Source: Melioribacteraceae bacterium | GTDB lineage: Bacteria; Bacteroidota; Ignavibacteria; Ignavibacteriales; Melioribacteraceae | Direction of reading: 5' to 3' | Assembly (NCBI GenBank): GCA_021739765.1 | Contig: JAIPBD010000021.1 | Coordinates: 2,453 to 66,452 of the forward strand | Length of the DNA stretch: 64,000 bases | Position numbers and translations under genes: made by a program | The notes under the pieces: generated by a model | Databases searched by the model: none | Told to the model about the DNA's origin: nothing | Seen by the model: the letters and a program-made list of their open reading frames with translations, nothing else | In this document: positions 1-64,000 of the stretch, in pieces | How positions within the stretch are numbered: position 1 is the stretch's first letter | How the letters are laid out: every line of letters starts with the position of its first letter

Positions 1-123
1 AAACTCTCTAATCCATTTAGTATAAGCTTCTTCTGTTTTTTTGCTGTAGCGGTTTCTTTGTAATGAGATTCTTACTTGATCAAGTAGTTTAGGTTTCTTT
101 AGTATTTTTATTGAAGTGGTCAA
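1..123 (-). CDS. Tyrosine recombinase, N-terminal fragment (IntI/XerD-like SAM-like domain); continues past left edge
   Basis: Reverse translation from TTG at 123-121 gives (M)TTSIKILKKPKLLDQVRISLQRNRYSKKTEEAYTKWIREF. This matches the KPKLLDQVR..YS.rTE.aY..WI..F signature of integron-integrase-like/Xer recombinase N-termini. An in-frame stop lies upstream at 133-135. Not in the ORF track because the window truncates it. Confidence 0.55.
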   Translation of the reverse strand, partial: MTTSIKILKKPKLLDQVRISLQRNRYSKKTEEAYTKWIREF

Positions 124-319
124 TTTATCCCGTTAAAAAGAGTTGAAATCTTTTGTTCCCAAAATAATTGAATGTCAGATAGAAGATAAGTAGTAAATAT
201 ATACTATACAAGAGTAAGAGATCAAAAGGTAAGTCTTTGTAATGCCCGCAAATTTCACGCTCATCATTTCCCGGCGACGAAATACAATTTTTTTCGCCCC
301 GATGCATTTTCTGTGATGC

Positions 320-802
320 AACGTCACTTTTTCATGCCCTGGCGTCATTTTCCTCTGCCTTGGAATCATCTTCTCATGCCCCGGAATCATTTCCTCATGC
401 CCTGGAATCATTTCCTCATACCCCGGAATCATTTCCTCATGCCCTGGAATCATTTCCTCATACCCTGGAATCATTTTCCCCTGCCTTGGAATCATTTCCT
501 CATGCCCTGGAGTCATTTCCTCATGCCCTGGAATCATTTTCCCCTGCCTTGGAATCATTTCCTCATGCCCTGGAATCATTTCCTCATTCCCCGGAATCAT
601 TTCCTCATTCCCCGGAATCATTTCCTCATTCCCTGGAATCATTTCCTCATTCCCTGGAATCATTTCCTCATTCCCTGGAATCATCTTCTCATGCCCCGGA
701 ATCATTTCCTCATGCCCCGGAATCATTTCCTCATGCCCCGGAATCATTTCCTCATGCCCTGGAGTCATTTTCCCCTGCCCCGGAATCATTTCCTCATGCC
801 CT
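320..802. repeat. 21-bp tandem repeat, about 23 copies (consensus ggaatcatttcctcatgccct)
   Basis: Units start at 341+21k up to 782, plus one degenerate unit at 320. Variants (catgccct, catacccc, cattcccc, ttttcccctgcctt) occur in runs. All six frames are open, which produces the artefactual ORFs 175-852, 313-804 and 360-971. Confidence 0.95.
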
Positions 803-806
803 GATT

Positions 807-1434
807 TTCTCGGATGACAAAGCCCATGGTTTGGCAAATGAACTCGGCACACAACGTAGCTTAACCACCATTTCTATGTCACTACCTCCTTTTCACTATC
901 CAATTTTGGATAATCACGCTTCTGAAAAGATTACCAGAGCTCAGGGGCAAGGAGTGGTCCATTCTCTCTGAGTACAAAACCGCAACAACCGTGAGAATTA
1001 CTCTGCCCTTATTGCCTGGCTCAGTCCTATGCCCCATGCGCAAATCCCTTTGCTTTACGCTCTACGCTAAACGCTTCAAACTTCCGAGGGTGTCACGATC
1101 ATAATAGCGATCCGATTAATTTCTCAGATGACAAAGCCCATGCTTTGGCAAATGAACTCGGCACACAACGTAGCTTAACCACCATTTCTATGTCACTACC
1201 ACCTTTTCACTATCCAATTTTGGATAATCACGCTACTGAAAAGATTACCCGAGCTCAGGGGCAAGGAGTGGTCCTTTCTCTCTGAGTACAAAACCGCAAC
1301 AACCGTGAGAATTACTCTGCCCTTATTGCCTGGCTCAGTCCTATGCCCCATGCGCAATTCCCTCTGCTTTACGCTCTACGCTAAACGCTTCAAACTTCCG
1401 AGGGTGTCACGATCATAATAGCGCTCCGATTAAT
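807..1434. repeat. 314-bp direct tandem duplication (2 copies), non-coding, visibly GC-richer than its flanks
   Basis: ttctcRgatgacaaagcccatg recurs at 807, 1121 and 1435, giving a period of 314. The two copies are near-identical over the full length and directly abut the 21-bp array. Confidence 0.9.
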
Positions 1435-2197
1435 TTCTCGGTTTACTTATCGAGGCATTCCTAAATAGTAACGCCGAGATAACAAACAGTACTGAGAAAA
1501 ATGCGTTCAAAAATAGAATACCCGCAAACCCCGGGCTTGCTTCCAGGGTTGAACTCCAGAATATTAAAGCGATAAACGGCACCGAGATTTGGACGACCGC
1601 AGTTGTAAACATCGTTCGTGCCATTCCAAGTGGTTTTAGATTTGCAATAACCGCACCGATTATTCCGGTTGAGATCACTCCCAAATAAAGTAAATTCGCC
1701 GGATTATCTTCTGATCCGATTATTCCGACAGCGAGGTTAATCCAAATTAAGAGAAATCCCGATACTACGGCAATACCGACCGCAAATCGATATGCAGTTC
1801 TATCCGAAATTTGGGATATCAAGACGTACGTAATTCCGGTTCCGAAAAGCAGTATACCCATCACAATAAAATCGAACACACTCCAGTTAACTTCATTTGT
1901 AAATTGCATTGCGATTAAAGGAGCCATTAGGATGGCCGCGGTAACGAAAGCAACGTACCAAATTTTAAGACGAATGCTGCTTCTAATTTTTTTAATGGTT
2001 TTTAGCTCCAGATCCTCGGGAACAGAGTTGTTCTTAGGAAATAGATCGGTTTCTAATTTGCCGGTTTTAATTAACGCGGCAATCTCCGGATCGTTTTCAG
2101 CGAATTTTTCAACTAAACTTTTTGATTCTTCGCTTGCTTCGCCTTCAATGTAGGCAGGTAATAAATCTAATATTACATTTCTGGGAATGGATTCCAT
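1430..2197 (-). CDS. Putative membrane anti-sigma factor (polytopic)
   Basis: Lies immediately downstream of an ECF sigma gene. The N-terminus DLLPAYIEGEASEESKSLVEKF resembles an anti-sigma N-terminal helix. About 5 hydrophobic helices follow. Confidence 0.5.
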   Translation of the reverse strand: MESIPRNVILDLLPAYIEGEASEESKSLVEKFAENDPEIAALIKTGKLETDLFPKNNSVPEDLELKTIKKIRSSIRLKIWYVAFVTAAILMAPLIAMQFTNEVNWSVFDFIVMGILLFGTGITYVLISQISDRTAYRFAVGIAVVSGFLLIWINLAVGIIGSEDNPANLLYLGVISTGIIGAVIANLKPLGMARTMFTTAVVQISVPFIALIFWSSTLEASPGFAGILFLNAFFSVLFVISALLFRNASISKPRN

Positions 2198-2214
2198 TGT
2201 ATTCTCCTATAATT

Positions 2215-2718
2215 TCAAGTTTTTGTTTTTTCACGATTTGTTCGCCATTCCACGAGTTTCAATCTTAATCTGTGTACTTTAACTTTGGCGGATGATAAAG
2301 AGATATTGAGTGAGACGGCAATTTCACTATAAGACATTCCATCCGCCCGAAGAAGCAGAGCGGAACGATCGATTTCGGGAAATGTCCGCAAGTAAGTTTG
2401 TACGATTTCCAAATCTGATTTGTGACTGACTATGTTTTCCAAATGTGCGGATGAATCCGGAAGTTCGGTTGGAAATTCCGTAAGTCTATTTTGACGTCTG
2501 ACTGATTCCAAATAAAGATTCCGCGCGATGGTGAGCAAATATCCCTTAACGGTAGCGGTTACAATAGGCGTCTTGCCGGTGAGGACTCGCGAAAAAGTTT
2601 CTGCCGTAATATCTTCGGCTTCGGTTTTGTCTCCACAAAGGAACAAGGCAAAGCGGTAAATATCATTCGCGTAACGTGTGAATAAATCGTGGAAGTCGTT
2701 GTTAAATATTTTGCTCAT
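2215..2718 (-). CDS. ECF-type RNA polymerase sigma-70 family factor
   Basis: Region 2 (DIYRFALFLCGDKTEAEDITAETF) and region 4 (GMSYSEIAVSLNISLSSAKVKVHRLRLKL) are present. Start moved to MSKIF at 2718; the 20-aa track extension is not sigma-like. Confidence 0.85.
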   Translation of the reverse strand: MSKIFNNDFHDLFTRYANDIYRFALFLCGDKTEAEDITAETFSRVLTGKTPIVTATVKGYLLTIARNLYLESVRRQNRLTEFPTELPDSSAHLENIVSHKSDLEIVQTYLRTFPEIDRSALLLRADGMSYSEIAVSLNISLSSAKVKVHRLRLKLVEWRTNREKTKT

Positions 2719-2807
2719 ATATATAGAATATGGATTTGTCCTCCAAAAGTTACATATCAACATATAATAATTTAGCATGCTTTGTCAGTTGGTTGAATCT
2801 TTCCCCG

Positions 2808-3428
2808 GAGTGTTAGTCCCCGGTCTCATTTTTCGGATTTGCTGTGGTGGATTTCTGTCGGAAATAGTACACTGGATTTTTTAAATGAGTGATTGAGATT
2901 CCGGATCGGAGTCCGGAATGACAGATAGAAAGAGAATTCTGAAAAAAGATCGTCAATTTGAGCTTGTCTGCTTGCGGGTTAGTCTTCGGTTTCACTTTTT
3001 TCGGATTTGCTGTAGTGGAATTCTGTCAGAAATAGTACACGCGATTTTTTAAATGAGTGATTGAGAATCCGGATCGGAGTCCGGAATGACAGATAGAAAG
3101 AGAATTCTGAAAAAAGATCGTCAATTTGAGTTTGTCTGCTTGCGGGTTAGTCTTCGGTTTCACTTTTTTCGGATTTGCTGTAGTGGATTTCTGTCAGAAA
3201 TAGTACACGGGATTTTTTAAAGGAGTGATTGAGATTCCGGATCGGAGTCCGGAATGACAGATAGAAAGAGAATTCTGAAAAAAGATCGTCAATTTGAGCT
3301 TGTCTGCTTGCGAGTTAGTCTTCGGTTTCACTTTTTTCGGATTTGCTGTAGTGGATTTCTGTCAAAAATAGTACACGGGATTTTTTAAATGAGTGATTGA
3401 GATTCCGGATCGGAGTACGGAATGACAG
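2808..3428. repeat. 168-bp tandem repeat, about 3.7 copies, each with a hairpin attccgga-tcggag-tccggaat
   Basis: tttcggatttgctgt recurs at 2831, 2999, 3167 and 3335. Each unit carries ttgagat-[hairpin]-atgaca and a second palindrome atttctgtcagaaat. Confidence 0.9.
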
Positions 3429-3482
3429 TTGTAAAACGGTTTTATAATATTAGGTTTGAGCTATTCTGGATTTCGTTAAAGA

Positions 3483-4001
3483 TTATGGAATTGATTTGGA
3501 ACATTCGACGCAGAAGCCTGAACCTTTAATGTCAACTTCCTCAATTCCTCCGGAAGTGTGCATCAAGCAGTCCCAATCGTGGCAATGTTTTAAGTTGAAG
3601 GTGTGGCCGAGTTCGTGCAATACTTCTTTAAGGGTTCTTTCAAAAAAAAGTTTTTGGTTAGTTTTCCCGGTGTAAAATTCTTCATGTAATCTGCAAAGTG
3701 AAACGATGGCGTGTTTACCGTTAAATTGTGCTTCACCAAAAATGTATGTAAAAACGGGAACGAAAAGATCATCCTCGAATAAAATTAAAACTTTGTCTTT
3801 TACATTTCCGGTAAATTTCGCGGCTTCCTGAATTATTTGAGTTGAATAATATTGCCTTCGTTCTTCGGAATAAAACTTTTTGATATCAAGGTTTAATTTC
3901 AATTCCTGTGTGCTGAAGTTATAGTAACGGGAGAGATGATCTTCGATGTATTTAATCAGACCTTTATCAACATTTCCGATTGGGGCGATATTTATAATCA
4001 T
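3483..4001 (-). CDS. Archaemetzincin-family zinc metallopeptidase (M54)
   Basis: HELGHTFNLKHCHDWDCLM followed by CVEC matches the archaemetzincin signature HExxHxxGxxxCxxxxCxM...CxxC, except that N replaces the G. Confidence 0.8.
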   Translation of the reverse strand: MIINIAPIGNVDKGLIKYIEDHLSRYYNFSTQELKLNLDIKKFYSEERRQYYSTQIIQEAAKFTGNVKDKVLILFEDDLFVPVFTYIFGEAQFNGKHAIVSLCRLHEEFYTGKTNQKLFFERTLKEVLHELGHTFNLKHCHDWDCLMHTSGGIEEVDIKGSGFCVECSKSIP

Positions 4002-5347
4002 TGCGGCTGATATTCTTTGAGGCCGTATTTGTTAATTTTGTTGTAGAGTGTGACTCTATCAATCTGAAGTTTTACCGCGCTTCGGGAAATGTTCCAGTCG
4101 TTCTCCGCAAGGACTTTTAGGATATGCTGTTTCTCAATTGCCGCGAGGGAGTTATCATCCGGACTTGTAATCTGTGATCGGTGGAACGGGAGGTCATCCA
4201 TTTGTACTTCGTTTGATTTTCCTACAACAACAGCTCGTTCAATCGCGTTTTCCAGTTCACGAACATTTCCGGGCCATTCGTAATTAATCAAAAATTCAAG
4301 AGCTTCATCAGAGATCTTTTTGATGTTTTTGTTCATCATCGAAGTAAACTTGTTCAAGAAATAATACGCAAGCAGTTGAATGTCTGTTTTCCTTTCACGC
4401 AATGGGGGAATATTGATTGAAAATACATTTAGCCGGTAATATAAATCCTCGCGGAATCCGCCTTCCTTGACTAAGTTTTCCAGAGATTCGTTTGTCGCGG
4501 TTATAACCCTAAAGTCACTTTCGATTACTTCGTTTCCACCGACCCGTGTAAATGATTTTGATTCAATAACTCTTAACAATTCAATCTGCATTTTGGGTGA
4601 AAGAGTTCCTACTTCATCGAGGAAAATCGAACCGCTGTGCGCCATTTCGAATTTCCCTTTTCTTTTGTGATGCGCACCGGTAAAAGCTCCTTTTTCATGT
4701 CCGAACAATTCGCTTTCTAAAATCGATTCCGCAAGAGCGCCACAATTAACGGTAACGATAGGAAAATATTTCCGTTTGCTGTTAAGGTGAATTGCTTTCG
4801 CGACAAGTTCTTTCCCCGTTCCGCTTTCACCCCTTATCATAACTGTTGTGTCGGTTGGGGCGACAGTATTAACAAGGTCGAAAATTTTTTTCATTTGCGG
4901 GCTTTCGCCAATCAGATTGTCGGGTTTAATTATGCTGTCGATCTGTGCTTTAAGCTGCAAATTTTCTGTCTGTAACTTTCTCATATTTAATGCTTTTTGC
5001 ACAAGATTGCTCAATTCATCCGGATCGACCGGTTTTGTTACATAATCGAAAGCTCCGATTTTAAGGGCTTTAATCGCCGATGGAACCGAGGCGAATGCCG
5101 TAATTAGTATAACAATACAAACCGGATCAATCTCCTTAATTTTCTCCAGCAATTCTATTCCGCCCATTCCGGGCATTTTCATATCGGTTAATACGAGCGC
5201 GTATTTTCCCGCTTCAAACTTCTTTAATGCTTCGTCACCACTTGCCGCGGTTTCAACATCAAGATCATCCTCTTCAAACCAATGGAGCAAAGAATTTCTT
5301 ACAATTGCTTCATCATCAACGATTAATATTTTTGAGTTATGTGACAT
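3998..5347 (-). CDS. Sigma-54-dependent response regulator (NtrC family: REC + AAA+ + Fis HTH)
   Basis: REC domain (ILIVDDE..LVLTDMKMPGMGG), Walker A GESGTGKE, GAFTGA motif, C-terminal HTH. Overlaps both neighbouring genes. Confidence 0.9.
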   Translation of the reverse strand: MSHNSKILIVDDEAIVRNSLLHWFEEDDLDVETAASGDEALKKFEAGKYALVLTDMKMPGMGGIELLEKIKEIDPVCIVILITAFASVPSAIKALKIGAFDYVTKPVDPDELSNLVQKALNMRKLQTENLQLKAQIDSIIKPDNLIGESPQMKKIFDLVNTVAPTDTTVMIRGESGTGKELVAKAIHLNSKRKYFPIVTVNCGALAESILESELFGHEKGAFTGAHHKRKGKFEMAHSGSIFLDEVGTLSPKMQIELLRVIESKSFTRVGGNEVIESDFRVITATNESLENLVKEGGFREDLYYRLNVFSINIPPLRERKTDIQLLAYYFLNKFTSMMNKNIKKISDEALEFLINYEWPGNVRELENAIERAVVVGKSNEVQMDDLPFHRSQITSPDDNSLAAIEKQHILKVLAENDWNISRSAVKLQIDRVTLYNKINKYGLKEYQPQ

Positions 5348-6941
5348 TTTCTACTTCTGTTTTATTTAGTGGGAGTGAAAGTTTCATTGATGTACCCCGC
5401 GCTGAGGTTTCTTCCACTCGAATTGTTCCTTTATGATTTGCGATAATTCCGTACGCGATCGAAAGTCCTAAACCCGTTCCTTTCCCAATTGATTTTGTGG
5501 AATAAAATGGTTCGAAAATATGTTCGATATCATTTTTGGGAATTCCGCTTCCGTTATCAATCACACGAATCGTCGCATTTTTATTTTCTATGGAAAGGGA
5601 AATGCGAATATGACCGTCCTTTCCGACAGCTTCGATAGCATTCATAAATAATGAAATTAATGCCTGTTGAATTTTCTGTGAATTTCCGTTTATCGGTATT
5701 TTTTCTTCTTCCGGAATTTCCTTTTCAAGTTTGATGTTGTTCATCTCGAGATGATGATTAATCAAAGTTATACTTCGTTTCAGAGTATCAAGAAGATTGA
5801 ATTCTACAAATGCCTCATCTCCTCGGTGTGAAAATACTAGAAGGTCCTTCACAATTTTTCCGCATCGGGCTGATTCATCGGAAATCAATTCTAGAAATTC
5901 AATTATACTTTTGTACTGTTCCGGGTTTTCCTTTTTGTAAAGTTTTTTCTGGATCAGTTTACTGTAAGTTAAAATCCCTTCGAGTGGATTGTTCAATTCA
6001 TGCGCGACCGATGAAGAAAGTTTTCCAAGCGAAGCCAATTTTTCAATTTGTATAATCTGATTGTAAACAGATTTTAACTCTTCGGTTTTTTGTTCGACTT
6101 TTTCTTCAAGATGTTCGTTTAGCGATTTTATTTCATTCTGCGCGATTAATATCCTTTCTGACATCCGGTTGAATTGGGACGCCAGTTTTTGAAATTCGTC
6201 CGATGATGTCACCTCGATTTTATGTTCGAGATTTCCAGAAGCCAACTGATCAATTCCGGTTTTAATTTCGTTTAATGGTTTATTCACAAAAGCGGAGATA
6301 AAAAGTCCGATTAATACCGCGATTATTACCGTACTTCCAACCGTATTTAGTATTACACTTTTAAGGGTGTCGTTTACAATTTTATCGATGTGTTCGGTTG
6401 ACATCATTACTTCGAGAATGCCGAGAATTCTTTCATCTTTAGTATGTGCATGGCAGGGGGCGCTCCAACACGATTCATGGTTCTCAATCGGGTTTACTAA
6501 AATTATAGATTTCTGTTCATTTGCCATATCCTCAATTTGAATGCGGTCATTTAATGAAAGTGATTCGAGTGTAACTGAGTTATCATGGCATGGGGAGCAA
6601 AGATTGGAATTGATGTCAATTTCTTGATTGAGCATCGATAGATCGGATGTGTGCTGAACCAATCCTTTCTTATCGATAATATTGATTAACTGAATGCCCG
6701 GTTCTTCGCTGATGTGATCAATCATTACGGCAAGTCGTTCATCGTCATTGTAGGTCATACTCATCCGAAGACTATTTTTGATCACTTCACTAAAATTGTA
6801 TGTGCTTTGCCCGATGGTTTGAATCAGGTCTTTTCTTAATTGCCATGAAGTGAAAAATATTTCAGCGGCGAGTAGAATTATCAAAGTGAGTATAATTATT
6901 CCGATAAGTTTAATACCGATTTGATTCATAAATCTTTTCAT
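5337..6941 (-). CDS. Sensor histidine kinase with HAMP domain and heme-c motifs in the periplasmic loop
   Basis: TM helices at about aa 11-31 and 199-218. The loop between them carries CSPCH (aa 115-119) and CWSAPCH (aa 158-164). HAMP, H-box SSSVAHELNNPL and HATPase_c (GTGLGLSI) follow. Confidence 0.9.
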   Translation of the reverse strand: MKRFMNQIGIKLIGIIILTLIILLAAEIFFTSWQLRKDLIQTIGQSTYNFSEVIKNSLRMSMTYNDDERLAVMIDHISEEPGIQLINIIDKKGLVQHTSDLSMLNQEIDINSNLCSPCHDNSVTLESLSLNDRIQIEDMANEQKSIILVNPIENHESCWSAPCHAHTKDERILGILEVMMSTEHIDKIVNDTLKSVILNTVGSTVIIAVLIGLFISAFVNKPLNEIKTGIDQLASGNLEHKIEVTSSDEFQKLASQFNRMSERILIAQNEIKSLNEHLEEKVEQKTEELKSVYNQIIQIEKLASLGKLSSSVAHELNNPLEGILTYSKLIQKKLYKKENPEQYKSIIEFLELISDESARCGKIVKDLLVFSHRGDEAFVEFNLLDTLKRSITLINHHLEMNNIKLEKEIPEEEKIPINGNSQKIQQALISLFMNAIEAVGKDGHIRISLSIENKNATIRVIDNGSGIPKNDIEHIFEPFYSTKSIGKGTGLGLSIAYGIIANHKGTIRVEETSARGTSMKLSLPLNKTEVENVT

Positions 6942-7014
6942 AATTACTCGTTCAATTACTTACCGGAATACAAAAATAACAAATTCTTATAAAAAGATTC
7001 TTATAACCGATTAA

Positions 7015-7722
7015 TCAAATATATTTTTTGATGAGGTTCATGTGATTGTTCTTTCCGATAACCATCGAAAGTGATTCGGCTTTTTCACCGCCGTCGTACA
7101 TTGTGTTGTCAACGAAAATGCTTTTTTTGAATAAATATAACTGACTGAGTGTTTGATTCATTAACTGCTTCATATCGTTTATCGATTGTTTTTCTCTCGC
7201 AAGATCATCCTCACTAACTTCAATTAAACTCAGCCAGTTTTTATTTTCCCCGGACTCCTTTTCAGATTTGAATTTCGATATTTGATTAAAACTGATCGGT
7301 GCTTTTATAACGATCTTTCCAAAATTATTACTCACCGATATCCAATTATCATCCTTCCATATAAAATCAGAATTGGAAATAAACTCGACTTTTGAATTCC
7401 TTCCCAATAACGCTGTGAGCGGATCAACCAATTTTATGTAATATTTATTCGCGAATACTTTTTTTAGACAAGCAGCTTTGTTTAGATAAATAACTTCATT
7501 ATCAATTATTTGATCTTCGAAGAAATGAATTGTTTTGTTCAGGATATCGGAAGTTGTTTGATCGCCGAGGTCAAGGTTTGTGAAAGAATCTTCACTTGAA
7601 ATATTACGAATAACCTTATCGAACCGGCAATTTTCACAATCGAAATTTTTATCGCAAAGTTTATATTCAACAACTCCCGATGACATCCACACACATTTTA
7701 AATCTTCCAAACTGCTTGTCAT
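7015..7722 (-). CDS. Hypothetical protein, N-terminal 4-Cys motif plus possible GcvH-like fold
   Basis: C10-x12-C23-x5-C29-x2-C32 (CVWMSSGVVEYKLCDKNFDCENC). The central region (NSKVEFI..GKIVIKAPISF) loosely resembles a lipoyl/GcvH-type hybrid barrel. Last gene of the NrfCD-like operon. Confidence 0.5.
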   Translation of the reverse strand: MTSSLEDLKCVWMSSGVVEYKLCDKNFDCENCRFDKVIRNISSEDSFTNLDLGDQTTSDILNKTIHFFEDQIIDNEVIYLNKAACLKKVFANKYYIKLVDPLTALLGRNSKVEFISNSDFIWKDDNWISVSNNFGKIVIKAPISFNQISKFKSEKESGENKNWLSLIEVSEDDLAREKQSINDMKQLMNQTLSQLYLFKKSIFVDNTMYDGGEKAESLSMVIGKNNHMNLIKKYI

Positions 7723-7733
7723 TCTAATTACCT

Positions 7734-8915
7734 TTACTTTGAAGGTGCCAATTCATGCGGAGTCTCAAATGAAATCAATGATTCCTTTTCTTCCGCTTTA
7801 TGTTCGAAGACCGGGAAGTAATTTGATAACCATTTGAATACAATAATACCAACCACAACCAAACTCATTGTAATACTGATCTCACCAAGCGATGGAAAAT
7901 AAATATCGCCGGTGGTATAAATAATTGAAGTGACACTTACATTCAGTCTGTTTAAAATAAATCCTGTTACAACCAATACCGATGTAAGGTATAACCACTT
8001 CCGATCCATTCTGAATTTTTTGCTTGAAAGTAAAATCGCCGGAACGATAGTTCCTATACCGATTTCGATATAAAACATAAATGTTTCAATCTCTGGTTTG
8101 AATAGAAAAGCGAGTTTTCCTTCCAGAACAATATCAACTAATCGCATTGCCAGGGTAATAACCAAAAATGCCATTGTAATTCTTGAAATTTCCGAGAGAA
8201 GTGGAAATTCAATTTTATGCCCCATTCCACGCGCGCTCGTATATGATTCGAAAATCACCATCGCAAATCCAACTGCGATTGCGCTCAGGTAGAAATAGAC
8301 CGGTAAGAAAGATGAGTACCACAACGGATGCATCTTTTGCGGAATTATTAAATACATGGAACCGAGAGATGATTGATGTAATGTTGAAAGAACGATTCCG
8401 AGAATGTAAATAGGAACAATAACTTTTCTTAGCAAAGTGAGAGTTTTTTGCCATTGGAATTTTTCCAACGCAAATGATAAAAACTCAAGGAACAGAACCG
8501 TTAAATAAAGCATTACACACCAAGCGACTTCAAACATTACTGAGCTTGGATTCCACATAATTAACGGATGCCAAATATTGTAAGGTTTCCCGAGATCGAA
8601 CATTAACGCCAACGCGACGAATGCGTAACCGAGAAAAGCGGTTAAAATTGCAGGTCGTGAAAGCGGTTTGAACTTTTCGATGTTGAAAATATGCGTAACG
8701 GCAGAAATCGTAAATCCACCGGCTGCCAATCCAACTCCGCAGAGAATATCAAATCCAATCCAAATTCCCCAGGGAAATTCATCGGATAAATTTGTTACCG
8801 CTCCCAATCCATAAACGAATCGAACGTATGTAAAATATACGCCGGATAGAAGAATAAGTGCCGCGATTCCACGCCAGAAAGTGAATTTTTCTAATATTTT
8901 CTTAAGCATTTTCAT
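7734..8915 (-). CDS. NrfD/PsrC-family integral membrane quinone-interacting subunit
   Basis: 393 aa with about 10 TM helices. Overlaps the upstream 4Fe-4S gene by 14 nt, the typical NrfC-NrfD pairing. Confidence 0.8.
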   Translation of the reverse strand: MKMLKKILEKFTFWRGIAALILLSGVYFTYVRFVYGLGAVTNLSDEFPWGIWIGFDILCGVGLAAGGFTISAVTHIFNIEKFKPLSRPAILTAFLGYAFVALALMFDLGKPYNIWHPLIMWNPSSVMFEVAWCVMLYLTVLFLEFLSFALEKFQWQKTLTLLRKVIVPIYILGIVLSTLHQSSLGSMYLIIPQKMHPLWYSSFLPVYFYLSAIAVGFAMVIFESYTSARGMGHKIEFPLLSEISRITMAFLVITLAMRLVDIVLEGKLAFLFKPEIETFMFYIEIGIGTIVPAILLSSKKFRMDRKWLYLTSVLVVTGFILNRLNVSVTSIIYTTGDIYFPSLGEISITMSLVVVGIIVFKWLSNYFPVFEHKAEEKESLISFETPHELAPSK

Positions 8916-9669
8916 CCTCCTTCATCCGGTTTTCTTCCGCAATTTGATTTTTTCTTTTTGTCAACCAATACATTCCGCCCAAGAATACAGAACCGACAGA
9001 AACTACATGCGGTATTTTATCCAAAGCACGTTTAGTTAATTCAGGTAACGGTTCGTTTGGTAAATTTCCGGCAAATCCAAGCTGTTCGAAAGGAACAGGA
9101 GATAAAATTAGAACGTGCGTGCCGCCGGCTTCTTCAAGTCCGTAAACATGCGGATAATAAGTATCCGGATCGTCAGCAATTCTTTGCAACGCAATTTCTT
9201 TTAATTCTTCCAGATCACCGAATAAAGTGGCTTCGGCAGGACAAGCTTCGGCGCATGCGGTCATCTCTCCGTTCTTAATTCTATCATGGCACATTGTACA
9301 TTTTTGAACCACAGGATTATTGCTTTGCCATTCATAACGGGGGATATTATGCGGACATGCTTGCATACAGTATCTGCATCCCATGCATTTGTCGCCATCG
9401 TATAATACCGGACCAAATTCTGTTTTTGTGAACGCACCGACCGGGCAAACGGAAACACAAGTCGGGTCAACACAATGCATACACATTTTACGTGTGTATA
9501 TTTCATCTTCATATTCTTCAACAACAGTATAAGATTTGTAAGAAAGATGATCGGTTAAAAAATCTTCTTTCCCTTCACCATTTTCATTTTGAGCTTTGCA
9601 TGCGTAATAACATTCACCGCATCCCACACACATTGTAGCGTCAAATAAAATTCCTTTTTGCTTAATCAT
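8902..9669 (-). CDS. 4x[4Fe-4S] ferredoxin subunit (NrfC/HybA/DsrO family) with C-terminal TM anchor
   Basis: Cys clusters CVGCGECYYAC, CMHCVDPTCVSVC, CMGCRYCMQAC and CTMCHDR..C..AC. C-terminal helix VVSVGSVFLGGMYWL. No N-terminal Tat signal is visible. Confidence 0.9.
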   Translation of the reverse strand: MIKQKGILFDATMCVGCGECYYACKAQNENGEGKEDFLTDHLSYKSYTVVEEYEDEIYTRKMCMHCVDPTCVSVCPVGAFTKTEFGPVLYDGDKCMGCRYCMQACPHNIPRYEWQSNNPVVQKCTMCHDRIKNGEMTACAEACPAEATLFGDLEELKEIALQRIADDPDTYYPHVYGLEEAGGTHVLILSPVPFEQLGFAGNLPNEPLPELTKRALDKIPHVVSVGSVFLGGMYWLTKRKNQIAEENRMKEDENA

Positions 9670-9680
9670 TTTTCTTTACC

Positions 9681-10379
9681 TCAGGATACTTTTAGGAATT
9701 CATCTTCAAATTTTTTGATTTGATTTTCATCGAGATATGAAACAACACCTTGAACGATTTCACCGCCGTCGTACATCGTAACTCCGGCGAGTTGAGGTTG
9801 TGCGGTTTGAACCGCGAGAAATTCTTTAAATCTGCTGAATTCATCTTGCAACCATTCTTTCGCGTTGAAACTATCGAAGAATGATGCTTTAGATTCGAGT
9901 AAATTTTCGGGTGCTATTTGAACCAACCAACCTTTTTCATAAACTTCTTCGGAATTGTTAACTACCGGTTTTAAATTGGTTGATGAAACTGTCCCTTCAA
10001 TAGGAGAGTAAAATTTTAATTCTTTACCAAGAATATTTGCTGAAAAAAGAACATCCCCTTTTTGAACCGAATCACCTTCACCGACACTCCAGTTTAATTT
10101 TACTTTGCCGAGAGCTTTAAGAATAAACTCATCCAATCCAAGTTGTAAAGTTTCGTTTCCAACCTCTTTTGACCAAATATGGCCTTCGGAGAGAAGAACT
10201 CCTTTTGGCAAATTGAGCTGTTTTGCGTCAAATAACGGAAGGGTTGAATCAGCGAGGGAAAGTGATCTTTCAAATGCCGGGTGTTTTACTTTTTTTGAAC
10301 GGACGATAAAATAATCGATTACAAGAAAAGTGATAAATAATAATGCTACAAATAACGCGACCATTTTGATTTTCTCCAT
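9681..10379 (-). CDS. Membrane-anchored GcvH-like (lipoyl-type fold) protein
   Basis: N-terminal TM helix (VALFVALLFITFLVIDYFIV), then GHIWSKEVGNETLQLGLDEF..VGEGDSVQKGDVLFS..KFYSPIEGTV, which resembles glycine-cleavage H. Start moved to MEKIKM at 10379. Confidence 0.6.
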   Translation of the reverse strand: MEKIKMVALFVALLFITFLVIDYFIVRSKKVKHPAFERSLSLADSTLPLFDAKQLNLPKGVLLSEGHIWSKEVGNETLQLGLDEFILKALGKVKLNWSVGEGDSVQKGDVLFSANILGKELKFYSPIEGTVSSTNLKPVVNNSEEVYEKGWLVQIAPENLLESKASFFDSFNAKEWLQDEFSRFKEFLAVQTAQPQLAGVTMYDGGEIVQGVVSYLDENQIKKFEDEFLKVS

Positions 10380-10400
10380 GTTTTGTTTGGTTATAACATC

Positions 10401-10416
10401 CCAATTGTGATGCCAA
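10401..10416 (-). promoter_or_regulatory. Candidate sigma-54 promoter (TTGGCAT-N5-TTGG) for the GcvH-like/NrfCD operon
   Basis: The minus strand reads ttggcatcacaattgg, with GG and TTG at canonical spacing, about 22 nt upstream of the ATG at 10379. The -12 element is GG rather than GC. Confidence 0.3.
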
Positions 10417-10773
10417 CAATTTTTATCAAGTTTACAAACCACCTAACTTATTGTTTTATAACAAGTTACATGAAGTTGGCTGATTATCTTTGGAATGAGC
10501 ACGAAGTTGGGAGTGATGAATATTTCAACACTCCGGTCTTGTCCTTTGTGGAAAAATTCATCAATACCCTTGAAGGGGTTGATTTTATTGAGGATCGGGA
10601 GTGTTGAATTTCTTTACATAGGTGTGTTGAATTATTCTACAACTTTTGACGATAATGTGATTAAAAGTTGTTCAGAAAGTTCAATTCAACTCAGAATTGA
10701 ATTATTTACTCCATCGAACTTTGCATTATGCGGGAGAGGTTTGTGGAGGCGAAAATTAATTCTAAATGTTGGC

Positions 10774-10827
10774 TTCGACAAGCTCAGCCAACAAATGGTA
10801 TTCGACAAGCTCAGCCAACAAATGGTA
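10774..10827. repeat. 27-bp perfect tandem duplication (ttcgacaagctcagccaacaaatggta x2)
   Basis: Read directly from the sequence, immediately 3' of the ImcH-like gene stop. Confidence 0.9.
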
Positions 10828-10837
10828 AAAATGTAAA

Positions 10838-12331
10838 TTATGGATTTAATCCGGTATGGCAATCCGTACAAAGTGATTCTTTCCACATTTCATCAATATC
10901 TACCGGATGTCTAAATTCCAACGGTTCGCCAAATTTTGCAACTTGTAAACTATCGGCGGGACCTTGCGCGTTGATTACGTGGCATTGATTACAATCATTT
11001 GAAATAACTTTGCCTTCCTCGGATTCGTGGTAAGAATCGTGGCAACGGAAACAGCCATCAAATTCAAAATGACCGATATTGTTGGGATAATAATCCCATC
11101 GGACTTTCATTTCAGGAAAAATGTTTTGATTAAAAGCGTTTTGAACACCAACAATACTTTTTTCGATTAATTCCTTCTGCTCTTCAAAAATGTCTTCATA
11201 ATCTTCGGAATAAAATTCCAGTATTCCATTACGAATTGCGGCCATCGCGGAATCGGTGGTCGGATACTCCTCGCCTAATAATTCCATAGTGAGAGACTTA
11301 ATTTCCGGCAGTTCAGGCGATACATCCCCTCGTGCCAAAGCTTCATTAATAAAAACAGCCGGAGGTCTGTAATTGTGAGACGGGCGGTTGTGGCAATCCA
11401 TACAATCCATAGTTCTTATCTCATAATTCCCCAATGAATCCGGATCGATAGAATCATCACCATCATAAACAGTTATTTCGCCGGTTTCTAAATTCGTATA
11501 TCGAACCCATGGGATTTCCTGTCTTTTTTCGTCTGTTGAAATATATTCAACTTTTGTATTTGGACTAATATGCCAATGGCTTCCTTCCGAAAGACTTTTC
11601 GCGCTGGATTCGGCACCAACTTTTACGGTTAAATTAATATCCCATCTTGTATTTTTTTCATCGCTTAAATAATGGATTTCTTTCCGCATTGTAGAAGAAT
11701 AAAATTTTTCCGGCCAATGGCATTGTTCACAAGTTTCACGGGCCGGACGAAGATTTTTAATCGGAGTCGGAATCGGTCGTTCATATGTATTTGCCATTAC
11801 TGCGTAAACCTGGTATAGTCCTGTGATTTTTGCTTTAACAAACCAATCAGCTCCCGAGCCGACATGGCATTCGGCGCACCCTACTCTCGCGTGTGCTGAT
11901 GTTTGATAAGCTGTGTATTCGGGTTTCATAACCTCGTGGCATATTTCTCCGCAGAATTGATCTGATTCCGAGAAATGAAACGCTTCATATCCGCCAATCG
12001 CAGAGGCAAATAATAAAATTGCGGTTCCAAAAAGAAATATTGCGGTAGCATTTCTGTGTTGAGGAGTATTTAGGTTTATAATCGGTAGTTTGCCCTTATT
12101 CTCTTCAGATTTTTTTTTCTCGAAATACATTCCAATCGGAATTAAAATGAGACCAAAAATCATTACTCCGGGTAAAATCATGTAAATAATTAGACCAAAG
12201 TAAGCGTTACCTCGGTCAAGAATTGTGGTAACGATAGCTAGAATTATGATTAGTGAGAATGTTATTGCGGCTATTACAGCCCCTGCCATCGAAATTAAAT
12301 TATAGAATGAATCTGGAAGTTTGTTTTTCAT
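10838..12331 (-). CDS. Inner-membrane multiheme cytochrome c, NapC/NirT-related, ImcH-like architecture (6 CxxCH + 1 CX3CH)
   Basis: Three N-terminal TM helices, then FCGEICHEVM, CAECH, CEQCH, CMDCH, CFRCH, CNQCH and CTDCH. The size (497 aa) and layout resemble Geobacter ImcH. Confidence 0.75.
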   Translation of the reverse strand: MKNKLPDSFYNLISMAGAVIAAITFSLIIILAIVTTILDRGNAYFGLIIYMILPGVMIFGLILIPIGMYFEKKKSEENKGKLPIINLNTPQHRNATAIFLFGTAILLFASAIGGYEAFHFSESDQFCGEICHEVMKPEYTAYQTSAHARVGCAECHVGSGADWFVKAKITGLYQVYAVMANTYERPIPTPIKNLRPARETCEQCHWPEKFYSSTMRKEIHYLSDEKNTRWDINLTVKVGAESSAKSLSEGSHWHISPNTKVEYISTDEKRQEIPWVRYTNLETGEITVYDGDDSIDPDSLGNYEIRTMDCMDCHNRPSHNYRPPAVFINEALARGDVSPELPEIKSLTMELLGEEYPTTDSAMAAIRNGILEFYSEDYEDIFEEQKELIEKSIVGVQNAFNQNIFPEMKVRWDYYPNNIGHFEFDGCFRCHDSYHESEEGKVISNDCNQCHVINAQGPADSLQVAKFGEPLEFRHPVDIDEMWKESLCTDCHTGLNP

Positions 12332-12493
12332 TTTTACGCGATAAAAAGTTATAAAAATCTTATTTCACACAAACTAACTATACTTTTTTCGAATGTCAAA
12401 CGGGAATTCAATTGAAAATGTTTGCTTGATTTTAGTGAGTGTTGTATTTTAGTGGATAATAGCATCCTAATATAAATCGATTTTGGTAAGAAA

Positions 12494-12509
12494 TGAGAAA
12501 ATTTTCTCA
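12494..12509. promoter_or_regulatory. Perfect 16-bp palindrome tgagaaaattttctca in the divergent control region
   Basis: Read directly. Lies about 60 bp upstream of the candidate -24 element at 12568. Confidence 0.4.
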
Positions 12510-12567
12510 CATGTAAAAATAATCAACAGTTTTGCCGCGAAAATGAATGTTTTAGGGTCTAAAATTT

Positions 12568-12583
12568 ATGCACGATTTTTGCT
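12568..12583 (+). promoter_or_regulatory. Weak candidate sigma-54 promoter (aTGCACG-N4-TTGCT)
   Basis: Aligns to TGGCACG-N4-TTGCW with correct spacing, but the -24 GG is TG. Lies 33 nt upstream of the ATG at 12616. Confidence 0.25.
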
Positions 12584-12615
12584 GTAACTAATTTGTTACT
12601 CAGAGGATTAATAAT

Positions 12616-14856
12616 ATGATGAAATATATTTTCTTACTTTTTCTTGGATTCATGACTTTGCAAGCGCAAGATGAAAATGAATCTTGTTTCGATTGCCATT
12701 CAGATCAAGAATTAACCAAGGAGCACAACGGTAAAGAAATATCACTTTTCGTAGAGGCCGGTAAATTTTCTGAGTCGGTACATGCTGATATGTTGTGTGT
12801 TGATTGCCACGAAGATGTTGATCCGGAAGATCTTCCGCATGATGAGGAATTAGAGAAAGTTGATTGTTCAAATTGCCATGATACCGAAGAATTCAATGAA
12901 GGCATTCACTCCGCGAAAAATATTGAATGCTATGATTGCCATTCTAAGCATGAGATTCAATTCACAAGTAATTTAATTGAAAACCAGGTTGATTTCTGTA
13001 CCACCTGCCATCAAAAACCTTCGGTAAAAAATTATACTAAAAGTGTTCACTTTGCCACATCGAAAGATGGTGAAGGCCCAAAATGTTTGGATTGCCACGG
13101 CAGTTCAGCGCATGGGATAAAAGATGCAAAATTAACAGAACCAGAGCTCCACGAAATGTGCGCTTCCTGTCACAAGGATGCTGTTGTTGATTTTGAGAAT
13201 AGTTTGCATGGCAAAGCTCTTTCACGAAATCAATTTTTGGCTCCAAATTGTATTACTTGCCATAACTCACACGAAATCAGATCGGCGAAGGATGTTAAAT
13301 CTAAAACTTATGTGATGAATATTCCTAACCTTTGCGGTGACTGCCATAAAGACGGTACGACGGTTTCAGCGCAAAAGGGGATTGGTCAGCGGCACATTCT
13401 GGCGAATTATTCACAATCAATTCATGGTGACGGTTTATTTAGAAGAGGATTGACTGTGACGGCAGTTTGTACAAGTTGTCATTTTTCGCACAAAATTTTA
13501 CCGCATGAAAATCCAAACTCTTCAATTAATAGAGATAACATTGCAAATACTTGTATGCAGTGTCATAGCCAGATTGAGACGGTTCATCAAAAAGTTATTA
13601 ACGGTGAATTGTGGGAAAAAGAACCGCATAAAATTCCCGCATGTATCGAATGCCATCAGCCGCATGAAGTTAGAAGAGTCTTTTACGAAGAACGCCTTGA
13701 TGATGAAATGTGTATGGATTGTCATAGTCGGAAGGACATTTCCAAAACCGTAGATGGGAAAAAGGTTTCGTTGTTTGTTGATGCAGATGAAGTTCATGGT
13801 TCAGCACACAAAGAAAATTCTTGTATAAAATGTCATACAAATGTCAGTACCGAAAACAATCCGGTCTGTTTAAGCAGCGGCAAAGTGGATTGCTCGATTT
13901 GTCATGCGGAAGCGGTTGAAGATTATACTGCGAGCACACATGGCCAATTGCACGCGGCAAATGATTCCGATGCACCTTATTGTACTGACTGTCATGGAGA
14001 TCACGGGATAAAAGTTAAAGCGGATGTTAAGTCTGTAACTTTCAAGCAAAATATTCCGATGCTTTGCGGTGAATGCCATAAAGAAGGCGGAGTCGCGGCT
14101 AAAAGATATAAAGGCGAAGATCATAATATTTTTAGCAATTATCAGATGAGTATACACGGTAAGGGATTGAGTAAAAGCGGATTGTTAGTAACCGCGACTT
14201 GCACCAATTGCCACACAACACATAGAGAACTTCCCGTCGCTGATATTACTTCCTCGATTAACCCGGTAAATATTGCCGAAACATGTGCAACTTGTCATCT
14301 GGGTGTTTATGAAGATTTTAAAGAAAGTGTACACAGTCCGCTGGTAACAAAAACAGATAAAAAACTTCCCGCTTGTAACGATTGTCATCTTTCACACACA
14401 ATTGAACGAGTTGGGGAGGAAGATTTTAGACTGCAAATTTTGAATCAATGCGGTAAATGCCACGAAGAAGTAACAAAAACTTATTTCGATACATTCCACG
14501 GGAAAGTATCAAAATTGGGTTCGGACAAAACAGCGAGATGTAATGACTGTCATGGTTCTCATAATATTCTTCCGCCTATTAATCCAAATTCAACTCTTAG
14601 CAGAGATAATATCGTCGAGACTTGTAAAACTTGTCATCCCAACTCAAATAGAAAATTTGTCGGGTATTTAACTCATGCAACACATCATGATAAGGACAAA
14701 TATCCATTCCTTTTTTATACATTCTGGTTTATGTCAATTTTACTTGTTAGTACTTTCGCATTTTTCGGATTGCATACATTACTATGGCTACCAAGAGGAC
14801 TTGCAGAGAAACGGAAACAAAGAAAAGCTAAGAAAAATCAGCCGCCTAAGGAATAA
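12616..14856 (+). CDS. 23-heme c-type cytochrome with signal peptide and C-terminal TM anchor
   Basis: 23 CxxCH motifs counted in the translation. N-terminal signal MMKYIFLLFLGFMTLQAQ. C-terminal helix FLFYTFWFMSILLVSTFAFFGL followed by a basic tail. Confidence 0.9.
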   Translation: MMKYIFLLFLGFMTLQAQDENESCFDCHSDQELTKEHNGKEISLFVEAGKFSESVHADMLCVDCHEDVDPEDLPHDEELEKVDCSNCHDTEEFNEGIHSAKNIECYDCHSKHEIQFTSNLIENQVDFCTTCHQKPSVKNYTKSVHFATSKDGEGPKCLDCHGSSAHGIKDAKLTEPELHEMCASCHKDAVVDFENSLHGKALSRNQFLAPNCITCHNSHEIRSAKDVKSKTYVMNIPNLCGDCHKDGTTVSAQKGIGQRHILANYSQSIHGDGLFRRGLTVTAVCTSCHFSHKILPHENPNSSINRDNIANTCMQCHSQIETVHQKVINGELWEKEPHKIPACIECHQPHEVRRVFYEERLDDEMCMDCHSRKDISKTVDGKKVSLFVDADEVHGSAHKENSCIKCHTNVSTENNPVCLSSGKVDCSICHAEAVEDYTASTHGQLHAANDSDAPYCTDCHGDHGIKVKADVKSVTFKQNIPMLCGECHKEGGVAAKRYKGEDHNIFSNYQMSIHGKGLSKSGLLVTATCTNCHTTHRELPVADITSSINPVNIAETCATCHLGVYEDFKESVHSPLVTKTDKKLPACNDCHLSHTIERVGEEDFRLQILNQCGKCHEEVTKTYFDTFHGKVSKLGSDKTARCNDCHGSHNILPPINPNSTLSRDNIVETCKTCHPNSNRKFVGYLTHATHHDKDKYPFLFYTFWFMSILLVSTFAFFGLHTLLWLPRGLAEKRKQRKAKKNQPPKE

Positions 14857-14858
14857 AA

Positions 14859-15704
14859 ATGAAAAACAAAGAACAAGAAATATATATACAGAGATTTGAC
14901 GCTTATTCCAGAATTCTTCACATTCTGATAATTACAAGCTTTCTATCTCTTGCATTAACGGGGATGATTATCAAATTCTCGGGCTATCCCACTTTTCAAT
15001 TTATATCTGATCTGTTGGGCGGATACGAAGTTACCGGATTTATTCACAGAGCAGCCGCCTTTGTTACTTTTGGTTACTTTTTTCTCCACATCTATTATCT
15101 GATTCGAAAATTGGTAAATAAGGATATGGACCCAAAATATTTTTATTCAGGAGAAAATTCACTCGTTCCGAATAAAAATGATTTTAAAGAATTCGTTCAA
15201 ACTATGAAATGGTTTTTGGGCGTTGGACCTCGTCCGCGATATGGAAGATGGACATATTGGGAAAAATTCGATTATTTCGCCGTCTTTTGGGGAGTCGCGG
15301 TAATTGGATTGAGCGGATTAATATTATGGTTCCCAGAATTTTTTACTAATCTTGGGTTACCGGGATGGTTTATTAACGTATCGACAATAATTCACAGCGA
15401 TGAAGCTCTTCTTGCTACCGGTTTCATTTTTACGGTTCATTTTTTCAACACTCACTTCCGACCGGATAAATTTCCTATGGATCCTGTTATTTTTACAGGT
15501 TGCGTGCCTTTGGAGGAATTCAAAGAAGATCGTCCGAGGGAATATGAAAGATTAATAAACACCGGAACACTTGAAGAACGAATAGTAAATCCACCTTCCT
15601 CAGCTCTTTTAAAAGTTGCGAAAATCTTTGGATTTACTGCTTTTACAATAGGATTGATGATTATAGTATTAATCATATATACTATGATATTTGTATATCA
15701 ATAA
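14859..15704 (+). CDS. Membrane di-heme cytochrome b (FdnI/HydC/PhsC-like)
   Basis: Starts 3 nt after the 23-heme gene. Has 4-5 TM helices with conserved His residues (ILHILII, FIHRAAAF..FFLHIYY, IIHSDEAL..FTVHFF). Paralogous to the C-terminus of the next gene. Confidence 0.75.
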   Translation: MKNKEQEIYIQRFDAYSRILHILIITSFLSLALTGMIIKFSGYPTFQFISDLLGGYEVTGFIHRAAAFVTFGYFFLHIYYLIRKLVNKDMDPKYFYSGENSLVPNKNDFKEFVQTMKWFLGVGPRPRYGRWTYWEKFDYFAVFWGVAVIGLSGLILWFPEFFTNLGLPGWFINVSTIIHSDEALLATGFIFTVHFFNTHFRPDKFPMDPVIFTGCVPLEEFKEDRPREYERLINTGTLEERIVNPPSSALLKVAKIFGFTAFTIGLMIIVLIIYTMIFVYQ

Positions 15705-15721
15705 TAACTTGGAAACATAAA

Positions 15722-18127
15722 ATGATTGCTGAATTTTCTCGTAAACTATTAATAATGTTGGTTTTGACAACCTTTGCTGTTCAAGGCCAAGACTTTGAAT
15801 GTCTCGATTGTCATGATAACCTGATTGAAAAGTCCTCCGCACATTTTGAAGTAATCGAGTGTGGAGACTGCCATTCCGATGTTGAAGACGAAGAGCACAT
15901 GGATACTGGAGCAGCAAAAGTAAAATGTGCTGATTGCCACGATGAATACGCCGAGAATTATAAGTCGAACATTCACTTCCGTTTGGGCGATAAAGTCCCA
16001 AATCCCCCGGATTGTAAATCATGCCACGGCGAACATGAAATAGTTTCTCCTTCGCTGGTAAAAAATAAAGTGAAGTATTATTGCTCCGATTGCCATGCGG
16101 GGAATGTTGTTTTAGCAAACCCTTATCACACCGAAGCTGTAAGCGAGAATATTTGTGCTGATTGCCACGATATTGACGAACCAAATTTACAGCTGACAAA
16201 TTCTGTGCATAGTGATTTAGAATGCGCTGACTGCCATAATTATATTTCAAATAATTTAGAAGACCACCCGGATAATGTTTCATTTAAACAAACAGCGGAT
16301 TGTTATTTGTGCCATAATGACGTCGCGTTAATCCATAGAGAAAGTATTCACGGAATTTCACTCGAAGAAGGTGTTGAAGAAGCAGCGCAATGTTGGGATT
16401 GTCATAATGGACATAATGTCGTTCACGTAAAAGATCCTGCAAGTCCGGTTGCTCCAAAAAATATTACAGCGACATGCGCGACTTGCCACGATGATTCTCA
16501 AATGGCACAAAAATTTAATATCGCGATTGAAAATCCGGGCGAAATGTATTCACTCTCGGTTCATGGAAAGAAAAACGCTGAGGGACTCGAAGCCGCGAAT
16601 TGTGTTTCTTGCCACGGCGGCCATGATATTTACACTGTTATCAATCCGAAATCATCAATTTCGCCTTATAATTTACCGGAGACTTGCGGTAAATGTCATG
16701 CTGATCAGACAGATGAGTATACTCAATCAATTCATTGGATTCGCGCGCTAAAAGGCGAAAGAATGTCTCCGATTTGTAATGACTGCCATAGCGAACACCA
16801 AATTGAAGAAATTCATGGGGACGATGCACAAGCTGCAATTAATTTGCTCCAAGAGCAAACATGTTTCGAGTGCCACGAAAGCTCAATAATTGCAAAACGG
16901 TATGGTAAAAAATCCGGTGAGCCAAATCTATATCGAGATAGTTATCATGGTTTAGCGGTTATGAGAGGTGATAAAGACGCGGCAATGTGTATCGATTGTC
17001 ATGGGGTTCACAAAATATTACCGAATGAACATCCCGAGTCGGAAGTCGGTGACTTGAAAGTAACGGAAACCTGTCAAAAATGTCATCCCGAAGCGACAGA
17101 AGTGTTTTCAAAAAGTTATTCTCACAGATCAACATCAGAAGAAGCCGCGAAAGTTGAATCGATTGTTACCAATCTTTATTTCTGGCTGATTGTGTTGGTG
17201 ATTGGCGGAATGGTAGTTCACAATCTTTTGATTTTTGTTTACGAAATAAAAAACAAGCGTAAAAAGGAAAAGAATGTAATTGTTATTCCGAGATTTTCAA
17301 AAAACGAAGTTGTTCAACATTTTCTGCTTCTTACAACTTTTATTACTCTTGTTATTACCGGGTTTGCCTTAAAATTCCCAAATAGTTTTTGGGCATCAGG
17401 TTTGTTGGAACTCGGTATGATTGAACCCGTCCGGCAAATTGTACATAGAGTTGCCGGTGTGCTGATGCTTCTTGTCGGTTTTTATCATGTATTTTATCTC
17501 TTTGTAACTGCACGAGGACGTGATGTGCTTAAAGAACTTCTCCCGAAGTTGGATGATGCCAGACACGCAATGGATAATATTCTCTACTACACCAGAATCA
17601 GAAAAGAGAAACCAAAATTCAATCAATATGATTATGCCGAAAAAGCGGAATATTGGGCATTGATTTGGGGTACATTCGTAATGGGAGTTACCGGATTTAT
17701 TCTTTGGTTCCCAACAATTATTGGTGATTGGGCGCCGGTATGGTTCATTAAAGTTTCGGAAATTATTCATTATTATGAAGCCATACTTGCCTCGTTGGCG
17801 ATTCTCGTTTGGCATTGGTTCTTTGTCATTTTCCATCCCGGCGAATATCCGATGAGTTTTACATGGATTGATGGAAATATGTCACTTACCCATTACAGAA
17901 AACATCATGAAGGTCATTTCAGAAGATTGCTTTTGAATTGGTATGAAAACAAAAACAATGATAAAAAGCTCAATAATTATACAAAGATGGTATTTAAGAA
18001 ATTCGAAGAATTCGGATTAAAGGCCGATGATGTATTTAACAATGAATTAATAAATGATCCCGAATTGAGATTTTGGTTGGATTCGGTTACTGAGAAGAAA
18101 ACTGATAATTATTTCGATAATGAATAA
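15722..18127 (+). CDS. Fusion of a 16-heme cytochrome c with a cytochrome b membrane domain (CbcL-like architecture)
   Basis: 16 CxxCH motifs in aa 1-470. A TM helix is followed by a b-type domain (VVQHFLLL, IVHRVAGV..FYHVFY, IIHYYEAI..VWHWFF) that can be aligned with the product of 14859-15704. Confidence 0.9.
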   Translation: MIAEFSRKLLIMLVLTTFAVQGQDFECLDCHDNLIEKSSAHFEVIECGDCHSDVEDEEHMDTGAAKVKCADCHDEYAENYKSNIHFRLGDKVPNPPDCKSCHGEHEIVSPSLVKNKVKYYCSDCHAGNVVLANPYHTEAVSENICADCHDIDEPNLQLTNSVHSDLECADCHNYISNNLEDHPDNVSFKQTADCYLCHNDVALIHRESIHGISLEEGVEEAAQCWDCHNGHNVVHVKDPASPVAPKNITATCATCHDDSQMAQKFNIAIENPGEMYSLSVHGKKNAEGLEAANCVSCHGGHDIYTVINPKSSISPYNLPETCGKCHADQTDEYTQSIHWIRALKGERMSPICNDCHSEHQIEEIHGDDAQAAINLLQEQTCFECHESSIIAKRYGKKSGEPNLYRDSYHGLAVMRGDKDAAMCIDCHGVHKILPNEHPESEVGDLKVTETCQKCHPEATEVFSKSYSHRSTSEEAAKVESIVTNLYFWLIVLVIGGMVVHNLLIFVYEIKNKRKKEKNVIVIPRFSKNEVVQHFLLLTTFITLVITGFALKFPNSFWASGLLELGMIEPVRQIVHRVAGVLMLLVGFYHVFYLFVTARGRDVLKELLPKLDDARHAMDNILYYTRIRKEKPKFNQYDYAEKAEYWALIWGTFVMGVTGFILWFPTIIGDWAPVWFIKVSEIIHYYEAILASLAILVWHWFFVIFHPGEYPMSFTWIDGNMSLTHYRKHHEGHFRRLLLNWYENKNNDKKLNNYTKMVFKKFEEFGLKADDVFNNELINDPELRFWLDSVTEKKTDNYFDNE

Positions 18128-18154
18128 TATTGCTAAATTATAGGGAGATGTGAA

Positions 18155-18457
18155 ATGTACGCAAGGTTAACAACTTTCCACATTCCAATCAGTAAAACTG
18201 ATGAAGCTGTGGATATTTATAAAAACAGTATAATTCCTGCAGCCGAAAACCAAGAAGGATTTGTTGAAGCGTATTTTTTAATTAATAAAAATGCGGGAAA
18301 ATTTATTTCAATGACGGTCTGGCAAGATGTTGAATTTGCTGTTGCAAACCAAAAAACCGGATATTATCAAGCGCAAATTGATAAACTTGCTCATTTGCAA
18401 GTCGTTTCGCCTGAAATTGAGGGCTATGAAGTTGCAGCCAGAGAGTGCAAAATCTGA
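18155..18457 (+). CDS. ABM-like (dimeric alpha/beta barrel) small protein
   Basis: 100 aa. The pattern ARLTTFHI...GFVEAYFL.....FISMTVWQD.E is typical of the antibiotic-biosynthesis-monooxygenase fold. Confidence 0.6.
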   Translation: MYARLTTFHIPISKTDEAVDIYKNSIIPAAENQEGFVEAYFLINKNAGKFISMTVWQDVEFAVANQKTGYYQAQIDKLAHLQVVSPEIEGYEVAARECKI

Positions 18458-18553
18458 TTTATCAGTTTGCCTATTTGTTGTATTTATTATATTTTAATGG
18501 AAATAAAAGATTCTTTTATCTTTTGATGAAATAAAACCTAAATGGAGGATGCA

Positions 18554-19099
18554 ATGAAATACAGAAATCTTTTTATCGTTGCGATTGCACTTATTTTTGC
18601 AGTAACAACTAACGCACAAGACAAATTTGAATACGTCGGAGTTAAGACATGTGGTATGTGTCATAAAAAAGCTGACGACGGCGAGCAATTGAAAATTTGG
18701 GAAGCTTCTGCACACGCAAACGCATATAAGACTCTTCAAACCGAAGAAGCAGACAAAATTGCTGCTGAAAAGGGATTTAAAACCAAAGCCGCAGAAACAG
18801 CTGATTGTTTGAAATGCCATGTTTCCGGACATGGAGTCGATGCTAAATTGATCGGCAAAAAATTCAAGATGGAAGATGGCGTGCAATGTGAAACTTGCCA
18901 TGGTCCGGGCTCTGAATACAAATCTAAAAAAGTGATGGAAAACAGAGAAGAAGCTGTTAAAAATGGAATGTTGGTTTTTGAAGATGTTGATAAAGAACTT
19001 TGCCAAACATGCCACAATGAAGAAAGTCCTACTTTCGTAAAATTTGATTACAAAGAAATGTGGGCAAAAATCGCACATCCGATTCCTGCAGCAAAATAA
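18554..19099 (+). CDS. Periplasmic tetraheme cytochrome c (c554-like)
   Basis: Signal peptide MKYRNLFIVAIALIFAVTTNAQ. Four motifs: CGMCH, CLKCH, CETCH, CQTCH. Confidence 0.85.
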   Translation: MKYRNLFIVAIALIFAVTTNAQDKFEYVGVKTCGMCHKKADDGEQLKIWEASAHANAYKTLQTEEADKIAAEKGFKTKAAETADCLKCHVSGHGVDAKLIGKKFKMEDGVQCETCHGPGSEYKSKKVMENREEAVKNGMLVFEDVDKELCQTCHNEESPTFVKFDYKEMWAKIAHPIPAAK

Positions 19100-19115
19100 A
19101 TTGGAATTCCAACAA

Positions 19116-20384
19116 ATGAAAAAATTTTTATTCGTATTGTTTGTGTTATGCCTGAGTTTTTCAACTCAGGCACAACATTTCTCAGGTAGATTTTCTTCTT
19201 CCTTGTACTCGTTCGAAAGATTTACCGATAAGCAAAACTCAGAAACGAACCTTCGCTCATTTCAAACTTTATATTTTAATCTGGGCAATAAAGATTACTC
19301 ATTAAAATCAAGATTGAATCTTGAAACTAATTTGATGAATTCGCTTGACAACGATCCGAGGCTCAGATTCTATAATCTTTATGTCGAAGCCAGAAATATA
19401 TTTGATATCGCAACCGTAAAATTGGGAAGACAAACCCTTTTTAACAGTGCGGCCGGCGGATTATTTGACGGGCTGAGTTTTAAAGCAAATTATTCTATGT
19501 TCAAATTCGAAGGTTACTTTGGCGGGAATGTACCGGCTTATCAAAAACTGGCAATCATCGATAATTTTGGCGACAATTATTTGCTGGGCGGAAAAATATC
19601 TGCATATCCACTCGAAAAAGTAAAGGTTGCCGTTTCATATATCAATAAAAACTACAAACCTCAAGATTATTTAGCAAATCGACTTGATACCTTGAATAAT
19701 CCGATAACATTATTGATCGAACAAAATTCGAATCAATTTGAATTTGTATCCGCGGAAGCTTCTTATTTTGATGATAAATTTTTGACCGTATTTTCAAAAA
19801 TTGAATATGACTTGAATTTTGCAACCGCATCCAAATTTGAAGTTAGCGGAAGATACTCACAAATCGATGATCTCGGAGTTAGTTTTTATTATAATTTCCG
19901 TGAACCGCGAATTCGTTATAACTCCATTTTTTCTGTTTTTAACTACGGAAGTACTCAGGAAATTGAAGGTGGACTGGATTATCGGTTAACACCCGAGATT
20001 CAGTTAATGACAAAATTTGGAAATGTAACGTATGAAGATGATGATGCTCAACGTTACACATTAGGATTTAATACCATTTACGGAAATATAAGTTACCGTG
20101 TTTCTACCGGTTATACCGGTGAGCTAAATTCACTTTCCGCATATACGGCAAAATCTTTTATGGATGGAATGATCACTCCATCAGTCGGAGTTTCATTTAC
20201 AGGTTACAAATTATCAAAAGATGAAGAAGAGAAATCAATAACTTCCGTTCTTGCCGGAATGAATTACAGACCGATGCGGAATTTATCTTTTGATTTGCAA
20301 GGTCAATTTTTTAATAATCCAATTTATTCCAATGATTTCCGTGTACTGTTTAAAGTGAATCATTGGTTTAATACTAACTTTTGA
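19116..20384 (+). CDS. Outer-membrane beta-barrel protein (porin-like)
   Basis: Signal peptide MKKFLFVLFVLCLSFSTQAQ. Alternating hydrophobic beta-strand pattern rich in Y/G/N/S. C-terminal ..NHWFNTNF ends in an aromatic residue. No Cys or heme motifs. Confidence 0.7.
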   Translation: MKKFLFVLFVLCLSFSTQAQHFSGRFSSSLYSFERFTDKQNSETNLRSFQTLYFNLGNKDYSLKSRLNLETNLMNSLDNDPRLRFYNLYVEARNIFDIATVKLGRQTLFNSAAGGLFDGLSFKANYSMFKFEGYFGGNVPAYQKLAIIDNFGDNYLLGGKISAYPLEKVKVAVSYINKNYKPQDYLANRLDTLNNPITLLIEQNSNQFEFVSAEASYFDDKFLTVFSKIEYDLNFATASKFEVSGRYSQIDDLGVSFYYNFREPRIRYNSIFSVFNYGSTQEIEGGLDYRLTPEIQLMTKFGNVTYEDDDAQRYTLGFNTIYGNISYRVSTGYTGELNSLSAYTAKSFMDGMITPSVGVSFTGYKLSKDEEEKSITSVLAGMNYRPMRNLSFDLQGQFFNNPIYSNDFRVLFKVNHWFNTNF

Positions 20385-20392
20385 TAATTAGT

Positions 20393-21598
20393 ATGAAGAT
20401 AAAGATATATTATCCAGTTCTTGCTTTATTCCTTTTTGTGCTTATAGCAGCATTTTCATTTTCAAATGAAGGGGAAAAGCCCTCAAACAATGAAGTAATT
20501 AAATTTTCGCATCAACTGCACGGCGAGATGATGTCTTGTGCGGAATGTCACACAGGCGTTGTTGAAAGCTCATCATTGAGTGATCGGTTGCTTCCGGAAA
20601 AAGATGTTTGTGCTGATTGCCACGATGTTGACGATGACGAAAATTGCCAAATGTGCCATTATGAAGAGGTTTATGAACCATTGGAAAGTGGGAAATCAAA
20701 GTTGATTTTCGACCATCAATTTCATGGCAATTTAGATGAACTTGAATGCGAAAGCTGCCACACGGGATTAGACGAAGTCGACTATAGTTTCGAATCAAAA
20801 TCTGTTTTACCGGGAATGTCGCAATGTTACACTTGCCACAACGAAAATGCTGTTGCAACGAACGCTTGTGAGGCATGCCATATTGAAACACACGATCTAC
20901 TCCCCGAAACTCACGCAATTGTGAACTTTTTAGATAATCACAGATTTATGGCAACAGAAATGGATGCTAATTGCGCGATGTGTCATGATGACGATTTTTG
21001 CGGTACATGTCATGAATCTACAACAATGCTCGGAGTCGCAAACACAGCATCTGATTTTTACACACCATATTCACCGCACACTTATACGGACGGCATCAAG
21101 CAACAACAAATTACCCGCGCCCATGATTTAACATACAGATTTACACATGGAATTGACGCAAAAGGTAAAACTAACGAATGTTCAACGTGTCACAATCAGG
21201 AAACATTCTGTGTTGAATGCCATAATATGGAAGGTGGAGATATTGCTATCGAAGGTTTTGTTCCTCATTCACATTCAGTTGATAATTTTGTGACTTTTGG
21301 GGTTGGAACCGGCGGTGGAGAACATGCTGTTCAAGCTAGAAGGGATATCGAAAATTGCGCTTCATGCCATGATACGCAAGGTGCTGATCCGAATTGTATT
21401 TTATGCCACACCGATCCGGATGGTATAAAAGGAACAAATCCTCGAACACATGAAACAAGTTTTATGTCGGATCTTAACGGTGATTGGCATAATGATGACG
21501 GATCTGTTTGTTACAATTGCCATACTGATGCATTTGCGACGGCTAAAGTTGCCGGTAACGGATTCTGTGGTTATTGCCACGGAGCAAATGTTGACTAA
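20393..21598 (+). CDS. 14-heme c-type cytochrome (c3/c7-type repeats), periplasmic or membrane-anchored
   Basis: 14 CxxCH motifs. N-terminal hydrophobic segment IYYPVLALFLFVLIAAFSF. F.H..H....C..CH units are typical of class III cytochromes. Overlaps the barrel gene stop. Confidence 0.85.
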   Translation: MKIKIYYPVLALFLFVLIAAFSFSNEGEKPSNNEVIKFSHQLHGEMMSCAECHTGVVESSSLSDRLLPEKDVCADCHDVDDDENCQMCHYEEVYEPLESGKSKLIFDHQFHGNLDELECESCHTGLDEVDYSFESKSVLPGMSQCYTCHNENAVATNACEACHIETHDLLPETHAIVNFLDNHRFMATEMDANCAMCHDDDFCGTCHESTTMLGVANTASDFYTPYSPHTYTDGIKQQQITRAHDLTYRFTHGIDAKGKTNECSTCHNQETFCVECHNMEGGDIAIEGFVPHSHSVDNFVTFGVGTGGGEHAVQARRDIENCASCHDTQGADPNCILCHTDPDGIKGTNPRTHETSFMSDLNGDWHNDDGSVCYNCHTDAFATAKVAGNGFCGYCHGANVD

Positions 21599-21627
21599 AG
21601 AAATTATAACCTTTTTTGGGAATCGAA

Positions 21628-23673
21628 ATGAAAATTAGAAATATACTGGCTCTCATCTTCTCTTTTCTTTTAATTACAGTCTCTTGTAGTGATATTCAGG
21701 AAGAGTTAAACTCTCCCGCTGAAATAGGAATACATGAAGAGGGATTCGGAGAAGTTGGATCTGATAATTCTCACATTCTTCACTTTCAAAAAGAGAATTG
21801 GAATTTGAAGGATTGCCAACAATGTCATGCTGCTGATTATTCCGGTGGAACTGCCAAATTTAGTTGTTTAACTTGTCATACTGATGAAGCCGGTCCGGAA
21901 GCGTGTAATACTTGTCATGGTGATTTTAGTGATTCTTCAAGAATAGCGCCGCCAACCGATTTGGCGGGAAATATGGAAAGAACCGAGCGCGGAGTTGGAG
22001 CCCATACTTCACATGTTTATGAAAATATGCTTGGTGCCGGAATCAGTTGTTATGAATGTCATCCATCAGCAACCGGCAGCGATGAGAAATATGTCTTTGC
22101 TCATGTTGGAGAATTGCCTGCCGATATGTTATTCGGAACAGTTGCTTCTTTAAATGGAAATCCAACTTACGACTTCGACGCATTAACTTGTCAGAACACT
22201 TATTGTCATGGAAGTTTTTCATTCGATAAACCTACGAACTATAAAGATTACGCTTATACGGCAAATCAAATTGTTGGAAAAAATTCAACAGTTAAATGGA
22301 CTGAAGAATATAATAGCTGCGACGGATGTCACGGTTTGCCTCCAACCGGACATATATATTCAGAATTGAATCAATGTTATTTGTGTCATGCCGATGTAGT
22401 AAATTCTTCAGGTGAAATAATTAATAAACTAAATCATTTGGATGGCGAAAAACAATCAGTTGCTGAGTCTGAACTTGAGAACTGTGCAAAATGTCATGGA
22501 AGCGCCCAGAGCGATGCTCCTCCGGTTTCATTGAGTGGAAGTTCTGATCCCACTGATCGTGGTGTCGGCGAACATGAAAAACATTTACTCACAACTTCTT
22601 TCACAAATCTGATTGAATGCGCCGAATGCCATACAGTTCCGGCAACGTATGACGCCGCAGGACACTTTGACGGCACCCAATACGCTGAAGTATTATTCGG
22701 AACATTGGCCGCATCGGATGGTGCTAATCCGCAATACAGTCAATCCACACTGAATTGTGATAATGTTTATTGCCACGGTGGTTTCGAATTTGAGAAACCG
22801 GCGACTTATGCTGCTTTCGCTTATTCTTCGGATAAAATCAGCGGAAACGATCCTTCGCTAAATTGGACCTCACAAGCTGCAAATGCAGAATGTGGAACAT
22901 GTCACGGTTTACCTCCAACCGGACATATTTATTCAGAATTAAACCAATGCTATTTGTGTCATGCTGATGTGGTTAACGCAAGCGGTGAAATTATAAGTAA
23001 AGACAATCATATCAACGCCGAGAAAAATGTAATAGCCCAAAATGATCTTGAAACTTGTAATTATTGTCATGGTGACAAAAATGCCGATCCGTCAGTTCTA
23101 GCAAATGCGGCTCCTCCGGTTGCCCTAAATGGAAGTTCTGATCCGAGTTACAGAGGGGTTGGCGCTCATGAAATTCATGTTCGAACAACGGAAATTTCAA
23201 ATTCAGCAGATTGCGCGGAATGTCATACTGTTCCGGCAACCTTCGATGCTCCCGGCCATTTTGATAATTCCCAATATGCGGAAGTCAATTTTGGTGAAAT
23301 AATCTCTGTTTCGCAGGCATCTTCTGCCGCTGAATTCAAATCTGCCGGTACTACATGCGCAAATACATATTGCCATGGTGGATTCAAAAACGGAAACATG
23401 GAAAATATAGTAAATTGGACTGGTGGCTCGGAAGAGGCGAAATGCGGTACATGCCATGGTGACCCCGATACCGGAAATCCTTTACCAACGGGAACTCACC
23501 CTCAAGTTCAAGATTGTTCACGTTGCCATCCTTCAGTCGTCTCTGTGACGGACGGTCATTATTCTTTTGTCGATAAATCAAAACATATTGATGGTAAAGT
23601 TACAATCGGTGGAACAACATTCGATTGGACCGATCTTCAATTAAAAAAATTAAAAGCCGGGATTGACTACTAA
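21628..23673 (+). CDS. Lipoprotein multiheme cytochrome with three ~190-aa modules (14 CxxCH + 3 CX4CH)
   Basis: Lipobox LITVSC. Modules contain CxxCHG, CxECH, CxNxYCHG (CX4CH), CxxCHGxPPTGH and CxxCH. The DNA of modules 1 and 2 is partly near-identical. Confidence 0.85.
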   Translation: MKIRNILALIFSFLLITVSCSDIQEELNSPAEIGIHEEGFGEVGSDNSHILHFQKENWNLKDCQQCHAADYSGGTAKFSCLTCHTDEAGPEACNTCHGDFSDSSRIAPPTDLAGNMERTERGVGAHTSHVYENMLGAGISCYECHPSATGSDEKYVFAHVGELPADMLFGTVASLNGNPTYDFDALTCQNTYCHGSFSFDKPTNYKDYAYTANQIVGKNSTVKWTEEYNSCDGCHGLPPTGHIYSELNQCYLCHADVVNSSGEIINKLNHLDGEKQSVAESELENCAKCHGSAQSDAPPVSLSGSSDPTDRGVGEHEKHLLTTSFTNLIECAECHTVPATYDAAGHFDGTQYAEVLFGTLAASDGANPQYSQSTLNCDNVYCHGGFEFEKPATYAAFAYSSDKISGNDPSLNWTSQAANAECGTCHGLPPTGHIYSELNQCYLCHADVVNASGEIISKDNHINAEKNVIAQNDLETCNYCHGDKNADPSVLANAAPPVALNGSSDPSYRGVGAHEIHVRTTEISNSADCAECHTVPATFDAPGHFDNSQYAEVNFGEIISVSQASSAAEFKSAGTTCANTYCHGGFKNGNMENIVNWTGGSEEAKCGTCHGDPDTGNPLPTGTHPQVQDCSRCHPSVVSVTDGHYSFVDKSKHIDGKVTIGGTTFDWTDLQLKKLKAGIDY

Positions 23674-23686
23674 TCCCGGGCTTTTC
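23657..23686 (+). terminator. Rho-independent terminator overlapping the stop codon
   Basis: ccgggatt-gactact-aatcccgg forms an 8-bp stem, followed by gcttttct. Confidence 0.6.
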
Positions 23687-23720
23687 TCCCTTAAACTAAC
23701 CCGCAAATAAATTTAAACGG

Positions 23721-23842
23721 TGTTTCATGCTAAAGCGTTTTGTTTCAAAACGTTTCATGAAACACTGTGTTTCAAATCCTCTAACTCCTTATAAAATAAC
23801 ATCTTAGTCAACTCTCTTTCATTAATGAAACAACTTGTTTCA
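23721..23842. promoter_or_regulatory. Cluster of (T/C)GTTTCA half-sites including palindromes (candidate enhancer/UAS)
   Basis: tgtttca at 23721, 23741 and 23768; cgtttca at 23751; palindrome gtttcatgaaac at 23752-23763; tgaaac-N5-gtttca at 23826-23842. Confidence 0.45.
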
Positions 23843-23884
23843 CCCTCAGTTTAAATAAAGCGCGATTTAAGTCTATAATCATCA

Positions 23885-23899
23885 TGGCACTCGTTTTGA
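23885..23899 (+). promoter_or_regulatory. Candidate sigma-54 promoter TGGCAC-N5-TTGA
   Basis: Perfect -24 TGGCAC with canonical spacing to TTGA (the -12 is GA, not GC). Lies 37 nt upstream of the ATG at 23936. Confidence 0.5.
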
Positions 23900-23935
23900 G
23901 TATTAGTATTAAAACAAAACGGTGGAACTACTATA

Positions 23936-25333
23936 ATGAAAAAGACTATTTCCTCTTTAATTCTATTTTTTACACTATCGATTTTCGTTTCGTTTGGCTG
24001 TCAGGAAGAAGCGGATACGAACATTGCTATTCCGGCAGAAACAGTTGCACAAACCAATTCCTGCGAAGGCTGCCACACAAATTACGATCATCTGAAAAAA
24101 GTATACACACCTGAAGAACCATCAACTGAAGAAAGCCATGGCTGCGGCGGACCTCCGCCGTATTATGAACCCTATGACAGAGTTTATTTAGGTGGTGATG
24201 GTTACAATGAATTCAAGTCTGGTATTCACGGCCAAATCGGATGCGTTGGTTGTCACAATGGTGTTGAAGGTACTTCTGATAAAACCGTGGCTCACTCGGG
24301 AAGTTTTACGGCAAAGCCTTCCTTAAACTCCGAAGATGCGTGTGGTAAATGTCATCCGACCATTGTTGCTCGCGCAAAAAATAGTTTGCACGAACAAGGC
24401 TGGGGACAGAAGGCAATGGTTGTTAGAAGATCGGGAACAGGCACGAGTCCGACGGATTTTCACAATTTGTCTGATCTGATGAAGGAGGGTTACACAAAAA
24501 ACTGTATGAAATGTCACGCAACTTGCGGTGATTGTCATATTGTTCGACCAAATGCAAAAGGAGGGGGATTAGAAAGCGGACATAATTTTGTTAAAACACC
24601 CGATATGCGCGAAACTTGTGTCGGATGCCATGAAAGTCGAGGTGGTCATGCTTATTTCGGAATGGCCATTGGTACAAAACCGGATATTCATTTATCCGAA
24701 GCTGGATTCAATTGTATGGATTGTCACTCAAAAAATGAAGTTCATGGCGACGGAAATATTTATGATCAAAGATACAAAATGCCACTTTTGCCTTCTTGTG
24801 AAGATTGCCATAACGGATTAGAAACAGTCAATCCATTTCACACAAAACATTTCGATTCTTTTAACTGCCAAACCTGCCATTCGCAAGATTATAATAACTG
24901 TGGAAGTTGTCATATAGGTGGTGAAGGCGCAAGAATTGCTTCTCACCAAAAATTCAAAATTGGTTTAAATCCAATCCCGGAAACAAAACCATATCGTTTG
25001 GCAACAGTAAGAGAATCGCTTTCTGCTCCGGATAGTTGGGCGAATTACGGAATTGATAACCTATCCAACTTTGATGTCGCGCCCACTTACAAATACACAA
25101 CTCCTCATAATATTCAAAGGTGGACAACAAGAACAACAATCGATACGGTTTACGATTCTTCCCAACCGGATTGTGCTCAAAGTTGTCATATCGTAAAAAA
25201 TAGTGATGACGGATCGTATATCAATAAAGAATATTACCTATTTGATAGCGACCTCTTAGACTGGGAAAAGAACGCGACAAAAAATGTAGTAGTTGACGGT
25301 CAATTACCTCTGAGTTGGGGAACTGATCTTTAA
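23936..25333 (+). CDS. Lipoprotein multiheme cytochrome c (10 CxxCH + 1 CX3CH)
   Basis: Lipobox VSFGC. Motifs: CEGCH, CVGCH, CGKCH, CMKCH, CGDCH, CVGCH, CMDCH, CEDCH, CQTCH, CGSCH and CAQSCH. Confidence 0.85.
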   Translation: MKKTISSLILFFTLSIFVSFGCQEEADTNIAIPAETVAQTNSCEGCHTNYDHLKKVYTPEEPSTEESHGCGGPPPYYEPYDRVYLGGDGYNEFKSGIHGQIGCVGCHNGVEGTSDKTVAHSGSFTAKPSLNSEDACGKCHPTIVARAKNSLHEQGWGQKAMVVRRSGTGTSPTDFHNLSDLMKEGYTKNCMKCHATCGDCHIVRPNAKGGGLESGHNFVKTPDMRETCVGCHESRGGHAYFGMAIGTKPDIHLSEAGFNCMDCHSKNEVHGDGNIYDQRYKMPLLPSCEDCHNGLETVNPFHTKHFDSFNCQTCHSQDYNNCGSCHIGGEGARIASHQKFKIGLNPIPETKPYRLATVRESLSAPDSWANYGIDNLSNFDVAPTYKYTTPHNIQRWTTRTTIDTVYDSSQPDCAQSCHIVKNSDDGSYINKEYYLFDSDLLDWEKNATKNVVVDGQLPLSWGTDL

Positions 25334-25383
25334 AAAATGATAAATCAAAAAACATCTCAAACAAAATCTCAAGGAGTTACACA

Positions 25384-26367
25384 ATGCAACTAAGAAAAAT
25401 GTATTACCTGTTACTTATTCTTCCTCTAATTATATTTAACACTGCGTGCGAGGACGAGAATACAAACGAACCCGTGGCGATCAACGAAGCACAAGTTTTG
25501 GTTGAATACATGGAAGATAACGGTGACTTTATCAATACCGCCGCTCCTGCAATGATAGTTTCTTCAGATGTGTATGCCAATATTTTGGCTAGCACAGATC
25601 AAGTTATTCTTGATATCAGAAGTGCCGCCGATTTTGCAAATGGACATATTCAAGGCGCTGTAAACGTTACTACGGCTAATATCTTGGATTATTATGAAAC
25701 GAATAACCTCGATTCAAAAAGTGTTGTCGTTATCGCTTGCTATAGTGGTCAAACAGCGGGTTGGGCAACCGGTTTATTAAGATTGCTCGGATATGATAAC
25801 GTAAAAGATCTTAAATGGGGAATGAGCTCATGGAATAGTGCAACCTCAGGAAGTTGGGTAAATAGCATTGGCAATTCTCGTTCAACTTCTCTTGTTACTA
25901 CTGCAACCGCTAAAGCCGCGGTCGGTAATTTACCAACATTAAACACAGGTAAAACAACAGGGGCTGATATTTTAAGAGAGAGAGTTCAAACAGTTTTAAC
26001 CGAAGGGTTTGATGGAGCAAAAGTAACAAATAGCGATGTTTTTACGAATTCGTCTAATTATTATATTGTCAATTACTGGAGTGAAGATCATTACAATTGG
26101 GGACATATCCCAGGCGCAATTCAATACACACCAGGTTCTAGTTTGAAATTAGATGCTGACCTTAAAACATTACCGACAGATCAAACTGTTGCGGTTTACT
26201 GCTATACAGGTCAAACATCTGCTCATGTTGCGGCATACTTAAGGGTTGTTGGTTATGATGCAAAATCAATTGTATACGGCGTAAATGGAATGTCGTACGA
26301 TGCAATGCCGGGTACTAAATTTGTAGAATCAAGCGAAGTTCGTGACTACGCTCTGGTTACTGATTAA
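25384..26367 (+). CDS. Tandem-rhodanese sulfurtransferase lipoprotein
   Basis: Lipobox FNTAC. Two rhodanese domains with active-site loops CYSGQTAGW and CYTGQTSAH. Confidence 0.85.
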   Translation: MQLRKMYYLLLILPLIIFNTACEDENTNEPVAINEAQVLVEYMEDNGDFINTAAPAMIVSSDVYANILASTDQVILDIRSAADFANGHIQGAVNVTTANILDYYETNNLDSKSVVVIACYSGQTAGWATGLLRLLGYDNVKDLKWGMSSWNSATSGSWVNSIGNSRSTSLVTTATAKAAVGNLPTLNTGKTTGADILRERVQTVLTEGFDGAKVTNSDVFTNSSNYYIVNYWSEDHYNWGHIPGAIQYTPGSSLKLDADLKTLPTDQTVAVYCYTGQTSAHVAAYLRVVGYDAKSIVYGVNGMSYDAMPGTKFVESSEVRDYALVTD

Positions 26368-26375
26368 TTTATTTA

Positions 26376-26409
26376 GTGTAGCATGGGAAACTTCCATGCT
26401 ACACTTTTT
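26376..26409 (+). terminator. Strong rho-independent terminator after the rhodanese gene
   Basis: gtgtagcatgg-gaaactt-ccatgctacac forms an 11-bp perfect stem, followed by ttttt. Confidence 0.8.
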
Positions 26410-26448
26410 CCAAAATTTACTAACTTTGGGGAAAGTTTAGGTACAAAA

Positions 26449-26901
26449 ATGAGTGAAATGTTAGGAAATCAGTACTTTATGGCAAGAAAATATTTACTCG
26501 CTGAATCGGAATTGGCAGCTTGTTTGGAAGAATATCCCCATAGTAAGTCAATAAAAAGAAAGCTGATAGTTTGTTACGCTCAAAACGGAAATCTAAACAA
26601 GGCGTTGGAATTGTTTTCATCGCTGATTAATCAAGATATCGAGTTTATAATTAATGCCGATCCTATCATAGATGACTGTCCTTGCGAAGAAATAATTGAC
26701 GAACTCGAAAAACACAGAGAGCATAATTACAGTGCTGCCGAGTATGATTTGTTTTTGGGGATAGTTTGGTTGTTCTGTAATGCAAAAACTTCGCTCAAGT
26801 ACCTCCGTAAGGCTGCAAAAACTCTACATAATAATAAATTCCTAAATTCATCAATCAATTGTTTGGAAGAATATTATAATTCTAATGCACAATCAGTTTA
26901 A
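26449..26901 (+). CDS. Hypothetical protein (possibly TPR-like helical)
   Basis: ORF retained from MSEML. The first 22 codons of the track ORF coincide with the terminator hairpin. No recognisable motif. Confidence 0.4.
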   Translation: MSEMLGNQYFMARKYLLAESELAACLEEYPHSKSIKRKLIVCYAQNGNLNKALELFSSLINQDIEFIINADPIIDDCPCEEIIDELEKHREHNYSAAEYDLFLGIVWLFCNAKTSLKYLRKAAKTLHNNKFLNSSINCLEEYYNSNAQSV

Positions 26902-26973
26902 GATGCGAATATCCTTTTATCGAACAACCGCTTTCGTTATTTTTAATGAACAAATTTCCACTTTTTGGCTTCG

Positions 26974-28308
26974 ATGAACATGGCTGTTAATGACAAACTA
27001 AAGGATCATATTCTTGACTCAATCGCTGAAGGAGTTTTTACGGTTGATAAAGATTTCAGAATTAACTTCTTCAATAAAGCCGCCGAAAAAATTACGGGAT
27101 ATGCAAGTGACGAAGTTGTAGGAAAGTTTTGCAAACATGTGTTCAAAACAGAAATGTGTTACCTGGACTGCCCCATTTCACTTGTTTTAAAATCGAAAAA
27201 AAACCTGTATGATTTTGATTCCAGCATTCATACCATCGATAGAACTAAGCCAATAAAACTTAACGCCGCTGTTTTATATAATGAAAAAGAAGATCCTTGT
27301 GGTGGGTTGATAACCTTCAGAGATCAGTCGGAAATCGAAATCCTCCGCAAATATTATTCTGAAACCACTCAATTTCATGGAATTATTGGTCACAGTAAAT
27401 CAATGAAAGAAATATTTTCTTTGATTAAAGAAATCTCAGATTCGAAAGCGCCGGTTTTTATTACAGGGGAATCGGGAACCGGAAAGGAAATGGTAGCCAA
27501 CGCCATTCAGAAGGAAAGCACCCGTAAAAAAGAAAAATTCATTCTCGTTAACTGTTCGGTTTTCCCGGATAATTTGTTGGCTAGCGAATTATTCGGCCAC
27601 GTAAAAGGAGCGTTTACAGACGCGATCAAAGATAGACCCGGAAGATTTGAGCTTGCAGATAAAGGAACGATATTTTTAGACGAGGTTGCCGAAATTCCAC
27701 CGCAAATGCAGTTAAAATTGCTGAGAGTGTTGCAAGAAGGTACTTTTGAAAGAGTCGGGGAATCAGTTACGCGATCAACAGATGTTAGGATAATTGCCGC
27801 GACGAATATTCACATAGAAAATGCGTTATCAGAAGGGCAGTTTAGAGAAGATTTGTACTATAGATTAAACGTCATCCCGATCGAAATCCCACCATTGCGC
27901 GATAGAATTGAAGACGTAATTCCTTTAGTAAAACATTTCCTCGAGAAATTCTCAATTATCTACAAGAAAGAAATTGTTGAGATGGATGACAATGTCTATG
28001 ATATTTTAACTTCCTACCATTGGCCTGGCAACATTCGGGAACTTGAAAATGTTATCGAATATGCGTTTGTAAGATCCTCCCCGGGTGAAAGGATAAAAAT
28101 AGCAAAATTACCACGACACTTCCGCGAACAGAAACGAGAAAGAAGTGTTTCCGGGAATGGAAATTATGAGAAAAGTATTAACAACAAAGATGATCTCCTT
28201 GTTTTGCTGGATAAAAATCGGTGGAATAAAACCGAAACCGCAAAAGAACTTGGAGTTGGAAGAACGACACTCTGGCGAATTTTAAAAAAGCACGGCGTTG
28301 AGTTCTAA
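26974..28308 (+). CDS. Sigma-54-dependent transcriptional activator (PAS + AAA+ + Fis HTH)
   Basis: PAS domain (GVFTVDKDFRINFFNKAAEKITGY) with Cys cluster CKHVFKTEMCYLDC. GESGTGKE, GAFTDA, and C-terminal HTH ETAKELGVGRTTLWR. Confidence 0.9.
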   Translation: MNMAVNDKLKDHILDSIAEGVFTVDKDFRINFFNKAAEKITGYASDEVVGKFCKHVFKTEMCYLDCPISLVLKSKKNLYDFDSSIHTIDRTKPIKLNAAVLYNEKEDPCGGLITFRDQSEIEILRKYYSETTQFHGIIGHSKSMKEIFSLIKEISDSKAPVFITGESGTGKEMVANAIQKESTRKKEKFILVNCSVFPDNLLASELFGHVKGAFTDAIKDRPGRFELADKGTIFLDEVAEIPPQMQLKLLRVLQEGTFERVGESVTRSTDVRIIAATNIHIENALSEGQFREDLYYRLNVIPIEIPPLRDRIEDVIPLVKHFLEKFSIIYKKEIVEMDDNVYDILTSYHWPGNIRELENVIEYAFVRSSPGERIKIAKLPRHFREQKRERSVSGNGNYEKSINNKDDLLVLLDKNRWNKTETAKELGVGRTTLWRILKKHGVEF

Positions 28309-28477
28309 TTAGTCAGTTCTACCCAAACACAATCAAACCATTCCTTTAATTCTTAGATAAACAGATAAATAGCAACATGATAAATTGTTGAACAAACAAG
28401 ATATTTGTGTTGCTTTTTAAACATTTGTATCATATTATAATGATATCTCTTTAATATCACTTTGATAGGGGGCCGAA

Positions 28478-29374
28478 ATGGCAAAAGAAATTTTAAGTCC
28501 GCAAAAAAGCGGTTGGACGGTTTTGTTTTTCAACATATTCTTGACACTCATTTCAATCGCTATTTTTATTTACGGAGTAGTACTTACCAAACAATGGGAT
28601 TCGTATGGAGCAGGTTATTACATTGTAGGCGGAATTCTGCTTCTCATAACCTCAATTATCTTTTATGTTGGTTTTTTTACCGTTGAGCCAAATCAAGCAT
28701 ACGTTTTGTTATTGTTCGGCAAGTACAAAGGGACGGAAAGAGCATCAGGATTTCGTTGGACTAATCCGTTTTATTCAAAAAGAAAAATATCGCTTCGAGT
28801 AAGAAATTTTGATAGTGAAAAATTAAAAGTAAATGATAAAAACGGCAATCCGATTGAAATATCAGCAGTAGTTGTTTGGAAAGTAGCCGATACCGCCGAA
28901 GCTTTTTTTGAAGTTGACGATTATCTCGAATATGTTCATGTCCAATCCGAATCCGCCATCCGTCACATGGCATTATCATACGCGTACGATAACTTCAATA
29001 CTGAGGATGAAAATGAAATCACGTTGCGCTCATCAATTGATGAAGTATCGGAAGATTTGAAGAAAGAAATTCAAGAGAGAGTAGGTGCCGCTGGAGTTGA
29101 AGTTATTGAAGCTAGAATTAATCACCTCGCTTATGCACAGGAGATAGCCCATGCAATGCTTCAACGCCAGCAAGCTGAAGCAATTATTGCAGCAAGACTA
29201 AAAATTGTTGACGGCGCTGTAGGAATGGTTGAGATCGCATTGGATAGATTAAAAGCTGACGGAGTTGTGGAACTCGACGAAGAACGTAAAGCTCAAATGG
29301 TTAGTAATCTTATGGTTGTACTTTGCTCTGATAAAGCAACTCAACCGGTTGTAAACACGGGATCATTGTATTAG
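28478..29374 (+). CDS. SPFH/Band-7 (stomatin-prohibitin) family membrane protein
   Basis: Two N-terminal TM helices, then an SPFH core ([36 protein letters not shown]) and a coiled-coil tail. Confidence 0.8.
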
Positions 29375-29375
29375 T

Positions 29376-29537
29376 ATGGCACAAAAAAAATCTGTCGTTT
29401 TAAGAATAGATCCAAAATTGTGGGCTGAACTTAATAAGTGGGCGGGGGACGAGTTACGCTCGTTGAACGCCCAAATGGAATATATTTTAAGGGAAGCTGT
29501 TCGAAGAAGAAAAGGAAAAACTGATGATGGAGGATAA
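29376..29537 (+). CDS. Small ribbon-helix-helix (Arc/CopG-like) protein, 53 aa
   Basis: ATG lies 2 nt after the SPFH stop. MAQKKSVVLRIDPKLWAELNKWAGDELRSLNAQMEYILREAV fits the RHH beta-alpha-alpha pattern. Below the ORF-track length cutoff. Confidence 0.55.
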   Translation: MAQKKSVVLRIDPKLWAELNKWAGDELRSLNAQMEYILREAVRRRKGKTDDGG

Positions 29538-29951
29538 ATAAAATATAACATTTTCATCATCCCACTCTTGTTTCTGCCTTATCGTGCCGATATTTTTCAG
29601 AAACACCATCTCTAAATATTCGTAATTTTTTCTGGGCGGTTCATTTATATTTTTATTTTGTGGGATGAAAATGTTTTGTAAAATATTTTCCATCTTTAGT
29701 TTTTCAAGACAACCGGTTCAAGAAATCAGATTCTTTTCTGAATTTATCTGCATCCCTGTTCTTGCTTAAAACGATTTATTGCGAGGGTAATCTTCGATTA
29801 AGTCTTCACCAAAGTGATCTTAAAGTAATATTCCAAAATTTGTTCCGTCAGTTTTCGAAAATTGAACGGTCATAAGAATGTAATAAAATTCTCCATTTGC
29901 GTTTATCAAACGTATGAAGTTCGAAAAATAGGATTCGCTAAAAAGAAGTAA

Positions 29952-30758
29952 TTAATAAATTATTTCGTTTGGTTCATTATTCACAATCGCATTAGACTGT
30001 TCATTATTGTTACCTTTCCTGATAAATATCAAATTGTGGTAAAAATGCATTGAGATTATCTTTTTATCAAAATATGTTTGTTCATAATTAGGAATAAGAA
30101 ATTCTTTATTGTTCAGAGAATCTGTCAAACTTTTGAAAAAACCCATAGAAGTATTGGGGTTGTTCAGATTTTTGCTGTCTCCGCCAAATTTTTTCCAATA
30201 GGATGTCTGGGTATCCTCAACAATATAATAACCCCCATCTTTTAATTTAGGAAACAGAATTTTGAACGAATTAATGACATGTTCATTCTGATGACTCCCA
30301 TCATCAATAATTACATCAATCTCTCCGATCTTGTTTACTACCGATTCTAAAAAAGTTTTGTCGACTTGACTGCCTCTGAATATTTTTATTCGAGTTTCCT
30401 CAAGCGCTGATTTCTCGTAAATATCAATTGCAAATATTTTGGCAAATGGAAAATATCTTCTCCACATTCTTAAAGATTTTCCACCTAAAAGTGGATTTTC
30501 ATAACCACCTACGCCAATTTCCAGCAAGTTAATCTTTTTGTACTTAAAACGCTTGAGATGTTTCTGGTAGTGAGGAGTGTAATAATGACTGTTGAACTTA
30601 TCTGTTCCATAAATTAATGCGAGTTTGTTCAAATTATTCCCGCAAAATAATCCATCAATATTCTCTTTGGAGAATATTGATTTCAGTCCTTTTATTTGTA
30701 ATTTTATATAATATCTTTGTTCAGCTGTTAGTCTTCTTCGTATAAATGCTGTAATCAT
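29952..30758 (-). CDS. Class I SAM-dependent methyltransferase
   Basis: LLEIGVGGY (motif I) and DVIIDDGSH..LKDGGYYIVED are typical of TylF/CmcI-like O-methyltransferases. Confidence 0.7.
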   Translation of the reverse strand: MITAFIRRRLTAEQRYYIKLQIKGLKSIFSKENIDGLFCGNNLNKLALIYGTDKFNSHYYTPHYQKHLKRFKYKKINLLEIGVGGYENPLLGGKSLRMWRRYFPFAKIFAIDIYEKSALEETRIKIFRGSQVDKTFLESVVNKIGEIDVIIDDGSHQNEHVINSFKILFPKLKDGGYYIVEDTQTSYWKKFGGDSKNLNNPNTSMGFFKSLTDSLNNKEFLIPNYEQTYFDKKIISMHFYHNLIFIRKGNNNEQSNAIVNNEPNEIIY

Positions 30759-31088
30759 AATTAAAGATCATACCTCTATCATTTGAAAACAATAATAGAC
30801 ATTTAAAACAAAATAAAACACATGTTGAAACTGAACTAGTAATTAGGCCGGGAGGAAGGAACAGGAGATGTCATTGAAAAAGATAATTAAAGAAGATTCG
30901 AATTGGATTTATCGTAATTAAATTAACTTAAAGTATTGATGGAGTTGTCTCAGGCGCACTACCCGAATTGAAGCGGCAGAAAACCACAATCTAATTTGAG
31001 TGTTGTACAGAAATAATTTCGGTGCAACCAATCAATTATTTAGACAACACCATCAATAAATGTTTTTGTATAATAACTGCACTTTAAT

Positions 31089-32861
31089 CTAAAGATTACT
31101 CATCCATGCCTTGCGTAATTTCAGCTGTTCCGGAGTAGGGTTTTTTATAACTTCAAACTTATGCTTTATTTTTTGAGGTGGAAATACATAGCTCAGCTCA
31201 ACTTCCTCACCGCTCCGGTCGAGAACAAAGTCAAGAGTTTCGCCGGCCTTTTTGGTGTAAAGTTTAGCAAATGCCACTTGAGCATTTTGAAGAGTTACAT
31301 CAATATCCACCACACGTTTAAATGCGTCGCCTACTTTTATATCCTGAGTTTCGTCTTCATTTACATTGGTTACCACCACTTTCCCATCCTCTACTCCTAA
31401 GCCAAAACCCAAGGATATTTTCGAAGAATCATATCCTAAAAATTCAGTATATTTAATTCCAACATATTCAAAATATTCCGACACCGGGAGCGGTTCAGTC
31501 CCTTGGATATAATTGTCAATAAATACACCAACTTCTGGATAAGTCATTTCAGCAAGTTCATCAAAAAAATCATCTTCACTAAACGGCCTTTCAGGTCCGT
31601 ATTTTTTTGCCAAATTATTCATCAATTCACGAAGACCCGATTCACCATTTGATTTGTCGATTAAAAGCAGATCCAACAAAGTCCCTACAATCGCACCTTT
31701 CATGTAAATATTAGCATATTGAGCGGGAAGCTTTGCGGCATTTACACCAAGCTCAGTGAGTGAAATATCCTGGTTGTAAAAATCGTTGGTGAGTAATTTC
31801 TTTTTAGTTTCACGCAAATAATCCTCAAGCGTAAAGATACCGTATCTAAACTGCATTGCGTCCGAAGCCCATTCTGTCACTCCTTCATACAACCATAAAT
31901 GTTGTGAAAGAGTCGGTTCTTCGAAATTAAACATTTCAACCAATTCACTATGAATATTCAGCGGAGTGACAACATGGTAAAATTCGTGGGCTACGATAGA
32001 GCGAATATTTTTTATATTCTCCTCATCCAATTCTCTCTCAGCCAATACATAATTGGAGCTGTATGAATGCTCCCAAGCGCCTGCCGGTGTATCTTCAAAA
32101 TGAAATAAAAATACATATCGCTGAACAGGCAGTCCTTCGGTAAATTCAGAAGCGGCGTAAAGTATATCTTCGATACCGATTAACAAATTTTCAGATTTAA
32201 TTTGATCGGTTTTTGAATAAGTGAAAACGTCTACGGTGGTTCCTTCGATATCTGTAGTCGCTTCAGATAAACGTCCGGCGAGAATCGGAGAATCGATTGC
32301 GAAATCATAGCTGCTCGCGACGTAATAGTTTTCCGAGTTCAATTCTAAAGGTGTTCCAATTATCCAATCGTCGGGTAAATTTACCTGAATCCACATTTCA
32401 TCGGACTGCCTCCCGTGGAAATATCCGAGAACCGCATGATTATTGATATAAGCGTGATCTTTCTCGAGGGAGGTTCCACACATTGGATAAACCTGGTTTT
32501 TTTCGACAGGTGTATCCCAAGTTTCCGAGATTTGATAATCAATTTTTGCAACATTTTCCGGATCAGAAATTTCCCACTGGTTCGTAGAAACATTCTCAGT
32601 TTCAATTTCTTCACCATTTTTATCGTAAGCCTTGAAATATTTCACAAACCTTCCGATATCCATAATCTGATATGTCCCGGGCGCGATAGCCGCGAATTGA
32701 AAGATGTTATTGTTTTCGGAAAGATTATCTGGGTGGATGGTTACATTGAAAAGATCGTCATCAATATTATGTAAATCGATGGTAAATTTTTGTTGTGCTT
32801 CTGTTATTCCGGCTAATAATAAAAGCAAAAAAAGCATGCGAAGATTATTTTTGGCAAACAT
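31089..32861 (-). CDS. M61 family metallopeptidase with C-terminal PDZ domain, secreted
   Basis: Signal peptide, HEFYHVV...EGVTEW zinc motif, and a PDZ-like C-terminus. Confidence 0.8.
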   Translation of the reverse strand: MFAKNNLRMLFLLLLLAGITEAQQKFTIDLHNIDDDLFNVTIHPDNLSENNNIFQFAAIAPGTYQIMDIGRFVKYFKAYDKNGEEIETENVSTNQWEISDPENVAKIDYQISETWDTPVEKNQVYPMCGTSLEKDHAYINNHAVLGYFHGRQSDEMWIQVNLPDDWIIGTPLELNSENYYVASSYDFAIDSPILAGRLSEATTDIEGTTVDVFTYSKTDQIKSENLLIGIEDILYAASEFTEGLPVQRYVFLFHFEDTPAGAWEHSYSSNYVLAERELDEENIKNIRSIVAHEFYHVVTPLNIHSELVEMFNFEEPTLSQHLWLYEGVTEWASDAMQFRYGIFTLEDYLRETKKKLLTNDFYNQDISLTELGVNAAKLPAQYANIYMKGAIVGTLLDLLLIDKSNGESGLRELMNNLAKKYGPERPFSEDDFFDELAEMTYPEVGVFIDNYIQGTEPLPVSEYFEYVGIKYTEFLGYDSSKISLGFGLGVEDGKVVVTNVNEDETQDIKVGDAFKRVVDIDVTLQNAQVAFAKLYTKKAGETLDFVLDRSGEEVELSYVFPPQKIKHKFEVIKNPTPEQLKLRKAWMSNL

Positions 32862-32931
32862 TGTTTCTCCTGGATTAAAAAATTTGGATTAGCTTTTTTA
32901 GACGAACAACAGGAAAAAAGGTTTGGCGTAT

Positions 32932-33180
32932 TTATTCGTCGTCCGTGAGATCAAGAATATCCATAAGACGGTTGTGGACCTCGGGGGAGACCTCAGCGTT
33001 GTATCTTTTGTAAACTTCGATGGTTTTTTCGAGAGTGCGTAAATAGTTGTTTGCGCAATCGCAATCTTCGATCTCCTTCATTAATTCTTCGCACTTTAAT
33101 TCTCCGAAATCTTCACCGAGATTAGAGCATATATGCTTCATCAGTTCTTTTCTTTTTTCTTCACTGACTGCCATTTTCAA
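32932..33180 (-). CDS. Small soluble Cys-rich putative anti-sigma factor
   Basis: 82 aa with no TM helix. H16, C18, C30, C41 and C43 are present. Overlaps the 3' end of the ECF sigma gene by 20 nt. Confidence 0.45.
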   Translation of the reverse strand: MKMAVSEEKRKELMKHICSNLGEDFGELKCEELMKEIEDCDCANNYLRTLEKTIEVYKRYNAEVSPEVHNRLMDILDLTDDE

Positions 33181-33751
33181 ACACCTTATTTAGTTCATCT
33201 CTTAAAAAAGCACGTGCTCTGTGTAATCTTGATTTTACAGCCGGAACAGAAAGATCAAGAGTTTCGCCGGTTTCTTCGGTTGACAATCCTTCAATATCCC
33301 TTAAAAGAAAAACGACTCTGTAATCCGGAGGTAATTTTTTAATTGCGTTATCGAGTTTTACTTTTAGCTCTTCATTCTCGGTAACCTTTTCCGGGGTAAA
33401 CCTCCAATCAGCAAAATATTTCTCCTCAATTATGGAATCATCGTCATTAATTGAAAAGTGTTCATGTCGTTTTCTTGAACGAGCCATCATTAAACAGTGG
33501 TTTGAAACCACTCGGTAAAGCCAAGTTGAAAGCTTCGATTTACCACTAAACTGTCCAATTGATTTCACCATGCTCATAAAAGTCTCTTGCATAGCGTTTT
33601 CAGCACGGTCCTTGTTTCTACATATTTTGAAGGCAAAATTATAGACGGTTTGCTCGTTTTGTTTTACTAACTCAGCGAGTGAACGTTTATCGCCTTCTTG
33701 AGCTTTTTTAATCAGCTCATCTTCAGATATTTGATTTGATGCAATTTCCAT
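33161..33751 (-). CDS. ECF-type RNA polymerase sigma factor
   Basis: Regions 2 and 4 are recognisable (VYNFAFKICRNKDRAENAMQETF; LSTEETGETLDLSVPAVKSRLHRAR). Confidence 0.85.
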   Translation of the reverse strand: MEIASNQISEDELIKKAQEGDKRSLAELVKQNEQTVYNFAFKICRNKDRAENAMQETFMSMVKSIGQFSGKSKLSTWLYRVVSNHCLMMARSRKRHEHFSINDDDSIIEEKYFADWRFTPEKVTENEELKVKLDNAIKKLPPDYRVVFLLRDIEGLSTEETGETLDLSVPAVKSRLHRARAFLRDELNKVFENGSQ

Positions 33752-34377
33752 TAATTAGTTTCAGGCCTCTCATCCAACGATTTCCAAAAATAAATCGAAG
33801 CTATTGATTCGTAAGGGTGCCAGCGATGTTTCTTGGCAAGATTTACTATTGTTTGCTCATCCGGTAAATTTTCTAAACCGTAATTTAGCATTATTGCCTT
33901 TCTTATTCCAAGATCACCTACGGGAAGAACATCCAAACGATTTAAGGTGAATATTAAAAACATGTGCGAAGTCCAAACCCCGATGCCTTTAACTTTGGTT
34001 AATTCGGCGATTATATCATGATTAGATTTTGCGCTCAGGTTTTTGAGCGAAATTGTTTTATCTAAAATTTTCTCGGCAAGATCCAAAATATACTTAGCCT
34101 TCGCATTTGAAAGACCGAACGCCCTCAAAGTTTCAAATGGTGTTTCGATAATGGTTTCAGGTTTAGGATCACGATTGTAATAATCCAAAAACCGATTCAC
34201 AATTGAGTTAGCTGCTTTTGTTGATAATTGTTGTGAGATAATCGCAACTGTAAGTTGATGAAAATAATTTCTTCTTTTCCGCAGATTACAATCGCCATAA
34301 ACTTTTATAAGTCGAGATAATGTTTTATCATTAGAAGAAAGATGTTTAACACCTCTATCAATTTCCGTATTTTGCAT
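33751..34377 (-). CDS. HhH-GPD DNA glycosylase (AlkA-like 3-methyladenine glycosylase II)
   Basis: Helix-hairpin-helix LTKVKGIGVWTSHMFLIF and the catalytic loop VLPVGDLGIRKA. Start set at MQNTE to avoid overlap with the divergent gene. Confidence 0.75.
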   Translation of the reverse strand: MQNTEIDRGVKHLSSNDKTLSRLIKVYGDCNLRKRRNYFHQLTVAIISQQLSTKAANSIVNRFLDYYNRDPKPETIIETPFETLRAFGLSNAKAKYILDLAEKILDKTISLKNLSAKSNHDIIAELTKVKGIGVWTSHMFLIFTLNRLDVLPVGDLGIRKAIMLNYGLENLPDEQTIVNLAKKHRWHPYESIASIYFWKSLDERPETN

Positions 34378-34401
34378 AGATAATTTTAGTCTATTGGGTA
34401 A

Positions 34402-36657
34402 ATGAGTAATCAATTAGAAATAGCACTTCGAGAAAACAAATTACTTAAAAATTACGATATCTCCAGTTTCGATTTATCGGGAGTTAAGGGTAATTTACTT
34501 TCCATAAAGGAGGGTGAAATAATATATCGCTCGGATGAAAAAGTTAAAGAACTTTTTCTGATTATATCCGGTGAAGTAAATCTCATTATGCGTGATGAAT
34601 CGAAAGAAATAAAATCGATGATGAAAAGCGCGAATGATTATTTCGGCGATGAGCATTTATTTTCCGATAATCCTCCGGAATCAACAGCGGTAGCGCTGAG
34701 TGACTGTTATCTGATTATTCTAAGCAAAGATGAAGTCGATAATTTGCTTGAGCAAAAGGATAAAACCGATGATCCAAAGATTGAAATGGATGCGAGCGAG
34801 GAAGAAGCCGAACCCGAAACCCAGCCCGAATCAACGCCCAAAGTCGAGCCCGACACTTACTTCGATTCCGATTCAGCAATAGAAAATGCTGATGTGGAAA
34901 TTGAAAAGTCAGAAGAAATTGAACGGCCGATAAATGATAGCGAAAGATCTAATCTATCTGAGGTTGACGAAACAAATGAGGACGAATCGGAAGTCGCGTT
35001 AGAGGAAAATATTAAGCCTGAGAGTAATGCCGATCAAATGTTGGACGCAATGGTTGACGATGACGATATGGAAGATTTGAGAGAATTCCTTGCCGATGAA
35101 AAGTCTCTCTCAGAATTTGAAGTTGAGGAATATCGAAAATCCGCCCAATTAATTGACAAACCATGGACTTATGACCCAAAAGAAAAAGAATCCCTGGCGA
35201 ATGAAGAGAATAAAAAGAATGTTTTCGATGATACAAATGAGTCGGGAAATAAAGTTGATTCATTATCTGAAGAAGAATCTGCTAATTTAAAATCAGATGC
35301 ACATGAGAACTCGCTGAAAAATCAAGAACTTCAAATTGAGAGCAAAGAAGATCAAGACCACGATGCTTTTGAACGCACAATGGATGAACTGGAAAAAGGC
35401 GAAGAACCGATTGAAGACGATTCTGAAAAGATCGATATTCAAGAATTTGTTGAATTATCCGAACAGTTAGCACAGCTCGAAAAAGATCAAAAACGATTGT
35501 TCGACAAATCCCAAATTTTAGACAAATCGTTGCTTCAAATTAATTCGAGTATATATCTTGAGGATACGTTAAAAAATATTCTCGACGCCTTTGATAAAGT
35601 TGCTCCTTGCGAAAAAGTTACCCTTTATATGGTTGATAAAGAATCAGAAAGAGAATGGAACAGAATTAACGGATTAGATGAGTCCCAACTTCGTTTAAAT
35701 ATTGATGATTCTTTTGCGAAAGAGGTTCTAAACCTCAAAAAAGTACTTAATGTAAAAGACACGCAGTCTGGTGAAAATGGGAATTATAATTACCGGACAA
35801 CGGAATCTTCAAAAAGTGTAATCGGACTTCCTCTTCTCGATCCCGCAGGAACCATTATCGCGGTTATTTTACTGGTTAATCGTAAGGATGGATATTTTAC
35901 AGATGAGGATGAAGCGATGCTTTCAGTTTTGTCAAATCATTCCGCACAAGCAATTTTAAATAGTGAACGAGCCGGTCATCTTTTAAAAACAGAAAATCTT
36001 ATTTCTGTTAGAAAACTAACATACTTCCTTGATGATGAATTTAGAAAAAAAGTATATTTGACAAAATCCTATCTCGAAGGAATCGGTAAATCAGATCGAA
36101 ATGATGACGACGCAAAAGTTGTTAAAACAGCTTATTCTTCTGCAAAAGAGATGCATTATTCACTGAACCGAATATTTGCTTTTGCGGATGAACGCCCTCA
36201 TCTCTATTTAACCCGTCAGAATCTGAATTCAGTAATTCAAGAATTTATCAACAACAATCAATCTTTTATCAGAGATTTTGGAGCAGAGATAGTTTTTGAC
36301 TCCGGTATTGATGTAGATGTAAAAATTGATTTAAACGAATTTAATTTTGTTTTGAAAGCAATTATAAAAAATGCGTGTGAAGCTTTGACGGAAAATAAAC
36401 AGATTAGAATTGAGTCAGATAGAGATAAACAAACTATAAATATTAATATTATTGATTATGGCATCGGAATCTCTGAAAGCGCTTATCCGTCGGTATTCGA
36501 TCCCTTTTATTCAAATGGAAAAGAGAATGCTTCAGGGCTAGGGCTATCAATTTCACAAAAAATTGTTGAAGATCATAATGGTAAACTGACCGTTAAAAGC
36601 GATCCTCAAACCGGAACAAAATTTACAATCTCTCTTCCAATCGCAGCATCCTATTAA
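34402..36657 (+). CDS. Cyclic-nucleotide-binding domain, ~250-aa acidic linker, GAF domain and histidine kinase
   Basis: N-terminal cNMP-binding fold (GEIIYRSDEKVKELFLIISGEV). D/E-rich low-complexity segment at about aa 115-370. GAF-like region, then HATPase_c (GLGLSISQKIVEDHNG). Confidence 0.75.
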   Translation: MSNQLEIALRENKLLKNYDISSFDLSGVKGNLLSIKEGEIIYRSDEKVKELFLIISGEVNLIMRDESKEIKSMMKSANDYFGDEHLFSDNPPESTAVALSDCYLIILSKDEVDNLLEQKDKTDDPKIEMDASEEEAEPETQPESTPKVEPDTYFDSDSAIENADVEIEKSEEIERPINDSERSNLSEVDETNEDESEVALEENIKPESNADQMLDAMVDDDDMEDLREFLADEKSLSEFEVEEYRKSAQLIDKPWTYDPKEKESLANEENKKNVFDDTNESGNKVDSLSEEESANLKSDAHENSLKNQELQIESKEDQDHDAFERTMDELEKGEEPIEDDSEKIDIQEFVELSEQLAQLEKDQKRLFDKSQILDKSLLQINSSIYLEDTLKNILDAFDKVAPCEKVTLYMVDKESEREWNRINGLDESQLRLNIDDSFAKEVLNLKKVLNVKDTQSGENGNYNYRTTESSKSVIGLPLLDPAGTIIAVILLVNRKDGYFTDEDEAMLSVLSNHSAQAILNSERAGHLLKTENLISVRKLTYFLDDEFRKKVYLTKSYLEGIGKSDRNDDDAKVVKTAYSSAKEMHYSLNRIFAFADERPHLYLTRQNLNSVIQEFINNNQSFIRDFGAEIVFDSGIDVDVKIDLNEFNFVLKAIIKNACEALTENKQIRIESDRDKQTININIIDYGIGISESAYPSVFDPFYSNGKENASGLGLSISQKIVEDHNGKLTVKSDPQTGTKFTISLPIAASY

Positions 36658-36663
36658 TTAAAA

Positions 36664-37566
36664 ATGAATTACAATCTGATAACCGTATTGGGTCCAACCG
36701 CCTGCGGTAAAACTACTTTGGCTGTCAGAATTGCGCAAAGATATTCAGCTGAAATTATCTCTGCGGATTCGAGACAAGTTTACAAAGGTATGGATATTGG
36801 AACCGGGAAGGATTTGCACGAGTTTGAAATCGATGGACAGAAGATCGATTATCACTTGATTGACGTTGCTGATCCTAAATCTGAATTTAACCTTTATCAA
36901 TTCCGTACACTTTTTTATGATGCTTTTGAACAAATAAATTTACGTAAGCGGAATGCGATTATGGTCGGAGGCAGCGGGCTCTATCTTTCTTCCATAATTC
37001 AAAATTACGAAATGATTGAAAAGGATTTGTCGAATTTTGATACATACAAAAATATGAGCACAGAAGAGTTAGCTGATATTCTGTTATCTAAAAAAACAAA
37101 TTTACATAATACAACTGATCTTATTTCAAGAGATAGAATATTAGAAGCATTAACAGTCGCAGAATCTAAATCAAAATCTAAATCTCACATCGATATAGTG
37201 TCGCTAAATATTGGAGTTAGATTTGATAGAGAAACAATAAAAAAAAGAATAACCCGACGATTAAAAACGCGTCTTAAAAATGGAATGATTGAAGAGGTCG
37301 AAAATCTTATAAATAGGGGCGTTTCGTTTGAACGAATGAAACTTTTTGGACTCGAATACAAATTTATCGCGCTTCATCTGAAAGGAGAACTTAATTATAA
37401 TGATATGTTCCAAAAATTAAACTCGGCCATTCATGCATTTGCAAAACGGCAAATGACATGGTTTCGCAAAATGGAAAGAGAGGGAGTTGAAATCAATTGG
37501 ATCGACGGAAGTAGTTTTGAGCAGTCGGTTGATTTGATTGAGAAAAAGTATTTTAAAACCAAATGA
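36664..37566 (+). CDS. miaA: tRNA dimethylallyltransferase
   Basis: P-loop GPTACGKT followed by ISADSRQVYKGMDIGTGK; full-length MiaA pattern. Confidence 0.9.
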   Translation: MNYNLITVLGPTACGKTTLAVRIAQRYSAEIISADSRQVYKGMDIGTGKDLHEFEIDGQKIDYHLIDVADPKSEFNLYQFRTLFYDAFEQINLRKRNAIMVGGSGLYLSSIIQNYEMIEKDLSNFDTYKNMSTEELADILLSKKTNLHNTTDLISRDRILEALTVAESKSKSKSHIDIVSLNIGVRFDRETIKKRITRRLKTRLKNGMIEEVENLINRGVSFERMKLFGLEYKFIALHLKGELNYNDMFQKLNSAIHAFAKRQMTWFRKMEREGVEINWIDGSSFEQSVDLIEKKYFKTK

Positions 37567-38882
37567 ACAAATACGGTTTAGAGGAAATATTAAAATCATC
37601 AGATTATCCCGACCAAGTCAAAAAATATTTCAAAAAATTTGGTATTTATAAATGGGAAATCGAATTAGACCGCTTGAGTAAGTACGATGTGATTACTGTC
37701 GTTCCGGCAATCGCGGAATTTGAAAATCTTCAAAAATTAATAAGCTCACTAAAAGGTAACAAATATCCGGAGAATTTTGATGTCCTGGTAATTTTTGTGA
37801 TCAATAATTCGGATTCGTGCCACCGACGTATTTTTGATGAAAACCAAAAAACAATCAGATATTTGTGGGAATTAATTGAAGAAGTTAGCCTATTCCAAAT
37901 AGCGATTGTCGACGCGAGTAGTGCTGATAGCGCAATAGTTGAGATTGATGCTGGTGTTGGTATAGCAAGAAAGATTGGTGCTGATTTTGCGCTTCTCTTG
38001 TTAAAAAATTTAAAAAGATCTGTTATCAGTTATCTTGATGCGGATTGTACCGTCACCGGCAATTATTTTGAAACACTTATCGAGATTTCTAAACAAGGCC
38101 AAGAAGCGTCAGGATTTTTTTCATTCAAGCACCGCACAAATTCCGATGAAATTCTTGATGACGCGATTATTTCGTATGAAATATTCCTGCGATATTATGT
38201 GCTGGCTTTGAAATATTCCGGATCTCCATATTCGTTCCATACCATTGGTTCAACCATTTTTTTTAATCCTTTGGTTTATATAAAAATTGGTGGGATGAAC
38301 AAACGCAAAGCCGGGGAAGATTTTTATTTTACTCAGAAGCTCGCGAAAATTGTTGGTTTCAATGAAATAAAGGAAGCACAAATTTATCCCGATTCCAGAT
38401 CAAGTTGGCGTGTTCCGTTTGGTACGGGCAAAGCTCTCACCTCAATGAAAGAAAAATCAAGTATCAATTACGAACTTTATGATATAAAAAATTTTGATAT
38501 ATTAAAGTTATGGTTAGAAATTTTAGAATCACCTTTCAATAAAAATGCTGAAGAAATATTAGAACAATCCAAAAGTGTGAGTGTTGAGCTCTCTGAATTT
38601 TTAGCGATGAATGATTTTGCTAATTCATTCAATAAAATTGCAAATAATTCAAAATCTGCGACGCAGTTGAGTTTTCAAAAAAAAATATGGTTTGATGGTT
38701 TTAAAACTTTCAAACTGATTCATTTTTTGCGTGACAAAATTTATCCAAACCGACCAATGTTTGAGATGATTGACGAATTGTTAGTCCGGTGCAAAATTGA
38801 TAAATCGTTTGAAAGAAAGGATGAAATTCCATCAAAGGAAGTGAGGCTGCAATATTTGGAAATCCTTAGAAAACACGGTTAA
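37563..38882 (+). CDS. Probable family-2-like glycosyltransferase
   Basis: VVPAIAEFENL (GT-A N-terminus), a YLDADC DxD-like motif, and GEDFYF. Overlaps the miaA stop. Confidence 0.5.
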   Translation: MNKYGLEEILKSSDYPDQVKKYFKKFGIYKWEIELDRLSKYDVITVVPAIAEFENLQKLISSLKGNKYPENFDVLVIFVINNSDSCHRRIFDENQKTIRYLWELIEEVSLFQIAIVDASSADSAIVEIDAGVGIARKIGADFALLLLKNLKRSVISYLDADCTVTGNYFETLIEISKQGQEASGFFSFKHRTNSDEILDDAIISYEIFLRYYVLALKYSGSPYSFHTIGSTIFFNPLVYIKIGGMNKRKAGEDFYFTQKLAKIVGFNEIKEAQIYPDSRSSWRVPFGTGKALTSMKEKSSINYELYDIKNFDILKLWLEILESPFNKNAEEILEQSKSVSVELSEFLAMNDFANSFNKIANNSKSATQLSFQKKIWFDGFKTFKLIHFLRDKIYPNRPMFEMIDELLVRCKIDKSFERKDEIPSKEVRLQYLEILRKHG

Positions 38883-38941
38883 ATAGTAAACAGATTCTTA
38901 GAATCGACTTTGGTATATTTGAATTCTAAACTGGAGAATAA

Positions 38942-40018
38942 ATGGAATTCGTTGGAAAATTAGAAGAAATTAAGCGAAAATATGAAAAAATTACCGAGAG
39001 TCTTTCCGATCCCGAAATAGTTTCTGATCAAAAAAGGTATGTTTCTTTAAGCAAAGAAAGAAGTTCCCTCGAAGAAATTGTAAACGTTTTTAATGAATAT
39101 GTGGAAGTAACGAGCAACATTGAAGGAAATAAAGAAGTAATTCAATCGGCGGAAGATAAAGAAATAAAAGAGTTTGCGGAAATTGAATTAGATGAATTGA
39201 TTTCCAGACAAAAAGAGATCGAAGAAGAAATCAAAGTTTTGTTAATTCCAAAGGACCCGAATGATGATAAGGGCGTAATTTTGGAAATTAGAGCGGGGAC
39301 AGGCGGAGATGAAGCCGGGATTTTTGCCGGAGATCTTTATCGAATGTATACTCGTTATGCTGAAAACCGTGGATGGACTATCGAACTGATTGATCTCAAT
39401 GAATCAAACCATGGTGGGATAAAAGAGGCCGTATTGTCTTTGAGCGGTGAGGGAGTTTTTGGTGACATGAAGTTCGAAAGTGGTGTTCATCGTGTTCAGA
39501 GAGTTCCTTTCACGGAAGCGAGTGGGCGCGTTCACACATCGGCAGCTTCGGTTGCAGTTATGCCGGAAGTGGAGGATGTAGAGGTTGAAGTAGATCAGAA
39601 TGACTTAAGAATTGATGTTTTTAGGAGTGGCGGCGCCGGCGGACAAAATGTTAATAAAGTGGAAACAGCCATAAGAATCACACATATTCCCACGGGATTG
39701 GTCGTTCAATGCCAGGACGAACGTTCGCAGTTAAAAAATCGCCAAAAAGCAATGAAAGTACTAAATGCCAGGTTGTACGATTTGGAATTACAAAAACACA
39801 ATTCGGAACTTGCCGCTCAGAGAAAATCAATGGTGAAAAGTGGCGATAGAAGTGATAAAATAAGAACGTACAATTTCCCTCAGAATCGGGTTACAGACCA
39901 CAGAATTGGGTTGACCCTTTATAGTCTAACAAATATTATGGAGGGTGATCTTGATGAAATGGTGGAGAAACTTAAAATTGCGGACAAGACTGAAAAACTA
40001 AAAGAGGATACAAACTAG
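38942..40018 (+). CDS. prfA: Peptide chain release factor 1
   Basis: GGQ motif SGGAGGQNVNKVETA and RF1-type PxT tripeptide (RVQRVPFTEASGRVHTS). Confidence 0.95.
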   Translation: MEFVGKLEEIKRKYEKITESLSDPEIVSDQKRYVSLSKERSSLEEIVNVFNEYVEVTSNIEGNKEVIQSAEDKEIKEFAEIELDELISRQKEIEEEIKVLLIPKDPNDDKGVILEIRAGTGGDEAGIFAGDLYRMYTRYAENRGWTIELIDLNESNHGGIKEAVLSLSGEGVFGDMKFESGVHRVQRVPFTEASGRVHTSAASVAVMPEVEDVEVEVDQNDLRIDVFRSGGAGGQNVNKVETAIRITHIPTGLVVQCQDERSQLKNRQKAMKVLNARLYDLELQKHNSELAAQRKSMVKSGDRSDKIRTYNFPQNRVTDHRIGLTLYSLTNIMEGDLDEMVEKLKIADKTEKLKEDTN

Positions 40019-40221
40019 ATTTTTTTGAATTTCTCCAAAAATTTCATCAAAAACATTAATATGAATCCTATAAAACCTAACAATATGTCGGTAAAGGTAA
40101 TGTCGATTGATTCAGCTCCGGTTACCCAATATCCGATTAGTTTGGTAAACATGATAACGGCTAAAAAGAGGAGAAAACCACCTAGACCTGCTTTGCCAGG
40201 TTCTAATATATTCTTTTTCAT
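40015..40221 (-). CDS. Small two-TM membrane protein (hypothetical)
   Basis: 68 aa with two clear hydrophobic helices. No homolog recognised. Confidence 0.35.
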   Translation of the reverse strand: MKKNILEPGKAGLGGFLLFLAVIMFTKLIGYWVTGAESIDITFTDILLGFIGFILMFLMKFLEKFKKI

Positions 40222-40422
40222 AAAATTCTCCGATACTATGTCTGTTAATTAACTAAAAATATTAATGCCAAACTGTGATGTCGGGCATATGTTATAGGCT
40301 TAGCTGGCTGATTAATTTAATTAACAATGACAACATAATAGGAAAAGCTTAAAATATCAACATCTTTTTAGAAGTTTTACAATATGTGACACAAAATTAA
40401 TAATTATGTAATATTAACAAAA

Positions 40423-42756
40423 ATGAAATTAATACCGCTCTACATCCTTTTTTTTACTGCTCAAATATTGTCAGCGCAAAATGATGAATCAACATTTGTG
40501 TTCGACGATTCACAAATAACTGAAATTCGAATTCTTGTTGATTCTTCTATTGTGGAGTATCTGTTCGATTCGCGGAATGCTCAAAGTGATTCTATGCATT
40601 ATTGCTCCATCAGTTTTAAAAATAGATTAATAAACGAAAAAGTTGATTCGGTCGGAATCAGATTAAGGGGAAATACTTCGCGAAATTCAGCTAAGAAATC
40701 GTTCAAACTTTCTTTTAACACTTTCAAAAACGGCGGAGAATTTTACGGACTCGAAAAGCTGAATATAAACGGGGAACATAATGATCCATCAATTGTACGC
40801 GCAAAATTAAGCTGGGATCTTTTCGAAGAGATAGGAATGATTGCCCCTCGTTCAAATCATGTTGCCCTCTATATCAATAACCGATACTATGGTTTATATA
40901 TTAATGTTGAACATATCGACGAAGTTTTTGTTGAGAGGAATTATGAAGATTATAAGGGAAATCTATGGAAATGCCTCTATCAAAATACTCCGGCAAATTT
41001 GAAATACCTGGGGAATAACCTCTCCTCGTACGAGCACAGTTATGCTTTAAAAACCAACAGGGAGGATTATGACTACACCCGGTTAATGCAGCTTATCGAA
41101 ATTAGTAATTCACAATCCAACCAAATTTTTAAAGACGGAATTGAGGAGATTTTAAATACAAAAGAATTTTTGCAATATCTCGCAATGAATTTGTTACTTG
41201 GGAGCTGGGATGATTACAGATATATCCACAATAATTATTATTTGTATTTCGACCCGGGGCAACAGAAAATTAGATGGATCCCTTACGATTATGACAACAC
41301 TTTCGGTATAGATTGGTTTGGTGAAGATTGGGCACTTGTCGATCCGTATAATTATCCGATTTTTAATCGAACGGAACAACCGTTGTCAGATAAATTGCTC
41401 AAGATCCCCGAATATAAAAATCTCTACACACATTTTATTGAATTCTACAATTCCGCTGTTTTTGATCTTAGTTTATGGCAAGATAGGATTGATACTCTGA
41501 AATCGTTAATCACACCATTCGCGGAAATTGATGAAATTAGGCAATTGGATTACGGGTTTACTTCAAGCGATTTTCATAATTCATTTACAGATGGTTTTTA
41601 CAGTAACCAGCATGTAAAAAGAGGAATAAAAAGTTTTATTAAAAACCGCAACAGCTCCGTAAAACAACAATTAAAATATGAAGCAGCAAAACCAACTGTT
41701 TATGAGTTTAATTATGAACCAAAAATTCCGGGTCCGAATGACAGTATATACGTTTATGCATCAATTTACAGCAGTTCTGATCTTACAAAACAGGTTGTTG
41801 AATACAATCCCGGATTGCTGACAGTCGTGGAAGAATATCAGCTTGAGTGGAAACCGATTCAGAACAGCAAACTTGTAGAAGAAAATGATCGGTACTTGGC
41901 AGTTATTCCACCCATTGGTGAAGGCGGATTCGGAAATTTCAGAATTATGCTGAAAAATTCTGATGGATTTGAAACTCGTTATCCTGCTGATGATTTTATA
42001 AATATCACCGCTCCCGAAATAATTGAGGAAGGGTTAAAAATCAATGAATTTTTGGCTTCTAATAATTCGGGGATTATCGATGAAAATGGGTTGAATGAAG
42101 ATTGGATTGAACTTTATAATAATTCGTCGGAAGCAATTCCACTATTTGGAATTTATTTGACAGATGATCCGGCAAATAATACGAAATGGCAATTTACTGC
42201 CAACGATACTTTAGCTCCGGGTTCATTTTTAACTCTTTGGGCTGATGATGATGAAGAAGAAGGTTTGTACCACACGAATTTTAGATTGGATAAAGATGGT
42301 GAGTTTATTGCGATTTATTCAGGCGACGGAATTACAGTCCTCGATTCTATTTCGTTCGGTTCCCAATCGGATGATATTTCTTTCGGACGAACTCCCGACG
42401 GATCAAATACCTGGAATTTTTTAACTCCTTCACCTGGCGAACCTAATTTAATTACTTCCGCTAAAACCGGTCTTCTTCCCACTTCATTTGATGTTGCTGT
42501 TTATCCTAATCCGTTTAATCCCGAAACAAATATTCAATTTAGTTTAACGTCCCCCGGATTGGTGGAATTTCGACTTTTTAATGTTTTGGGCGAATCAATT
42601 TTCGAGCATCAAAATATTTATGAATCGGCTGGAACGTTTACATTCCGGCTAAATTTAAATTCAAGTGAGTTTTCGAATCTAAGCTCAGGCATGTACTTTT
42701 TGAATGTTACAAATCAACGAAATTCGAAATTTTTAAAACTGATATATCTAAAATGA
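40423..42756 (+). CDS. Secreted CotH-family protein with lamin-tail domain and T9SS C-terminal sorting domain
   Basis: Signal peptide, CotH-like core (NINGEHNDPS..LGSWDDY), LTD (INEFLASNN..DWIELYN), and a C-terminal VYPNPFNPETNIQF...GMYFLNV sorting domain. Confidence 0.8.
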   Translation: MKLIPLYILFFTAQILSAQNDESTFVFDDSQITEIRILVDSSIVEYLFDSRNAQSDSMHYCSISFKNRLINEKVDSVGIRLRGNTSRNSAKKSFKLSFNTFKNGGEFYGLEKLNINGEHNDPSIVRAKLSWDLFEEIGMIAPRSNHVALYINNRYYGLYINVEHIDEVFVERNYEDYKGNLWKCLYQNTPANLKYLGNNLSSYEHSYALKTNREDYDYTRLMQLIEISNSQSNQIFKDGIEEILNTKEFLQYLAMNLLLGSWDDYRYIHNNYYLYFDPGQQKIRWIPYDYDNTFGIDWFGEDWALVDPYNYPIFNRTEQPLSDKLLKIPEYKNLYTHFIEFYNSAVFDLSLWQDRIDTLKSLITPFAEIDEIRQLDYGFTSSDFHNSFTDGFYSNQHVKRGIKSFIKNRNSSVKQQLKYEAAKPTVYEFNYEPKIPGPNDSIYVYASIYSSSDLTKQVVEYNPGLLTVVEEYQLEWKPIQNSKLVEENDRYLAVIPPIGEGGFGNFRIMLKNSDGFETRYPADDFINITAPEIIEEGLKINEFLASNNSGIIDENGLNEDWIELYNNSSEAIPLFGIYLTDDPANNTKWQFTANDTLAPGSFLTLWADDDEEEGLYHTNFRLDKDGEFIAIYSGDGITVLDSISFGSQSDDISFGRTPDGSNTWNFLTPSPGEPNLITSAKTGLLPTSFDVAVYPNPFNPETNIQFSLTSPGLVEFRLFNVLGESIFEHQNIYESAGTFTFRLNLNSSEFSNLSSGMYFLNVTNQRNSKFLKLIYLK

Positions 42757-43394
42757 TAAAACATCAAAATATTATATGGGATTGGAACGGAACATTATTT
42801 AATGATGCCGAATTATGTATGGACATTATGAATGTTCTTTTGCGAGCTTATGGCAGAACGGAGATCTCATTTGAGAGATACAGATCGATTTTTACTTTTC
42901 CACTTATTCATTATTATAAAGCAGCCGGTCATGATATCTCGAATGGTAATTTTGAAAAAGTAGGAGCCGAATTTATTGATCATTATGAAAAAAGAAAATA
43001 TGAAGCTGAGCTGCATCATGGAGTAAAGGAAATATTAGAACTATTTCAATCCAAAGGGAAAAAGCAATATATGCTTTCTGCTTATACCCACGAACATCTT
43101 GAAAAATTATTAGAACATTACGGCATTGCTGATTATTTTGAGAATATACAGGGGAACGATAATATTTATGCTGACGGAAAAATGAATCTCGCAAAGCAAA
43201 TGATTGAAAAGATTGGTGATCGCAATTCGATAATTATGATAGGTGATACATTGCATGATTATGAGATTGCGGAGGAATTTGGAGTCCGGTGTTGTATTTC
43301 AACTTCGGGTCATCAATCGGAGGAGAGATTTGTCAATACAAGCGCCGAACTGGTTCCTTCAATCTCAAGTCTGATTGCTGAAGAAGATAATTGA
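42753..43394 (+). CDS. HAD-superfamily phosphatase
   Basis: Motif I IIWDWNGTL and motif IV IGDTLHD. Confidence 0.8.
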   Translation: MIKHQNIIWDWNGTLFNDAELCMDIMNVLLRAYGRTEISFERYRSIFTFPLIHYYKAAGHDISNGNFEKVGAEFIDHYEKRKYEAELHHGVKEILELFQSKGKKQYMLSAYTHEHLEKLLEHYGIADYFENIQGNDNIYADGKMNLAKQMIEKIGDRNSIIMIGDTLHDYEIAEEFGVRCCISTSGHQSEERFVNTSAELVPSISSLIAEEDN

Positions 43395-43465
43395 GAGTCT
43401 CTAACTTTAATGAAACTGATTCGTCTAATTTTATAAATTAGCGCTACAGGTTTTGGAAAAATGAA

Positions 43466-43831
43466 ATGATCAGACTACCTTTTTATATCGAAAGGATGAT
43501 TAAAATTAGTCTTTCTGTCAGGCTTGAATTGTTTTTATGGATAGGAGCTTTAATCTACCTTTTTAGCATTAATCCTTATTCCGAAGCTCATTTGAATTTA
43601 TGTTTTTATAATCTTGTTGGATTTGAAAGTTGCCCGGGATGCGGTTTGGGCAAATCAGTTTCGTTATTGTTTACCGGTGAGTTTTATGATTCCTTCGGGC
43701 AGCACTGGTTGGGTCTCCCGGCATTGCTATTGATAGTGCATCGGATAGCGGTACTTGCCTTAAAAAGTATCGATCAACTTTATAAATATGGAGTAATAAA
43801 TTATGGCAAACATATTAGAAATGTTACCTGA
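43466..43831 (+). CDS. DUF2752-like membrane protein
   Basis: CPGCGLGKS between TM helices. Confidence 0.55.
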   Translation: MIRLPFYIERMIKISLSVRLELFLWIGALIYLFSINPYSEAHLNLCFYNLVGFESCPGCGLGKSVSLLFTGEFYDSFGQHWLGLPALLLIVHRIAVLALKSIDQLYKYGVINYGKHIRNVT

Positions 43832-44147
43832 ATTAATGGGCGAAGAACAAGCAATCGTCAGCTCGTTAATAAGAGATCTTGATGATGAGAAGGCAAGGCA
43901 ATTTGCAAACGTATATCGTGTGCGAAGAAAAGATCCGCAAACCATTCTTTTATTAACTCTTGTTGGATTTCTCGGGATTGCGGGAATTCAAAGATTTATC
44001 GTTGACCAGATTGGCTTGGGAATTTTATATGTTCTGACCGGCGGCTTATGTTTGATAGGTACGATTGTCGATCTTATTAATTATAAAAATATTGCGTTGG
44101 ATTATAATCAAGTCCAAGCTCAGCAGATTTATTCGATGATAAAATAG
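43803..44147 (+). CDS. TM2-domain membrane protein
   Basis: LLLTLVGFLGIAGIQRF..GILYVLTGGLCLIGTIVDL is the TM2 double-helix pattern. Confidence 0.7.
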   Translation: MANILEMLPELMGEEQAIVSSLIRDLDDEKARQFANVYRVRRKDPQTILLLTLVGFLGIAGIQRFIVDQIGLGILYVLTGGLCLIGTIVDLINYKNIALDYNQVQAQQIYSMIK

Positions 44148-44165
44148 ATTGTTGATATTTCTATT

Positions 44166-44207
44166 CGGGAAGATTATTTCAGCAGCAGAAATAATCTTCC
44201 CGTTTTT
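44166..44207 (+). terminator. Rho-independent terminator (15-bp stem)
   Basis: cgggaagattatttc-agcagca-gaaataatcttcccg followed by ttttt. Lies between convergent genes. Confidence 0.8.
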
Positions 44208-44208
44208 A

Positions 44209-44847
44209 TTATTGAATTTTTAGAATATCTCTTAAAATTGGTCTCAATCCCGCGATCAAAAATTCTACTGCAATTACCATTACAATCAAACCCATTAATC
44301 TTAACAACACTTTATTCCCATTTTCGCCAAGAAATTTTTTAATTGATTTTGCTCCAATTAAACCGAATAATTCGATTGTTAGAATTAAAACGATTACTGA
44401 GATAAGGACCGCAACCATTTCCGGTGATTTTGCATCGTTGTATAATACAATCGCCACTGTAATTGCTCCCGGACCGCAAATCATAGGAATCGCAAGCGGG
44501 GTAATCGCAATATCTTCCGCATATTCTTTTACAGATTCGGCTTCAGTTTTAGTGCGAATTAATCGAGCCTGAAGCATATCGTACCCGACCATAAGGAAAA
44601 TGATTCCACCAACAATTCTTAAACCATCAACCGAAATACCAAAAAGCTTAAAGATAAAATTACCGGTAAACGCGAATACAAGTAGTATGATTAAAGCGGT
44701 AATTACGGCTTTAACTGCAATCCGGTTTTGTGTTTGACTGTCCAATCCCTTGGTCATAGTCAAATAAACCGGAGTAATCCCGAGCGGATTTATCATTGTG
44801 AACAAAGATGTAAACGCAAGTAATCCAAATTCTATAAGTTCGTTCAT
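44209..44847 (-). CDS. MarC-family (UPF0056) membrane protein
   Basis: 212 aa, 6 TM helices, N-terminal FTMINPLGITPVY motif. Confidence 0.8.
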   Translation of the reverse strand: MNELIEFGLLAFTSLFTMINPLGITPVYLTMTKGLDSQTQNRIAVKAVITALIILLVFAFTGNFIFKLFGISVDGLRIVGGIIFLMVGYDMLQARLIRTKTEAESVKEYAEDIAITPLAIPMICGPGAITVAIVLYNDAKSPEMVAVLISVIVLILTIELFGLIGAKSIKKFLGENGNKVLLRLMGLIVMVIAVEFLIAGLRPILRDILKIQ

Positions 44848-44848
44848 A

Positions 44849-46123
44849 CTATTCCAATTCTACTTTTAAAATAACCGGCTCTGATAATATTAATGAGCGG
44901 TCTAATATTCCTTCACGATTAAATTTGTTCCAATTGCTGTTAGCGACATAATAAAAATCAGATCCGACGAAAACGCCGAGGGTCGGATCATCAAAATAGC
45001 GGTGGTTCGAATCGATTATTTCCCAATCGGTAACTTCGGTTCCTGAATCATTTAGTCCCATTTTAATCAATCTATTGGGATTAACTCCATTTTGAATCGC
45101 CAGCAATTGATTATTATAAAAGTATAATCCATCAATTCCAAGAGTTGTTAAATCGTCAGGTGTTTTAATCCGAGTCCTTTTTGAAGAAGTAATATCCAAT
45201 TTATAAATTCCGGTTGTGTAATCGGCAAAGTAGAGAGTTCTCTCATCAGCGAAATCTAATCCTTGCAAAGAGTAAATTTCATTGCCCGTATGTAAAAGGT
45301 CGAGTAAATTATCCGCTTCATTAACTGTATACAAATTATTTGATTTACTATCAGAAACCACAACGGTACCATTTTTAGCAATAACCAAATCCCCGAAAAT
45401 GTGGGCAAGAGAATCGTTGGCAGAATATTCGGCTATCAAATTTTGACTGTCTAAATCAAACCTCATTACTTTAGATTTCCCAAGTTTCGTTGTATCAACA
45501 TCAAAAGTTTGTTTAATCGCGGAGGCACAAACCCAAAGCTCCCGTTTTTGATTATTGATTTTCATTCCAAGTAAACTCCACGCATTTCCATGTTCCGGCT
45601 CGTAAAACAATTTCAAAGAATCGTTTTTAATTGAAACAATTTTTCCTTTGTGAACAGAACTTAAATAAAATGTATTATGCTTTCTATCGAACGCAACACT
45701 TTCCGGAACAAAATCATCCTCACTAAAACCGGCAATTTTTTTACTTTTTTCAACCGGAATAGTATTTTGATTAAAACCCGAAACTAAAGACTTAAATCCG
45801 TCGTTCTCGAAAATGGAAATGAAATCTGAATCGTTCACTGCGGGAAAATATAATTTCATATCAACAACTCTTGATAAATAAACAAGAGCCGAATCAACTT
45901 CGTTATTTAATGCAAAACCGGCAGCGATATTATAAAGCAATCTTGGATGGTTTGGGCGGTATCTTTCAGCCAATTTTATCTCGATTAAGAATCTTGGATG
46001 GTCTTTACTCAAATAGCTGTTTACTGCCTTTCGGTAATAATCGTTGGATTTTTCCACGTCGAACTTTTGTGAGAATAAGACGGAAGAGGAAAAAAGAAGC
46101 AGTAAAAATGATTTTTTTAACAT
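44849..46123 (-). CDS. Secreted protein, N-terminal helical repeats plus six-bladed beta-propeller-like (SGL/strictosidine-synthase-like) region
   Basis: Signal peptide. Repeated blade-like segments (PESVAFD..FYLSS, LYFADYTTGIYKLD, GIDGLYFYNN). Confidence 0.45.
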   Translation of the reverse strand: MLKKSFLLLLFSSSVLFSQKFDVEKSNDYYRKAVNSYLSKDHPRFLIEIKLAERYRPNHPRLLYNIAAGFALNNEVDSALVYLSRVVDMKLYFPAVNDSDFISIFENDGFKSLVSGFNQNTIPVEKSKKIAGFSEDDFVPESVAFDRKHNTFYLSSVHKGKIVSIKNDSLKLFYEPEHGNAWSLLGMKINNQKRELWVCASAIKQTFDVDTTKLGKSKVMRFDLDSQNLIAEYSANDSLAHIFGDLVIAKNGTVVVSDSKSNNLYTVNEADNLLDLLHTGNEIYSLQGLDFADERTLYFADYTTGIYKLDITSSKRTRIKTPDDLTTLGIDGLYFYNNQLLAIQNGVNPNRLIKMGLNDSGTEVTDWEIIDSNHRYFDDPTLGVFVGSDFYYVANSNWNKFNREGILDRSLILSEPVILKVELE

Positions 46124-47580
46124 TCGAATTCATTCTCCAATTTTTGTGCTTCAGATAATAACAATTCCCAAGCCGATTCAACATGCCTTTTTTCTGTCCT
46201 AATTCCAGAAACTACAACCCGGATAAAATAAAGATCATTTATTTTTGTGCCGGTCAGAAATAATTTGCCGCTTTTATTGATCCGATCTACAAGATTTTTA
46301 TTGAATTGATTGAGAGTTTCCTCATAAGTATTATTTGGAAAATATCGGAAACACACTGTACTAAAAGTTACCGGTGCGAACAATTTAGTTTTGGGATGCG
46401 TTTTCACCTTTTCTTCAAACCACTTTGCCGAAGCAATATGATTAGAAATTATCAACTTCAAACCTTCCAAACCAAAATAACGAAATACAAACCATAATTT
46501 AATTGCTCTTAATCGTCTTCCGAGAGGAACTCCGTAATCCATTAAATTTGTAATTTCATCACCGCCTTCGGTTTTAAGGTATTCGGGAACAAGACTAAAA
46601 GCCCGTTTTAGTATACTGCGATTTTTGATATACAACGCGCTAAAATCAATCGGTACGAAAAACCATTTGTGTGGATTTATGACGATAGAATCGGCGGATT
46701 CAGATCCATCGAATAAATTTTTATACTCGTCCAAAATTGCTGTAACTCCGGCATGCGCGGCGTCAACGTGATGCCAGATATCATATTTTTTAGAAATCGC
46801 ACTGATTTGTTTCACCGGATCAACGCTTGTTGTTGCGGTTGTGCCAATCGTGGAAACAACACAAAACGGAAGTTCACCATTTTTAATATCAATTTTTATC
46901 TGTTTTTCCAATTCTTCCGGAATCATTTCGAATCTGTCGTTTACGGGGATGTGAGAAATTCCATCCATTCCGATTCCAAGTGTAAGACAAGCTTTATCGA
47001 TTGAGGAATGGGCTTGCGTGGAACAATACAATTTCAATTTCGGAAGGTCTTTTCTGCCTGTCATTCCTTTTTCGCGAATTTCGAGACCCGGAATATTTTC
47101 CCTTGCAGCGGCTATCGCGTGCATTGAACTGACAGAAGCGGTATCGTAAACAACACCCCAAAATTCTTTTGAAATACGAAGCGAATCGCGAAACCAAGCG
47201 AGAACTTTCTCCTCAAGTTCAGCAACTGCAGGGGATGACATCCAAACCATTCCATTAACGTTGTAGGTTGCCGCGATAAGTTCGGCAAGAATTCCGGGTG
47301 CGCTTCCTGAAGAATTAAAATAAGCCATAAAATTTGGATGCGCCCAATGAGTAATTCCCGGAGTAATAATTTTATCAAGATCAGAAATAATTTCATCGAA
47401 ACTTTCTCCATCTAACGGCGGAGAGTTTGGAATTTTATCTTTTACATCTCCCGGTTTTATTTGTGACATAACCGGAAGTGATTCCAATCCCTCAAAATAG
47501 TTTGCGGCCCATCTGAGAACTTGTTCTCCGTTTGAAATAAATTCATCATAATTCATATCGCGATTTCTGATTTTATTCAT
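46117..47580 (-). CDS. Group II PLP-dependent aromatic-L-amino-acid/tyrosine decarboxylase
   Basis: HVDAAHAG and the NPHKW lysine motif; full-length DDC/TDC-type pattern. Confidence 0.85.
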   Translation of the reverse strand: MNKIRNRDMNYDEFISNGEQVLRWAANYFEGLESLPVMSQIKPGDVKDKIPNSPPLDGESFDEIISDLDKIITPGITHWAHPNFMAYFNSSGSAPGILAELIAATYNVNGMVWMSSPAVAELEEKVLAWFRDSLRISKEFWGVVYDTASVSSMHAIAAARENIPGLEIREKGMTGRKDLPKLKLYCSTQAHSSIDKACLTLGIGMDGISHIPVNDRFEMIPEELEKQIKIDIKNGELPFCVVSTIGTTATTSVDPVKQISAISKKYDIWHHVDAAHAGVTAILDEYKNLFDGSESADSIVINPHKWFFVPIDFSALYIKNRSILKRAFSLVPEYLKTEGGDEITNLMDYGVPLGRRLRAIKLWFVFRYFGLEGLKLIISNHIASAKWFEEKVKTHPKTKLFAPVTFSTVCFRYFPNNTYEETLNQFNKNLVDRINKSGKLFLTGTKINDLYFIRVVVSGIRTEKRHVESAWELLLSEAQKLENEFEC

Positions 47581-47965
47581 CGTGAATTACTCCTTCTACT
47601 TCAATTTCAATCAATAAATCGGGTGAGATTAAATTACTTACTTCCACCATTGTTGCAGCCGGTTTAATATTATGAAAAAATTCTTTGTGAGCTTTTCCGG
47701 CTTCCTCCCACAATTCAATATTCGTTACATACATTCGAGTTCTTGTGATGTATTTGAGATCGATTTTTAACTCGTTGAGCGAAGTCTCAATTTTCTGAAA
47801 ACAAAATTTAGCCTGTTTATACAGATCACCCAATCCGATTAGTTCCCCTTCATCGTTAACAGCAGTTGTGCCCGAAACAAAAAATATATTCCCGACCTTT
47901 ACAACTCTCGAATAACCCACCTTTTCTTCCCATTCAGTTCCGGAGGAGAAAATTTCTCTTTTCAT
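47573..47965 (-). CDS. RidA/YjgF-family protein
   Basis: 130 aa; the C-terminal PAATMVEV..LIEIEV pattern is typical of Rid proteins. Confidence 0.75.
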   Translation of the reverse strand: MKREIFSSGTEWEEKVGYSRVVKVGNIFFVSGTTAVNDEGELIGLGDLYKQAKFCFQKIETSLNELKIDLKYITRTRMYVTNIELWEEAGKAHKEFFHNIKPAATMVEVSNLISPDLLIEIEVEGVIHDE

Positions 47966-48388
47966 ATTTCCTCAATTCTTTTATTGAAAAATATAAAATG
48001 TTCCGCGGGTATTTTAGGAAAGATTTAGAGGATTTCAGCTTTGGAAATTTTGTGATGCTCGCTTTCCATGCAAGAACGCAAAGAAAAATTCATGCAATGG
48101 AAAACCAATTCAAATACTATTATAAGAATTCTCATGCGTTGCGGAATCAAACTCGAATGCACCTCGACTTAAATACTAAGGTTTATAAGAAAGGCTTCAT
48201 AGAATTGCGATAATCTTAGAATTATAGTTCAGCTTTTTCAAAAAACATTCACTTTCTTTGAGGTTAACTTTGTGAGCTCTGCGTGTAAGATTTTATTCTC
48301 TCAGTTGATCTTAAAAATAAAATCACGCAAATCGTTTCTCAATTTTCATTTACAAGCCCCTTTGCTTAAATTTGTTGTTTGCTAATTA

Positions 48389-50098
48389 ATGAGTGAATCA
48401 ATGAAACTTAGTTCGTCCTTTGTCCCAACCTTAAAAGAAGTCCCCAACGAAGCTGTTGTTAGCAGCCACATTTTAATGTTACGCGCGGGGTTAATTCGTC
48501 AGCTTTCAGCCGGAATTTATTCGTTCCTTCCGCTTGGATATAGAATTCTGCAAAAAATCACCAATATAGTTCGGGAAGAAATGAACGCAATCGGTGCTCA
48601 GGAGTTTCACCTACCCGCTTTGAATCCGAGGGAATTGTGGGAATCTACAGGAAGAGTTGAGGCGTTTGGCGACATCATGTTTCACGTAAAAAATCGTGAT
48701 TACATTTTAGCTCCTACTCACGAAGAAGTAGTAGCTTACCACGCCAAAGGAGTTTTGAAATCGTATAAAGATTTACCTCAAACCTGGTACCAAATTCAAA
48801 CCAAATTCAGAAATGAAGCGAGACCAAGGAGCGGAGTAATTCGTTCACGACAATTTTTAATGAAAGACGCTTACTCATTTGATTCAACAGAAGAAGGATT
48901 GGATAAATCTTATCTGGCTCAGGACGGAGCTTACCGTGCAATTTTTGATCGATGCAACATTAAATATTTTGTAGTTGGTGCCGCAAGCGGAGCCATGGGC
49001 GGAAGCAAGTCGGAAGAGTTTATGGTGGAATCTGAAGCGGGCGAAGATACGGTCGCTTATTGTGAAGAGAGTGGTTATGCGGCGAATATTGAAGTCGCAC
49101 AATCAATAGTTGATTCCGCACCTCGTTTTGAAAACTCAGAAGAATTAAAAGAGATTTCAACTCCAAATGTAAAATCGATAGATGAGCTTTGTGAATTCTT
49201 AGCAATCGATGAGTCACAAACCGCTAAATCGAGAGTTTACATTTTTGAAGAAGAACCGGTTTTGATTTTGATGCTCGGAAATGAAGAAGTAAACGAATCT
49301 AAATTGGAAGGATTTCTTGGAGGGACAGTTCGACCTGCTCATCCGGAGGAATTACAAAAAATTACGGGAGCGGAAGCGGGATCAATCGGTCCGATCGGAT
49401 TCAAACATCGAATTATCGCTGATCTTCGTTTGAAAGACGCGAACAACCTAATTTCCGGAGCGAATAAGAACGATTTCCACATCGGGGGAATTGATTTCAA
49501 ACGGGATGTTCCGCAGGCAGAATTTACCGATTTAAGAATCGTTCAATCCGGTGAAAAAAGTATTGACGGGAAGGGAGAATTAAAAGTATTCAAAGCAATC
49601 GAACTTGGGCATATTTTTAAACTCGGAACAAAATATTCCGTCGGGATAGGCGCGAATTTCCTTGATGAGAACGGTAAAGAAAATCCAATAATTATGGGAA
49701 GTTACGGGATCGGAATCGAGAGAATTTTGGCTTGTTTTATCGAACAAAATCATGATGAAAACGGGTTGATTTGGAAAAAACCGATTGCCCCTTTTGATGT
49801 CCATTTGCTTGGTCTCAATATGAAAAAAGAGATTGTCGCTGAGACTTGCGAATCCCTTTACAATCAATTAAATGAAGCCGGAATAGAAGTTCTTTATGAT
49901 GATCGAAAAGATGTTCAGGCCGGATTCAAATTTAATGAGGCTGATCTGCTCGGAATGCCAATACAGCTAATTGTTGGCGAAAAATCATTAAAAGAAAATA
50001 TTGTTGAAGTGAAAGTCAGAGCAACAGGAGAAAGATTAAAAGTAAACTTAGATGAAGTCCTTTTGGAAATTCATAGACTGATAAAACATCAAGTTTGA
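48389..50098 (+). CDS. proS: Proline--tRNA ligase (bacterial type with editing insertion)
   Basis: Class II motifs (FRNEARPRSGVIRSRQFLMKDAYSF; GSYGIGIERI). Confidence 0.95.
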   Translation: MSESMKLSSSFVPTLKEVPNEAVVSSHILMLRAGLIRQLSAGIYSFLPLGYRILQKITNIVREEMNAIGAQEFHLPALNPRELWESTGRVEAFGDIMFHVKNRDYILAPTHEEVVAYHAKGVLKSYKDLPQTWYQIQTKFRNEARPRSGVIRSRQFLMKDAYSFDSTEEGLDKSYLAQDGAYRAIFDRCNIKYFVVGAASGAMGGSKSEEFMVESEAGEDTVAYCEESGYAANIEVAQSIVDSAPRFENSEELKEISTPNVKSIDELCEFLAIDESQTAKSRVYIFEEEPVLILMLGNEEVNESKLEGFLGGTVRPAHPEELQKITGAEAGSIGPIGFKHRIIADLRLKDANNLISGANKNDFHIGGIDFKRDVPQAEFTDLRIVQSGEKSIDGKGELKVFKAIELGHIFKLGTKYSVGIGANFLDENGKENPIIMGSYGIGIERILACFIEQNHDENGLIWKKPIAPFDVHLLGLNMKKEIVAETCESLYNQLNEAGIEVLYDDRKDVQAGFKFNEADLLGMPIQLIVGEKSLKENIVEVKVRATGERLKVNLDEVLLEIHRLIKHQV

Positions 50099-50119
50099 TG
50101 TGATTTTTTATCAAAAAAT

Positions 50120-50797
50120 ATGAAATCCACCTTATACATAGTCCCGACACCAATCGGAAATCCGAAAGATATTACATTACGCGCGTTTGAAGTTCTAAAA
50201 TCAGCTGATTTAATAATCTGTGAAGAATACAAACCCGCGAGGCGGTTTTTATCCAACTATGAGATAAAATCCGAACTACTTGCTATGAACGAGCATAATG
50301 AAAAGGATGAGAGAAATGCTATCATTCTGAAAATTCTTGAGTGCAAAAATGTAGCTTTAATTTCGGATTGCGGCACCCCCGTTTTCTCTGATCCCGGTCA
50401 AAAATTACTTGAAACAGCGATTGAATTCGGAATTAATATAATTACTTTACCTGGTCCGAGTTCATTAATGACAGCACTTTCCGGCGCCGGAATTGATGTT
50501 GACCGATTCTATTTTTACGGCTGGCTGCCTCGTGAAAAGGACGAAAGAAAGAGGGAGTTATTAGAACTCAGAAAACGAAAAGAACTGATTGTATTGATGG
50601 ATACACCTTACCGATTGATCAAAATTTTGTCTGAAATTGAATCGTTTTTTGGCAAAAATCGGGAAATTATTCTTGCCTATGAATTAACCAAACCGAAGGA
50701 ATATTTTTATAGGGGTACTGTGTCAAAAATTCATTCCGATGCCCAAAAAATTAACCTAAAGGGTGAGTTTGTTTTGCTTGTCCGAAATGATTTGTAG
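50120..50797 (+). CDS. rsmI: 16S rRNA (cytidine1402-2'-O)-methyltransferase
   Basis: LYIVPTPIGN..DITLRA..ICEEY and SDCGTP motifs of the tetrapyrrole-methylase-fold RsmI. Confidence 0.85.
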   Translation: MKSTLYIVPTPIGNPKDITLRAFEVLKSADLIICEEYKPARRFLSNYEIKSELLAMNEHNEKDERNAIILKILECKNVALISDCGTPVFSDPGQKLLETAIEFGINIITLPGPSSLMTALSGAGIDVDRFYFYGWLPREKDERKRELLELRKRKELIVLMDTPYRLIKILSEIESFFGKNREIILAYELTKPKEYFYRGTVSKIHSDAQKINLKGEFVLLVRNDL

Positions 50798-50902
50798 ATA
50801 TAATTCGCTCTACCAATTGAATTATTGTTTCACTATTTTTGATCAAACAAGAATTGAACTGCTGACTTTTATTCGGCGTTTATAAATAGAAAGGATTATA
50901 AA

Positions 50903-51454
50903 ATGTTAATTGTACAAGATGTTGATTTAACTCCCAATCCCCAAGCCCTTAAATTTGTGATGAACGAAAGGCTTTTAGTGAATGCAACCCGGGATTTTCC
51001 GAACAAAGAGATCGCAGAAAAAGATCCACTCGCAAAAGGATTATTCGAGATCGAAGGAGTTGTCGGGGTTTTCTACATGGATCGATTCATCACTATCGAA
51101 AAACGTCCTGATACGGCGTGGGGTCCCATTCAAAAAGGTTTTGTCACATTCCTAAAATCATTCGATAAGTCAACCATTCCGGTTGAAGAGGATCTTCCGC
51201 AAATGAGCAGTTTGGAAGAATCTGAAATGTTAAAACAAATCAACGATATTTTAGATCAAAGAGTTCGACCTGCCCTTGCCGGTGATGGCGGAGGATTACA
51301 AGTTGTTGATCTCGAAGGCAACATCCTCAAAATACGTTATCAAGGCGCATGTGGAACTTGCCCGAGTTCAATCCGTGGCACATTAGTCGCAATCGAAAAT
51401 TTGTTAAAAAGGGAAGTGAACCCGGCTATTGAAGTAATCTCCGCAGATTTATAG
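50903..51454 (+). CDS. Nfu/NifU-like Fe-S cluster carrier (Nfu_N + NifU C-terminal domain)
   Basis: DGGGLQVVDLEG..ACGTCPSS (CxxC). Confidence 0.85.
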   Translation: MLIVQDVDLTPNPQALKFVMNERLLVNATRDFPNKEIAEKDPLAKGLFEIEGVVGVFYMDRFITIEKRPDTAWGPIQKGFVTFLKSFDKSTIPVEEDLPQMSSLEESEMLKQINDILDQRVRPALAGDGGGLQVVDLEGNILKIRYQGACGTCPSSIRGTLVAIENLLKREVNPAIEVISADL

Positions 51455-51496
51455 TACCGAACTCAGGCTAATTCTTATCATGCCGACGTATTTAAA

Positions 51497-51998
51497 TGAC
51501 TCGTCATCCCGAATTCTTTTCGGGGTCTTCTTGAAGGAATCGTTGAAAGGATGAGCTTGAGATGCTGAACCGAGTTCAGCATGACATAACAAAAAATGGA
51601 CATGTCATCCCGAACTCGTTTCGGGATCTTCTCGATGGAATCGAGGAAATGAGAGGATGAGATGCCGAACCGAGTTCAGCATGACATAACAAAAAAAGGA
51701 CATGTCATCCCGAATTCTTTTCGGGATCTTCTTGAAGGAATCGATGAAATGATGAGGTTGAGATGCTGAACCGAGTTCAGCATGACATAACAAAAAAAGG
51801 ACATGTCATCCCGAACTCGTTTCGGGATCTTCTTGAAGGAATCGAGGAAATGATGAGCTTGAGATGCTGAACCGAGTTCAGCATGACATAACAAAAAATG
51901 GACATGTCATCCCGAACTCGTTTCGGGATCTTCTTGATGGAATCGATGAAATGATGAACTTGAGATGCTGAACCCGAATTGTCGGGACAGCATGACAG
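51497..51998. repeat. Array A: five ~101-bp tandem double-hairpin repeats
   Basis: gtcatccc recurs at 51503, 51604, 51704, 51805 and 51906. Each unit has hairpin 1 (atcccgaa-ctcgt-ttcgggat) and hairpin 2 (atgctgaac-cga-gttcagcat). The last unit has a variant stem. Confidence 0.9.
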
Positions 51999-52072
51999 AG
52001 AAATATAGAACTTCTTATGTCGAACATTATACCTTCCTTTGAGGTTAGCCACAAGTTTACATAACTTGAAGT

Positions 52073-52381
52073 ATGAACAAAACATATTATGTTTATATCA
52101 TAACTAATTACTCCAAAACACTTTACATTGGTGTGACTAATAACCTGGAACGAAGAATAATTGAACATAAAAAAGGTTTGATTGAAGGATTTTCAAAGAA
52201 ATATAATTGCAAGAAATTGGTCTATTTTGAATTCACTGAAAGTATCGAGGACGCAATTCGAAGGGAAAAACAGCTGAAGAATTGGCATCGTCAATGGAAA
52301 ATTAATTTGATAGAGAAAATGAATCCAAATTGGGATGATTTGTTTAAAAATTTTATAGAAAATGATTCAAGTGAATTATGA
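52073..52381 (+). CDS. GIY-YIG nuclease superfamily protein (YhbQ/COG2827-like)
   Basis: YYVYIITN..TLYIGVTNNLERRIIEH...R.EKQLKNW is the canonical GIY-YIG core. 102 aa. Confidence 0.9.
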   Translation: MNKTYYVYIITNYSKTLYIGVTNNLERRIIEHKKGLIEGFSKKYNCKKLVYFEFTESIEDAIRREKQLKNWHRQWKINLIEKMNPNWDDLFKNFIENDSSEL

Positions 52382-52397
52382 GGATGGAAAAAAATCA

Positions 52398-52850
52398 CAT
52401 GTCATCCCGAACTCGTTTCGGGATCTTCTTGAAGGAATCGTTGAAATGATGAACTTGAGATGCTGAACCGAGTTCAGCATGACAAAAAGCCGAAGAGAAT
52501 TTGTCATCCCGAACTCGTTTCGGGATCTTCTTGAAGGAATCGTTGAAATTGAAAGGTTGAGATGCTGAACCGAGTTCAGCATGACAAATCGGGAAATGGT
52601 GGAAATGATGAGGATGAGATGCCGAACTGAACCTGCCCGACGGCAGTCAGGTTCAGCATGACAAAAAGCCGAAGAGAATTTGTCATCCCGAACTCGTTTC
52701 GGGATCTTCTTGAAGGAATCGATGAAATGATGAGCTTGAGCTGCTGAACCGAGTTCAGCATGACAAATCGGGAAATGGTGGAAATGATGAGTTTGAGATG
52801 CCGAACTGAACCTGCCTGACGGCAGTCAGGTTCATCATAACAAATAAAAA
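52398..52850. repeat. Array B: same repeat family, composite ~180-bp higher-order units including a long-hairpin variant
   Basis: gtcatccc at 52401, 52503 and 52682. Variant units carry ctgaacctgcc-cgac-ggcagtcaggttcag between the same tgagat / atgaca flanks. Confidence 0.85.
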
Positions 52851-52879
52851 ATATTGGTGTTACCATCCCTTTCCTGATT

Positions 52880-54244
52880 CTAATTAATTCCAGTCGGTTT
52901 TCGGATTCCATAATCTTGCATTTTCCGGAATAAATGAGTCCGGTCAATTCCTAATACAACCGCACTTTCGATGATTTTCCAATTGTTTTCATCCAATACT
53001 TTTACGATGTATTCTTGTTCAAAATTCTTTTTGGCCTCTTTTAGTGATGAAAAATCACCCGAGTCTTTTGTTGATATTTCACCTCCGAGCGCCGCATAAA
53101 CATCGGAAATATCAATAATTTCAGAGCCGGCAAACACGACCATTTTTTCAACGAGATTTCGTAATTCACGAACATTCCCCGGAAAACTTTGTTTGCTTAT
53201 CACCGCCAAAGCCTGCTGACTAAATGAATGGATTCTTTTGTTGTGGATATCTCTAAAATGTTTGAGAAAGTGACAAGCAAGATCCGGAATGTCTTCTGTT
53301 CGATCTCTTAAAGGCGGAACATGAATATTCACAACATTTAATCTGTGATAAAGATCTTCGCGGAATCTTCCTTCATTCACTTCCTTTTCCAATTCGCGGT
53401 TTGTTGCCGTTATTACCCTTACATTTATATTCATCGGTTTATTTTCGCCGACTACTTGAATTTCCCCTTCTTCAATTACTCTTAGCAATTTTGATTGTAG
53501 TTGAATCGGAAGTTCGCCGATTTCATCGAGGAAAATTGTCCCGCCTTCAGCCGCTCTGAATTTCCCCTTTGAATCAGCGGTGGCACCAGTAAAGGACCCG
53601 CGTTTATGGCCAAATAATTCACTTTCCAACAAGTCGTGAGGCATAGCCGCGCAATTAAGTTTTATATACTCTTTGTCCTTCCTTTTGCTGTGATGATGAA
53701 TCGCCCACGCAACCAATTCCTTTCCGGTACCACTCTCACCGGTAATTAAAATTTTAGCATCAGTTGTACATACCTGAGAAATGCTCTCGCGCAGTTTTTT
53801 AGTGCCTAAACTGGTACCGATTATTCTGTAATTTTTTTCAAGTTCACCAAGTAAAATTACATTCTCCTCTGTGAGACTGTAATTGCGTAGAGCATTATTA
53901 ACAGAAATAATTAATTTTTCAGCCTCAACAGGTTTTTCCAAAAAATCGAAAGCACCAAGTTTAATCGCTTCCATTGCTATCGAAATTGTACTTTGCCCGG
54001 AAATAAAAACCACGGGAATATTGATCTGGTTTTTCCTGAACTCGTTCATTAATTCAATACCATTCATACCCGGCATTTTAACGTCGCTAATCAATAAATC
54101 GTATTTATGCAGGTTACTATACTCAACCGCCTTAATTGGGTTGGATAAATAATCAACGGTGTGGTTCTCATTTTCGAGGGTTTTTTTCAATGATGAAAGA
54201 AAAACTTCATCATCATCAACCACTAAAATTTTGTGACGTATCAT
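52880..54244 (-). CDS. Sigma-54-dependent response regulator (NtrC family)
   Basis: REC domain (ILVVDDD..LISDVKMPGMNG), GESGTGKE, GSFTGA, C-terminal HTH. Confidence 0.9.
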   Translation of the reverse strand: MIRHKILVVDDDEVFLSSLKKTLENENHTVDYLSNPIKAVEYSNLHKYDLLISDVKMPGMNGIELMNEFRKNQINIPVVFISGQSTISIAMEAIKLGAFDFLEKPVEAEKLIISVNNALRNYSLTEENVILLGELEKNYRIIGTSLGTKKLRESISQVCTTDAKILITGESGTGKELVAWAIHHHSKRKDKEYIKLNCAAMPHDLLESELFGHKRGSFTGATADSKGKFRAAEGGTIFLDEIGELPIQLQSKLLRVIEEGEIQVVGENKPMNINVRVITATNRELEKEVNEGRFREDLYHRLNVVNIHVPPLRDRTEDIPDLACHFLKHFRDIHNKRIHSFSQQALAVISKQSFPGNVRELRNLVEKMVVFAGSEIIDISDVYAALGGEISTKDSGDFSSLKEAKKNFEQEYIVKVLDENNWKIIESAVVLGIDRTHLFRKMQDYGIRKPTGIN

Positions 54245-56674
54245 TTAAGTAACAATCTCCAGATAGAAATAAAATTCGGTTAGCCCCTTTTCGGAAATTA
54301 CATTAAGTTTTGAACCATGATCTTCTAATATTTTTTTCGCGATCGCTAAACCCAATCCGGTTCCATCTTGTTTGGTTGTAAAGTAAGGATTAAATATTTT
54401 CTCGATATCTGCATATTTTATGCCAGTTCCGGCATTTTTTACACAAACTTTTAACTTCATCATTTCTTTTGAAACAATTATGTTAATTTCACCTTTGCCT
54501 TTTACAGCGTCAATAGCGTTTTCAGTTAAAACGTGGAGGACTTCTTCAATTTCCGCGACATCAATGTTTACACAGAGATGGGAATAATTATTTTGATAGT
54601 TAAGCTCAATCTCATGATTTAAATAACTTTCAAATTTTCTAAATGATTTTTGAATTACCGAATCCAACAACACCATTTGTTTATTTGGCGGTTGCAGGTT
54701 CGCAAACTTTAGCAGATTGTTGGTGAGATTTTTAATCCGGTCAACTTCATTTTTTACAAGATCAAAATCCTTCCCGATTTCTTCATCTTCTTGATTACGT
54801 TTAGCCAAAGTTTTCCGGATATAATTTAGATTAAGATTGATCGATGAAAGCGGAGTTTTAATTTCATGCGCAACTTTCTGAATTGCATGGGACCAGACTT
54901 GGGAACGTTCCTTTAAAATCGCTTCAGTAAAATTTTCGATATACAAAAATGTGCTATTTAACAGATTAAATCGGTCCTTAAAAACATAAAAACGGACAAG
55001 CAGTCTCAAATTTTCCTCATCTTGCTTTAACTCAATCTCTTTTCGATCTGATGTTAGAGTTGAAATGGAATTTCTCACTATTTCTAAAAGTTGAGGAAAT
55101 TGTTTTACTGCTACGATCAGGTTGCTGTTTCTTTTTACGTTAAATAGAGCCTTAGCGTTAATGTTAGACTCAATTATCCTCAATTTATGGTTAGTAATAA
55201 TTAAATAAGCGTCTTCGCGGTTAAAAGTGTGAAAAAGATAATTCTGATAAAGTTTGGCTCTATCTGCCACAACTAAGAATAGTAGAATAAAATTGGGAAT
55301 TAGAAGAAATGCTATTAATGGAAATTGAATATAATCCCAAAGAACTTTTGGAGTGATTTTGCCGATAGTATATCCCACCAAATCATTTTCTATCCAATAA
55401 ACATCTGAACCCTCTTTTACATAATTAAATACATAGCCGGCATTAAAGTTAAAAATGGGGGCTTCCATGCTTCTAATTATATTCAGATATTTATCGTACC
55501 ATACAATTTTATCGACGTAGCGAATAAAGAAATAGTCGTCTGCTTGAATTACATTCCGTCCATTTTGCAGATCAAGGTCTGCAGTGTATTTGGTTAGTGT
55601 GAAATTATTATCAATCGTCCTCAGAGCATTGTTGATTGGAAGTGGAATATAATCACGAGGATCTTTTTTATCCGAAGTTAGAAATAATGGTTGTGGTGAA
55701 GTATAATTAATTGAAGATATTGTGTCGTTTTGAGGTGTGGTAAGAAGATATTTTTTATTTCCACTACCATTTTTATTTTTTTCTGAGGAACTGTAAGTAA
55801 TTAATGTTTTACCTTTATAATTTAGCAGATTCCAAGAAGTGCACAGCAAAGAATCCGGAAAACCATAATGATAGATTAAATTAAGATCTTTATCCAAATA
55901 AAACATTCTATCTGTCAGATCATTAAATACTGGCATTTGCGGTAAGTTGGTAGTGTTATAAACTGCATTAGTTATATAAAATATTTCACGATCACCATCG
56001 TTGTCAAAGTCGTAAATAGCCACTCTATTAATCGGGGATGCAGTTTCAAATTTCGCTACAATTTCATAGTTCCGAAGATCTATTTTATAAATCCCTCTGG
56101 GATAAATGGAATGACCGGAAGAAATACTTATATAGAAATATTTAGGATTGCGATCAGAATCAAACCCGACACTATGCGGTATGACATCCCATTTGTTGCG
56201 GAGGGCTTCTTCGGGACGTGAAAATATTTTTTTACTAAGAATGATTATACTATCAGCTTTATAGTCAAAAACACTTATATAAATTGAATCAGCGGTTCTG
56301 TGAAGTACAAAAATCTCATCAGAACCATCAGAGTTGATATCCTTAAATTCGATATTTCCCAAATCGAAATAAGTATTATCTATATTAAATTGTTTGCTTC
56401 CAAAATATGGTTTGAAGAGAGGTCCAGCTGCTAAACTCAATACACTTGTATTTCTCCCATTCCGATTAATAGTAACTTTCTGGATTGGTTTGTTTTTTTC
56501 GAATCTGTGAAGAATTGATCCACTTTGATTATTGTATAGGATGTGAGAAACATCAACAATTTTGATACTGCTTTTGGTCAGTTCAAATCCTACATGCAAA
56601 AGAGCAAGTAAAAAAGAAACAACCATTACTAACAAGTAAAGCTGATTTCGTGATTTCAATTTTAAATTCACCAT
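54245..56674 (-). CDS. Sensor histidine kinase with a large extracytoplasmic FG-GAP-like domain
   Basis: TM helix, then a ~430-aa outer domain with DINSDGSDEIFV and YDFDNDGDREIFY Ca-binding-like repeats. A second TM helix, H-box VAHEIKTPLSSI and HATPase_c (GTGLGLAI) follow. Confidence 0.85.
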   Translation of the reverse strand: MVNLKLKSRNQLYLLVMVVSFLLALLHVGFELTKSSIKIVDVSHILYNNQSGSILHRFEKNKPIQKVTINRNGRNTSVLSLAAGPLFKPYFGSKQFNIDNTYFDLGNIEFKDINSDGSDEIFVLHRTADSIYISVFDYKADSIIILSKKIFSRPEEALRNKWDVIPHSVGFDSDRNPKYFYISISSGHSIYPRGIYKIDLRNYEIVAKFETASPINRVAIYDFDNDGDREIFYITNAVYNTTNLPQMPVFNDLTDRMFYLDKDLNLIYHYGFPDSLLCTSWNLLNYKGKTLITYSSSEKNKNGSGNKKYLLTTPQNDTISSINYTSPQPLFLTSDKKDPRDYIPLPINNALRTIDNNFTLTKYTADLDLQNGRNVIQADDYFFIRYVDKIVWYDKYLNIIRSMEAPIFNFNAGYVFNYVKEGSDVYWIENDLVGYTIGKITPKVLWDYIQFPLIAFLLIPNFILLFLVVADRAKLYQNYLFHTFNREDAYLIITNHKLRIIESNINAKALFNVKRNSNLIVAVKQFPQLLEIVRNSISTLTSDRKEIELKQDEENLRLLVRFYVFKDRFNLLNSTFLYIENFTEAILKERSQVWSHAIQKVAHEIKTPLSSINLNLNYIRKTLAKRNQEDEEIGKDFDLVKNEVDRIKNLTNNLLKFANLQPPNKQMVLLDSVIQKSFRKFESYLNHEIELNYQNNYSHLCVNIDVAEIEEVLHVLTENAIDAVKGKGEINIIVSKEMMKLKVCVKNAGTGIKYADIEKIFNPYFTTKQDGTGLGLAIAKKILEDHGSKLNVISEKGLTEFYFYLEIVT

Positions 56675-56761
56675 ATCACATCTCTACATTAAACATACCA
56701 AAAGCCGAAATTCTATTAACTAAATATTAATAGGTAATACCAAAAGAGTAAAATATGTAAG

Positions 56762-56814
56762 ATGTTGTAAAAGTACAACATTAAGAGGAAAGTTATGTTG
56801 TATTTCTGCAACAT
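56762..56814. promoter_or_regulatory. Pair of ATGTTG-N8-CAACAT palindromes (candidate enhancer-binding-protein sites), pair 1
   Basis: atgttgtaaaagtacaacat at 56762-56781 and atgttgtatttctgcaacat at 56795-56814; centres are 33 bp apart. Confidence 0.55.
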
Positions 56815-56862
56815 GGAAAGGAAAACTGACTTAAAATATCAAATAATGAGTAGTTTTTGATT

Positions 56863-56877
56863 GTGGAATACTATTTG
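56863..56877 (+). promoter_or_regulatory. Candidate sigma-54 promoter TGGAAT-N5-TTGA
   Basis: GG and TTG at canonical spacing, about 75-100 bp downstream of palindrome pair 1. Both elements are imperfect. Confidence 0.3.
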
Positions 56878-56884
56878 AGGTAAG

Positions 56885-56950
56885 TGCTAATAGCTCCAAA
56901 GGGCGACTCTCCTATTCAGGCGGCTGGCTATGAGCAGTCGCCTTTTTTAT
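56885..56950 (+). ncRNA. Candidate ~60-nt small RNA ending in an intrinsic terminator
   Basis: ggcgact(ctc)...(gagc)agtcgcc followed by tttttt at 56902-56948. There is no protein-coding gene upstream on this strand. Preceded by the candidate promoter at 56863. Confidence 0.3.
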
Positions 56951-57081
56951 CAAATCCTAATCATAATCACAGACTTCAATCCAAGATATTATTTATTGGC
57001 CCTAATCTGACACAAAAAGCTACAGCTCCGTTATCTAAAAATTGATAAATAATAATAGAAATATAAAAATACAGAAAACAA

Positions 57082-57133
57082 ATATTGCGAAAGCACAACA
57101 TATAAAGAAGCCGACGTTGTAAAAGTACAACAT
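57082..57133. promoter_or_regulatory. Pair of ATGTTG-N8-CAACAT-like palindromes, pair 2
   Basis: atattgcgaaagcacaacat at 57082-57101 and acgttgtaaaagtacaacat at 57114-57133; centres are 32 bp apart. Confidence 0.55.
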
Positions 57134-57208
57134 ATAATAATATGAGTATGTAGAATTAAGTTGGCTAAATGCTAGTAAATACAATGGGAGTTATTATAGT
57201 GAAAGTAT

Positions 57209-57224
57209 TGGTACAGATATTGTT
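57209..57224 (+). promoter_or_regulatory. Candidate sigma-54 promoter TGGTAC-N5-TTGT for the lipoprotein operon
   Basis: tggtacagatattgtt lies about 100 bp downstream of pair 2 and 32 nt upstream of the ATG at 57256. Same geometry as pair 1 and the 56863 promoter. Confidence 0.4.
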
Positions 57225-57255
57225 GTAAAAATAAAGTAAATATTTTGAGGGAGAT

Positions 57256-64000: not shown

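What the first reader, a model, noticed from the sequence alone, without database searches (positions are those of the whole stretch)
7015..25333. 18-kb multiheme-cytochrome island with the full parts list for extracellular electron transfer
Seven genes carry 87 canonical CxxCH motifs plus 5 variant (CX3CH/CX4CH) heme-attachment motifs. My per-gene counts are 6+1, 23, 16, 4, 14, 14+3 and 10+1.

The island combines three kinds of putative quinol-oxidising inner-membrane modules:
- an ImcH-like NapC/NirT-related cytochrome;
- an NrfC/NrfD-like pair;
- two cytochrome b plus multiheme units.

It also has a small periplasmic tetraheme, an outer-membrane barrel and two lipoprotein cytochromes. No catalytic subunit (molybdopterin, siroheme, or a pentaheme NrfA CxxCK site) is present. 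The content therefore looks like a wire to the cell surface rather than a soluble-substrate reductase. Such density in an apparently FCB-group genome is unusual.
Basis: partly seen in the sequence, partly recalled or inferred. Interest (0 to 1): 0.8.

Follow-up and report, generated by a model that had tools for sequence, protein, structure and literature searches.

The report
Ignavibacterial porin-cytochrome electron-export gene cluster

Summary
Seven ORFs carry 87 CxxCH plus 5 CX3-4CH motifs, against about 1 expected by chance.

The genome is a Melioribacteraceae MAG (Ignavibacteriota). The core is tetrahaem, a ~24-strand outer-membrane barrel, a 14-haem periplasmic cytochrome and a surface lipoprotein cytochrome. 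It has the composition of the porin-cytochrome (pcc) cluster described for Ignavibacterium album in 2014. Relatives of the barrel occur in 299 species-representative genomes.

Upstream lie:
- an ImcH homologue that meets all published family features;
- a CbcL-like 16-haem/cytochrome b fusion;
- a CbcBA-like 23-haem cytochrome plus cytochrome b.

No catalytic reductase lies in the island. None recurs next to 80 related clusters.

Outward extracellular electron transfer is therefore the best reading, though nothing here is experimental.

- Such density is normal for this phylum.
- The "NrfC/NrfD pair" belongs to a separate conserved sigma-54 cassette. That cassette holds two GcvH-fold proteins, an Fe-S protein without an export signal, a dihaem-motif sensor kinase, a sigma-54 regulator and an M54 peptidase. 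It reaches to base 3483 and is not clearly a quinol oxidase.

The decahaem lipoprotein, rhodanese and TPR genes (23936-26901) appear to form their own sigma-54 operon.

Verdict: a new member of a known kind, of modest interest.

The parts
3483..4001 (-).
   Evidence: Pfam PF07998, 91 bits. Follows the sigma-54 regulator in L081, L083, L085, L087, L088 and L089.
3998..5347 (-). Response regulator of the sigma-54 enhancer-binding type
   Evidence: Response_reg + Sigma54_activat + HTH_8. Conserved partner of the cassette.
5337..6941 (-). HAMP histidine kinase whose segment between the two hydrophobic helices carries CxxCH (115) and CX4CH (158); a putative periplasmic dihaem redox sensor
   Evidence: Pfam HAMP/HisKA/HATPase_c. 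Both motifs keep the same positions in 7/7 cassette kinases and in 2/2 kinases of a second type.
7015..7722 (-). Cytoplasmic protein with an N-terminal 4-Cys motif, a GcvH fold and a C-terminal TMxDGG motif
   Evidence: No Pfam or NCBIfam hit. 22 homologues with invariant C10, C23, C29 and C32. AF2 pLDDT 76.5; top 22 Foldseek hits are glycine-cleavage H proteins, TMt up to 0.76. The lipoyl-Lys position is not Lys.
7734..8915 (-). NrfD-family integral membrane protein, 10 predicted TM helices, N-in/C-in
   Evidence: PF03916, 88 bits. Best NCBIfam is HmcC at 347 bits, below the 550 cutoff. K+R count is 22 inside versus 4 outside.
8902..9669 (-). Four-cluster Fe-S protein (HmcB/HybA/FdnH-like) with a C-terminal hydrophobic helix but no Tat or Sec signal
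   Evidence: Fer4_11 and related domains. HmcB 266 bits, below the 420 cutoff. PDB best hit is FdnH at 1e-32. The N-terminus lacks a signal in 8/8 loci, whereas the paralogue in L083 and L084 has RRSFLK/RRNFLK.
9681..10364 (-). GcvH-fold protein with an N-terminal membrane anchor; first gene of the cassette
   Evidence: PF01597, 33 bits. 21 homologues, all starting MVAL(F/Y)V. No conserved lipoyl Lys. Shares the TMYDGG motif with 7015-7722.
10401..10415 (-). Sigma-54 type -24/-12 element (TGGCAT-N5-TTGG) upstream of the cassette
   Evidence: A comparable GG-N10-TG element lies 36-48 nt upstream of the gene start in 9 of 11 loci.
10838..12331 (-). ImcH homologue: inner-membrane 7-haem NapC/NirT-related quinol oxidase
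   Evidence: Three hydrophobic helices. CX3CH at residue 127 directly after the third helix, then six CxxCH. PF03264, 43.9 bits. E122, H132, K168, Q174 and Y183 match published E127, H137, K173, Q179 and Y188 at a constant offset.
12616..14856 (+). 23-haem periplasmic cytochrome with a C-terminal membrane anchor (CbcA-like)
   Evidence: Signal peptide. Hydrophobic helix 705-723 followed by a KRKQRKAKK tail. Paired_CXXCH_1, c7 and c3 domains.
14859..15704 (+). Dihaem cytochrome b (FdnI/HydC type; CbcB-like)
   Evidence: PF01292, 38.9 bits. 31% identical to the b domain of the next gene, with all four His ligand positions kept.
15722..18127 (+). CbcL-like fusion: 16-haem periplasmic domain plus a C-terminal dihaem cytochrome b domain
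   Evidence: Aligns to FdnI (1kqf_C) with His opposite H18 and at the three further positions I take to be H57, H155 and H169. Five hydrophobic helices.
18155..18457 (+). Small ABM-family protein, not conserved in related clusters
   Evidence: PF03992, 23.6 bits. Present in 0 of 80 related loci.
18554..19099 (+). Periplasmic c554-like tetrahaem cytochrome (counterpart of IALB_1840)
   Evidence: PF13435, 70 bits. Signal peptide. Next to the barrel in 77/80 loci.
19116..20384 (+). Outer-membrane beta-barrel of about 24 strands (pcc porin; counterpart of IALB_1839)
   Evidence: AF2 pLDDT 81.9, pTM 0.71, 24 strands. Foldseek best TMq 0.52-0.53 to the 24-strand ushers FimD/PapC; all hits are OM barrels. 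1023 homologues.
20393..21598 (+). 14-haem periplasmic cytochrome made of c7-type units (counterpart of IALB_1838)
   Evidence: PDB hit to the dodecahaem GSU1996 (3ov0), 1.3e-7. Next to the barrel in 77/80 loci, always with 14 CxxCH in the loci displayed.
21628..23673 (+). Surface lipoprotein cytochrome, 14 CxxCH + 3 CX4CH in three internal repeats (counterpart of IALB_1837)
   Evidence: TIGR01904 CxxxxCH/CxxCH domain x3, 117 bits. Lipobox Cys followed by S-D/E-x-x-D/E-D/E in 70/71 homologues. Homologues vary from 5 to 28 haems.
23657..23679 (+). Terminator-like hairpin at the end of the pcc operon
   Evidence: 9-bp stem with 5 GC pairs, followed by a T-rich tail.
23758..23842 (.). Two TGAAAC-N5-GTTTCA palindromes; candidate enhancer-binding sites
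   Evidence: The same palindrome lies upstream of homologues in L066 and L067. Background is 0.0024 per 320 nt.
23885..23899 (+). Sigma-54 promoter TGGCAC-N5-TTGA, 36 nt upstream of the decahaem gene
   Evidence: An 8-10/10 match 24-53 nt upstream of the start in 13/14 homologous loci. Other genes of the cluster mostly score 5-7 (rarely 8-9) and never 10.
23936..25333 (+). Lipoprotein cytochrome, 10 CxxCH + 1 CX3CH
   Evidence: Lipobox Cys plus an acidic stretch in 14/14 homologues. No solved relative.
25384..26367 (+). Lipoprotein with two rhodanese domains, both keeping the Cys loop (CYSGQTA, CYTGQTS)
   Evidence: PF00581 x2, 101 bits. Sequence. Co-occurs with the decahaem gene in 14/80 loci. 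Lipobox plus acidic residues by eye in 14/14.
26383..26901 (+). TPR protein, usually found with the decahaem/rhodanese unit
   Evidence: TPR_19. Found in 22/80 loci.
26965..28308 (+). PAS sigma-54 enhancer-binding protein; likely regulator of the decahaem/rhodanese operon
   Evidence: PAS + Sigma54_activat + HTH_8. 57-66% identical copy beside the pcc core in 27/80 loci; two more loci match only at 41%.

Best explanation
The region encodes an outward extracellular electron transfer pathway of the Geobacter porin-cytochrome type, in a Melioribacteraceae bacterium.

Proposed path (every transfer step is inferred):
1. Menaquinol is oxidised at the inner membrane by up to three alternative modules: an ImcH homologue, a CbcL-like 16-haem/cytochrome b fusion, and a CbcBA-like pair (a C-terminally anchored 23-haem cytochrome plus a dihaem cytochrome b). 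By analogy with Geobacter, these may serve different acceptor potentials.
2. Electrons cross the periplasm through the long membrane-anchored haem domains and/or the soluble c554-like tetrahaem.
3. They enter a 14-haem cytochrome that is proposed to sit inside a ~24-strand outer-membrane barrel.
4. They are handed to a surface-exposed lipoprotein cytochrome (14+3 haem motifs), which reduces insoluble or colloidal acceptors such as Fe(III)/Mn(IV) oxides, humics, electrodes or partner cells.

A second surface lipoprotein cytochrome (10+1) with a double-rhodanese lipoprotein appears to form a separate sigma-54 operon, probably controlled by the adjacent PAS enhancer-binding protein. It may extend the acceptor range, for example to sulfur or selenium species.

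The NrfD/Fe-S/GcvH-fold cassette, with its dihaem-motif sensor kinase and sigma-54 regulator, is a distinct unit. It is more likely regulatory or redox-sensing than a leg of the wire.

Shown here: gene content, folds, motifs, topology signals, synteny and promoter conservation.
Inferred: every electron-transfer step, its direction and the acceptor.
For: - Motif density is far above chance.
- ImcH family features are all met, including five published functional residues at a constant offset.
- Both cytochrome b units keep His at all four aligned positions, which I take to be the FdnI haem ligands.
- The 23-haem protein has a C-terminal anchor like CbcA.
- The barrel is modelled confidently as a 24-strand OM barrel.
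- The tetrahaem-barrel-14-haem triad is kept in 77/80 related loci. It is followed almost always by a lipoprotein cytochrome with a conserved Cys and an acidic motif of the surface-export type.
- The composition is the same as the published I. album pcc cluster IALB_1840-1837.
- No catalytic reductase is in the island, and none was found among the recurrent neighbour families scanned from 80 loci. Recurrent neighbours are CcsA and haem biosynthesis genes.
- Literature: the cultured family member M. roseus reduces Fe(III), and Ignavibacteria with such clusters are enriched on anodes and in Fe-reducing sediments.
Against: - No experimental datum exists for this organism, or for any Ignavibacteriota pcc cluster as such.
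- The barrel has no detectable family assignment in Pfam or NCBIfam. I did not test its sequence relation to Geobacter OmbB/ExtB.
- Threading of the 14-haem protein through the barrel is assumed, not modelled.
- CbcL/MtoC-type proteins also occur in Fe(II) oxidisers, so direction is not fixed by sequence.
- Pcc-type clusters also occur in sulfur, selenate and nitrate respirers and in anammox bacteria.
- The rhodanese partner points to chalcogen chemistry for at least one sub-unit.
- Multihaem cytochromes can themselves be catalytic without recognisable motifs.
Confidence: 0.72

Rival explanations
1. The conduit serves surface reduction of chalcogen or metalloid species (elemental sulfur/polysulfide, selenite, tellurite, arsenic-bearing colloids) rather than iron or electrodes. 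Alternatively, this applies only to the sigma-54 controlled decahaem/rhodanese unit. The surface rhodanese would bind or shuttle the sulfur or selenium species to the cytochrome.
For: - A double-rhodanese lipoprotein with both catalytic Cys loops intact is co-inherited with the 10+1 haem lipoprotein in 14/80 loci.
- In 13 of those 14 loci, and in the window, a conserved sigma-54 promoter precedes the decahaem gene.
- Pcc clusters occur in sulfur- and selenate-respiring bacteria.
- There is a weak NCBIfam hit of the decahaem to ExtM of the Geobacter selenite/tellurite operon.
Against: - The ExtM hit is 38 bits against a cutoff of 800.
- No NCBIfam family named for ExtH was among the rhodanese protein's matches.
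- The core pcc unit occurs in most loci without the rhodanese unit (66/80).
- ImcH and CbcL homologues are tied experimentally to metal and electrode reduction in Geobacter.
Confidence: 0.14
2. The pathway runs inward. It would take electrons from Fe(II), a cathode or a syntrophic partner into the quinone pool, as in Mto/Pio-type systems.
For: - CbcL/MtoC/MtrH homologues are found in Fe(II) oxidisers as well as reducers.
- Multihaem conduits are in principle reversible.
Against: - ImcH homologues have so far been reported only from reducers.
- Conduits lacking an extracellular cytochrome were classed 'mto-like' in one study, whereas this one has two surface lipoprotein cytochromes.
- Cultured relatives are organotrophic Fe(III) reducers.
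Confidence: 0.09
3. The cytochromes are a periplasmic reductase system for a soluble substrate (nitrite, hydroxylamine, sulfite, tetrathionate). One multihaem protein would act as the catalyst, and the barrel would be an unrelated porin.
For: - In one related locus (L081), the NrfD/GcvH cassette with its two-component system lies four genes upstream of nrfH-nrfA.
- Some octahaem enzymes have no simple diagnostic motif.
Against: - No CxxCK motif, and no Cytochrom_C552, HAO, molybdopterin or sirohaem domain, is in the island.
- None was found among the recurrent neighbour families scanned around the pcc core in 80 loci.
- The barrel is locked between the two cytochrome genes in 77/80 loci.
- The terminal cytochromes are lipoproteins with a surface-type acidic motif.
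Confidence: 0.04

Closest known systems
Porin-cytochrome (pcc) cluster of Ignavibacterium album JCM 16511, IALB_1840-1837 (Shi et al. 2014, PMC4245776); also reported for Melioribacter roseus and Ignavibacteriales MAGs (PMC6137239, PMC7399161)
   Same: - Same gene composition as described in the paper: a periplasmic cytochrome, a porin-like OM protein, a ~400-aa 14-haem periplasmic cytochrome, and an OM cytochrome with atypical haem motifs.
- Barrel homologues in Ignavibacterium MAG loci are 53-55% identical.
   Different: - Here the core is joined in one locus to ImcH, a CbcL-like and a CbcBA-like module. Within the 10 kb fetched on each side, ImcH was adjacent in only 2 of 80 loci from the genome scan (L001, L002), plus L085.
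- A second lipoprotein cytochrome/rhodanese operon is also attached.
- The OM cytochrome here has 14+3 motifs. Homologues range from 5 to 28.
Geobacter sulfurreducens OmaB-OmbB-OmcB and ExtABCD porin-cytochrome complexes
   Same: - Architecture of periplasmic multihaem + OM barrel + lipoprotein multihaem.
- The CxxxxCH/CxxCH domain (TIGR01904) named from Geobacter is present three times in the OM cytochrome.
- The periplasmic partner has c7-type triheme units.
   Different: - The barrel gives no family hit, and Shi 2014 called the Ignavibacterium proteins only distantly related.
- The periplasmic cytochrome has 14 haem motifs. Shi 2014 called the 14-haem I. album homologue the largest Pcc periplasmic cytochrome then known.
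- An extra dedicated c554-like tetrahaem is present.
- Complex formation is untested.
Geobacter inner-membrane quinol oxidases ImcH, CbcL and CbcBA
   Same: - ImcH: same length class, 3 TM helices, CX3CH + 6 CxxCH, and the conserved quinone-site residues.
- CbcL: N-terminal multihaem plus C-terminal FdnI-type dihaem b.
- CbcBA: multihaem with a C-terminal TM helix plus a separate dihaem b.
   Different: - 16 and 23 haems here, against 9 and 7 in Geobacter.
- All three are encoded side by side next to the OM conduit, whereas imcH is monocistronic in Geobacter.
Shewanella MtrCAB
   Same: Same logic: a periplasmic multihaem inserted in an OM barrel that contacts a surface lipoprotein multihaem.
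   Different: - No MtrB/PioB family signal.
- About 24 strands here. MtrB has 26 by my recollection.
- A 14-haem c7-type partner rather than a decahaem MtrA-type one.
- No CymA.
Hmc / Hyb / Nrf type Fe-S + NrfD membrane modules
   Same: NrfD-family 10-TM subunit and a four-cluster Fe-S subunit with a C-terminal helix. The best NCBIfam matches are HmcC/HmcB and HybB/HybA.
   Different: - Scores are below the equivalog cutoffs.
- The Fe-S protein has no Tat signal.
- There is no cytochrome or catalytic partner inside the cassette.
- The pair is flanked by two non-lipoylated GcvH-fold proteins and co-inherited with a sensor kinase, a sigma-54 regulator and an M54 peptidase.

Membership tests
ImcH | About 495-519 aa with three N-terminal transmembrane helices (Shi 2018; Levar 2014) | tested here: met
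   497 aa; hydrophobic helices at 16-34, 46-64 and 95-113.
ImcH | Atypical CX3CH directly after the membrane domain, followed by six CX2CH | tested here: met
   CGEICH at residue 127, then CxxCH at 152, 201, 310, 427, 447 and 488.
ImcH | NapC/NirT homology around the third helix and the first haems | tested here: met
   PF03264, 43.9 bits (cutoff 24.1), residues 94-184.
ImcH | Conserved haem-1 and quinone-site residues E127, H137, K173, Q179 and Y188 (G. sulfurreducens numbering; bioRxiv 10.1101/2023.05.03.539133) | tested here: met
   E122, H132, K168, Q174 and Y183, a constant offset of -5, read from the sequence. No direct alignment to GSU3259 was possible.
ImcH | Menaquinol oxidation required for high-potential extracellular acceptors | not testable with these tools
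   Needs genetics or biochemistry.
CbcL/MtoC/MtrH | N-terminal periplasmic domain with 3-23 CX2CH | tested here: met
   16 CxxCH in residues 27-455, with a signal peptide.
CbcL/MtoC/MtrH | C-terminal HydC/FdnI-like cytochrome b domain (usually 6 TM helices) with conserved His ligands | tested here: met
   PF01292, 63.8 bits. Five clear hydrophobic helices. His conserved at all four aligned positions of FdnI 1kqf_C, which I take to be the haem ligands.
CbcL/MtoC/MtrH | Sequence similarity to G. sulfurreducens CbcL itself | not tested
CbcBA | Multihaem subunit with a single C-terminal TM helix, plus a separate four-helix dihaem cytochrome b | tested here: met
   - 23-haem protein with helix 705-723 and a basic tail.
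- The adjacent 281-aa protein hits PF01292 at 38.9 bits, with the four His kept.
- The haem number (23 versus 7) differs.
Porin-cytochrome (Pcc) cluster | Adjacent genes for a porin-like OM barrel, a periplasmic multihaem cytochrome and an OM lipoprotein multihaem cytochrome | tested here: met
   Order conserved in 77/80 loci.
Porin-cytochrome (Pcc) cluster | The three proteins form a trans-outer-membrane complex that conducts electrons | not testable with these tools
   No complex modelling or biochemistry was available.
MtrCAB | MtrB/PioB-family barrel with decahaem MtrA and MtrC | tested here: not met
   - No Pfam or NCBIfam family for the barrel.
- About 24 strands.
- The partner has 14 haems of c7 type.
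- DmsE/MtrA-type model TIGR03508 is not hit by the 14-haem protein.
Hmc / Hyb / Nrf Fe-S + NrfD quinone module | NrfD-family membrane subunit | tested here: met
   PF03916, 88 bits.
Hmc / Hyb / Nrf Fe-S + NrfD quinone module | Fe-S subunit exported by its own twin-arginine signal, or by a Tat-signal partner | tested here: not met
   - No signal in 8/8 cassette homologues.
- No RR motif in the N-termini of the island's proteins or of the cassette homologues.
- Paralogues in L083 and L084 have RRSFLK/RRNFLK.
Hmc / Hyb / Nrf Fe-S + NrfD quinone module | Equivalog-level match to HmcB/HmcC, HybA/HybB or NrfC/NrfD | tested here: not met
   HmcC 347 < 550; HybB 311 < 450; HmcB 266 < 420; HybA 201 < 263; NrfD 22.6 < 347.6; NrfC 99 < 377.6.
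Geobacter ExtHIJKL(M) selenite/tellurite cluster | ExtM-type cytochrome and ExtH-type rhodanese lipoprotein | tested here: not met
   ExtM 38 bits versus a cutoff of 800. No NCBIfam family named for ExtH was among the rhodanese protein's matches.

The most novel reading that the evidence does not exclude
This reading concerns the left part of the region (3483-10415). It may be a previously undescribed, Ignavibacteriota-specific redox-sensing module rather than a respiratory quinol oxidase.

Components:
- an NrfD-type quinone-interacting membrane protein;
- a four-cluster Fe-S protein that lacks any export signal;
- two non-lipoylated GcvH-fold proteins, one membrane-anchored and one with a 4-Cys motif.

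The GcvH-fold proteins would act as signalling adaptors. They would feed a histidine kinase that has a periplasmic dihaem-motif sensor domain and a sigma-54 regulator. The module would then set expression of the neighbouring respiratory genes (imcH and the cytochrome operons here; nrfHA elsewhere) according to quinone-pool or periplasmic redox state.

Two observations suggest the GcvH fold has been recruited as a signalling domain in this phylum:
- response regulators fused to a GcvH domain lie next to other Fe-S/NrfD/13-haem units (L084, L087);
- the GcvH-fold pair persists with the two-component system when Fe-S/NrfD are absent (L088).
Probability: 0.3. Interest if true: 0.55.

Novelty: new member of a known kind. 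Interest (0 to 1): 0.3.

Why it matters
- If the pathway works as inferred, this lineage can respire insoluble iron or manganese minerals, humics or electrodes. That bears on iron and carbon cycling in the anoxic waters and sediments where Melioribacteraceae are common. It also bears on the frequent appearance of Ignavibacteria on bioelectrochemical anodes.
- This locus places homologues or look-alikes of all three Geobacter inner-membrane quinol oxidases beside the outer-membrane conduit. That makes it a compact candidate for heterologous reconstruction of a complete non-proteobacterial pathway.
- The general point was already in the literature, so the gain is incremental.
- The less expected by-products are the GcvH-fold/NrfD/Fe-S/sigma-54 cassette, the dihaem-motif sensor kinases, and the conserved sigma-54 promoter of the decahaem/rhodanese operon. 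They give testable handles on how these bacteria regulate cytochrome expression.

Tried and rejected
- Sigma-54 promoters for the whole island. The window-wide count of TGGCAC-N5-TTGC-like sites equals chance (33 versus 32.9). No conserved site was found upstream of imcH, the 23-haem gene or the tetrahaem gene. Only the sites before the decahaem gene and before the GcvH cassette are phylogenetically conserved.
- Horizontal-transfer "island" reading. There are no tRNA genes and no Rfam elements. GC is only slightly raised. The core is syntenic across the phylum. It is a gene cluster, not a mobile island.
- Mtr-type assignment: rejected (see the membership test).
- Solved-structure relatives. 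None were found for the OM cytochrome, the decahaem, the NrfD-like protein or the separate cytochrome b.
- Lipoylation of the GcvH-fold proteins. The Lys position is not conserved.
- Enhancer palindromes. TGAAAC-N5-GTTTCA occurs upstream of the decahaem gene only in the window, L066 and L067. The GGAGTGTTGAA repeats upstream of the cassette recur only in L081. I treat both as local observations.
- I could not compare directly with the Geobacter ImcH, CbcL, CbcBA, OmbB or ExtB sequences, or with the I. album or M. roseus reference proteins. These were not retrievable here.

Full report
**1. Observation**

I translated every ORF of 80 aa or more in 1-32000 and counted haem-attachment motifs.
- 10838-12331(-): 6 CxxCH + 1 CX3CH
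- 12616-14856(+): 23
- 15722-18127(+): 16
- 18542-19099(+): 4
- 20381-21598(+): 14
- 21616-23673(+): 14 + 3 CX4CH
- 23936-25333(+): 10 + 1 CX3CH

The six-frame CxxCH count in 7015-25333 is 89. Shuffles give 1.24 +/- 1.07, and the remaining 45.7 kb hold one.

**2. Organism**

The barrel protein is 100% identical to a hypothetical protein of a Melioribacteraceae MAG. It is encoded identically in assemblies GCA_021738665.1 and GCA_021740875.1. All named homologues come from Ignavibacteria/Melioribacteraceae, or from MAGs labelled 'Bacteroidetes'.

**3. The outer-membrane module**

Genes 18554-23673 encode four proteins.
- A c554-like tetrahaem with a Sec signal (PF13435).
- A 422-aa protein with no family hit. 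AlphaFold models it as a ~24-strand barrel behind a signal helix (pLDDT 81.9, pTM 0.71). It matches only outer-membrane barrels in the PDB, best the 24-strand ushers FimD/PapC.
- A 401-aa, 14-haem protein made of c7-type units. It is related to the dodecahaem GSU1996 (3ov0, 1.3e-7).
- A lipoprotein cytochrome with three internal repeats. Each repeat contains a CxxxxCH/CxxCH domain (TIGR01904, 117 bits).

A genome scan found barrel relatives in 299 species-representative genomes.

In the 80 loci fetched:
- The tetrahaem and the 14-haem gene each flank the barrel in 77.
- The next gene is almost always a cytochrome of variable size, 5-28 CxxCH plus 1-2 CX4CH.
- Its N-terminus is a signal peptide ending in Cys, followed by S-(D/E)-x-x-(D/E)-(D/E), in 70 of 71 cases.

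From my knowledge of Bacteroidota lipoprotein export signals, such an acidic stretch after the lipidated Cys marks surface-exposed lipoproteins. That step is inference.

This set of four genes matches the pcc cluster that Shi et al. described for Ignavibacterium album. That cluster comprises IALB_1840 (periplasmic cytochrome), IALB_1839 (porin), IALB_1838 (400 aa, 14 haems, the largest Pcc periplasmic cytochrome then known) and IALB_1837 (OM cytochrome with atypical motifs). Later papers report the same for M. roseus and for Ignavibacteriales MAGs from iron-rich springs and anodes.

**4. The inner-membrane modules**

*ImcH homologue (10838-12331).* It meets every published ImcH criterion:
- 497 aa and three N-terminal helices;
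- CX3CH immediately after helix 3, followed by six CxxCH;
- NapC/NirT homology.

The residues reported as conserved around haem 1 and the quinone site of G. sulfurreducens ImcH are E127, H137, K173, Q179 and Y188. They are present here as E122, H132, K168, Q174 and Y183, a constant offset of five.

*CbcL-like fusion (15722-18127).* It has a signal peptide, 16 haems, a linker helix and a four-helix FdnI-type cytochrome b domain. His is kept at all four aligned FdnI positions, which I take to be the haem ligands. This is the CbcL/MtoC/MtrH architecture as defined.

*CbcBA-like pair (12616-14856 and 14859-15704).* The first gene is a 23-haem protein with a C-terminal helix and a basic tail. The second is a separate dihaem cytochrome b, 31% identical to the fused one, with the same His positions. 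That matches the description of CbcBA.

The locus holds look-alikes of all three Geobacter quinol oxidases shown to matter for extracellular electron transfer.

The cytochrome-b modules accompany the pcc core in about 46-48 of 80 loci. ImcH lies within 10 kb only in L001, L002 and L085.

If haems are spaced about 1 nm apart, a 23-haem chain could span much of the periplasm. This is my speculation.

**5. The 'NrfC/NrfD pair' is something else**

The NrfD-family protein (7734-8915) and the Fe-S protein (8902-9669) match HmcC/HmcB and HybB/HybA best, but below equivalog cutoffs.

Two proteins flank them.
- The upstream one (9681-10364) is a membrane-anchored GcvH-family protein.
- The downstream one (7015-7722) has no family. 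Its model has a GcvH fold: the top 22 PDB hits are all H-proteins, TMt up to 0.76. This fold sits behind an invariant four-Cys N-terminal motif.

The two share a C-terminal TM(Y)DGG motif. Neither keeps the lipoyl lysine.

Only 21-22 homologues of each were found among 5.8 billion proteins with the word-seeded search.

Their genomic contexts show a conserved cassette:

GcvH-fold(TM) / Fe-S / NrfD / GcvH-fold(4-Cys) / HAMP histidine kinase / sigma-54 response regulator / Peptidase_M54

The cassette varies between loci:
- It occurs with ImcH upstream in the window, L001, L002, L085 and L089.
- It occurs without ImcH in L081, L083, L084, L086 and L087.
- In L081 it lies four genes upstream of nrfH-nrfA.
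- In L088 it lacks Fe-S/NrfD altogether, while the two GcvH-fold genes stay with the kinase and regulator.
- A sigma-54 type -24/-12 element lies 36-48 nt upstream of its first gene in 9 of 11 loci (window 10401-10415).

The kinase has CxxCH and CX4CH at fixed positions between its two membrane helices in all nine kinases examined. This suggests a periplasmic dihaem sensor.

Response regulators fused to a GcvH domain sit next to other Fe-S(Tat)/NrfD/13-haem units.

The cassette's Fe-S protein has no export signal in 8 of 8 loci. The paralogue in those other units has a textbook RRSFLK/RRNFLK signal. Yet the cassette protein keeps a C-terminal helix with a basic tail, as HybA and FdnH do. Its side of the membrane is therefore unresolved.

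I conclude that this unit is a distinct, probably regulatory or redox-sensing module. It should not be counted with confidence as a third quinol oxidase of the wire.

**6. A second terminal unit**

A terminator-like hairpin (23657-23679) follows the OM cytochrome. The 10+1 haem lipoprotein gene (23936-25333) then has its own sigma-54 promoter, TGGCAC-N5-TTGA, at 23885-23899.

An 8-10/10 match lies 24-53 nt upstream of the start in 13 of 14 homologous loci. Other genes of the cluster mostly score 5-7, rarely 8-9, and never 10.

Two TGAAAC-N5-GTTTCA palindromes lie upstream. They recur in L066 and L067.

The gene is followed by:
- a lipoprotein with two rhodanese domains that keep their Cys loops;
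- a TPR protein;
- a PAS sigma-54 activator.

The set is co-inherited in 14-29 of 80 loci. This unit may widen the acceptor range towards sulfur or selenium species. The resemblance to Geobacter ExtH/ExtM is only architectural.

**7. Is there a catalytic reductase?**

None is in the island. There is no CxxCK, and no molybdopterin (CISM), Cytochrom_C552, HAO or sirohaem domain.

I clustered 440 unassigned neighbour ORFs from the 80 loci and scanned about 20 representatives of the recurrent or large families. The recurrent neighbours are:
- CcsA plus hemA/C/D/E/N (13-24 loci);
- an SdhA-type flavoprotein (5 loci);
- housekeeping genes;
- in 3 loci, a xanthine-dehydrogenase-type enzyme, which I take to be cytoplasmic.

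**8. Mechanism and rivals**

The best-supported reading is outward electron transfer from menaquinol, through alternative inner-membrane oxidases, periplasmic haem chains and the barrel-embedded 14-haem cytochrome, to surface lipoprotein cytochromes (confidence about 0.7).

It rests on three things:
- homology to genetically proven Geobacter components;
- architecture shared with proven porin-cytochrome complexes;
- the physiology of relatives.

Direction, acceptor and complex formation are all inferred.

Rivals are chalcogen reduction at the surface (especially for the rhodanese unit), inward electron uptake, and a periplasmic soluble-substrate reductase. They are scored in the rival section.

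**9. Novelty**

The following are already published:
- the pcc core;
- ImcH and CbcL homologues in Ignavibacteriae;
- the abundance of large multihaem cytochromes in this phylum.

The finding is a well-preserved, unusually complete new member of a known kind.

The parts I could not find described are the GcvH-fold/NrfD/Fe-S/sigma-54 cassette, the dihaem-motif sensor kinases and the conserved sigma-54 control of the decahaem/rhodanese operon. My literature search on this was limited.

Noticed in passing
window 3483-10415 (- strand); also L081, L083-L089: A conserved Ignavibacteriota cassette: TM-anchored GcvH-fold protein / signal-less 4-cluster Fe-S protein / NrfD-like protein / 4-Cys GcvH-fold protein / HAMP kinase / sigma-54 regulator / M54 peptidase. 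A sigma-54 type promoter precedes it. Only about 21-22 homologues of each GcvH-fold protein were found. In L088 the cassette lacks Fe-S/NrfD.
   Followed up: yes
window 5337-6941 (-), residues 115-119 and 158-164; L084 888-2753; L087 1191-3062: Two types of histidine kinase next to cytochrome/NrfD units carry strictly conserved CxxCH and CX4CH motifs between their two membrane helices. This suggests periplasmic dihaem redox sensors.
   Followed up: partly
L084 52-891; L087 388-1194 and 1-301: Response regulators whose output domain is a GcvH-family domain (Response_reg + GCV_H). They are encoded beside Fe-S(Tat)/NrfD/13-haem cytochrome/kinase units. Probably the same 262-267-aa proteins lie upstream of the 23-haem gene in L007, L009 and L053.
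   Followed up: partly
window 8902-9669 (-) versus L083 2392-3294 and L084 5150-6052: The cassette's Fe-S protein has no Tat signal in 8/8 loci, although it keeps a HybA/FdnH-like C-terminal helix and basic tail. The paralogue of the neighbouring units has RRSFLK/RRNFLK. How or whether it is exported is unexplained.
   Followed up: partly
window 23885-23899 and 23758-23842: A conserved sigma-54 promoter lies before the decahaem lipoprotein gene (13/14 related loci). Two TGAAAC-N5-GTTTCA palindromes lie upstream (also in L066 and L067). They are likely binding sites of the PAS sigma-54 activator at 26965-28308.
   Followed up: partly
window 10774-10827: A perfect 27-bp tandem duplication (TTCGACAAGCTCAGCCAACAAATGGTA x2) lies immediately downstream of the imcH stop. 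GGAGTGTTGAA-type repeats and palindromes lie at 10509-10641, between it and the cassette promoter.
   Followed up: no
L001 13828-20240 and 12-23 other loci: A CcsA-type cytochrome c assembly gene and haem biosynthesis genes hemA, hemC, hemD, hemE and hemN lie directly downstream of the pcc cluster in many Ignavibacteriota genomes. They are not in this window.
   Followed up: partly
L008 16034-18430; L036 15650-17062; window 40423-42756: Multihaem cytochromes (14 and 8 CxxCH) near related pcc clusters end in a type IX secretion sorting domain (Por_Secre_tail). This is a second route to the cell surface. The window's 777-aa ORF at 40423-42756 shares the tail region with them by tblastn, but has no haem motifs.
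   Followed up: no
L001-L080, the gene after the 14-haem cytochrome: The outer-membrane lipoprotein cytochrome varies from about 290 to 874 aa and from 5 to 28 CxxCH among homologues. The 14-haem periplasmic partner and the barrel stay constant. The window's copy is an internal triplication (repeat period about 190 aa).
   Followed up: partly
L081 17186-19350: In one genome the GcvH/NrfD cassette, with its two-component system, lies four genes upstream of nrfH and nrfA. No pcc cluster lies within the 10 kb fetched on each side. This suggests the cassette is a general regulator of anaerobic respiratory genes.
   Followed up: no
window 332-803, 806-1439, 2829-3428, 51503-51974, 52400-52844: Several long tandem repeat arrays: 21 bp x 22.5, 314 bp x 2, 168 bp x 3.6, and 101 bp x 4.7 with internal hairpins. 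The ORFs listed at 175-852, 313-804 and 360-971 lie over the first of these arrays and are probably not genes.
   Followed up: no
window 18155-18457: A 100-aa ABM-family (antibiotic biosynthesis monooxygenase-like) gene sits between the CbcL-like gene and the tetrahaem gene. It is absent from all 80 related loci.
   Followed up: no

What the first reader, a model, noticed from the sequence alone, without database searches (positions are those of the whole stretch)
12616..18127. Adjacent split and fused versions of the same multiheme cytochrome c / cytochrome b module
Gene 12616-14856 (23 hemes, C-terminal TM anchor) is followed 3 nt later by a separate 281-aa cytochrome b. The next gene, 15722-18127, encodes 16 hemes covalently fused to a paralogous cytochrome b domain. 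The His-bearing helices align between the two: ILHILII/VVQHFLLL, FIHRAAAF/IVHRVAGV, IIHSDEAL/IIHYYEAI.

The fused form has the architecture known from Geobacter CbcL, but with more hemes. Having both forms in tandem captures a gene fission or fusion event. It also suggests two quinol oxidases tuned to different potentials.
Basis: partly seen in the sequence, partly recalled or inferred. Interest (0 to 1): 0.7.

Follow-up and report, generated by a model that had tools for sequence, protein, structure and literature searches.

The report
Split and fused CbcL-type quinol–cytochrome modules
Two ancient sister genes for membrane "quinol-to-multiheme-cytochrome" electron exporters sit side by side in a Melioribacteraceae genome, one cut into two genes and one in a single piece; this layout is common in many bacterial phyla and belongs to the known CbcL family.

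Summary
[quoted passage not shown] B (14859-15704) is a 281-aa FdnI-type dihaem cytochrome b. C (15722-18127) joins 16 CXXCH motifs, an anchor helix and a paralogous b module. B and C's b module share 31% identity (E 8e-29). Four His are invariant and align with FdnI H18/H57/H155/H169.

The "captured fusion/fission event" reading is only partly right. A+B and C are deep paralogues, and each has its own orthologues across more than 10 phyla. A C-type copy lies within 10 kb of the A/B-type gene in 42 of 80 species genomes. The closest Ignavibacteria genomes share the same A|B|C layout.

The fission is real, but it lies within the A/B lineage: 55 of 80 species carry A+B as one 19-23-haem gene and 22 carry it split. 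Rooting on the C clade makes fused the ancestral state. In Calditrichota the C-type is split at the same cytoplasmic linker.

By sequence, the split pair is the closer CbcL relative, not C. A fused 23-haem counterpart was catalogued as a CbcL homologue in 2018.

The likely function is menaquinol oxidation feeding a neighbouring porin-cytochrome cluster. Tuning to different potentials is untested.

The parts
12616..14856 (+). Gene A: 746-aa periplasmic 23-haem cytochrome c. Signal peptide aa 1-18, haem domain aa 19-696, conserved THATHH motif aa 686-691, C-terminal anchor helix aa 697-726 (nt 14704-14793) with invariant His720 (nt 14773-14775), and a basic cytoplasmic tail. It is the c-subunit of a split CbcL-type complex.
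   Evidence: 23 CXXCH motifs and the TM segment. Pfam multihaem families. H720, H687 and H690 are invariant in 72 orthologues. The anchor motif is conserved in both fused and split orthologues.
14859..15704 (+). Gene B: 281-aa FdnI/HydC-type dihaem cytochrome b with four core TM helices plus a C-terminal fifth helix (aa 250-281). The predicted axial His are H21, H63, H179 and H194; H77 is an extra His. An SD-like AAGGA lies inside A's 3' end.
   Evidence: PF01292 at 38.9 bits, above the 30.1 cut-off. Invariant His. The profile matches FdnI 1KQF_C at E 3e-13, with His aligned to H18/H57/H155/H169. 119 of the 120 closest homologues are stand-alone proteins.
15722..17146 (+). Gene C, N-terminal part: signal peptide plus a 16-haem periplasmic cytochrome c domain (aa 1-475).
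   Evidence: 16 CXXCH motifs. 29% identity to A's haem domain, E 1e-45.
17147..18127 (+). Gene C, C-terminal part: anchor helix TM0 (aa 476-509, His500), a basic linker, a four-helix FdnI-type b module (aa about 520-740; H533, H575, H589, H683, H698), and a soluble cytoplasmic tail (aa 741-801). There is no sixth TM helix.
   Evidence: PF01292 at 63.8 bits. AF2 model with pLDDT 89.8 and pTM 0.83. Foldseek gives 1KQF_C at E 1.6e-5, prob 1.00, TM 0.77. Invariant His in 71 C-type sequences.
10838..12331 (-). ImcH-like seven-haem inner-membrane cytochrome, divergently transcribed from A. It is a third putative quinol oxidase at the locus.
   Evidence: One CX3CH at aa 127 plus CXXCH at 152, 201, 310, 427, 447 and 488. 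This matches the published ImcH layout of GSU3259: 132, 156, 205, 311, 428, 448, 486. NapC/NirT domain. ImcH-like genes lie near the A/B-type gene in 28 of 80 loci.
18542..19099 (+). c554-like tetrahaem periplasmic cytochrome, a candidate electron acceptor or shuttle.
   Evidence: PF13435 at E 3e-19. 4 CXXCH motifs; homologues in 29 surveyed loci.
19116..20384 (+). Putative outer-membrane beta-barrel protein (porin-like), 422 aa counted from the internal Met.
   Evidence: Signal peptide, 17% aromatic residues, C-terminal Phe, many period-2 amphipathic stretches and no Pfam hit. It co-occurs with the next gene in the same 12 loci. No structure was predicted.
20381..21598 (+). 14-haem cytochrome c that pairs with the porin-like gene, making a candidate porin-cytochrome conduit.
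   Evidence: 14 CXXCH motifs; found in the same 12 loci as the porin-like gene. Pfam Cytochrome_C7 and MtrC-like domains.
21616..25333 (+). Two further multihaem cytochromes: a 685-aa protein with 14 CXXCH plus 3 CX4CH, and a 465-aa protein with 10 CXXCH. They are candidate outer or extracellular components.
   Evidence: PF09698, the Geobacter CX4CH...CXXCH motif, at E 4.7e-13.

Best explanation
**What is shown**

The locus, from a Melioribacteraceae (Ignavibacteriota) MAG, encodes two anciently duplicated members of the CbcL/MtrH/MtoC kind of inner-membrane bc-cytochrome. Each unit has three parts:
- a periplasmic multihaem c domain;
- one anchor helix carrying a conserved His;
- a four-helix FdnI-type dihaem cytochrome b.

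This is the FdnH-anchor + FdnI design, with haems replacing the Fe-S clusters. In gene C the three parts form one polypeptide. In A/B the same unit is cut in the short cytoplasmic linker between the anchor helix and b-helix 1. The anchor helix and its His therefore stay with the 23-haem subunit.

The cut is a derived gene fission in a lineage whose ancestral and majority state is a single 19-23-haem gene. The same linker has been cut independently in the C lineage of other phyla.

**What is inferred**

By homology with Fdn-N, CbcL and CbcBA, A and B must assemble into one complex. Menaquinol would be oxidised at a site near the cytoplasmic-side haem b. Electrons would cross the membrane through two b haems into the haem-c chain, then pass to the neighbouring c554-like cytochrome and porin-cytochrome genes for extracellular electron transfer.

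A/B, C and the adjacent ImcH-like gene would be parallel quinol oxidases, possibly used at different acceptor potentials.
For: **Identity and fold**
- PF01292 scores above threshold for B and C.
- Four invariant His align to FdnI H18/H57/H155/H169. The profile matches 1KQF_C at E 3e-13.
- The AF2 model of C aa 470-745 has pLDDT 89.8. FdnI is its only significant PDB match.

**Paralogy**
- B vs C's b module: 31% identity, E 8e-29. The c domains: 29% identity, E 1e-45.
- The C-type forms a monophyletic clade, 42 of 42.

**CbcL relation**
- A+B joined aligns colinearly through the gene junction with P0356, a 9-haem, 6-TM protein with the CbcL layout: 39% identity over 632 aa, E 2e-134. C gives 27%.
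- A legible 43-aa fragment of genuine GSU0274 CbcL is 57% identical to B and 28% to C.
- A 1034-aa, 23-haem, 6-TM fused protein (GBD91784.1) with A's haem spacing is listed as a CbcL homologue in PMC6295460 Table S2.

**Fission**
- 119 of 120 closest B homologues are stand-alone, and 100 of 120 closest A homologues lack a b domain. Another 20 are fused, at 921-1063 aa.
- In 80 species genomes, 55 are fused, 22 are split, 2 are unclear and 1 is cut by a contig end.
- Parsimony on a tree rooted with the C-type gives a fused ancestor.
- L002 carries a 921-aa fused orthologue: 46% identity to A and 56% to B.
- The C-type is cleanly split at the same linker in L007, L013 and L035.
- The anchor-helix His is nearly invariant in both states.

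**Context**
- ImcH-like, c554-like, porin-like and multihaem genes are adjacent and syntenic in relatives.

**Mechanism by analogy**
- For CbcL, quinol oxidation at the cytoplasmic side with cytoplasmic proton release is the published inference (bioRxiv 10.1101/2022.08.31.506072; 10.1101/2023.05.03.539133).
- In CbcBA, the C-terminal helix of the c subunit is proposed to supply a b-haem His (10.1101/2021.04.15.440034).
Against: - No experiment exists on any member of this Ignavibacteria cluster. Haem b binding, quinol specificity, the direction of electron flow and A-B complex formation are all inferred.
The CbcL link rests on OCR fragments, on P0356 (which has the CbcL layout but no taxonomic label) and on a published family table.
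- The trees are neighbour-joining without bootstrap. The number and direction of individual split/fused changes is therefore approximate. An A-only tree rooted at its midpoint gave 'split' at its root.
- The role of the anchor His and of B H77/C H589 is unknown.
- The porin-like assignment rests on sequence features only.
Confidence: 0.72

Rival explanations
1. The adjacent split and fused genes are the before-and-after of one recent fusion or fission event caught in this genome: a tandem duplication followed by fusion or fission of one copy.
For: The two units are adjacent, co-oriented and homologous along their whole length.
Against: - The b modules share only about 30% identity, and this holds in every genome examined (26-34%).
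- Each copy has its own orthologues at 50-78% identity across many phyla.
- The C-type is a separate monophyletic clade.
- The same A|B|C layout occurs in all the closest Ignavibacteria genomes (L005, L009-L012, L014, L016, L017).
Confidence: 0.03
2. The A|B split is a sequencing or assembly artefact, or a pseudogene. The real gene would be a single 1027-aa fusion.
For: Artefactual splits of this family do occur. The C-type 'splits' in L001, L002 and L003 are single-base frameshifts inside conserved coding sequence. In L002 an extra A in a homopolymer cuts the last CXXCH motif in two.
Against: - A and B are found with identical sequences on three contigs or assemblies.
- The split falls in the non-conserved linker. 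It has a proper stop, an SD-like AAGGA and an ATG.
- 22 species genomes show the same clean split, with diverged A tails and B heads.
- 119 of 120 closest B homologues are stand-alone.
Confidence: 0.02
3. The modules run in the opposite direction. They would act as quinone reductases that bring electrons in from an extracellular donor such as Fe(II) or a cathode, like MtoC of Fe(II) oxidisers.
For: CbcL/MtrH/MtoC homologues occur in both Fe(III) reducers and Fe(II) oxidisers, and no sequence feature separates the two (PMC6295460). The FdnI prototype itself reduces quinone.
Against: - An ImcH-like gene is adjacent. ImcH homologues have so far been linked only to quinol oxidation in reducers.
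- From my own knowledge, cultivated Melioribacter is an organotroph that reduces Fe(III).
- No Cyc2-like or MtoA-like Fe(II)-oxidation marker was seen among the genes scanned.
Confidence: 0.13
4. A/B and C are not alternative parallel oxidases. They would be subunits of one hetero-oligomeric membrane complex, and that would explain why the two paralogues stay adjacent across phyla.
For: A C-type gene lies within 10 kb of the A/B-type gene in 42 of 80 loci, and in 30 of the 49 loci with full flanks. The two are often separated by under 50 nt. From my own knowledge, Fdn-N is a trimer whose FdnI subunits contact each other. No locus has both paralogues split (tally).
Against: - About half of the genomes carry the A/B-type without a nearby C-type.
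- Gene order and orientation vary: C sits before or after A/B, on the same or the opposite strand.
- Geobacter CbcL works without such a partner.
Confidence: 0.1

Closest known systems
CbcL of Geobacter sulfurreducens (GSU0274) and the CbcL/MtrH/MtoC family (PMC6295460)
   Same: - An N-terminal periplasmic multihaem c domain, an anchor helix with a His, and an FdnI/HydC-type dihaem b module.
- The His pattern 1-1-1-0-2 over the helices matches A H720 plus B H21, H63, H179 and H194.
- Six TM helices in A+B taken together.
- B is 57% identical to a 43-aa GSU0274 fragment.
- A+B aligns colinearly with P0356, a protein with the CbcL layout.
- Fused 19- and 23-haem orthologues are already listed in the family table.
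   Different: - A/B is encoded as two genes.
- It has 23 haems instead of 9.
- C has 16 haems, only five TM helices, a soluble cytoplasmic tail and about 27-28% identity to CbcL-like sequences. It forms a separate clade.
- No functional data exist.
CbcBA of Geobacter sulfurreducens (GSU0593/0594)
   Same: A two-subunit design. A four-helix dihaem b subunit pairs with a multihaem c subunit anchored by a C-terminal helix that is proposed to supply a b-haem His. sigma54-type regulators are nearby in both cases.
   Different: CbcB and CbcL are reported to share no sequence homology, and B resembles CbcL. CbcA has 7 haems and A has 23.
E. coli formate dehydrogenase-N FdnH/FdnI (PDB 1KQF)
   Same: The b module has the FdnI fold and the four axial His. 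The electron-transfer subunit is periplasmic, carries a single C-terminal anchor helix, and its gene lies directly upstream of the b subunit gene.
   Different: The periplasmic partner is a multihaem cytochrome c, not an Fe-S protein with a molybdopterin catalytic subunit. Scores fall below the FdnI equivalog cut-off: 36 and 58 bits against 115.85. Electron flow is presumed to be reversed, from quinol outwards.
GBD91784.1 ('fdoI', bacterium BMS3Abin04): 1034 aa, 23 CXXCH, 6 TM
   Same: The haem spacing is nearly superimposable on A, and the TM layout equals A's anchor plus B. It is the fused form of the same orthologue group. Similar 1026-1063-aa proteins are 54-62% identical to A.
   Different: It is a single polypeptide.

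Membership tests
FdnI/HydC-type dihaem cytochrome b (Pfam PF01292, Ni_hydr_CYTB) | Match to the family HMM above the curated threshold | tested here: met
   B scores 38.9 bits and C 63.8 bits, against a cut-off of 30.1.
FdnI/HydC-type dihaem cytochrome b (Pfam PF01292, Ni_hydr_CYTB) | Four axial His on TM helices 1, 2 and 4 (two on helix 4, about 14 residues apart), equivalent to FdnI H18, H57, H155 and H169 | tested here: met
   B H21, H63, H179 and H194, and C H533, H575, H683 and H698, are invariant in alignments A1 and A2. They align to the FdnI His in the profile match to 1KQF_C at E 3e-13. The FdnI ligand numbering is from my own knowledge of the 1KQF structure paper.
FdnI/HydC-type dihaem cytochrome b (Pfam PF01292, Ni_hydr_CYTB) | Four-helix-bundle fold of FdnI | tested here: met
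   The AF2 model of C aa 470-745 has pLDDT 89.8. Foldseek gives 1KQF_C at E 1.6e-5, prob 1.00, TM 0.77, followed by Hyd-1 cytochrome b 4GD3_A at prob 0.97. B was not modelled.
FdnI/HydC-type dihaem cytochrome b (Pfam PF01292, Ni_hydr_CYTB) | Binds two b-type haems | not testable with these tools
   This needs purified protein and a pyridine haemochrome assay or spectroscopy.
Formate dehydrogenase gamma subunit proper (NCBIfam TIGR01583 equivalog) | Score above the equivalog cut-off, and neighbouring FdnG/FdnH genes | tested here: not met
   B scores 36.3 bits and C 57.8 bits against a cut-off of 115.85. No molybdopterin subunit is adjacent; the neighbours are multihaem cytochromes. Database labels such as 'formate dehydrogenase subunit gamma' are misnomers.
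CbcL/MtrH/MtoC family (as defined in PMC6295460) | One polypeptide with N-terminal CXXCH motifs (3-23) and a C-terminal HydC/FdnI-like domain of 4-6 TM helices | tested here: met
   This is met for gene C: 16 CXXCH and 5 TM helices. For A/B, see the next row.
CbcL/MtrH/MtoC family (as defined in PMC6295460) | The same architecture in a single polypeptide, applied to A/B | tested here: not met
   A and B are separate ORFs in different frames. Taken together they reproduce the 23-haem, 6-TM layout of the listed member GBD91784.1. Their fused orthologues at 54-66% identity do meet the criterion.
CbcL/MtrH/MtoC family (as defined in PMC6295460) | Sequence similarity to bona fide CbcL (GSU0274) | tested here: inconclusive
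On a 43-aa OCR fragment of it, B is 57% identical and C 28%. P0356, which shares GSU0274's haem spacing and TM layout, is 49% identical to B and 27% to C. P0356 carries no taxonomic label.
CbcL/MtrH/MtoC family (as defined in PMC6295460) | Conserved TM His residues proposed as b-haem ligands, including one on the anchor helix (pattern 1-1-1-0-2) | tested here: met
   A H720 plus B H21, H63, H179 and H194. C H500, H533, H575, H683 and H698. The pattern is as described.
CbcL/MtrH/MtoC family (as defined in PMC6295460) | Menaquinol oxidation required for extracellular electron transfer at low potential | not testable with these tools
   This needs genetics and electrochemistry. Only the genomic context is supportive.
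CbcBA-type two-subunit bc complex | A separate four-helix b subunit, plus a multihaem c subunit with a C-terminal anchor helix bearing a His | tested here: met
   The architecture of A/B fits.
CbcBA-type two-subunit bc complex | Sequence homology of the b subunit to CbcB | not tested
   No CbcB sequence was in hand. The literature states that CbcB and CbcL share no sequence homology, and B resembles CbcL, so membership is unlikely.
ImcH (neighbour gene, 10838-12331 minus strand) | Three N-terminal TM helices, one atypical CX3CH plus six CXXCH motifs in the published spacing, and a NapC/NirT-like region | tested here: met
   Motifs at aa 127 (CX3CH), 152, 201, 310, 427, 447 and 488, against GSU3259's 132, 156, 205, 311, 428, 448 and 486. 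PF03264 at E 2.8e-11. The TM helices were judged by reading the sequence only.

The most novel reading that the evidence does not exclude
The A/B-type CbcL module, the C-type paralogue and ImcH may form a portable three-member "quinol-oxidase cassette". It would travel with a porin-cytochrome conduit across more than 10 phyla and provide potential-graded exits from the menaquinol pool at a single locus. This would be a one-locus generalisation of the dispersed ImcH/CbcL/CbcBA logic of Geobacter.

Within this cassette, the anchor-helix His on the c subunit would help build the cytoplasmic-side haem-b/quinone site. That would explain why every natural fission, in both paralogues, falls in the same linker and leaves the anchor with the c subunit. 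Split forms would then be obligate heterodimers.
Probability: 0.3. Interest if true: 0.55.

Novelty: new member of a known kind. Interest (0 to 1): 0.36.

Why it matters
CbcL-type bc-cytochromes are one of the few known exits from the quinol pool toward extracellular electron acceptors. Only the Geobacter protein has been studied.

This locus and its relatives show three things.
- **Under-counted family.** The largest (19-23-haem) members are very widespread. They are often encoded as two genes, so surveys that require one polypeptide miss them, and databases mislabel them as "formate dehydrogenase gamma" or "cytochrome c3 family".
- **A natural break point.** Nature has repeatedly cut the protein at one linker without losing it. 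That points to a way of expressing the haem-c and haem-b halves separately for biochemistry.
- **A marker set.** A CbcL-type gene, a second paralogue and ImcH are frequently co-located. This gives a compact marker set for predicting extracellular respiration in uncultured Ignavibacteriota, Acidobacteriota, Calditrichota, Bacteroidota and others.

None of this overturns current understanding.

Tried and rejected
- **Promoter and terminator scan of 12200-19200.** Counts did not differ from shuffles, so it says nothing about operon structure.
- **sigma54 consensus search.** It gave 20 matches against 20.4 expected. The sites at 12568-12583 (33 nt upstream of A) and 23885-23900 are leads only.
- **Stand-alone C-type b proteins that include the anchor helix** (P0131, P0195 and similar). 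I first read these as a second kind of split. Three-frame translation showed single-base frameshifts inside conserved coding sequence in L001, L002 and L003. I rejected them as artefacts or pseudogenes.
- **AF2 model of A.** pLDDT 77, pTM 0.50. Foldseek against the PDB gave no match at E <= 0.001, only weak hydroxylamine-oxidoreductase hits. It does not tell whether the 23-haem domain is an extended wire.
- **AF2 coordinates.** They are not exposed, so distances between the anchor His and the b-module His could not be measured.
- **Full GSU0274, CbcB, MtrH, MtoC, HydC and PhsC sequences.**
- **Literature search** for a prior description of this Ignavibacteria/Melioribacter cluster. Nothing specific turned up.
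- **No bootstrap** was run on the neighbour-joining trees.

Full report
**1. The observation**

- **A (12616-14856, 746 aa):** a signal peptide, 23 CXXCH motifs and one C-terminal hydrophobic helix (aa 697-726).
- **B (14859-15704, 281 aa):** no haem-c motif.
- **C (15722-18127, 801 aa):** 16 CXXCH motifs, a helix at aa 476-509, then four more helices.

A ends with TAA at 14854-14856 and B's ATG is at 14859, in another frame. B aligns to C residues 509-737 with 31% identity, E 8e-29. The Smith-Waterman score is 292, against 36 +/- 5.7 for shuffled sequence. The haem domains are homologous too: 29% identity, E 1e-45. The whole A+B unit is therefore a paralogue of C.

**2. What the b modules are**

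Both pass the Pfam PF01292 threshold, at 38.9 and 63.8 bits against 30.1. Both fall well below the NCBIfam equivalog cut-offs for formate dehydrogenase gamma and hydrogenase cytochrome b.

In an alignment of B, C's b module and ten homologues from both clades, H21, H63, H179 and H194 (B numbering) are invariant and H77 is nearly so. The profile matches E. coli FdnI (1KQF chain C) at E 3e-13, with these His aligned to FdnI H18, H57, H155 and H169.

An AlphaFold2 model of C aa 470-745 is confident (pLDDT 89.8, pTM 0.83). Its only significant PDB match is FdnI (E 1.6e-5, prob 1.00, TM 0.77), followed by the hydrogenase-1 cytochrome b.

One more His is conserved on the anchor helix in both paralogues. 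These are A H720 in FFGLHTLLWLPR and C H500 in GGMVVHNLL.

**3. Relation to CbcL**

*Published background:*
- CbcL is a fusion of a nine-haem c domain and a HydC/FdnI-type b domain with six TM helices.
- CbcL/MtrH/MtoC homologues occur in 15 phyla, with 3-23 haems and 416-1034 aa.
- Geobacter also has split b-plus-anchored-c clusters such as CbcBA, where the c subunit's C-terminal helix is proposed to supply a b-haem His.

*Comparison with this locus:*
- Supplementary Table S2 of PMC6295460 lists a 1034-aa, 23-haem, six-TM protein (GBD91784.1) whose haem spacing mirrors A and whose TM layout equals A's anchor plus B. It also lists 19-haem Ignavibacteria fusions.
- A+B joined aligns colinearly, straight through the gene junction, with P0356. 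This nine-haem, six-TM protein has haem spacing matching the published GSU0274 layout. Identity is 39% over 632 aa (E 2e-134), and B alone gives 49%. C gives 27%.
- A 43-aa fragment of genuine G. sulfurreducens CbcL is legible in a machine-read alignment figure. It is 57% identical to B and 28% to C.

By sequence, then, the split pair is the nearer CbcL relative, and the fused gene C belongs to a separate, deeper clade.

**4. Is a fusion or fission event "captured"? Not between the two neighbours.**

- B has 6,885 database homologues. The closest 120 (66-78% identity) are all about 280-320 aa with no haem motif, except one.
- Of A's closest 120 homologues, 100 are c-only proteins (63 with 23 haems, 33 with 19, and 4 with 21-22). 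The other 20 carry a fused b domain at 921-1063 aa.
- A profile search of 1.84 billion representatives finds 3,697 family members, mostly 600-1000-aa fusions. They fall into an A/B-type super-clade and a C-type clade.
- In 80 species-representative genomes holding the closest B-type genes, the A/B unit is fused in 55, split in 22, unclear in 2 and cut by a contig end in 1.
- The phyla include Ignavibacteriota, Calditrichota, Acidobacteriota, Bacteroidota, Gemmatimonadota, Zixibacteria, Planctomycetota and Eisenbacteria, among others.
- A C-type paralogue lies within 10 kb in 42 of the 80 loci, and in 30 of the 49 with full flanks. An ImcH-like gene is nearby in 28 of 80.
- The nearest Ignavibacteria and Melioribacteraceae genomes (L001, L005, L009-L012, L014, L016, L017) have exactly the window's A | B | C(16 haems) layout.

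The pair is therefore ancient and ordinary for this lineage.

**5. Where the real fission is**

- L002 carries a 921-aa single-gene orthologue of A+B: 46% identity to A and 56% to B.
- On a b-module tree rooted with the monophyletic C-type clade, parsimony reconstructs the A/B-type ancestor as fused. Split forms appear in at least three separate groups.
- An A-only tree needs at least four state changes.
- The cut always falls in the short basic cytoplasmic linker between the anchor helix and b-helix 1. The highly conserved segment GYLTHATHHD...KYP...TFW.M..LL....HT.LWLPR stays with the c subunit.
- In two Calditrichota genomes and one Gemmatimonadota genome (L007, L013, L035) the C-type is cleanly split at the homologous linker while A/B is fused. 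This is the mirror image of the window.
- Apparent C-type splits in L001, L002 and L003 are single-base frameshifts inside conserved coding sequence, one of them in a homopolymer that bisects a CXXCH motif. I regard them as artefacts or pseudogenes.

**6. Context**

- Divergently upstream of A lies an ImcH-like gene whose CX3CH + 6 CXXCH layout matches GSU3259.
- Downstream follow a c554-like tetrahaem cytochrome, a porin-like protein and a 14-haem cytochrome. The last two co-occur in the same 12 loci.
- Two more multihaem cytochromes come next, then a rhodanese and a PAS-sigma54 activator.
- Further upstream are HmcB/HmcC-like (NrfCD-type) genes, a membrane-anchored GcvH-like protein, a histidine kinase and a sigma54 response regulator.
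- The window belongs to a Melioribacteraceae MAG.

**7. Mechanism**

*Shown:* the domain architecture, fold, conserved ligands, paralogy, fission and synteny.

*Inferred from Fdn-N, CbcL and CbcBA:*
- A and B assemble through A's anchor helix.
- Menaquinol is oxidised near the cytoplasmic-side haem b.
- Electrons cross the membrane via two b haems into the c-haem chain and on to periplasmic and outer-membrane cytochromes.
- The published inference for CbcL is that protons are released to the cytoplasm, so the step does not add to the proton motive force.

Whether A/B, C and the ImcH-like protein serve different potential windows is an analogy only. The direction of flow and a possible A/B-C hetero-complex remain open rivals.

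**8. Novelty**

Both architectures are known kinds: fused CbcL, and split Cbc complexes with an anchor His. The fused counterpart of A+B was catalogued in 2018. Three modest additions come out of this analysis:
- the 19-23-haem CbcL-type clade is frequently encoded as two genes, so single-polypeptide surveys miss it;
- fission has recurred at one linker in both paralogues;
- a CbcL-type, C-type and ImcH trio is a common neighbourhood across phyla.

I rate this as a new member of a known kind, with moderate-to-low interest.

Noticed in passing
window 10838-12331 (-): An ImcH-like seven-haem inner-membrane cytochrome (CX3CH + 6 CXXCH, NapC/NirT-like) is divergently transcribed from gene A. The locus therefore carries three putative quinol oxidases. 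ImcH-like genes lie near the A/B-type gene in 28 of 80 surveyed genomes.
   Followed up: partly
L007 about 6151-7940; L013 about 6193-7969; L035 about 7538-5798 (minus strand): In two Calditrichota genomes and one Gemmatimonadota genome the C-type paralogue is cleanly split (stop, own Met, other frame) at the anchor/b-helix-1 linker, while the A/B-type is fused. This is the mirror image of the window. No surveyed locus has both paralogues split.
   Followed up: partly
L001 7049-9554; L002 2096-4556; L003 about 4940-6816: C-type genes that were called as two ORFs are single-base frameshifts inside conserved coding sequence. In L002 an extra A in an A-run bisects the last CXXCH motif. These are likely assembly errors or pseudogenes. 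They inflate the apparent number of 'b-only' proteins in databases.
   Followed up: yes
window 14671-14688 (A aa 686-691) and orthologues: A THATHH(D) motif directly precedes the anchor helix and is nearly invariant in fused and split A/B-type proteins. H687 and H690 are invariant. It sits at the membrane surface between the last c haem and the periplasmic-side b haem. Its role is unknown.
   Followed up: no
window 15087-15089 (B H77) and 17486-17488 (C H589): There is an extra His on the cytoplasmic half of b-helix 2. It is at least 90% conserved in alignment A1, but absent from FdnI and from P0356, the protein with the CbcL layout. With the anchor-helix His, this gives four His on the cytoplasmic side. 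It could mean a third haem, an alternative ligation or a quinone-site residue.
   Followed up: no
window 12616-12900 (A N-terminus) vs 19-haem orthologues: Orthologues come in 19-haem and 23-haem versions that differ by an N-terminal four-haem extension. 19-haem proteins cover only 74-86% of A. Both versions occur in split and fused forms, and the haem number switches several times on the tree.
   Followed up: partly
window 7734-10442 (-): HmcC-like (NrfD family; 347 bits to NF045714, below its cut-off) and HmcB-like (4Fe-4S) genes lie next to a 253-aa membrane-anchored GcvH-like protein. In L001 the GcvH domain is fused to response-regulator receiver domains. Similar HmcB/C-like genes occur in 11-16 surveyed loci.
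   Followed up: partly
window 12568-12583 and 23885-23900 (+): sigma54-like -24/-12 elements lie 33 nt upstream of A's ATG (ATGCAC-N5-TTGCT) and 36 nt upstream of the 10-haem cytochrome gene (TGGCAC-N5-TTGAG). Two sigma54 activators flank the cluster (3998-5347 on the minus strand, 26965-28308 on the plus strand). The pattern count in the window is not above chance.
   Followed up: partly
window 19116-21598 (+): A porin-like protein (signal peptide, C-terminal Phe, no Pfam hit) and a 14-haem cytochrome co-occur in the same 12 related loci. They are a candidate porin-cytochrome conduit unrelated by Pfam to MtrB. No structure was predicted.
   Followed up: partly
window 21616-23673 (+): A 685-aa cytochrome has 14 CXXCH plus three CX4CH motifs and matches the Geobacter CxxxxCH...CXXCH family (PF09698). 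It contains an obvious internal duplication: the sequence 'PPTGHIYSELNQCYLCHADVVN' appears twice.
   Followed up: no
window 18155-18457 (+): A 100-aa ORF with no haem motif sits between C and the c554-like gene. A homologue was found in only one surveyed locus (L016, 73% identity). Function unknown.
   Followed up: no
database annotations of B and C homologues: Many B-type and C-type proteins are named 'formate dehydrogenase subunit gamma' or 'cytochrome b subunit of formate dehydrogenase' by their sources. They score far below the FdnI equivalog cut-off and have no formate dehydrogenase neighbours.
   Followed up: yes

What the first reader, a model, noticed from the sequence alone, without database searches (positions are those of the whole stretch)
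18554..23673. Porin-cytochrome-like conduit in Geobacter Pcc gene order
The genes appear in the same order as the ombB-omaB-omcB module of Geobacter:
- a periplasmic tetraheme (18554-19099);
- a 423-aa signal-peptide beta-barrel with no Cys that ends in Phe (19116-20384);
- a 14-heme protein whose start overlaps the barrel gene stop (20393-21598);
- a lipobox-bearing 17-site cytochrome (21628-23673), followed by a terminator.

The heme counts are larger than in the Geobacter module.
Basis: partly seen in the sequence, partly recalled or inferred. Interest (0 to 1): 0.75.

Follow-up and report, generated by a model that had tools for sequence, protein, structure and literature searches.

The report
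Ignavibacteria-type porin-cytochrome conduit gene cluster
Four adjacent genes in a Melioribacteraceae genome encode a large outer-membrane barrel and three multi-heme cytochromes, which most likely carry respiratory electrons across the outer membrane; the same cluster was already described in Ignavibacterium album in 2014.

Summary
The four ORFs are at the stated coordinates:
- a c554-like tetraheme;
- a 422-aa barrel;
- a 401-aa cytochrome with 14 CxxCH;
- a 681-aa lipoprotein with 14 CxxCH and 3 CX4CH, followed by a hairpin terminator.

One detail is wrong. The 14-heme gene starts 9 nt after the barrel stop and does not overlap it.

AlphaFold2 models the barrel with 24 strands (pLDDT 85).

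The tetraheme-barrel-14-heme order is kept in 77-78 of 80 related genome loci. A distant Marinimicrobia relative also keeps it. The lipoprotein varies from 7 to 37 heme sites.

This is the Ignavibacterium album pcc cluster IALB_1840-1837 of Shi et al. 2014: periplasmic cytochrome, porin, a 400-aa 14-heme cytochrome, and an outer cytochrome with atypical motifs.

CbcL-like and ImcH-like inner-membrane cytochromes lie upstream, which completes a quinol-to-surface route.

Verdict: a correct reading and a new member of a known kind. Function is inferred and has not been tested in this phylum. Interest is low to moderate.

The parts
18554..19099 (+). Periplasmic tetraheme cytochrome, c554-like (181 aa, Sec signal peptide). 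Proposed shuttle between the inner-membrane quinol oxidases and the conduit. Counterpart of the 'pcc-associated' IALB_1840.
   Evidence: It has 4 CxxCH. It matches PF13435 at E 3e-19 and PDB 1bvb c554 at E 1e-8. A homologue lies directly upstream of the barrel in 78 of 80 loci.
19116..20384 (+). Outer-membrane beta-barrel, 422 aa, with a signal peptide, a C-terminal Phe and 24 predicted strands. Proposed sheath for the 14-heme cytochrome.
   Evidence: The AF2 model has pLDDT 85 and pTM 0.72, with 24 DSSP strands. The best Foldseek matches are FimD/PapC 24-strand barrels, TMq 0.53. It matches no Pfam or NCBIfam model; 19 of 50 homologues hit LptD weakly. Homologues number more than 1000, and 426 stretches in species-representative genomes encode a relative.
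19533..19577 (+). Barrel loop L4, residues 140-154 (PAYQKLAIIDNFGDN). It is long, conserved and presumed extracellular.
   Evidence: Mean column conservation is 0.75. Most other loops are 2-9 residues long. The extracellular topology is assumed from the usual rule that the N-terminus is periplasmic.
19902..19952 (+). Barrel loop L8, residues 263-279 (EPRIRYNSIFSVFNYGS). It is the most conserved long segment of the family, yet AF2 models part of it with low confidence. It is a candidate contact with a cytochrome partner.
   Evidence: Conservation is 0.89, with invariant P264, Y268, N269, S270, I271 and F275. pLDDT is below 50 for residues 268-276.
20393..21598 (+). 14-heme c-type cytochrome, 401 aa, with an N-terminal signal or anchor helix. 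Proposed heme wire threaded through the barrel. Counterpart of IALB_1838.
   Evidence: It has 14 CxxCH and 29 His. All 63 scored orthologues have 14 heme sites and are 397-407 aa long. The N-terminal half resembles the Geobacter 'nanowire' cytochrome GSU1996 (3ov0, E 1e-7). It lies immediately downstream of the barrel in 77 of 80 loci.
21628..23673 (+). Lipoprotein cytochrome with 17 heme sites, 681 aa: two N-terminal CxxCH plus three tandem 5-heme units (4 CxxCH + 1 CX4CH each). Proposed surface-exposed terminal reductase. Counterpart of IALB_1837.
   Evidence: TIGR01904 matches three times, E 2e-34. DNA repeats are 74% identical at 573-600 nt spacing, and the three units align. The lipobox Cys is followed by S-[DE]-[LIV]-x-x-[DE] in most of the 63 proteins compared.
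23657..23679 (+). Hairpin terminator at the end of the lipoprotein gene.
   Evidence: The stem has 9 bp, 5 of them G-C, and is followed by a T-rich tail.
12616..18127 (+). Upstream CbcL-like inner-membrane modules, outside the finding: a 23-heme protein with a C-terminal TM helix, a separate cytochrome b (14859-15704), and a 16-heme::cytochrome b fusion (15722-18127). Proposed quinol oxidases that feed the conduit.
   Evidence: Heme counts and TM helices are. The modules are conserved upstream in 46-47 of the 62 loci that reach that far. Ignavibacteria proteins of 944 and 952 aa, with many CxxCH sites and C-terminal TM segments listed, are among the CbcL/MtoC/MtrH homologues of PMC6295460.
10838..12331 (-). 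ImcH-like inner-membrane heptaheme cytochrome, outside the finding and transcribed divergently.
   Evidence: It has 6 CxxCH plus 1 CX3CH and 3 N-terminal TM helices in 497 aa, and a NapC/NirT domain. The Melioribacter roseus ImcH homologue listed in PMC6295460 has the same layout: 488 aa, 7 sites, 3 TM.

Best explanation
This is the Ignavibacteriota version of a porin-cytochrome (Pcc-type) outer-membrane electron conduit. It is orthologous in architecture to IALB_1840-1837 of Ignavibacterium album.

Proposed route (every step is inferred; the evidence for each is given in the For line):
1. CbcL-like (12616-18127) and ImcH-like (10838-12331) cytochromes oxidise menaquinol at the inner membrane.
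2. The soluble c554-like tetraheme carries electrons across the periplasm.
3. The 14-heme cytochrome sits inside the 24-strand barrel as an insulated heme wire. MtrA sits in MtrB in this way.
4. The 17-heme lipoprotein is exported to the cell surface. It docks on the barrel, perhaps on the two long conserved loops, takes electrons from the wire, and passes them to insoluble or extracellular acceptors. Candidates are Fe(III) or Mn(IV) oxides, humics, electrodes or partner cells.

The barrel and the 14-heme cytochrome form a fixed core. The lipoprotein is a swappable, repeat-expandable surface module.
For: Anatomy:
- Heme counts, signal peptides, lipobox and terminator are all as described.
- Non-motif His residues number 15 for 14 hemes and 19 for 17 hemes. 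That is enough for bis-His ligation throughout, as expected of electron-transfer hemes.

Barrel:
- It has 24 strands at pLDDT 85.
- Its nearest solved folds are 24-strand usher pores, two strands short of the 26-strand MtrB barrel (strand number from my own knowledge).
- Its loops are tiny except for two long, highly conserved ones.

Co-inheritance:
- The tetraheme is kept in 78 of 80 loci and the 14-heme protein in 77 of 80. The count of 14 heme sites is invariant in all 63 scored.
- In a Marinimicrobia/FCB relative the barrel (22% identity), a 14-heme protein (38%) and a c554-like tetraheme (38%) are still clustered, while the surface lipoproteins are different.

Surface module:
- The lipoprotein has three TIGR01904 domains, E 2e-34.
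- The conserved C-S-[DE]-...-[DE] after the lipid Cys resembles the Bacteroidota lipoprotein export signals SDDDD and SDDFE (PMC5080379).

Literature:
- Shi et al. 2014 describe IALB_1839 as a porin, IALB_1838 as a 400-aa 14-heme cytochrome, IALB_1837 as an outer cytochrome with atypical motifs, and IALB_1840 as periplasmic.
- OmbB-like PCCs are reported in Ignavibacteria MAGs and in M. roseus, which reduces Fe(III).
- Upstream CbcL- and ImcH-type proteins match the published homologue lists.
Against: - No component has been tested biochemically or genetically in any member of Ignavibacteriota that I could find. The M. roseus multi-omics paper does not mention it.
- Sequence homology to the Geobacter proteins is marginal. 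IALB_1839 is 19-20% identical to OmbB/OmbC and IALB_1838 about 19% to the OmaB group. I could not compare the window proteins with Geobacter sequences directly.
- I could not model the complex. The AF2 model of the 14-heme protein alone is poor (pLDDT 55), so 'threaded in the barrel' rests on analogy.
- MtrB is not among the top 50 fold matches.
- The direction of electron flow cannot be read from sequence.
Confidence: 0.75

Rival explanations
1. The same conduit runs inward. It takes electrons from extracellular Fe(II), reduced humics, a cathode or a syntrophic partner and passes them to the quinone pool or to periplasmic reductases, as MtoAB and PioAB do.
For: Porin-cytochrome modules are reversible in principle. 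Mtr homologues serve Fe(II) oxidation (PMC6344600), and CbcL/MtoC/MtrH-type proteins are proposed for both quinol oxidation and quinone reduction (PMC6295460). The distant relative L081 links the barrel and 14-heme pair to a Rieske/cytochrome b complex, a setting also seen in electron-uptake chains.
Against: Known Fe(II)-oxidising conduits usually lack the large extracellular lipoprotein cytochrome; here one with 17 heme sites is present. Cultured relatives are described as Fe(III) reducers. ImcH-type and CbcL-type proteins were defined genetically in Fe(III)- and electrode-reducing Geobacter.
Confidence: 0.12
2. The barrel is a substrate channel and not a cytochrome sheath. It admits soluble acceptors such as polysulfide, selenite, tellurite or chelated metals, which the periplasmic cytochromes then reduce. 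Geobacter ExtI/ExtKL is now thought to work this way.
For: In Geobacter the 'conduit-like' extHIJKL cluster turned out to encode a selenite-uptake porin, a rhodanese lipoprotein and a pentaheme polysulfide reductase (PMC13510729; PMC6148476). In this window a tandem-rhodanese lipoprotein and a lipoprotein with 11 heme sites lie just downstream. The two co-occur with the cluster in 18 loci.
Against: The rhodanese pair is present in only about a third of loci, whereas the barrel and 14-heme pairing is near-universal. A 24-strand barrel with almost no constricting loops would make an oddly wide, unselective channel. None of the window proteins reaches the curated cut-off of the one Ext-operon NCBIfam model that any of them hit: ExtM, 38 bits against a cut-off of 800. 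The invariant count of 14 hemes suggests a fixed-length wire, not an enzyme.
Confidence: 0.06
3. The barrel is a dedicated translocon, usher-like, that exports the lipoprotein or other cytochromes to the surface and carries no electrons itself.
For: The best structural matches are FimD/PapC usher barrels. The surface partner varies while the barrel is constant.
Against: The similarity is confined to barrel size. There is no plug and there are no periplasmic usher domains (422 aa in total). This model does not explain the strict pairing with a 14-heme protein that is not a lipoprotein. The Bacteroidota-type export-signal resemblance points to a general lipoprotein export route.
Confidence: 0.03

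Closest known systems
Ignavibacterium album pcc cluster IALB_1840-IALB_1837 (Shi, Fredrickson & Zachara 2014, PMC4245776)
   Same: Same phylum and the same four-gene layout: a periplasmic cytochrome, a porin-like protein, a 400-aa 14-heme 'periplasmic' cytochrome, and an outer-membrane cytochrome with atypical CX(3-15)CH motifs. MAGs labelled Ignavibacterium sp. (L040, L063, L076) carry the same cluster, with 54-55% barrel identity to the window.
   Different: A different family (Melioribacteraceae MAG). The lipoprotein here is a three-unit, 17-site version, where most relatives have 7-11 sites. The published transmembrane-motif predictions for Pcc porins range from 18 to 22, whereas AF2 gives 24 strands for this one. 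I could not fetch the IALB sequences, so orthology is inferred and was not aligned.
Geobacter sulfurreducens OmbB-OmaB-OmcB (Pcc) complex
   Same: The gene order is the same: porin, periplasmic multi-heme cytochrome, lipoprotein multi-heme cytochrome. All three defining elements are present. The lipoprotein carries the CxxxxCH/CxxCH domain whose Pfam model is named for Geobacter. The N-terminal half of the 14-heme protein resembles Geobacter c7-type arrays (GSU1996).
   Different: There are 14 and 17 heme sites instead of 8 and 12. The barrel has 24 strands by AF2 modelling, against published motif-based predictions of 18-22 for Pcc porins. Published identity between the Ignavibacterium proteins and OmbB/OmaB is only about 19%, and about 10% to OmcB. 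There is an extra dedicated tetraheme gene. Regulation is likely by a sigma-54 activator and not a TetR-type OrfR.
Shewanella MtrCAB (PDB 6R2Q)
   Same: The proposed mechanism is the same: a multi-heme wire inside a large barrel, capped by a surface lipoprotein cytochrome.
   Different: There is no sequence relationship. No member of the barrel family hits Pfam MtrB_PioB, and MtrB is absent from the top 50 fold matches. MtrB has 26 strands and MtrA and MtrC have 10 hemes each (own knowledge), against 24 strands and 14 and 17 heme sites here.
Geobacter ExtABCD / ExtEFG / ExtHIJKL clusters
   Same: These are alternative porin plus cytochrome plus lipoprotein clusters. ExtH is a rhodanese lipoprotein, and a tandem-rhodanese lipoprotein lies 1.7 kb downstream of the window cluster.
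   Different: No window protein reaches the cut-off of the one Ext-operon NCBIfam model hit (ExtM, 38 bits against a cut-off of 800). ExtHIJKL lacks an outer cytochrome and now appears to be a sulfur/selenium system.

Membership tests
Porin-cytochrome (Pcc/Ext-type) outer-membrane conduit cluster, architectural definition of Otero et al. 2018 and Shi et al. 2014 | A multi-heme periplasmic c-type cytochrome is encoded in the cluster. | tested here: met
   20393-21598 has 14 CxxCH, a signal peptide and no lipobox. The tetraheme at 18554-19099 is also present.
Porin-cytochrome (Pcc/Ext-type) outer-membrane conduit cluster, architectural definition of Otero et al. 2018 and Shi et al. 2014 | An integral outer-membrane beta-barrel, large enough to hold a cytochrome (published Pcc range 18-22 transmembrane motifs), is encoded next to it. 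| tested here: met
   The AF2 model has 24 strands at pLDDT 85. Its best fold matches are 24-strand usher barrels. It has a C-terminal Phe and a signal peptide.
Porin-cytochrome (Pcc/Ext-type) outer-membrane conduit cluster, architectural definition of Otero et al. 2018 and Shi et al. 2014 | [quoted passage not shown] | tested here: met
   21628-23673 has a lipobox Cys that is conserved in the 63 proteins compared, and 17 heme sites. Surface exposure itself was not tested.
Porin-cytochrome (Pcc/Ext-type) outer-membrane conduit cluster, architectural definition of Otero et al. 2018 and Shi et al. 2014 | The proteins form a complex that transfers electrons across a membrane (proteoliposome assay, Liu et al. 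2014). | not testable with these tools
   This needs purification and biochemistry. No report for any member of Ignavibacteriota was found.
OmbB/OmaB/OmcB homologous family of Geobacter (sequence homology) | Significant sequence similarity of the barrel to OmbB and of the cytochromes to OmaB and OmcB. | tested here: inconclusive
   Geobacter sequences could not be fetched. Published tables give 19-20% identity for IALB_1839 to OmbB/OmbC, about 19% for IALB_1838 to the OmaB group, and about 10% for IALB_1837 to OmcB. Of the 150 best hits in an exhaustive profile search, the 10 most distant full-length ones were looked up by name. The named ones come from FCB-group and candidate-phylum MAGs, and none was labelled Geobacter. 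Only the lipoprotein's TIGR01904 domain is a clear sequence link.
Ignavibacteriota pcc cluster (IALB_1840-1837 type) | The gene order is tetraheme, porin, roughly 400-aa 14-heme cytochrome, lipoprotein cytochrome with CX4CH motifs. | tested here: met
   Searches show it for the window. Searches show it for 80 related loci, including Ignavibacterium sp. MAGs. Direct alignment to the IALB proteins was not possible.
MtrAB/PioAB/MtoAB family | The barrel belongs to Pfam MtrB_PioB and is paired with a decaheme MtrA-type cytochrome. | tested here: not met
   None of 50 barrel homologues hits MtrB_PioB at E<=1. The 14-heme protein scores 18.7 bits against the DmsE/MtrA decaheme model, whose cut-off is 192.
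CxxxxCH/CxxCH domain c-type cytochromes (TIGR01904 / PF09698) | A match to the domain model above its curated cut-off. | tested here: met
   The lipoprotein scores 116.9 bits against a cut-off of 27, in three stretches. NCBI's own name for it is 'CxxxxCH/CxxCH domain-containing protein'.

The most novel reading that the evidence does not exclude
The barrel and the strictly 14-heme cytochrome, together with the c554-like tetraheme, may form a distinct lineage of trans-outer-membrane conduit that arose independently. Sequence homology to Mtr was tested and not found; homology to Geobacter OmbB/OmaB is marginal at best. The lineage would be ancestral to several FCB-group phyla (Ignavibacteriota, Marinimicrobia/Fidelibacterota). 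Its fixed 24-strand, 14-heme core would accept interchangeable surface modules, exported by the Bacteroidota-type lipoprotein export signal: heme-repeat lipoproteins with 7 to 37 sites, a mono-heme lipoprotein, or an EB_dh heme-b lipoprotein. The two long conserved loops would form the docking site.
Probability: 0.3. Interest if true: 0.5.

Novelty: new member of a known kind. Interest (0 to 1): 0.27.

Why it matters
Ignavibacteriota are common in sediments, aquifers, hot springs and anode biofilms, and their role in iron and humic cycling rests almost wholly on clusters like this one.

The window adds a further Melioribacteraceae example with a complete gene set from the quinol pool to the cell surface. 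The comparative data sharpen three points:
- The barrel is about 24 strands, larger than the 18-22 transmembrane motifs published for Pcc porins.
- The count of 14 hemes is invariant.
- The surface cytochrome is the evolvable part.

None of this changes the current picture of extracellular electron transfer. It gives concrete targets for a first biochemical test in this phylum: the two long conserved loops, the export-signal-like motif, and cultured hosts that carry orthologues.

Tried and rejected
- Structure of the 14-heme protein. The AF2 run on 55 sequences gave pLDDT 55, with only the N-terminal 165 residues confident. Foldseek then returned only ACIII ActA-like pentaheme matches. This could not test for a rod shape.
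- First attempt at that model.
- Sequence search of the PDB with the barrel profile and with the lipoprotein gave nothing meaningful. No solved Pcc or Ext porin was found this way.
- NCBIfam at E<=10 for the barrel gave only noise.
- The exhaustive profile search of 1.84 billion representatives found 401 relatives, but lists only 150 and carries no names. A link to Geobacter OmbB could be neither shown nor excluded.
- The single genome-collection scan returned the 80 closest loci. I. album JCM 16511 and the M. roseus type strain were not among them, so the IALB and MROS proteins were not aligned directly.
- Sigma-54 promoter search. There is one near-consensus site, at 23885 before the downstream gene for the lipoprotein with 11 heme sites. 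The number of hits in the window is no more than chance, and none was found before 18554 or 12616.
- The M. roseus multi-omics paper has no data on this cluster.
- The alternative TTG starts at 20381 and 21616 and the ATG at 18542 were rejected. The TTG-20381 and ATG-18542 products are absent from the protein collection, while the ATG forms at 18554, 20393 and 21628 are there and carry the NCBI accessions. The orthologues also begin MK....

Full report
**Observation**

- 18554-19099 encodes a 181-aa protein with a Sec signal peptide and 4 CxxCH. It matches Pfam Cytochrome_C554 (E 3e-19) and Nitrosomonas cytochrome c554 (1bvb, E 1e-8).
- 19116-20384 encodes 422 aa, not 423. It has a signal peptide, ends in NTNF, and has one Cys (residue 12) that lies in the signal peptide. 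No Pfam or NCBIfam model matches it.
- 20393-21598 encodes 401 aa with 14 CxxCH.
- 21628-23673 encodes 681 aa with 14 CxxCH and 3 CX4CH. The lipobox reads ...ITVS|C.

A 9-bp hairpin with a T-rich tail straddles the last stop codon. NCBI's annotation of the source MAG, a Melioribacteraceae bacterium, uses the same starts. It names the proteins 'cytochrome c family protein', 'hypothetical protein', 'cytochrome C' and 'CxxxxCH/CxxCH domain-containing protein'.

The only wrong detail is the claimed start/stop overlap. The barrel stop is at 20382-20384 and the ATG at 20393.

**The barrel**

I built an alignment of 50 homologues, 53-67% identical to the window protein. AlphaFold2 on it gave pLDDT 85 and pTM 0.72, with 24 beta-strands spanning residues 21-421.

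Foldseek against the PDB puts the 24-strand FimD/PapC usher barrels first (TMq 0.53). The 18-strand Occ/AlgE channels follow. MtrB is not in the top 50.

By the standard barrel-radius relation R = b/(2 sin(pi/n) cos alpha), with b = 4.4 Å and alpha about 40 degrees, n = 24 gives a C-alpha diameter near 44 Å. That is about 92% of a 26-strand MtrB-size barrel. This is my own estimate; I could not read the model coordinates.

Loops on both faces are only 2-9 residues long, with two exceptions: residues 140-154 and 263-279. Both would be extracellular under the usual topology, and both are among the most conserved parts of the family. The second holds six invariant residues, yet part of it (268-276) is the only stretch modelled below pLDDT 50. 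A conserved segment that is not confidently folded on its own is what a partner-contact surface would look like. That reading is an inference.

**The cytochromes**

The 14-heme protein has 29 His, enough for bis-His ligation of every heme. Its N-terminal half is related to c7-type arrays such as the Geobacter dodecaheme GSU1996 (3ov0, E 1e-7). Its own AF2 model was too poor to use (pLDDT 55).

The lipoprotein has two N-terminal CxxCH followed by three tandem units of about 190 aa. Each unit carries 4 CxxCH and 1 CX4CH. The units are visible as 74%-identical DNA repeats spaced 573-600 nt apart and as three TIGR01904 matches (E 2e-34).

In the 63 proteins compared (62 loci plus the window), the lipid-modified Cys is followed by S (59 of 63), then D or E (55 of 63), a hydrophobic residue, and more acidic residues at +6 and +7. 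This resembles the experimentally defined Bacteroidota lipoprotein export signals SDDDD and SDDFE (Lauber et al. 2016, PMC5080379). Ignavibacteriota are a sister group of Bacteroidota. The motif therefore argues, indirectly, for surface exposure and against inner-membrane retention.

**Conservation**

The barrel family has more than 1000 homologues in the 5.8-billion-protein set. It has 401 representatives at E<=1e-3 among 1.84 billion cluster representatives. In a collection of one genome per species, 426 stretches encode a relative.

In the 80 best loci:
- a tetraheme homologue lies just upstream in 78;
- a 14-heme homologue lies just downstream in 77;
- all 63 scored orthologues of the latter have exactly 14 heme sites and are 397-407 aa long.

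The lipoprotein that follows is the variable part. Its heme-site totals are 7 (29 loci), 9 (19), 11 (8), 12, 15, 17 (the window and L013), 29 and 37.

A distant relative in a Marinimicrobia/FCB-group MAG keeps the core: barrel at 22% identity, a 14-CxxCH cytochrome at 38%, and a c554-like tetraheme at 38%. There the core sits beside a Rieske/cytochrome b pair. The surface proteins are different: a mono-heme lipoprotein and an EB_dh-domain lipoprotein.

So the barrel and the 14-heme protein are a co-inherited core, and the surface module is exchangeable. This echoes the published remark that Pcc outer cytochromes do not co-evolve with their porins.

**Context in the window**

Upstream on the same strand are two CbcL-like modules:
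- a 23-heme protein with a C-terminal TM helix, followed by a separate cytochrome b;
- a 16-heme::cytochrome b fusion.

These are conserved in 46-47 of the 62 loci that extend far enough. They correspond to the Ignavibacteria proteins of 944 and 952 aa, with many CxxCH sites and C-terminal TM segments, that Shi's group listed as CbcL/MtoC/MtrH homologues.

Divergently transcribed is an ImcH-like protein with 7 heme sites and 3 TM helices. The M. roseus ImcH homologue in the same list has this layout.

Downstream are a lipoprotein with 10 CxxCH and 1 CX3CH, a tandem-rhodanese lipoprotein, and a PAS/sigma-54 activator.

The window thus holds a full candidate route from menaquinol to the cell surface.

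**What is already known**

Shi, Fredrickson and Zachara (2014) listed a pcc cluster in Ignavibacterium album JCM 16511:
- IALB_1839, a porin-like protein;
- IALB_1837, an outer-membrane cytochrome with atypical motifs;
- IALB_1840, an associated periplasmic cytochrome.

That is the architecture of this window, gene for gene. Later metagenomic work reports 'OmbB-like' or 'Geobacter-like' PCCs in Ignavibacteria MAGs and in Melioribacter roseus, an Fe(III) reducer.

Their supplementary tables put IALB_1839 at 19-20% identity to OmbB/OmbC and 11-12% to other Pcc porins. Homology to Geobacter is therefore marginal. Otero et al. stress that even within Geobacter the conduit clusters share no homology and are recognised by three architectural elements. 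All three elements are met here.

I could not fetch Geobacter or I. album sequences for direct comparison. Orthology to IALB_1837-1840 is an inference from phylum, gene order, length and heme counts.

**Mechanism and rivals**

The best-supported reading is an outward electron conduit (confidence about 0.75). Quinol oxidation by the CbcL- and ImcH-like proteins feeds the tetraheme shuttle. The shuttle feeds the 14-heme wire sheathed by the 24-strand barrel. The wire feeds the surface 17-heme lipoprotein, which reduces extracellular acceptors. Every step is inferred from architecture, conservation and analogy with MtrCAB and Geobacter Pcc. None is shown experimentally in this phylum.

Rivals:
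- Inward electron flow (0.12).
- The barrel as a substrate channel for sulfur or selenium chemistry, as is now proposed for Geobacter ExtI/ExtKL (0.06). The downstream rhodanese prompts this, but it is present in only about a third of loci.
- An usher-like export pore (0.03). The only support is the fold match in barrel size.

**Verdict**

The thing is a new member, in a Melioribacteraceae MAG, of a kind already described for the same phylum.

Four modest additions come from this work:
- the 24-strand model;
- the two long conserved loops;
- the resemblance to a lipoprotein export signal;
- the evidence that the barrel, 14-heme and tetraheme core reaches beyond Ignavibacteriota with swapped surface partners.

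Noticed in passing
window 10838-12331 (-): An ImcH-like inner-membrane cytochrome: 497 aa, 6 CxxCH plus 1 CX3CH, three N-terminal TM helices and a NapC/NirT domain. It is transcribed divergently from the CbcL-like genes.
   Followed up: partly
window 12616-18127 (+): Two tandem CbcL-like modules. One is split: a 23-heme protein followed by a separate 281-aa cytochrome b. The other is fused: 16 hemes::cytochrome b, 801 aa. They are conserved upstream of the barrel in 46-47 of 62 loci.
   Followed up: partly
window 23936-26367 (+): A lipoprotein with 10 CxxCH and 1 CX3CH (C-QEEAD after the lipobox) and a tandem-rhodanese lipoprotein (C-EDEN). The two co-occur near the cluster in 18 loci. This recalls the Geobacter ExtH rhodanese lipoprotein and hints at surface sulfur or selenium chemistry.
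   Followed up: partly
window 23752-23899: A perfect palindrome GTTTCATGAAAC at 23752, further TGTTTCA copies, and a near-consensus sigma-54 element TGGCACTCGTTTTGA at 23885, all ahead of the 23936 gene. A PAS/sigma-54 activator is encoded at 26965-28308. The number of promoter-pattern hits in the window is no more than chance.
   Followed up: partly
window 5337-6941 (-) and 3998-5347 (-): A histidine kinase with one CxxCH and one CX4CH motif and two TM helices (12-30 and 201-219); the positions of the motifs relative to the helices were not checked. It may be a heme-c redox sensor. A sigma-54 response regulator follows it. Similar kinases with these heme motifs occur in related loci such as L003 and L006.
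   Followed up: no
window 7734-10442 (-): An NrfD-like membrane protein, a 4Fe-4S dicluster protein and a protein with a GCV_H-like domain lie downstream of the ImcH-like gene. This may be a further quinol-linked module.
   Followed up: no
L081 4944-12221 (Marinimicrobia/FCB-group MAG contig): The most distant context examined. The gene order is: EB_dh lipoprotein, barrel (22% identity), 14-CxxCH cytochrome (38%), mono-heme lipoprotein, Rieske protein, cytochrome b, 9-heme cytochrome, c554-like tetraheme (38%). The barrel, 14-heme and tetraheme core predates Ignavibacteriota and here pairs with a bc-type complex.
   Followed up: partly
window 18155-18457 (+): A 100-aa ABM-domain (antibiotic biosynthesis monooxygenase-like) ORF sits between the CbcL-like fusion and the tetraheme gene. 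It has no counterpart in any of the 80 related loci.
   Followed up: no
window 20393-21598: The homologue search found no 100% hit for the 14-heme protein, although the exact sequence is in the collection. The representative of its 90% cluster is a 65-aa fragment (MCF8431081.1), which hides it from the representative-based search.
   Followed up: yes

Follow-up and report, generated by a model that had tools for sequence, protein, structure and literature searches.

The spacer of ∼580 bp at positions 56675-57255, from which two operons diverge in the DNA of a Melioribacteraceae bacterium (Ignavibacteriota), raises the question of what is controlled from it and by what means. The window that we analysed is a stretch of 64,000 nt (assembly GCA_021739765.1, contig JAIPBD010000021.1), and positions refer to it unless a contig is named. 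An earlier note on this DNA had proposed two pairs of palindromes, each upstream of a sigma-54-like promoter, with one of the promoters driving a possible small RNA. Reading from the sequence, we on balance favour the spacer as a cis-regulatory hub of a sigma-54-dependent two-component system, with the features listed here.

52880-54244, minus strand: NtrC-type sigma-54 enhancer-binding response regulator, the activator (Pfam Response_reg, Sigma54_activat, HTH_8)
54245-56674, minus strand: sensor histidine kinase HK1, 809 aa (Pfam), first gene of the HK1-activator operon
56686-56700, minus strand: kinase-side sigma-54-like element TGGTATGTTTAATGT, GG-N10-G kept, 11 nt before the HK1 ATG
56762-56781, no strand: predicted activator site 1, ATGTTGTAAAAGTACAACAT, perfect ATGTTG-N8-CAACAT
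56795-56814, no strand: predicted activator site 2, ATGTTGTATTTCTGCAACAT, perfect, 33 bp from site 1
56864-56878, plus strand: P1, sigma-54-like element TGGAATACTATTTGA, GG at 56865-56866 and G at 56877, 50 nt after site 2
56889-56948, plus strand: candidate small RNA of ∼60 nt, start inferred from P1; 5' tail of ∼10 nt, hairpin, T6
56920-56968, plus strand: copy 1 of a 49-nt repeat core, covering the 3' arm of the hairpin, the T run and 20 nt downstream
57082-57101, no strand: predicted activator site 3, ATATTGCGAAAGCACAACAT, ATATTG..CAACAT, one mismatch
57114-57133, no strand: predicted activator site 4, ACGTTGTAAAAGTACAACAT, ACGTTG..CAACAT, one mismatch, 32 bp from site 3
57209-57223, plus strand: P2, predicted sigma-54 promoter TGGTACAGATATTGT, 33 nt before the ATG of the LpoB-like gene, whose Shine-Dalgarno sequence is GAGGGAG
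57256-64000, plus strand: envelope operon (from Pfam, ORFs and downstream sequence), running past the window to C25:69765
C25:69934-69982: copy 2 of the 49-nt repeat, at the distal end of the operon and ∼3.5 kb outside the window

The four 20-bp sites lie exactly where the earlier note had placed them, and they form two pairs with start-to-start spacings of 33 bp (pair 1) and 32 bp (pair 2). At up to one mismatch, ATGTTG-N8-CAACAT has four matches in the 64-kb window, all of them in the spacer, where 0.20 would be expected, and none of 100 shuffled sequences reached four. Outside the window, a single site stands upstream of the gene for another kinase, HK2. The geometry had been described as duplicated, which holds for the presence of two pairs, but it is no plain tandem duplication, the similarities being between sites 1 and 4 (18 bases identical) and between site 2 and the reverse complement of site 3. 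The site centres are 61-119 nt from the GG of the three putative promoters and the pairs are helically phased, as in a UAS (∼60-150 bp upstream).

The protein proposed as their binder was the NtrC-type regulator, described as adjacent and divergent. Its operon is divergent; the gene itself does not adjoin the spacer, as the kinase gene of the same operon (54245-56674) lies between. The translation of the activator contains receiver, AAA+ and Fis-type HTH domains, with D54, a GESGTGKE Walker A motif and GSFTGA, and it scores below every NCBIfam equivalog cut-off, that of LuxO included. HK1 has an N-terminal membrane helix, a large extracytoplasmic FG-GAP-like region, and HisKA and HATPase domains. 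An rpoN gene was found at C6:73303-73776, which supports the sigma-54 reading of the earlier note.

The kinase-then-activator gene order is conserved in ∼20 related genomes. The ortholog group, at 46-54% identity and with this order kept, has in common the HTH motif LGIDRTxLFKKM, at which a paralogue in the present genome differs. Beside the orthologous operons the half-site ATGTTGC/GCAACAT occurs at ∼13 of the 15 Melioribacteraceae loci that could be judged, often paired at 32-34 bp. It stands 50-140 nt upstream of the kinase start at nine loci (L096, L097, L098, L100, L101, L104, L105, L108 and L109), in an inverted arrangement at L099 and L102, and directly past the activator stop at L056 and L114. 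Among 300 further genomes of the order, nine have paired GTTG-N8-CAAC (a reversed control pattern gave 0), and in six of these nine the pair is within 600 nt of a sigma-54 activator gene. The sites thus travel with their cognate activator gene. Because the half-site accompanies orthologous kinase-activator operons in many relatives, we are confident in predicting that the palindromes are binding sites of the neighbouring NtrC-type activator, as had been suggested.

A check set beforehand, that the palindromes should also precede orthologous LpoB-like operons, went the other way, since they were absent upstream of 24 such operons, each at ≤58% identity. Their absence was counted against our preferred explanation; the result is not decisive because these loci are distant and unlinked to this two-component system.

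P2 is where the earlier note had a second GG-N10-G element, and its assignment as the promoter of the lipoprotein operon has held up. It belongs to the TGG[CT]A[CT]-N5-TTG[A/T/C] class of this genome, members of which are intergenic in 27-42% of cases against a background of 9% (∼3-4x). GG and GC (or G) exactly 10 nt apart (TGGCAC-N5-TTGC), in a genome with rpoN, are what a sigma-54 promoter calls for, and P1 and the kinase-side element also have GG-N10-G. P2 is thus very probably a sigma-54 promoter, driving an operon that contains the genes of an LpoB-like lipoprotein, a TPR protein, an LPP20-like lipoprotein and an outer-membrane beta-barrel, among others. The last base of the -12 element in this genome is mostly A or T, not C; for sigma-54 promoters of the lineage TTGA or TTGT is the usual ending in place of TTGC, a point of importance when promoters are predicted there.

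A probable further role of pair 1, not mentioned in the earlier note, concerns the divergent kinase gene. The pair stands upstream of that gene, at a distance of 88-140 nt. A GG-N10-G element between palindromes and kinase start occurs likewise at L097, L099, L100, L101, L102, L105, L108 and L109, and at L099 and L102 it is TGGATTGATTTTTGC, again 11 nt before the kinase ATG. The position of pair 1 and the minus-strand element, in the same layout as at orthologous loci, therefore indicate that the HK1-activator operon is probably autoregulated through pair 1 and a putative kinase-side promoter. A promoter so close to the ATG implies a leaderless mRNA, which is not established in this phylum, and this we counted against it.

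The remaining question is whether P1 drives a small RNA. The first GG-N10-G element exists as claimed, 1 nt away from the coordinates given for it (56863-56877). Its -24 box (TGGAAT) is weaker, with an atypical fourth base; a Bacteroidetes-type -7 box (TAnnTTTG) in its place was rejected, there being no fit by eye. Downstream, the stem and T run that had been reported are plainly present (hairpin 56898-56946, T6 56943-56948). The hairpin folds at -24.8 kcal/mol (z = -3.1) and, apart from this hairpin with its T6, nothing in 56400-57400 is terminator-like. The interval from P1 to the T run (56879-56948) has no room for an ORF, in agreement with the earlier reading, and no upstream plus-strand gene needs the terminator. 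An own promoter, no ORF and an intrinsic terminator are the generic marks of a trans-acting sRNA; the terminator is read directly from the sequence, and activity of P1 is the most conditional step in our reading. Nearly all of the 60 nt consist of the terminator hairpin, which leaves a free tail of ∼10 nt, and this was counted against a small RNA.

Several searches bear on the candidate. An Rfam scan of 56000-58000 with E up to 10 gave no match, and on this basis we rejected a Qrr family identity for it. A DNA search with the spacer among 30 relatives found no close relative, genome and metagenome contig searches with the LpoB-like protein reached 58% identity at best, and a contig search with the kinase as query yielded no orthologues by that route. 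With no genome or metagenome contig above 58% protein identity, the relatives are too distant for a comparison of P1 and the hairpin, and this was counted against the small RNA. A duplex scan of the candidate against all gene starts returned unrealistically long duplexes, the LpoB leader being unremarkable at -18.6 (top -34.5). We looked for paralogous copies in this genome, as in Qrr1-5, and found only a 49-nt partial copy.

Support came from the layout of related loci. At L101 (genome G015) the kinase gene is followed divergently by palindromes, TGGAACGGAATTTGT, ∼75 nt, a hairpin with T7 and then a convergent gene, which is the layout seen here. ORF-less units of ∼125 and 230 nt come after the activator gene at L056 (G015) and L114 (G184), respectively. 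Such units were thus found beside orthologous systems in two genomes only, at two loci in G015 and one in G184. They have no sequence in common with the present candidate, and it is the layout alone that recurs. An Rfam scan of the three loci gave no match, and the L114 RNA, the one tested across the family, was not conserved there. Because two relatives carry similar ORF-less promoter-to-terminator units beside orthologous systems, we regard a small RNA between P1 and the terminator as a plausible candidate, with the chances about evenly balanced.

The partial copy just mentioned is the 49-nt repeat, whose two copies are 94% identical and stand as direct repeats on either side of a segment with pair 2, P2 and the complete operon. 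An exact-protein look-up retrieved only identical public Logan contigs, from samples SRR12088349 and SRR12088351, and these are broken precisely at the repeat. That half of the hairpin lies within the repeat suggests a rearrangement relic. One could speculate about a genomic island flanked by the repeats; no integrase was seen among the inspected ORFs of the bracketed segment and its GC content is without a shift.

These observations allow other explanations of P1 and the hairpin. Pair 1 might serve only the autoregulation of the kinase-activator operon, P1 being a chance match and the hairpin an insulating terminator or a relic of rearrangement, so that there would be no functional small RNA; the palindromes and P2 would act as in our preferred explanation, and stray plus-strand transcripts, such as those antisense to the kinase, would be kept out of the operon. 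The TGGAA class is no more often intergenic in this genome than chance would have it (23/333, 7%), and palindromes are upstream of none of the 13 other intergenic TGGAA-type elements that we checked here. The ∼2,000 genome matches to TGG-N8-TTG[ACT] amount to ∼2% per 100-nt stretch, and more in AT-rich spacers. The repeats bracketing the operon also speak for this explanation, as does the fact that the palindromes upstream of the kinase are conserved in relatives, whereas ORF-less units are found in two genomes only. Against a chance match, however, the 50 nt between P1 and site 2 fall within the 38-50 nt that separate relatives' promoters from their proximal sites, and TGGAAY variants also follow palindromes in three other genomes (L054, L098 and L101). 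L101 has the same divergent promoter-to-terminator unit with no downstream operon that would need insulation, and the hairpin is much stronger in copy 1 than in copy 2 (z = 0.1), which argues for maintenance over decay. We consider this explanation rather unlikely, though it is the alternative to which we give most weight.

Since P1, the hairpin, pair 2, P2 and the operon share the plus strand and have no other gene between them, a leader or attenuator of the lipoprotein operon would fit as well, with tandem sigma-54 promoters and readthrough from P1 only on bypass of the terminator. We hold this to be improbable: the 60-nt leader does not fold into an alternative antiterminator (its two foldings share one 3' arm) and has no Rfam riboswitch or leader match, P2 has its own pair of sites, and the L101 analogue is followed by a convergent gene, so that nothing is there to attenuate. 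Least credible by a wide margin is a small hydrophobic peptide gene (MSSRLFYQILIII..., ATG at 56930, 26 codons here and 43 in copy 2). The sole in-frame difference between the repeat copies is synonymous (CTA/CTT), and past the core the copies first diverge by an indel of 3 nt that keeps the frame. However, the ATG lies buried in the hairpin and lacks a ribosome-binding site, the frame crosses the T6 terminator, the 13 shared codons are too few for statistics, and copy 2 has a tail that overlaps the gene of kinase HK2, encoded on the opposite strand.

According to the explanation that we prefer, the extracytoplasmic domain of HK1 would sense a signal that leads to phosphorylation of the NtrC-type activator, dimers of which would then occupy the four (A)TGTTG-N8-CAAC(A)T palindromes. 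Each pair, on one helix face and about three turns apart, would nucleate an AAA+ ring that activates sigma-54 holoenzyme at three promoters. From P2 the LpoB-like envelope-lipoprotein operon would be transcribed. The minus-strand promoter at 56700-56686 would yield HK1 and the activator, starting at or next to the ATG, in a positive autoregulation, and P1 may give an ORF-less transcript of ∼60 nt ending at the strong hairpin and T6. This small RNA would have its gene next to the two-component system to which it belongs, in divergent orientation, and would act free of Hfq. Taken whole, with three promoters and the small RNA included, this explanation is in our estimate somewhat better than an even chance.

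A wider version, to which we would give only about one chance in three and which we offer tentatively, concerns the clade. Melioribacteraceae systems of this NtrC type may combine autoregulation through ATGTTGC with an adjacent, fast-evolving sigma-54 small RNA of their own, without Hfq; the systems concerned are the one here (56889-56948), two in G015 and one in G184. At the present locus, the envelope-lipoprotein operon would have come under the system's control through a rearrangement that left the 49-nt direct repeats as its mark. If this is true, Ignavibacteriota, a phylum with, to our knowledge, almost no experimental genetics, would have its first described activator-controlled regulatory RNAs. 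The locus provides a testable regulon for a sigma-54 two-component system, in which a binding motif and three putative promoters are specified and the output is an envelope-lipoprotein operon.

The earlier note had likened the layout to LuxO and the Qrr RNAs. Membership in that system was not borne out, as the activator scores 355 bits against the LuxO cut-off of 800 (NCBIfam), Rfam gave no match and the genome has no Hfq, neither by a whole-genome search with Pfam PF17209 nor by tblastn. The LuxO half-site TTGCA is part of the TGTTGCA of the relatives. In Vibrio, the qrr1 sRNA gene lies beside the activator operon, in a common spacer with activator sites and a sigma-54 promoter (PMC8043402), and the present candidate likewise shares its spacer with an activator operon, activator sites and a sigma-54-like promoter. 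Here, however, there is one RNA candidate with no paralogues in the genome, and the coupling of kinase and activator is direct, no phosphorelay intervening.

The GlrK/GlrR (QseE/QseF) system of Enterobacteriaceae is similar in having a kinase and an NtrC-type regulator beside an sRNA gene, glmY, with a sigma-54 promoter, the RNA here being a candidate. GlrR binds three 18-bp inverted repeats, TGTC-N10-GACA, upstream of glmY (PMC3045617), and the system governs cell-envelope homeostasis with a lipoprotein partner (PMC6075780). These repeats and TGTTG-N8-CAACA have the same TGT-N12-ACA frame but differ in half-site sequence. We rejected the activator as GlrR (370 bits against a cut-off of 763). 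The candidate, unlike GlmY, is 60 nt long and divergent from the kinase gene, and it has no similarity to GlmY (no Rfam match); moreover, the known system is from Proteobacteria, whereas the present one is from Ignavibacteriota and known from sequence alone. In the CbrA/CbrB system of Pseudomonas the sigma-54-dependent crcZ gene comes right after the activator gene, with an activator site between (PMC5113210), which is the layout of L056 and L114; in the window, the candidate instead stands on the upstream side of the kinase gene and diverges from it. CrcZ is also ∼400 nt long and sequesters Hfq/Crc, and neither feature is found here. The predicted control of a lipoprotein and outer-membrane barrel operon by P2 agrees with the view of sigma-54 as a controller of the bacterial exterior (Francke et al. 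2011, PMC3162934), which is a general trend and not one specific system. Should the small RNA exist, it would extend to an Hfq-free phylum the pairing of an activator with an adjacent sRNA, as in LuxO-Qrr1, GlrR-GlmY and CbrB-CrcZ. Useful as this would be, it would come as no surprise, small RNAs driven by sigma-54 having been described in several phyla before.

The spacer between the minus-strand operon of sensor kinase HK1 and its NtrC-type response regulator (the activator) and the plus-strand envelope operon is a real, well-organised regulatory hub. The principal features are as follows (window positions unless a contig is named):

52880-54244, minus strand: NtrC-type response regulator, with receiver, sigma-54 AAA+ and Fis-type HTH domains, D54, Walker A and GSFTGA
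54245-56674, minus strand: HK1, an 809-aa sensor kinase with membrane anchor, large FG-GAP-like outer domain, HisKA and HATPase
56700 to 56686, minus strand: kinase-side sigma-54-like element, TGGTATGTTTAATGT, 62 nt from site 1 and 11 nt before the HK1 ATG
56864-56878, plus strand: P1, sigma-54-like element, TGGAATACTATTTGA, keeping GG-N10-G and TTTGA, with A at the fourth position
57209-57223, plus strand: P2, sigma-54 promoter, TGGTACAGATATTGT, in the intergenic-enriched class TGG[CT]A[CT]-N5-TTGN
57256, past the window end to C25:69765 (same contig), plus strand: envelope operon of LpoB-like lipoprotein, TPR protein, LPP20-like lipoprotein, outer-membrane barrel and others

The window spans positions 2453-66452 of contig C25 in a genome (4.5 Mb, 36.8% GC) that encodes RpoN. 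The closest homologues of the window's proteins come from Ignavibacteriales and Ignavibacteria MAGs, and the genome collection searched contained no second species of the genus.

The earlier note had described four 20-bp palindromes, paired upstream of sigma-54-like promoters, and had proposed the neighbouring regulator as their binder. The four sites (sites 1 to 4, at 56762, 56795, 57082 and 57114) are present as described, and they are exactly the four matches to ATGTTG-N8-CAACAT with at most one mismatch in 64 kb, where 0.20 were expected and 0/100 shuffles reached four; allowing two mismatches added four matches, which is chance level. They form two pairs, spaced by 33 bp (pair 1, sites 1 and 2) and 32 bp (pair 2, sites 3 and 4), and the enhancer-promoter geometry is supported. 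Genome-wide, GTTG-N8-CAAC is mainly intragenic, and its few intergenic copies include three of the four spacer sites as well as a perfect ATGTTGCAAAAATACAACAT at C17:2239-2258, on another contig.

Across the order, 300 genomes were searched for pairs of GTTG-N8-CAAC sites separated by 15-19 nt; 9 other genomes carry such pairs, and none carries the reversed pattern used as a control. Six of these 9 genomes have a sigma-54 activator gene within 600 nt of the pair, with a GG-N10-G element 38-75 nt beyond it. Orthologues of the activator (46-54% identity, against a paralogue background of 43-46%) occur in ∼20 genomes of the family, always in kinase-then-activator order, and have in common the HTH motif LGIDRTxLFKKM, which differs in a paralogue of the window's genome. 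The half-site ATGTTGC/GCAACAT precedes the kinase start by 50-140 nt at loci L096, L097, L098, L100, L101, L104, L105, L108 and L109, is inverted in arrangement at L099 and L102, and stands directly past the activator stop at L056 and L114; among the orthologous loci judged, it is missing only from L112 and L113. This co-occurrence is the strongest evidence for the palindromes as predicted sites of the neighbouring regulator, whose binding we infer, and it supports the binder named earlier. A second activator clade (∼577 aa, with another N-terminal domain; L055, L057, L059, L060 and L061, genera g33 and g35) is followed by paired GTTG-N8-CAAC, CGGCAY-N5-TTTGA and a small receiver-like gene. 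At L062:6999-7290 (relative G031) a palindrome pair and TGGCACTAGTTTTGT precede a strong Shine-Dalgarno and a 26-codon ORF (MKKSLLDSNIRYLKLIGFCLIRGLFF) with a T-run at its end, adjoining a convergent kinase gene; this ORF may encode a sigma-54-driven small protein.

Overlooked previously, pair 1 also sits 88-140 nt ahead of the divergent HK1 start (56674). Two orthologous loci, L099 and L102, carry TGGATTGATTTTTGC between palindromes and kinase start, likewise 11 nt before the ATG, and comparable elements are TGGATTGATTTTTGT (L105), TGGTTTAATTTTTGT (L100), GGGTTCGATTTTTGC (L097), GGGAATATTAATTGC (L108, L109) and AGGTTTAATATTTGA (L101). What the orthologue group conserves is the presence of sites ahead of the kinase gene, so pair 1 most likely serves primarily in positive autoregulation of HK1 and the activator; from the kinase-side geometry, a leaderless or nearly leaderless mRNA is predicted.

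The intergenic share of TGG[CT]A[CT]-N5-TTGN in the genome is 42% (A), 40% (T), 27% (C) and 9% (G) by last base, the last figure equalling the genome's non-coding fraction; local sigma-54 promoters thus end mostly in TTGA or TTGT, where the textbook ending is TTGC. P2 lies 77 nt past site 4 and 33 nt before the LpoB-like ATG, upstream of the Shine-Dalgarno GAGGGAG; its predicted role as driver of the lipoprotein operon is supported. In Longimicrobiaceae (L023, L024, L122-L124) a conserved GG-N10-GC (GGGTACGCCCGATGC or CGGTATGGCCGATGC) lies ∼100-140 nt upstream of LpoB-like genes, and this operon type may also be sigma-54-controlled in that other phylum. By sequence alone P1 is the weaker candidate, since the TGGAA class shows no intergenic enrichment (7%). 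Counting for P1 are its distance of 50 nt from site 2, within the 38-50 nt of promoters in relatives; TGGAAY boxes after palindromes in three other genomes (TGGAATGAAACTTGT at L054, TGGAACGGAATTTGT at L101 and TGGAACGATTTCTGT at L098, the last upstream of a secreted-protein gene); and a chance of only ∼2%, from genome counts, of TGG-N8-TTG[ACT] in a given 100-nt stretch.

A P1 transcript starting near 56889 would be ∼60 nt long, comprising a free tail of ∼10 nt, a 49-nt hairpin (56898-56946; −24.8 kcal/mol, z = −3.1) and T6 (56943-56948). No ORF fits this stretch, and hairpin plus T6 form the sole terminator-like site in the surrounding kilobase. As the upstream gene is divergent, a plus-strand terminator here requires either a plus-strand start within the spacer or stray antisense transcription. 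The relatives lend support through layout, not sequence, in three units adjoining orthologous kinase-activator operons. At L101:10905-11092 (relative G015) the order is kinase, divergent palindromes (10905-23, 10938-55), TGGAACGGAATTTGT (10994-11008), ∼75 nt with two hairpins, T7 and a convergent gene, so that the unit has no coding target. At L056:6812-7048 (G015; activator 54% identical) a pair past the activator stop is followed by consensus TGGCATAAGCTTTGC, ∼125 nt without an ORF and a strong terminator, and at L114:about 6430-6757 (relative G184) by CGGCATAATAATTGA, ∼230 nt without a convincing ORF, a GC-rich hairpin with T4 and a convergent gene. These are candidate small RNAs of ∼75, 125 and 230 nt; they lack Rfam matches and have no sequence in common with one another or with the window's candidate, and the one tested, from L114, is without homologues in the rest of the family. 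In the searches of genomes and metagenomes, identity to the LpoB-like protein peaked at 58%, and an exact-protein look-up returned identical contigs only. We consider a small RNA running from P1 to T6 the most novel element of the hub, unproven and with about an even chance of being real.

The stretch from the hairpin's 3' arm through the T-run to 20 nt past it (56920-56968, copy 1) recurs with 94% identity at C25:69934-69982 (copy 2; L127), ∼3.5 kb past the window end. The copies are direct repeats ∼10.5 kb apart, and no integrase was seen among the inspected ORFs between them. Public Logan contigs end exactly at this 49-nt repeat. Beyond copy 2 lies a paralogue of HK1:

C25 end joined to C17:1-2161 (L126), minus strand: HK2, with an in-frame stop (IPI*FND) and no activator gene after it

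The 124-nt overlap of the C25 end and C17 start gives the order activator and HK1 (minus), pair 1, P1, copy 1, pair 2, P2, operon, copy 2, HK2 (minus) and the single perfect palindrome, ∼80 nt upstream of the HK2 start. HK2 is possibly a pseudogene. Since the copies enclose pair 2 and P2 together with the entire lipoprotein operon, there are hints that a rearrangement may have brought the operon under the HK1-activator system and that the hairpin may be partly a relic. Consistent with recent recruitment, LpoB-like operons at 24 loci elsewhere have no palindromes upstream. Maintenance of copy 1 as a structure is argued for by its matched 5' arm, copy 2 folding poorly (z = 0.1). A small ORF in the repeat core (MSSRLFYQILIII...; 26 codons at 56930-57010, 43 from C25:69944 onward), with one synonymous change and an in-frame 3-nt indel between copies, has no ribosome-binding site, reads through the terminator and is probably due to chance. 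At C17:2345-2495 (L126) a ∼140-nt long-hairpin element (z = −4.0) with at least 7 genome copies at 89-95% identity (C4 twice, C6 twice, C19, C24, C30) resembles a MITE- or REP-like repeat.

The earlier note had likened the layout to the LuxO-dependent Qrr RNAs. Membership of that family is not borne out: Rfam gave no match at E up to 10, the activator falls below all NCBIfam equivalog cut-offs (LuxO, GlrR, AtoC and NtrC included), and Hfq was not found in the genome; the working mode would be similar. A literature search returned no paper combining Ignavibacteria with sigma-54 small RNAs. Among known systems, LuxO-qrr1 has one spacer common to small-RNA gene and activator operon (PMC8043402). 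In CbrB-crcZ the small-RNA gene lies immediately 3' of the activator gene (PMC5113210), a layout matched by L056 and L114, where the candidate RNA follows the activator gene. GlrK/GlrR-glmY is a two-component system adjoining a small-RNA gene with a sigma-54 promoter; it has three TGTC-N10-GACA sites and a link to the cell envelope (PMC3045617, PMC6075780), and those sites have the same TGT-N12-ACA frame as the spacer palindromes. Sigma-54 is generally linked to the cell exterior, and the window's sigma-54 promoter on an envelope operon fits that link (PMC3162934).
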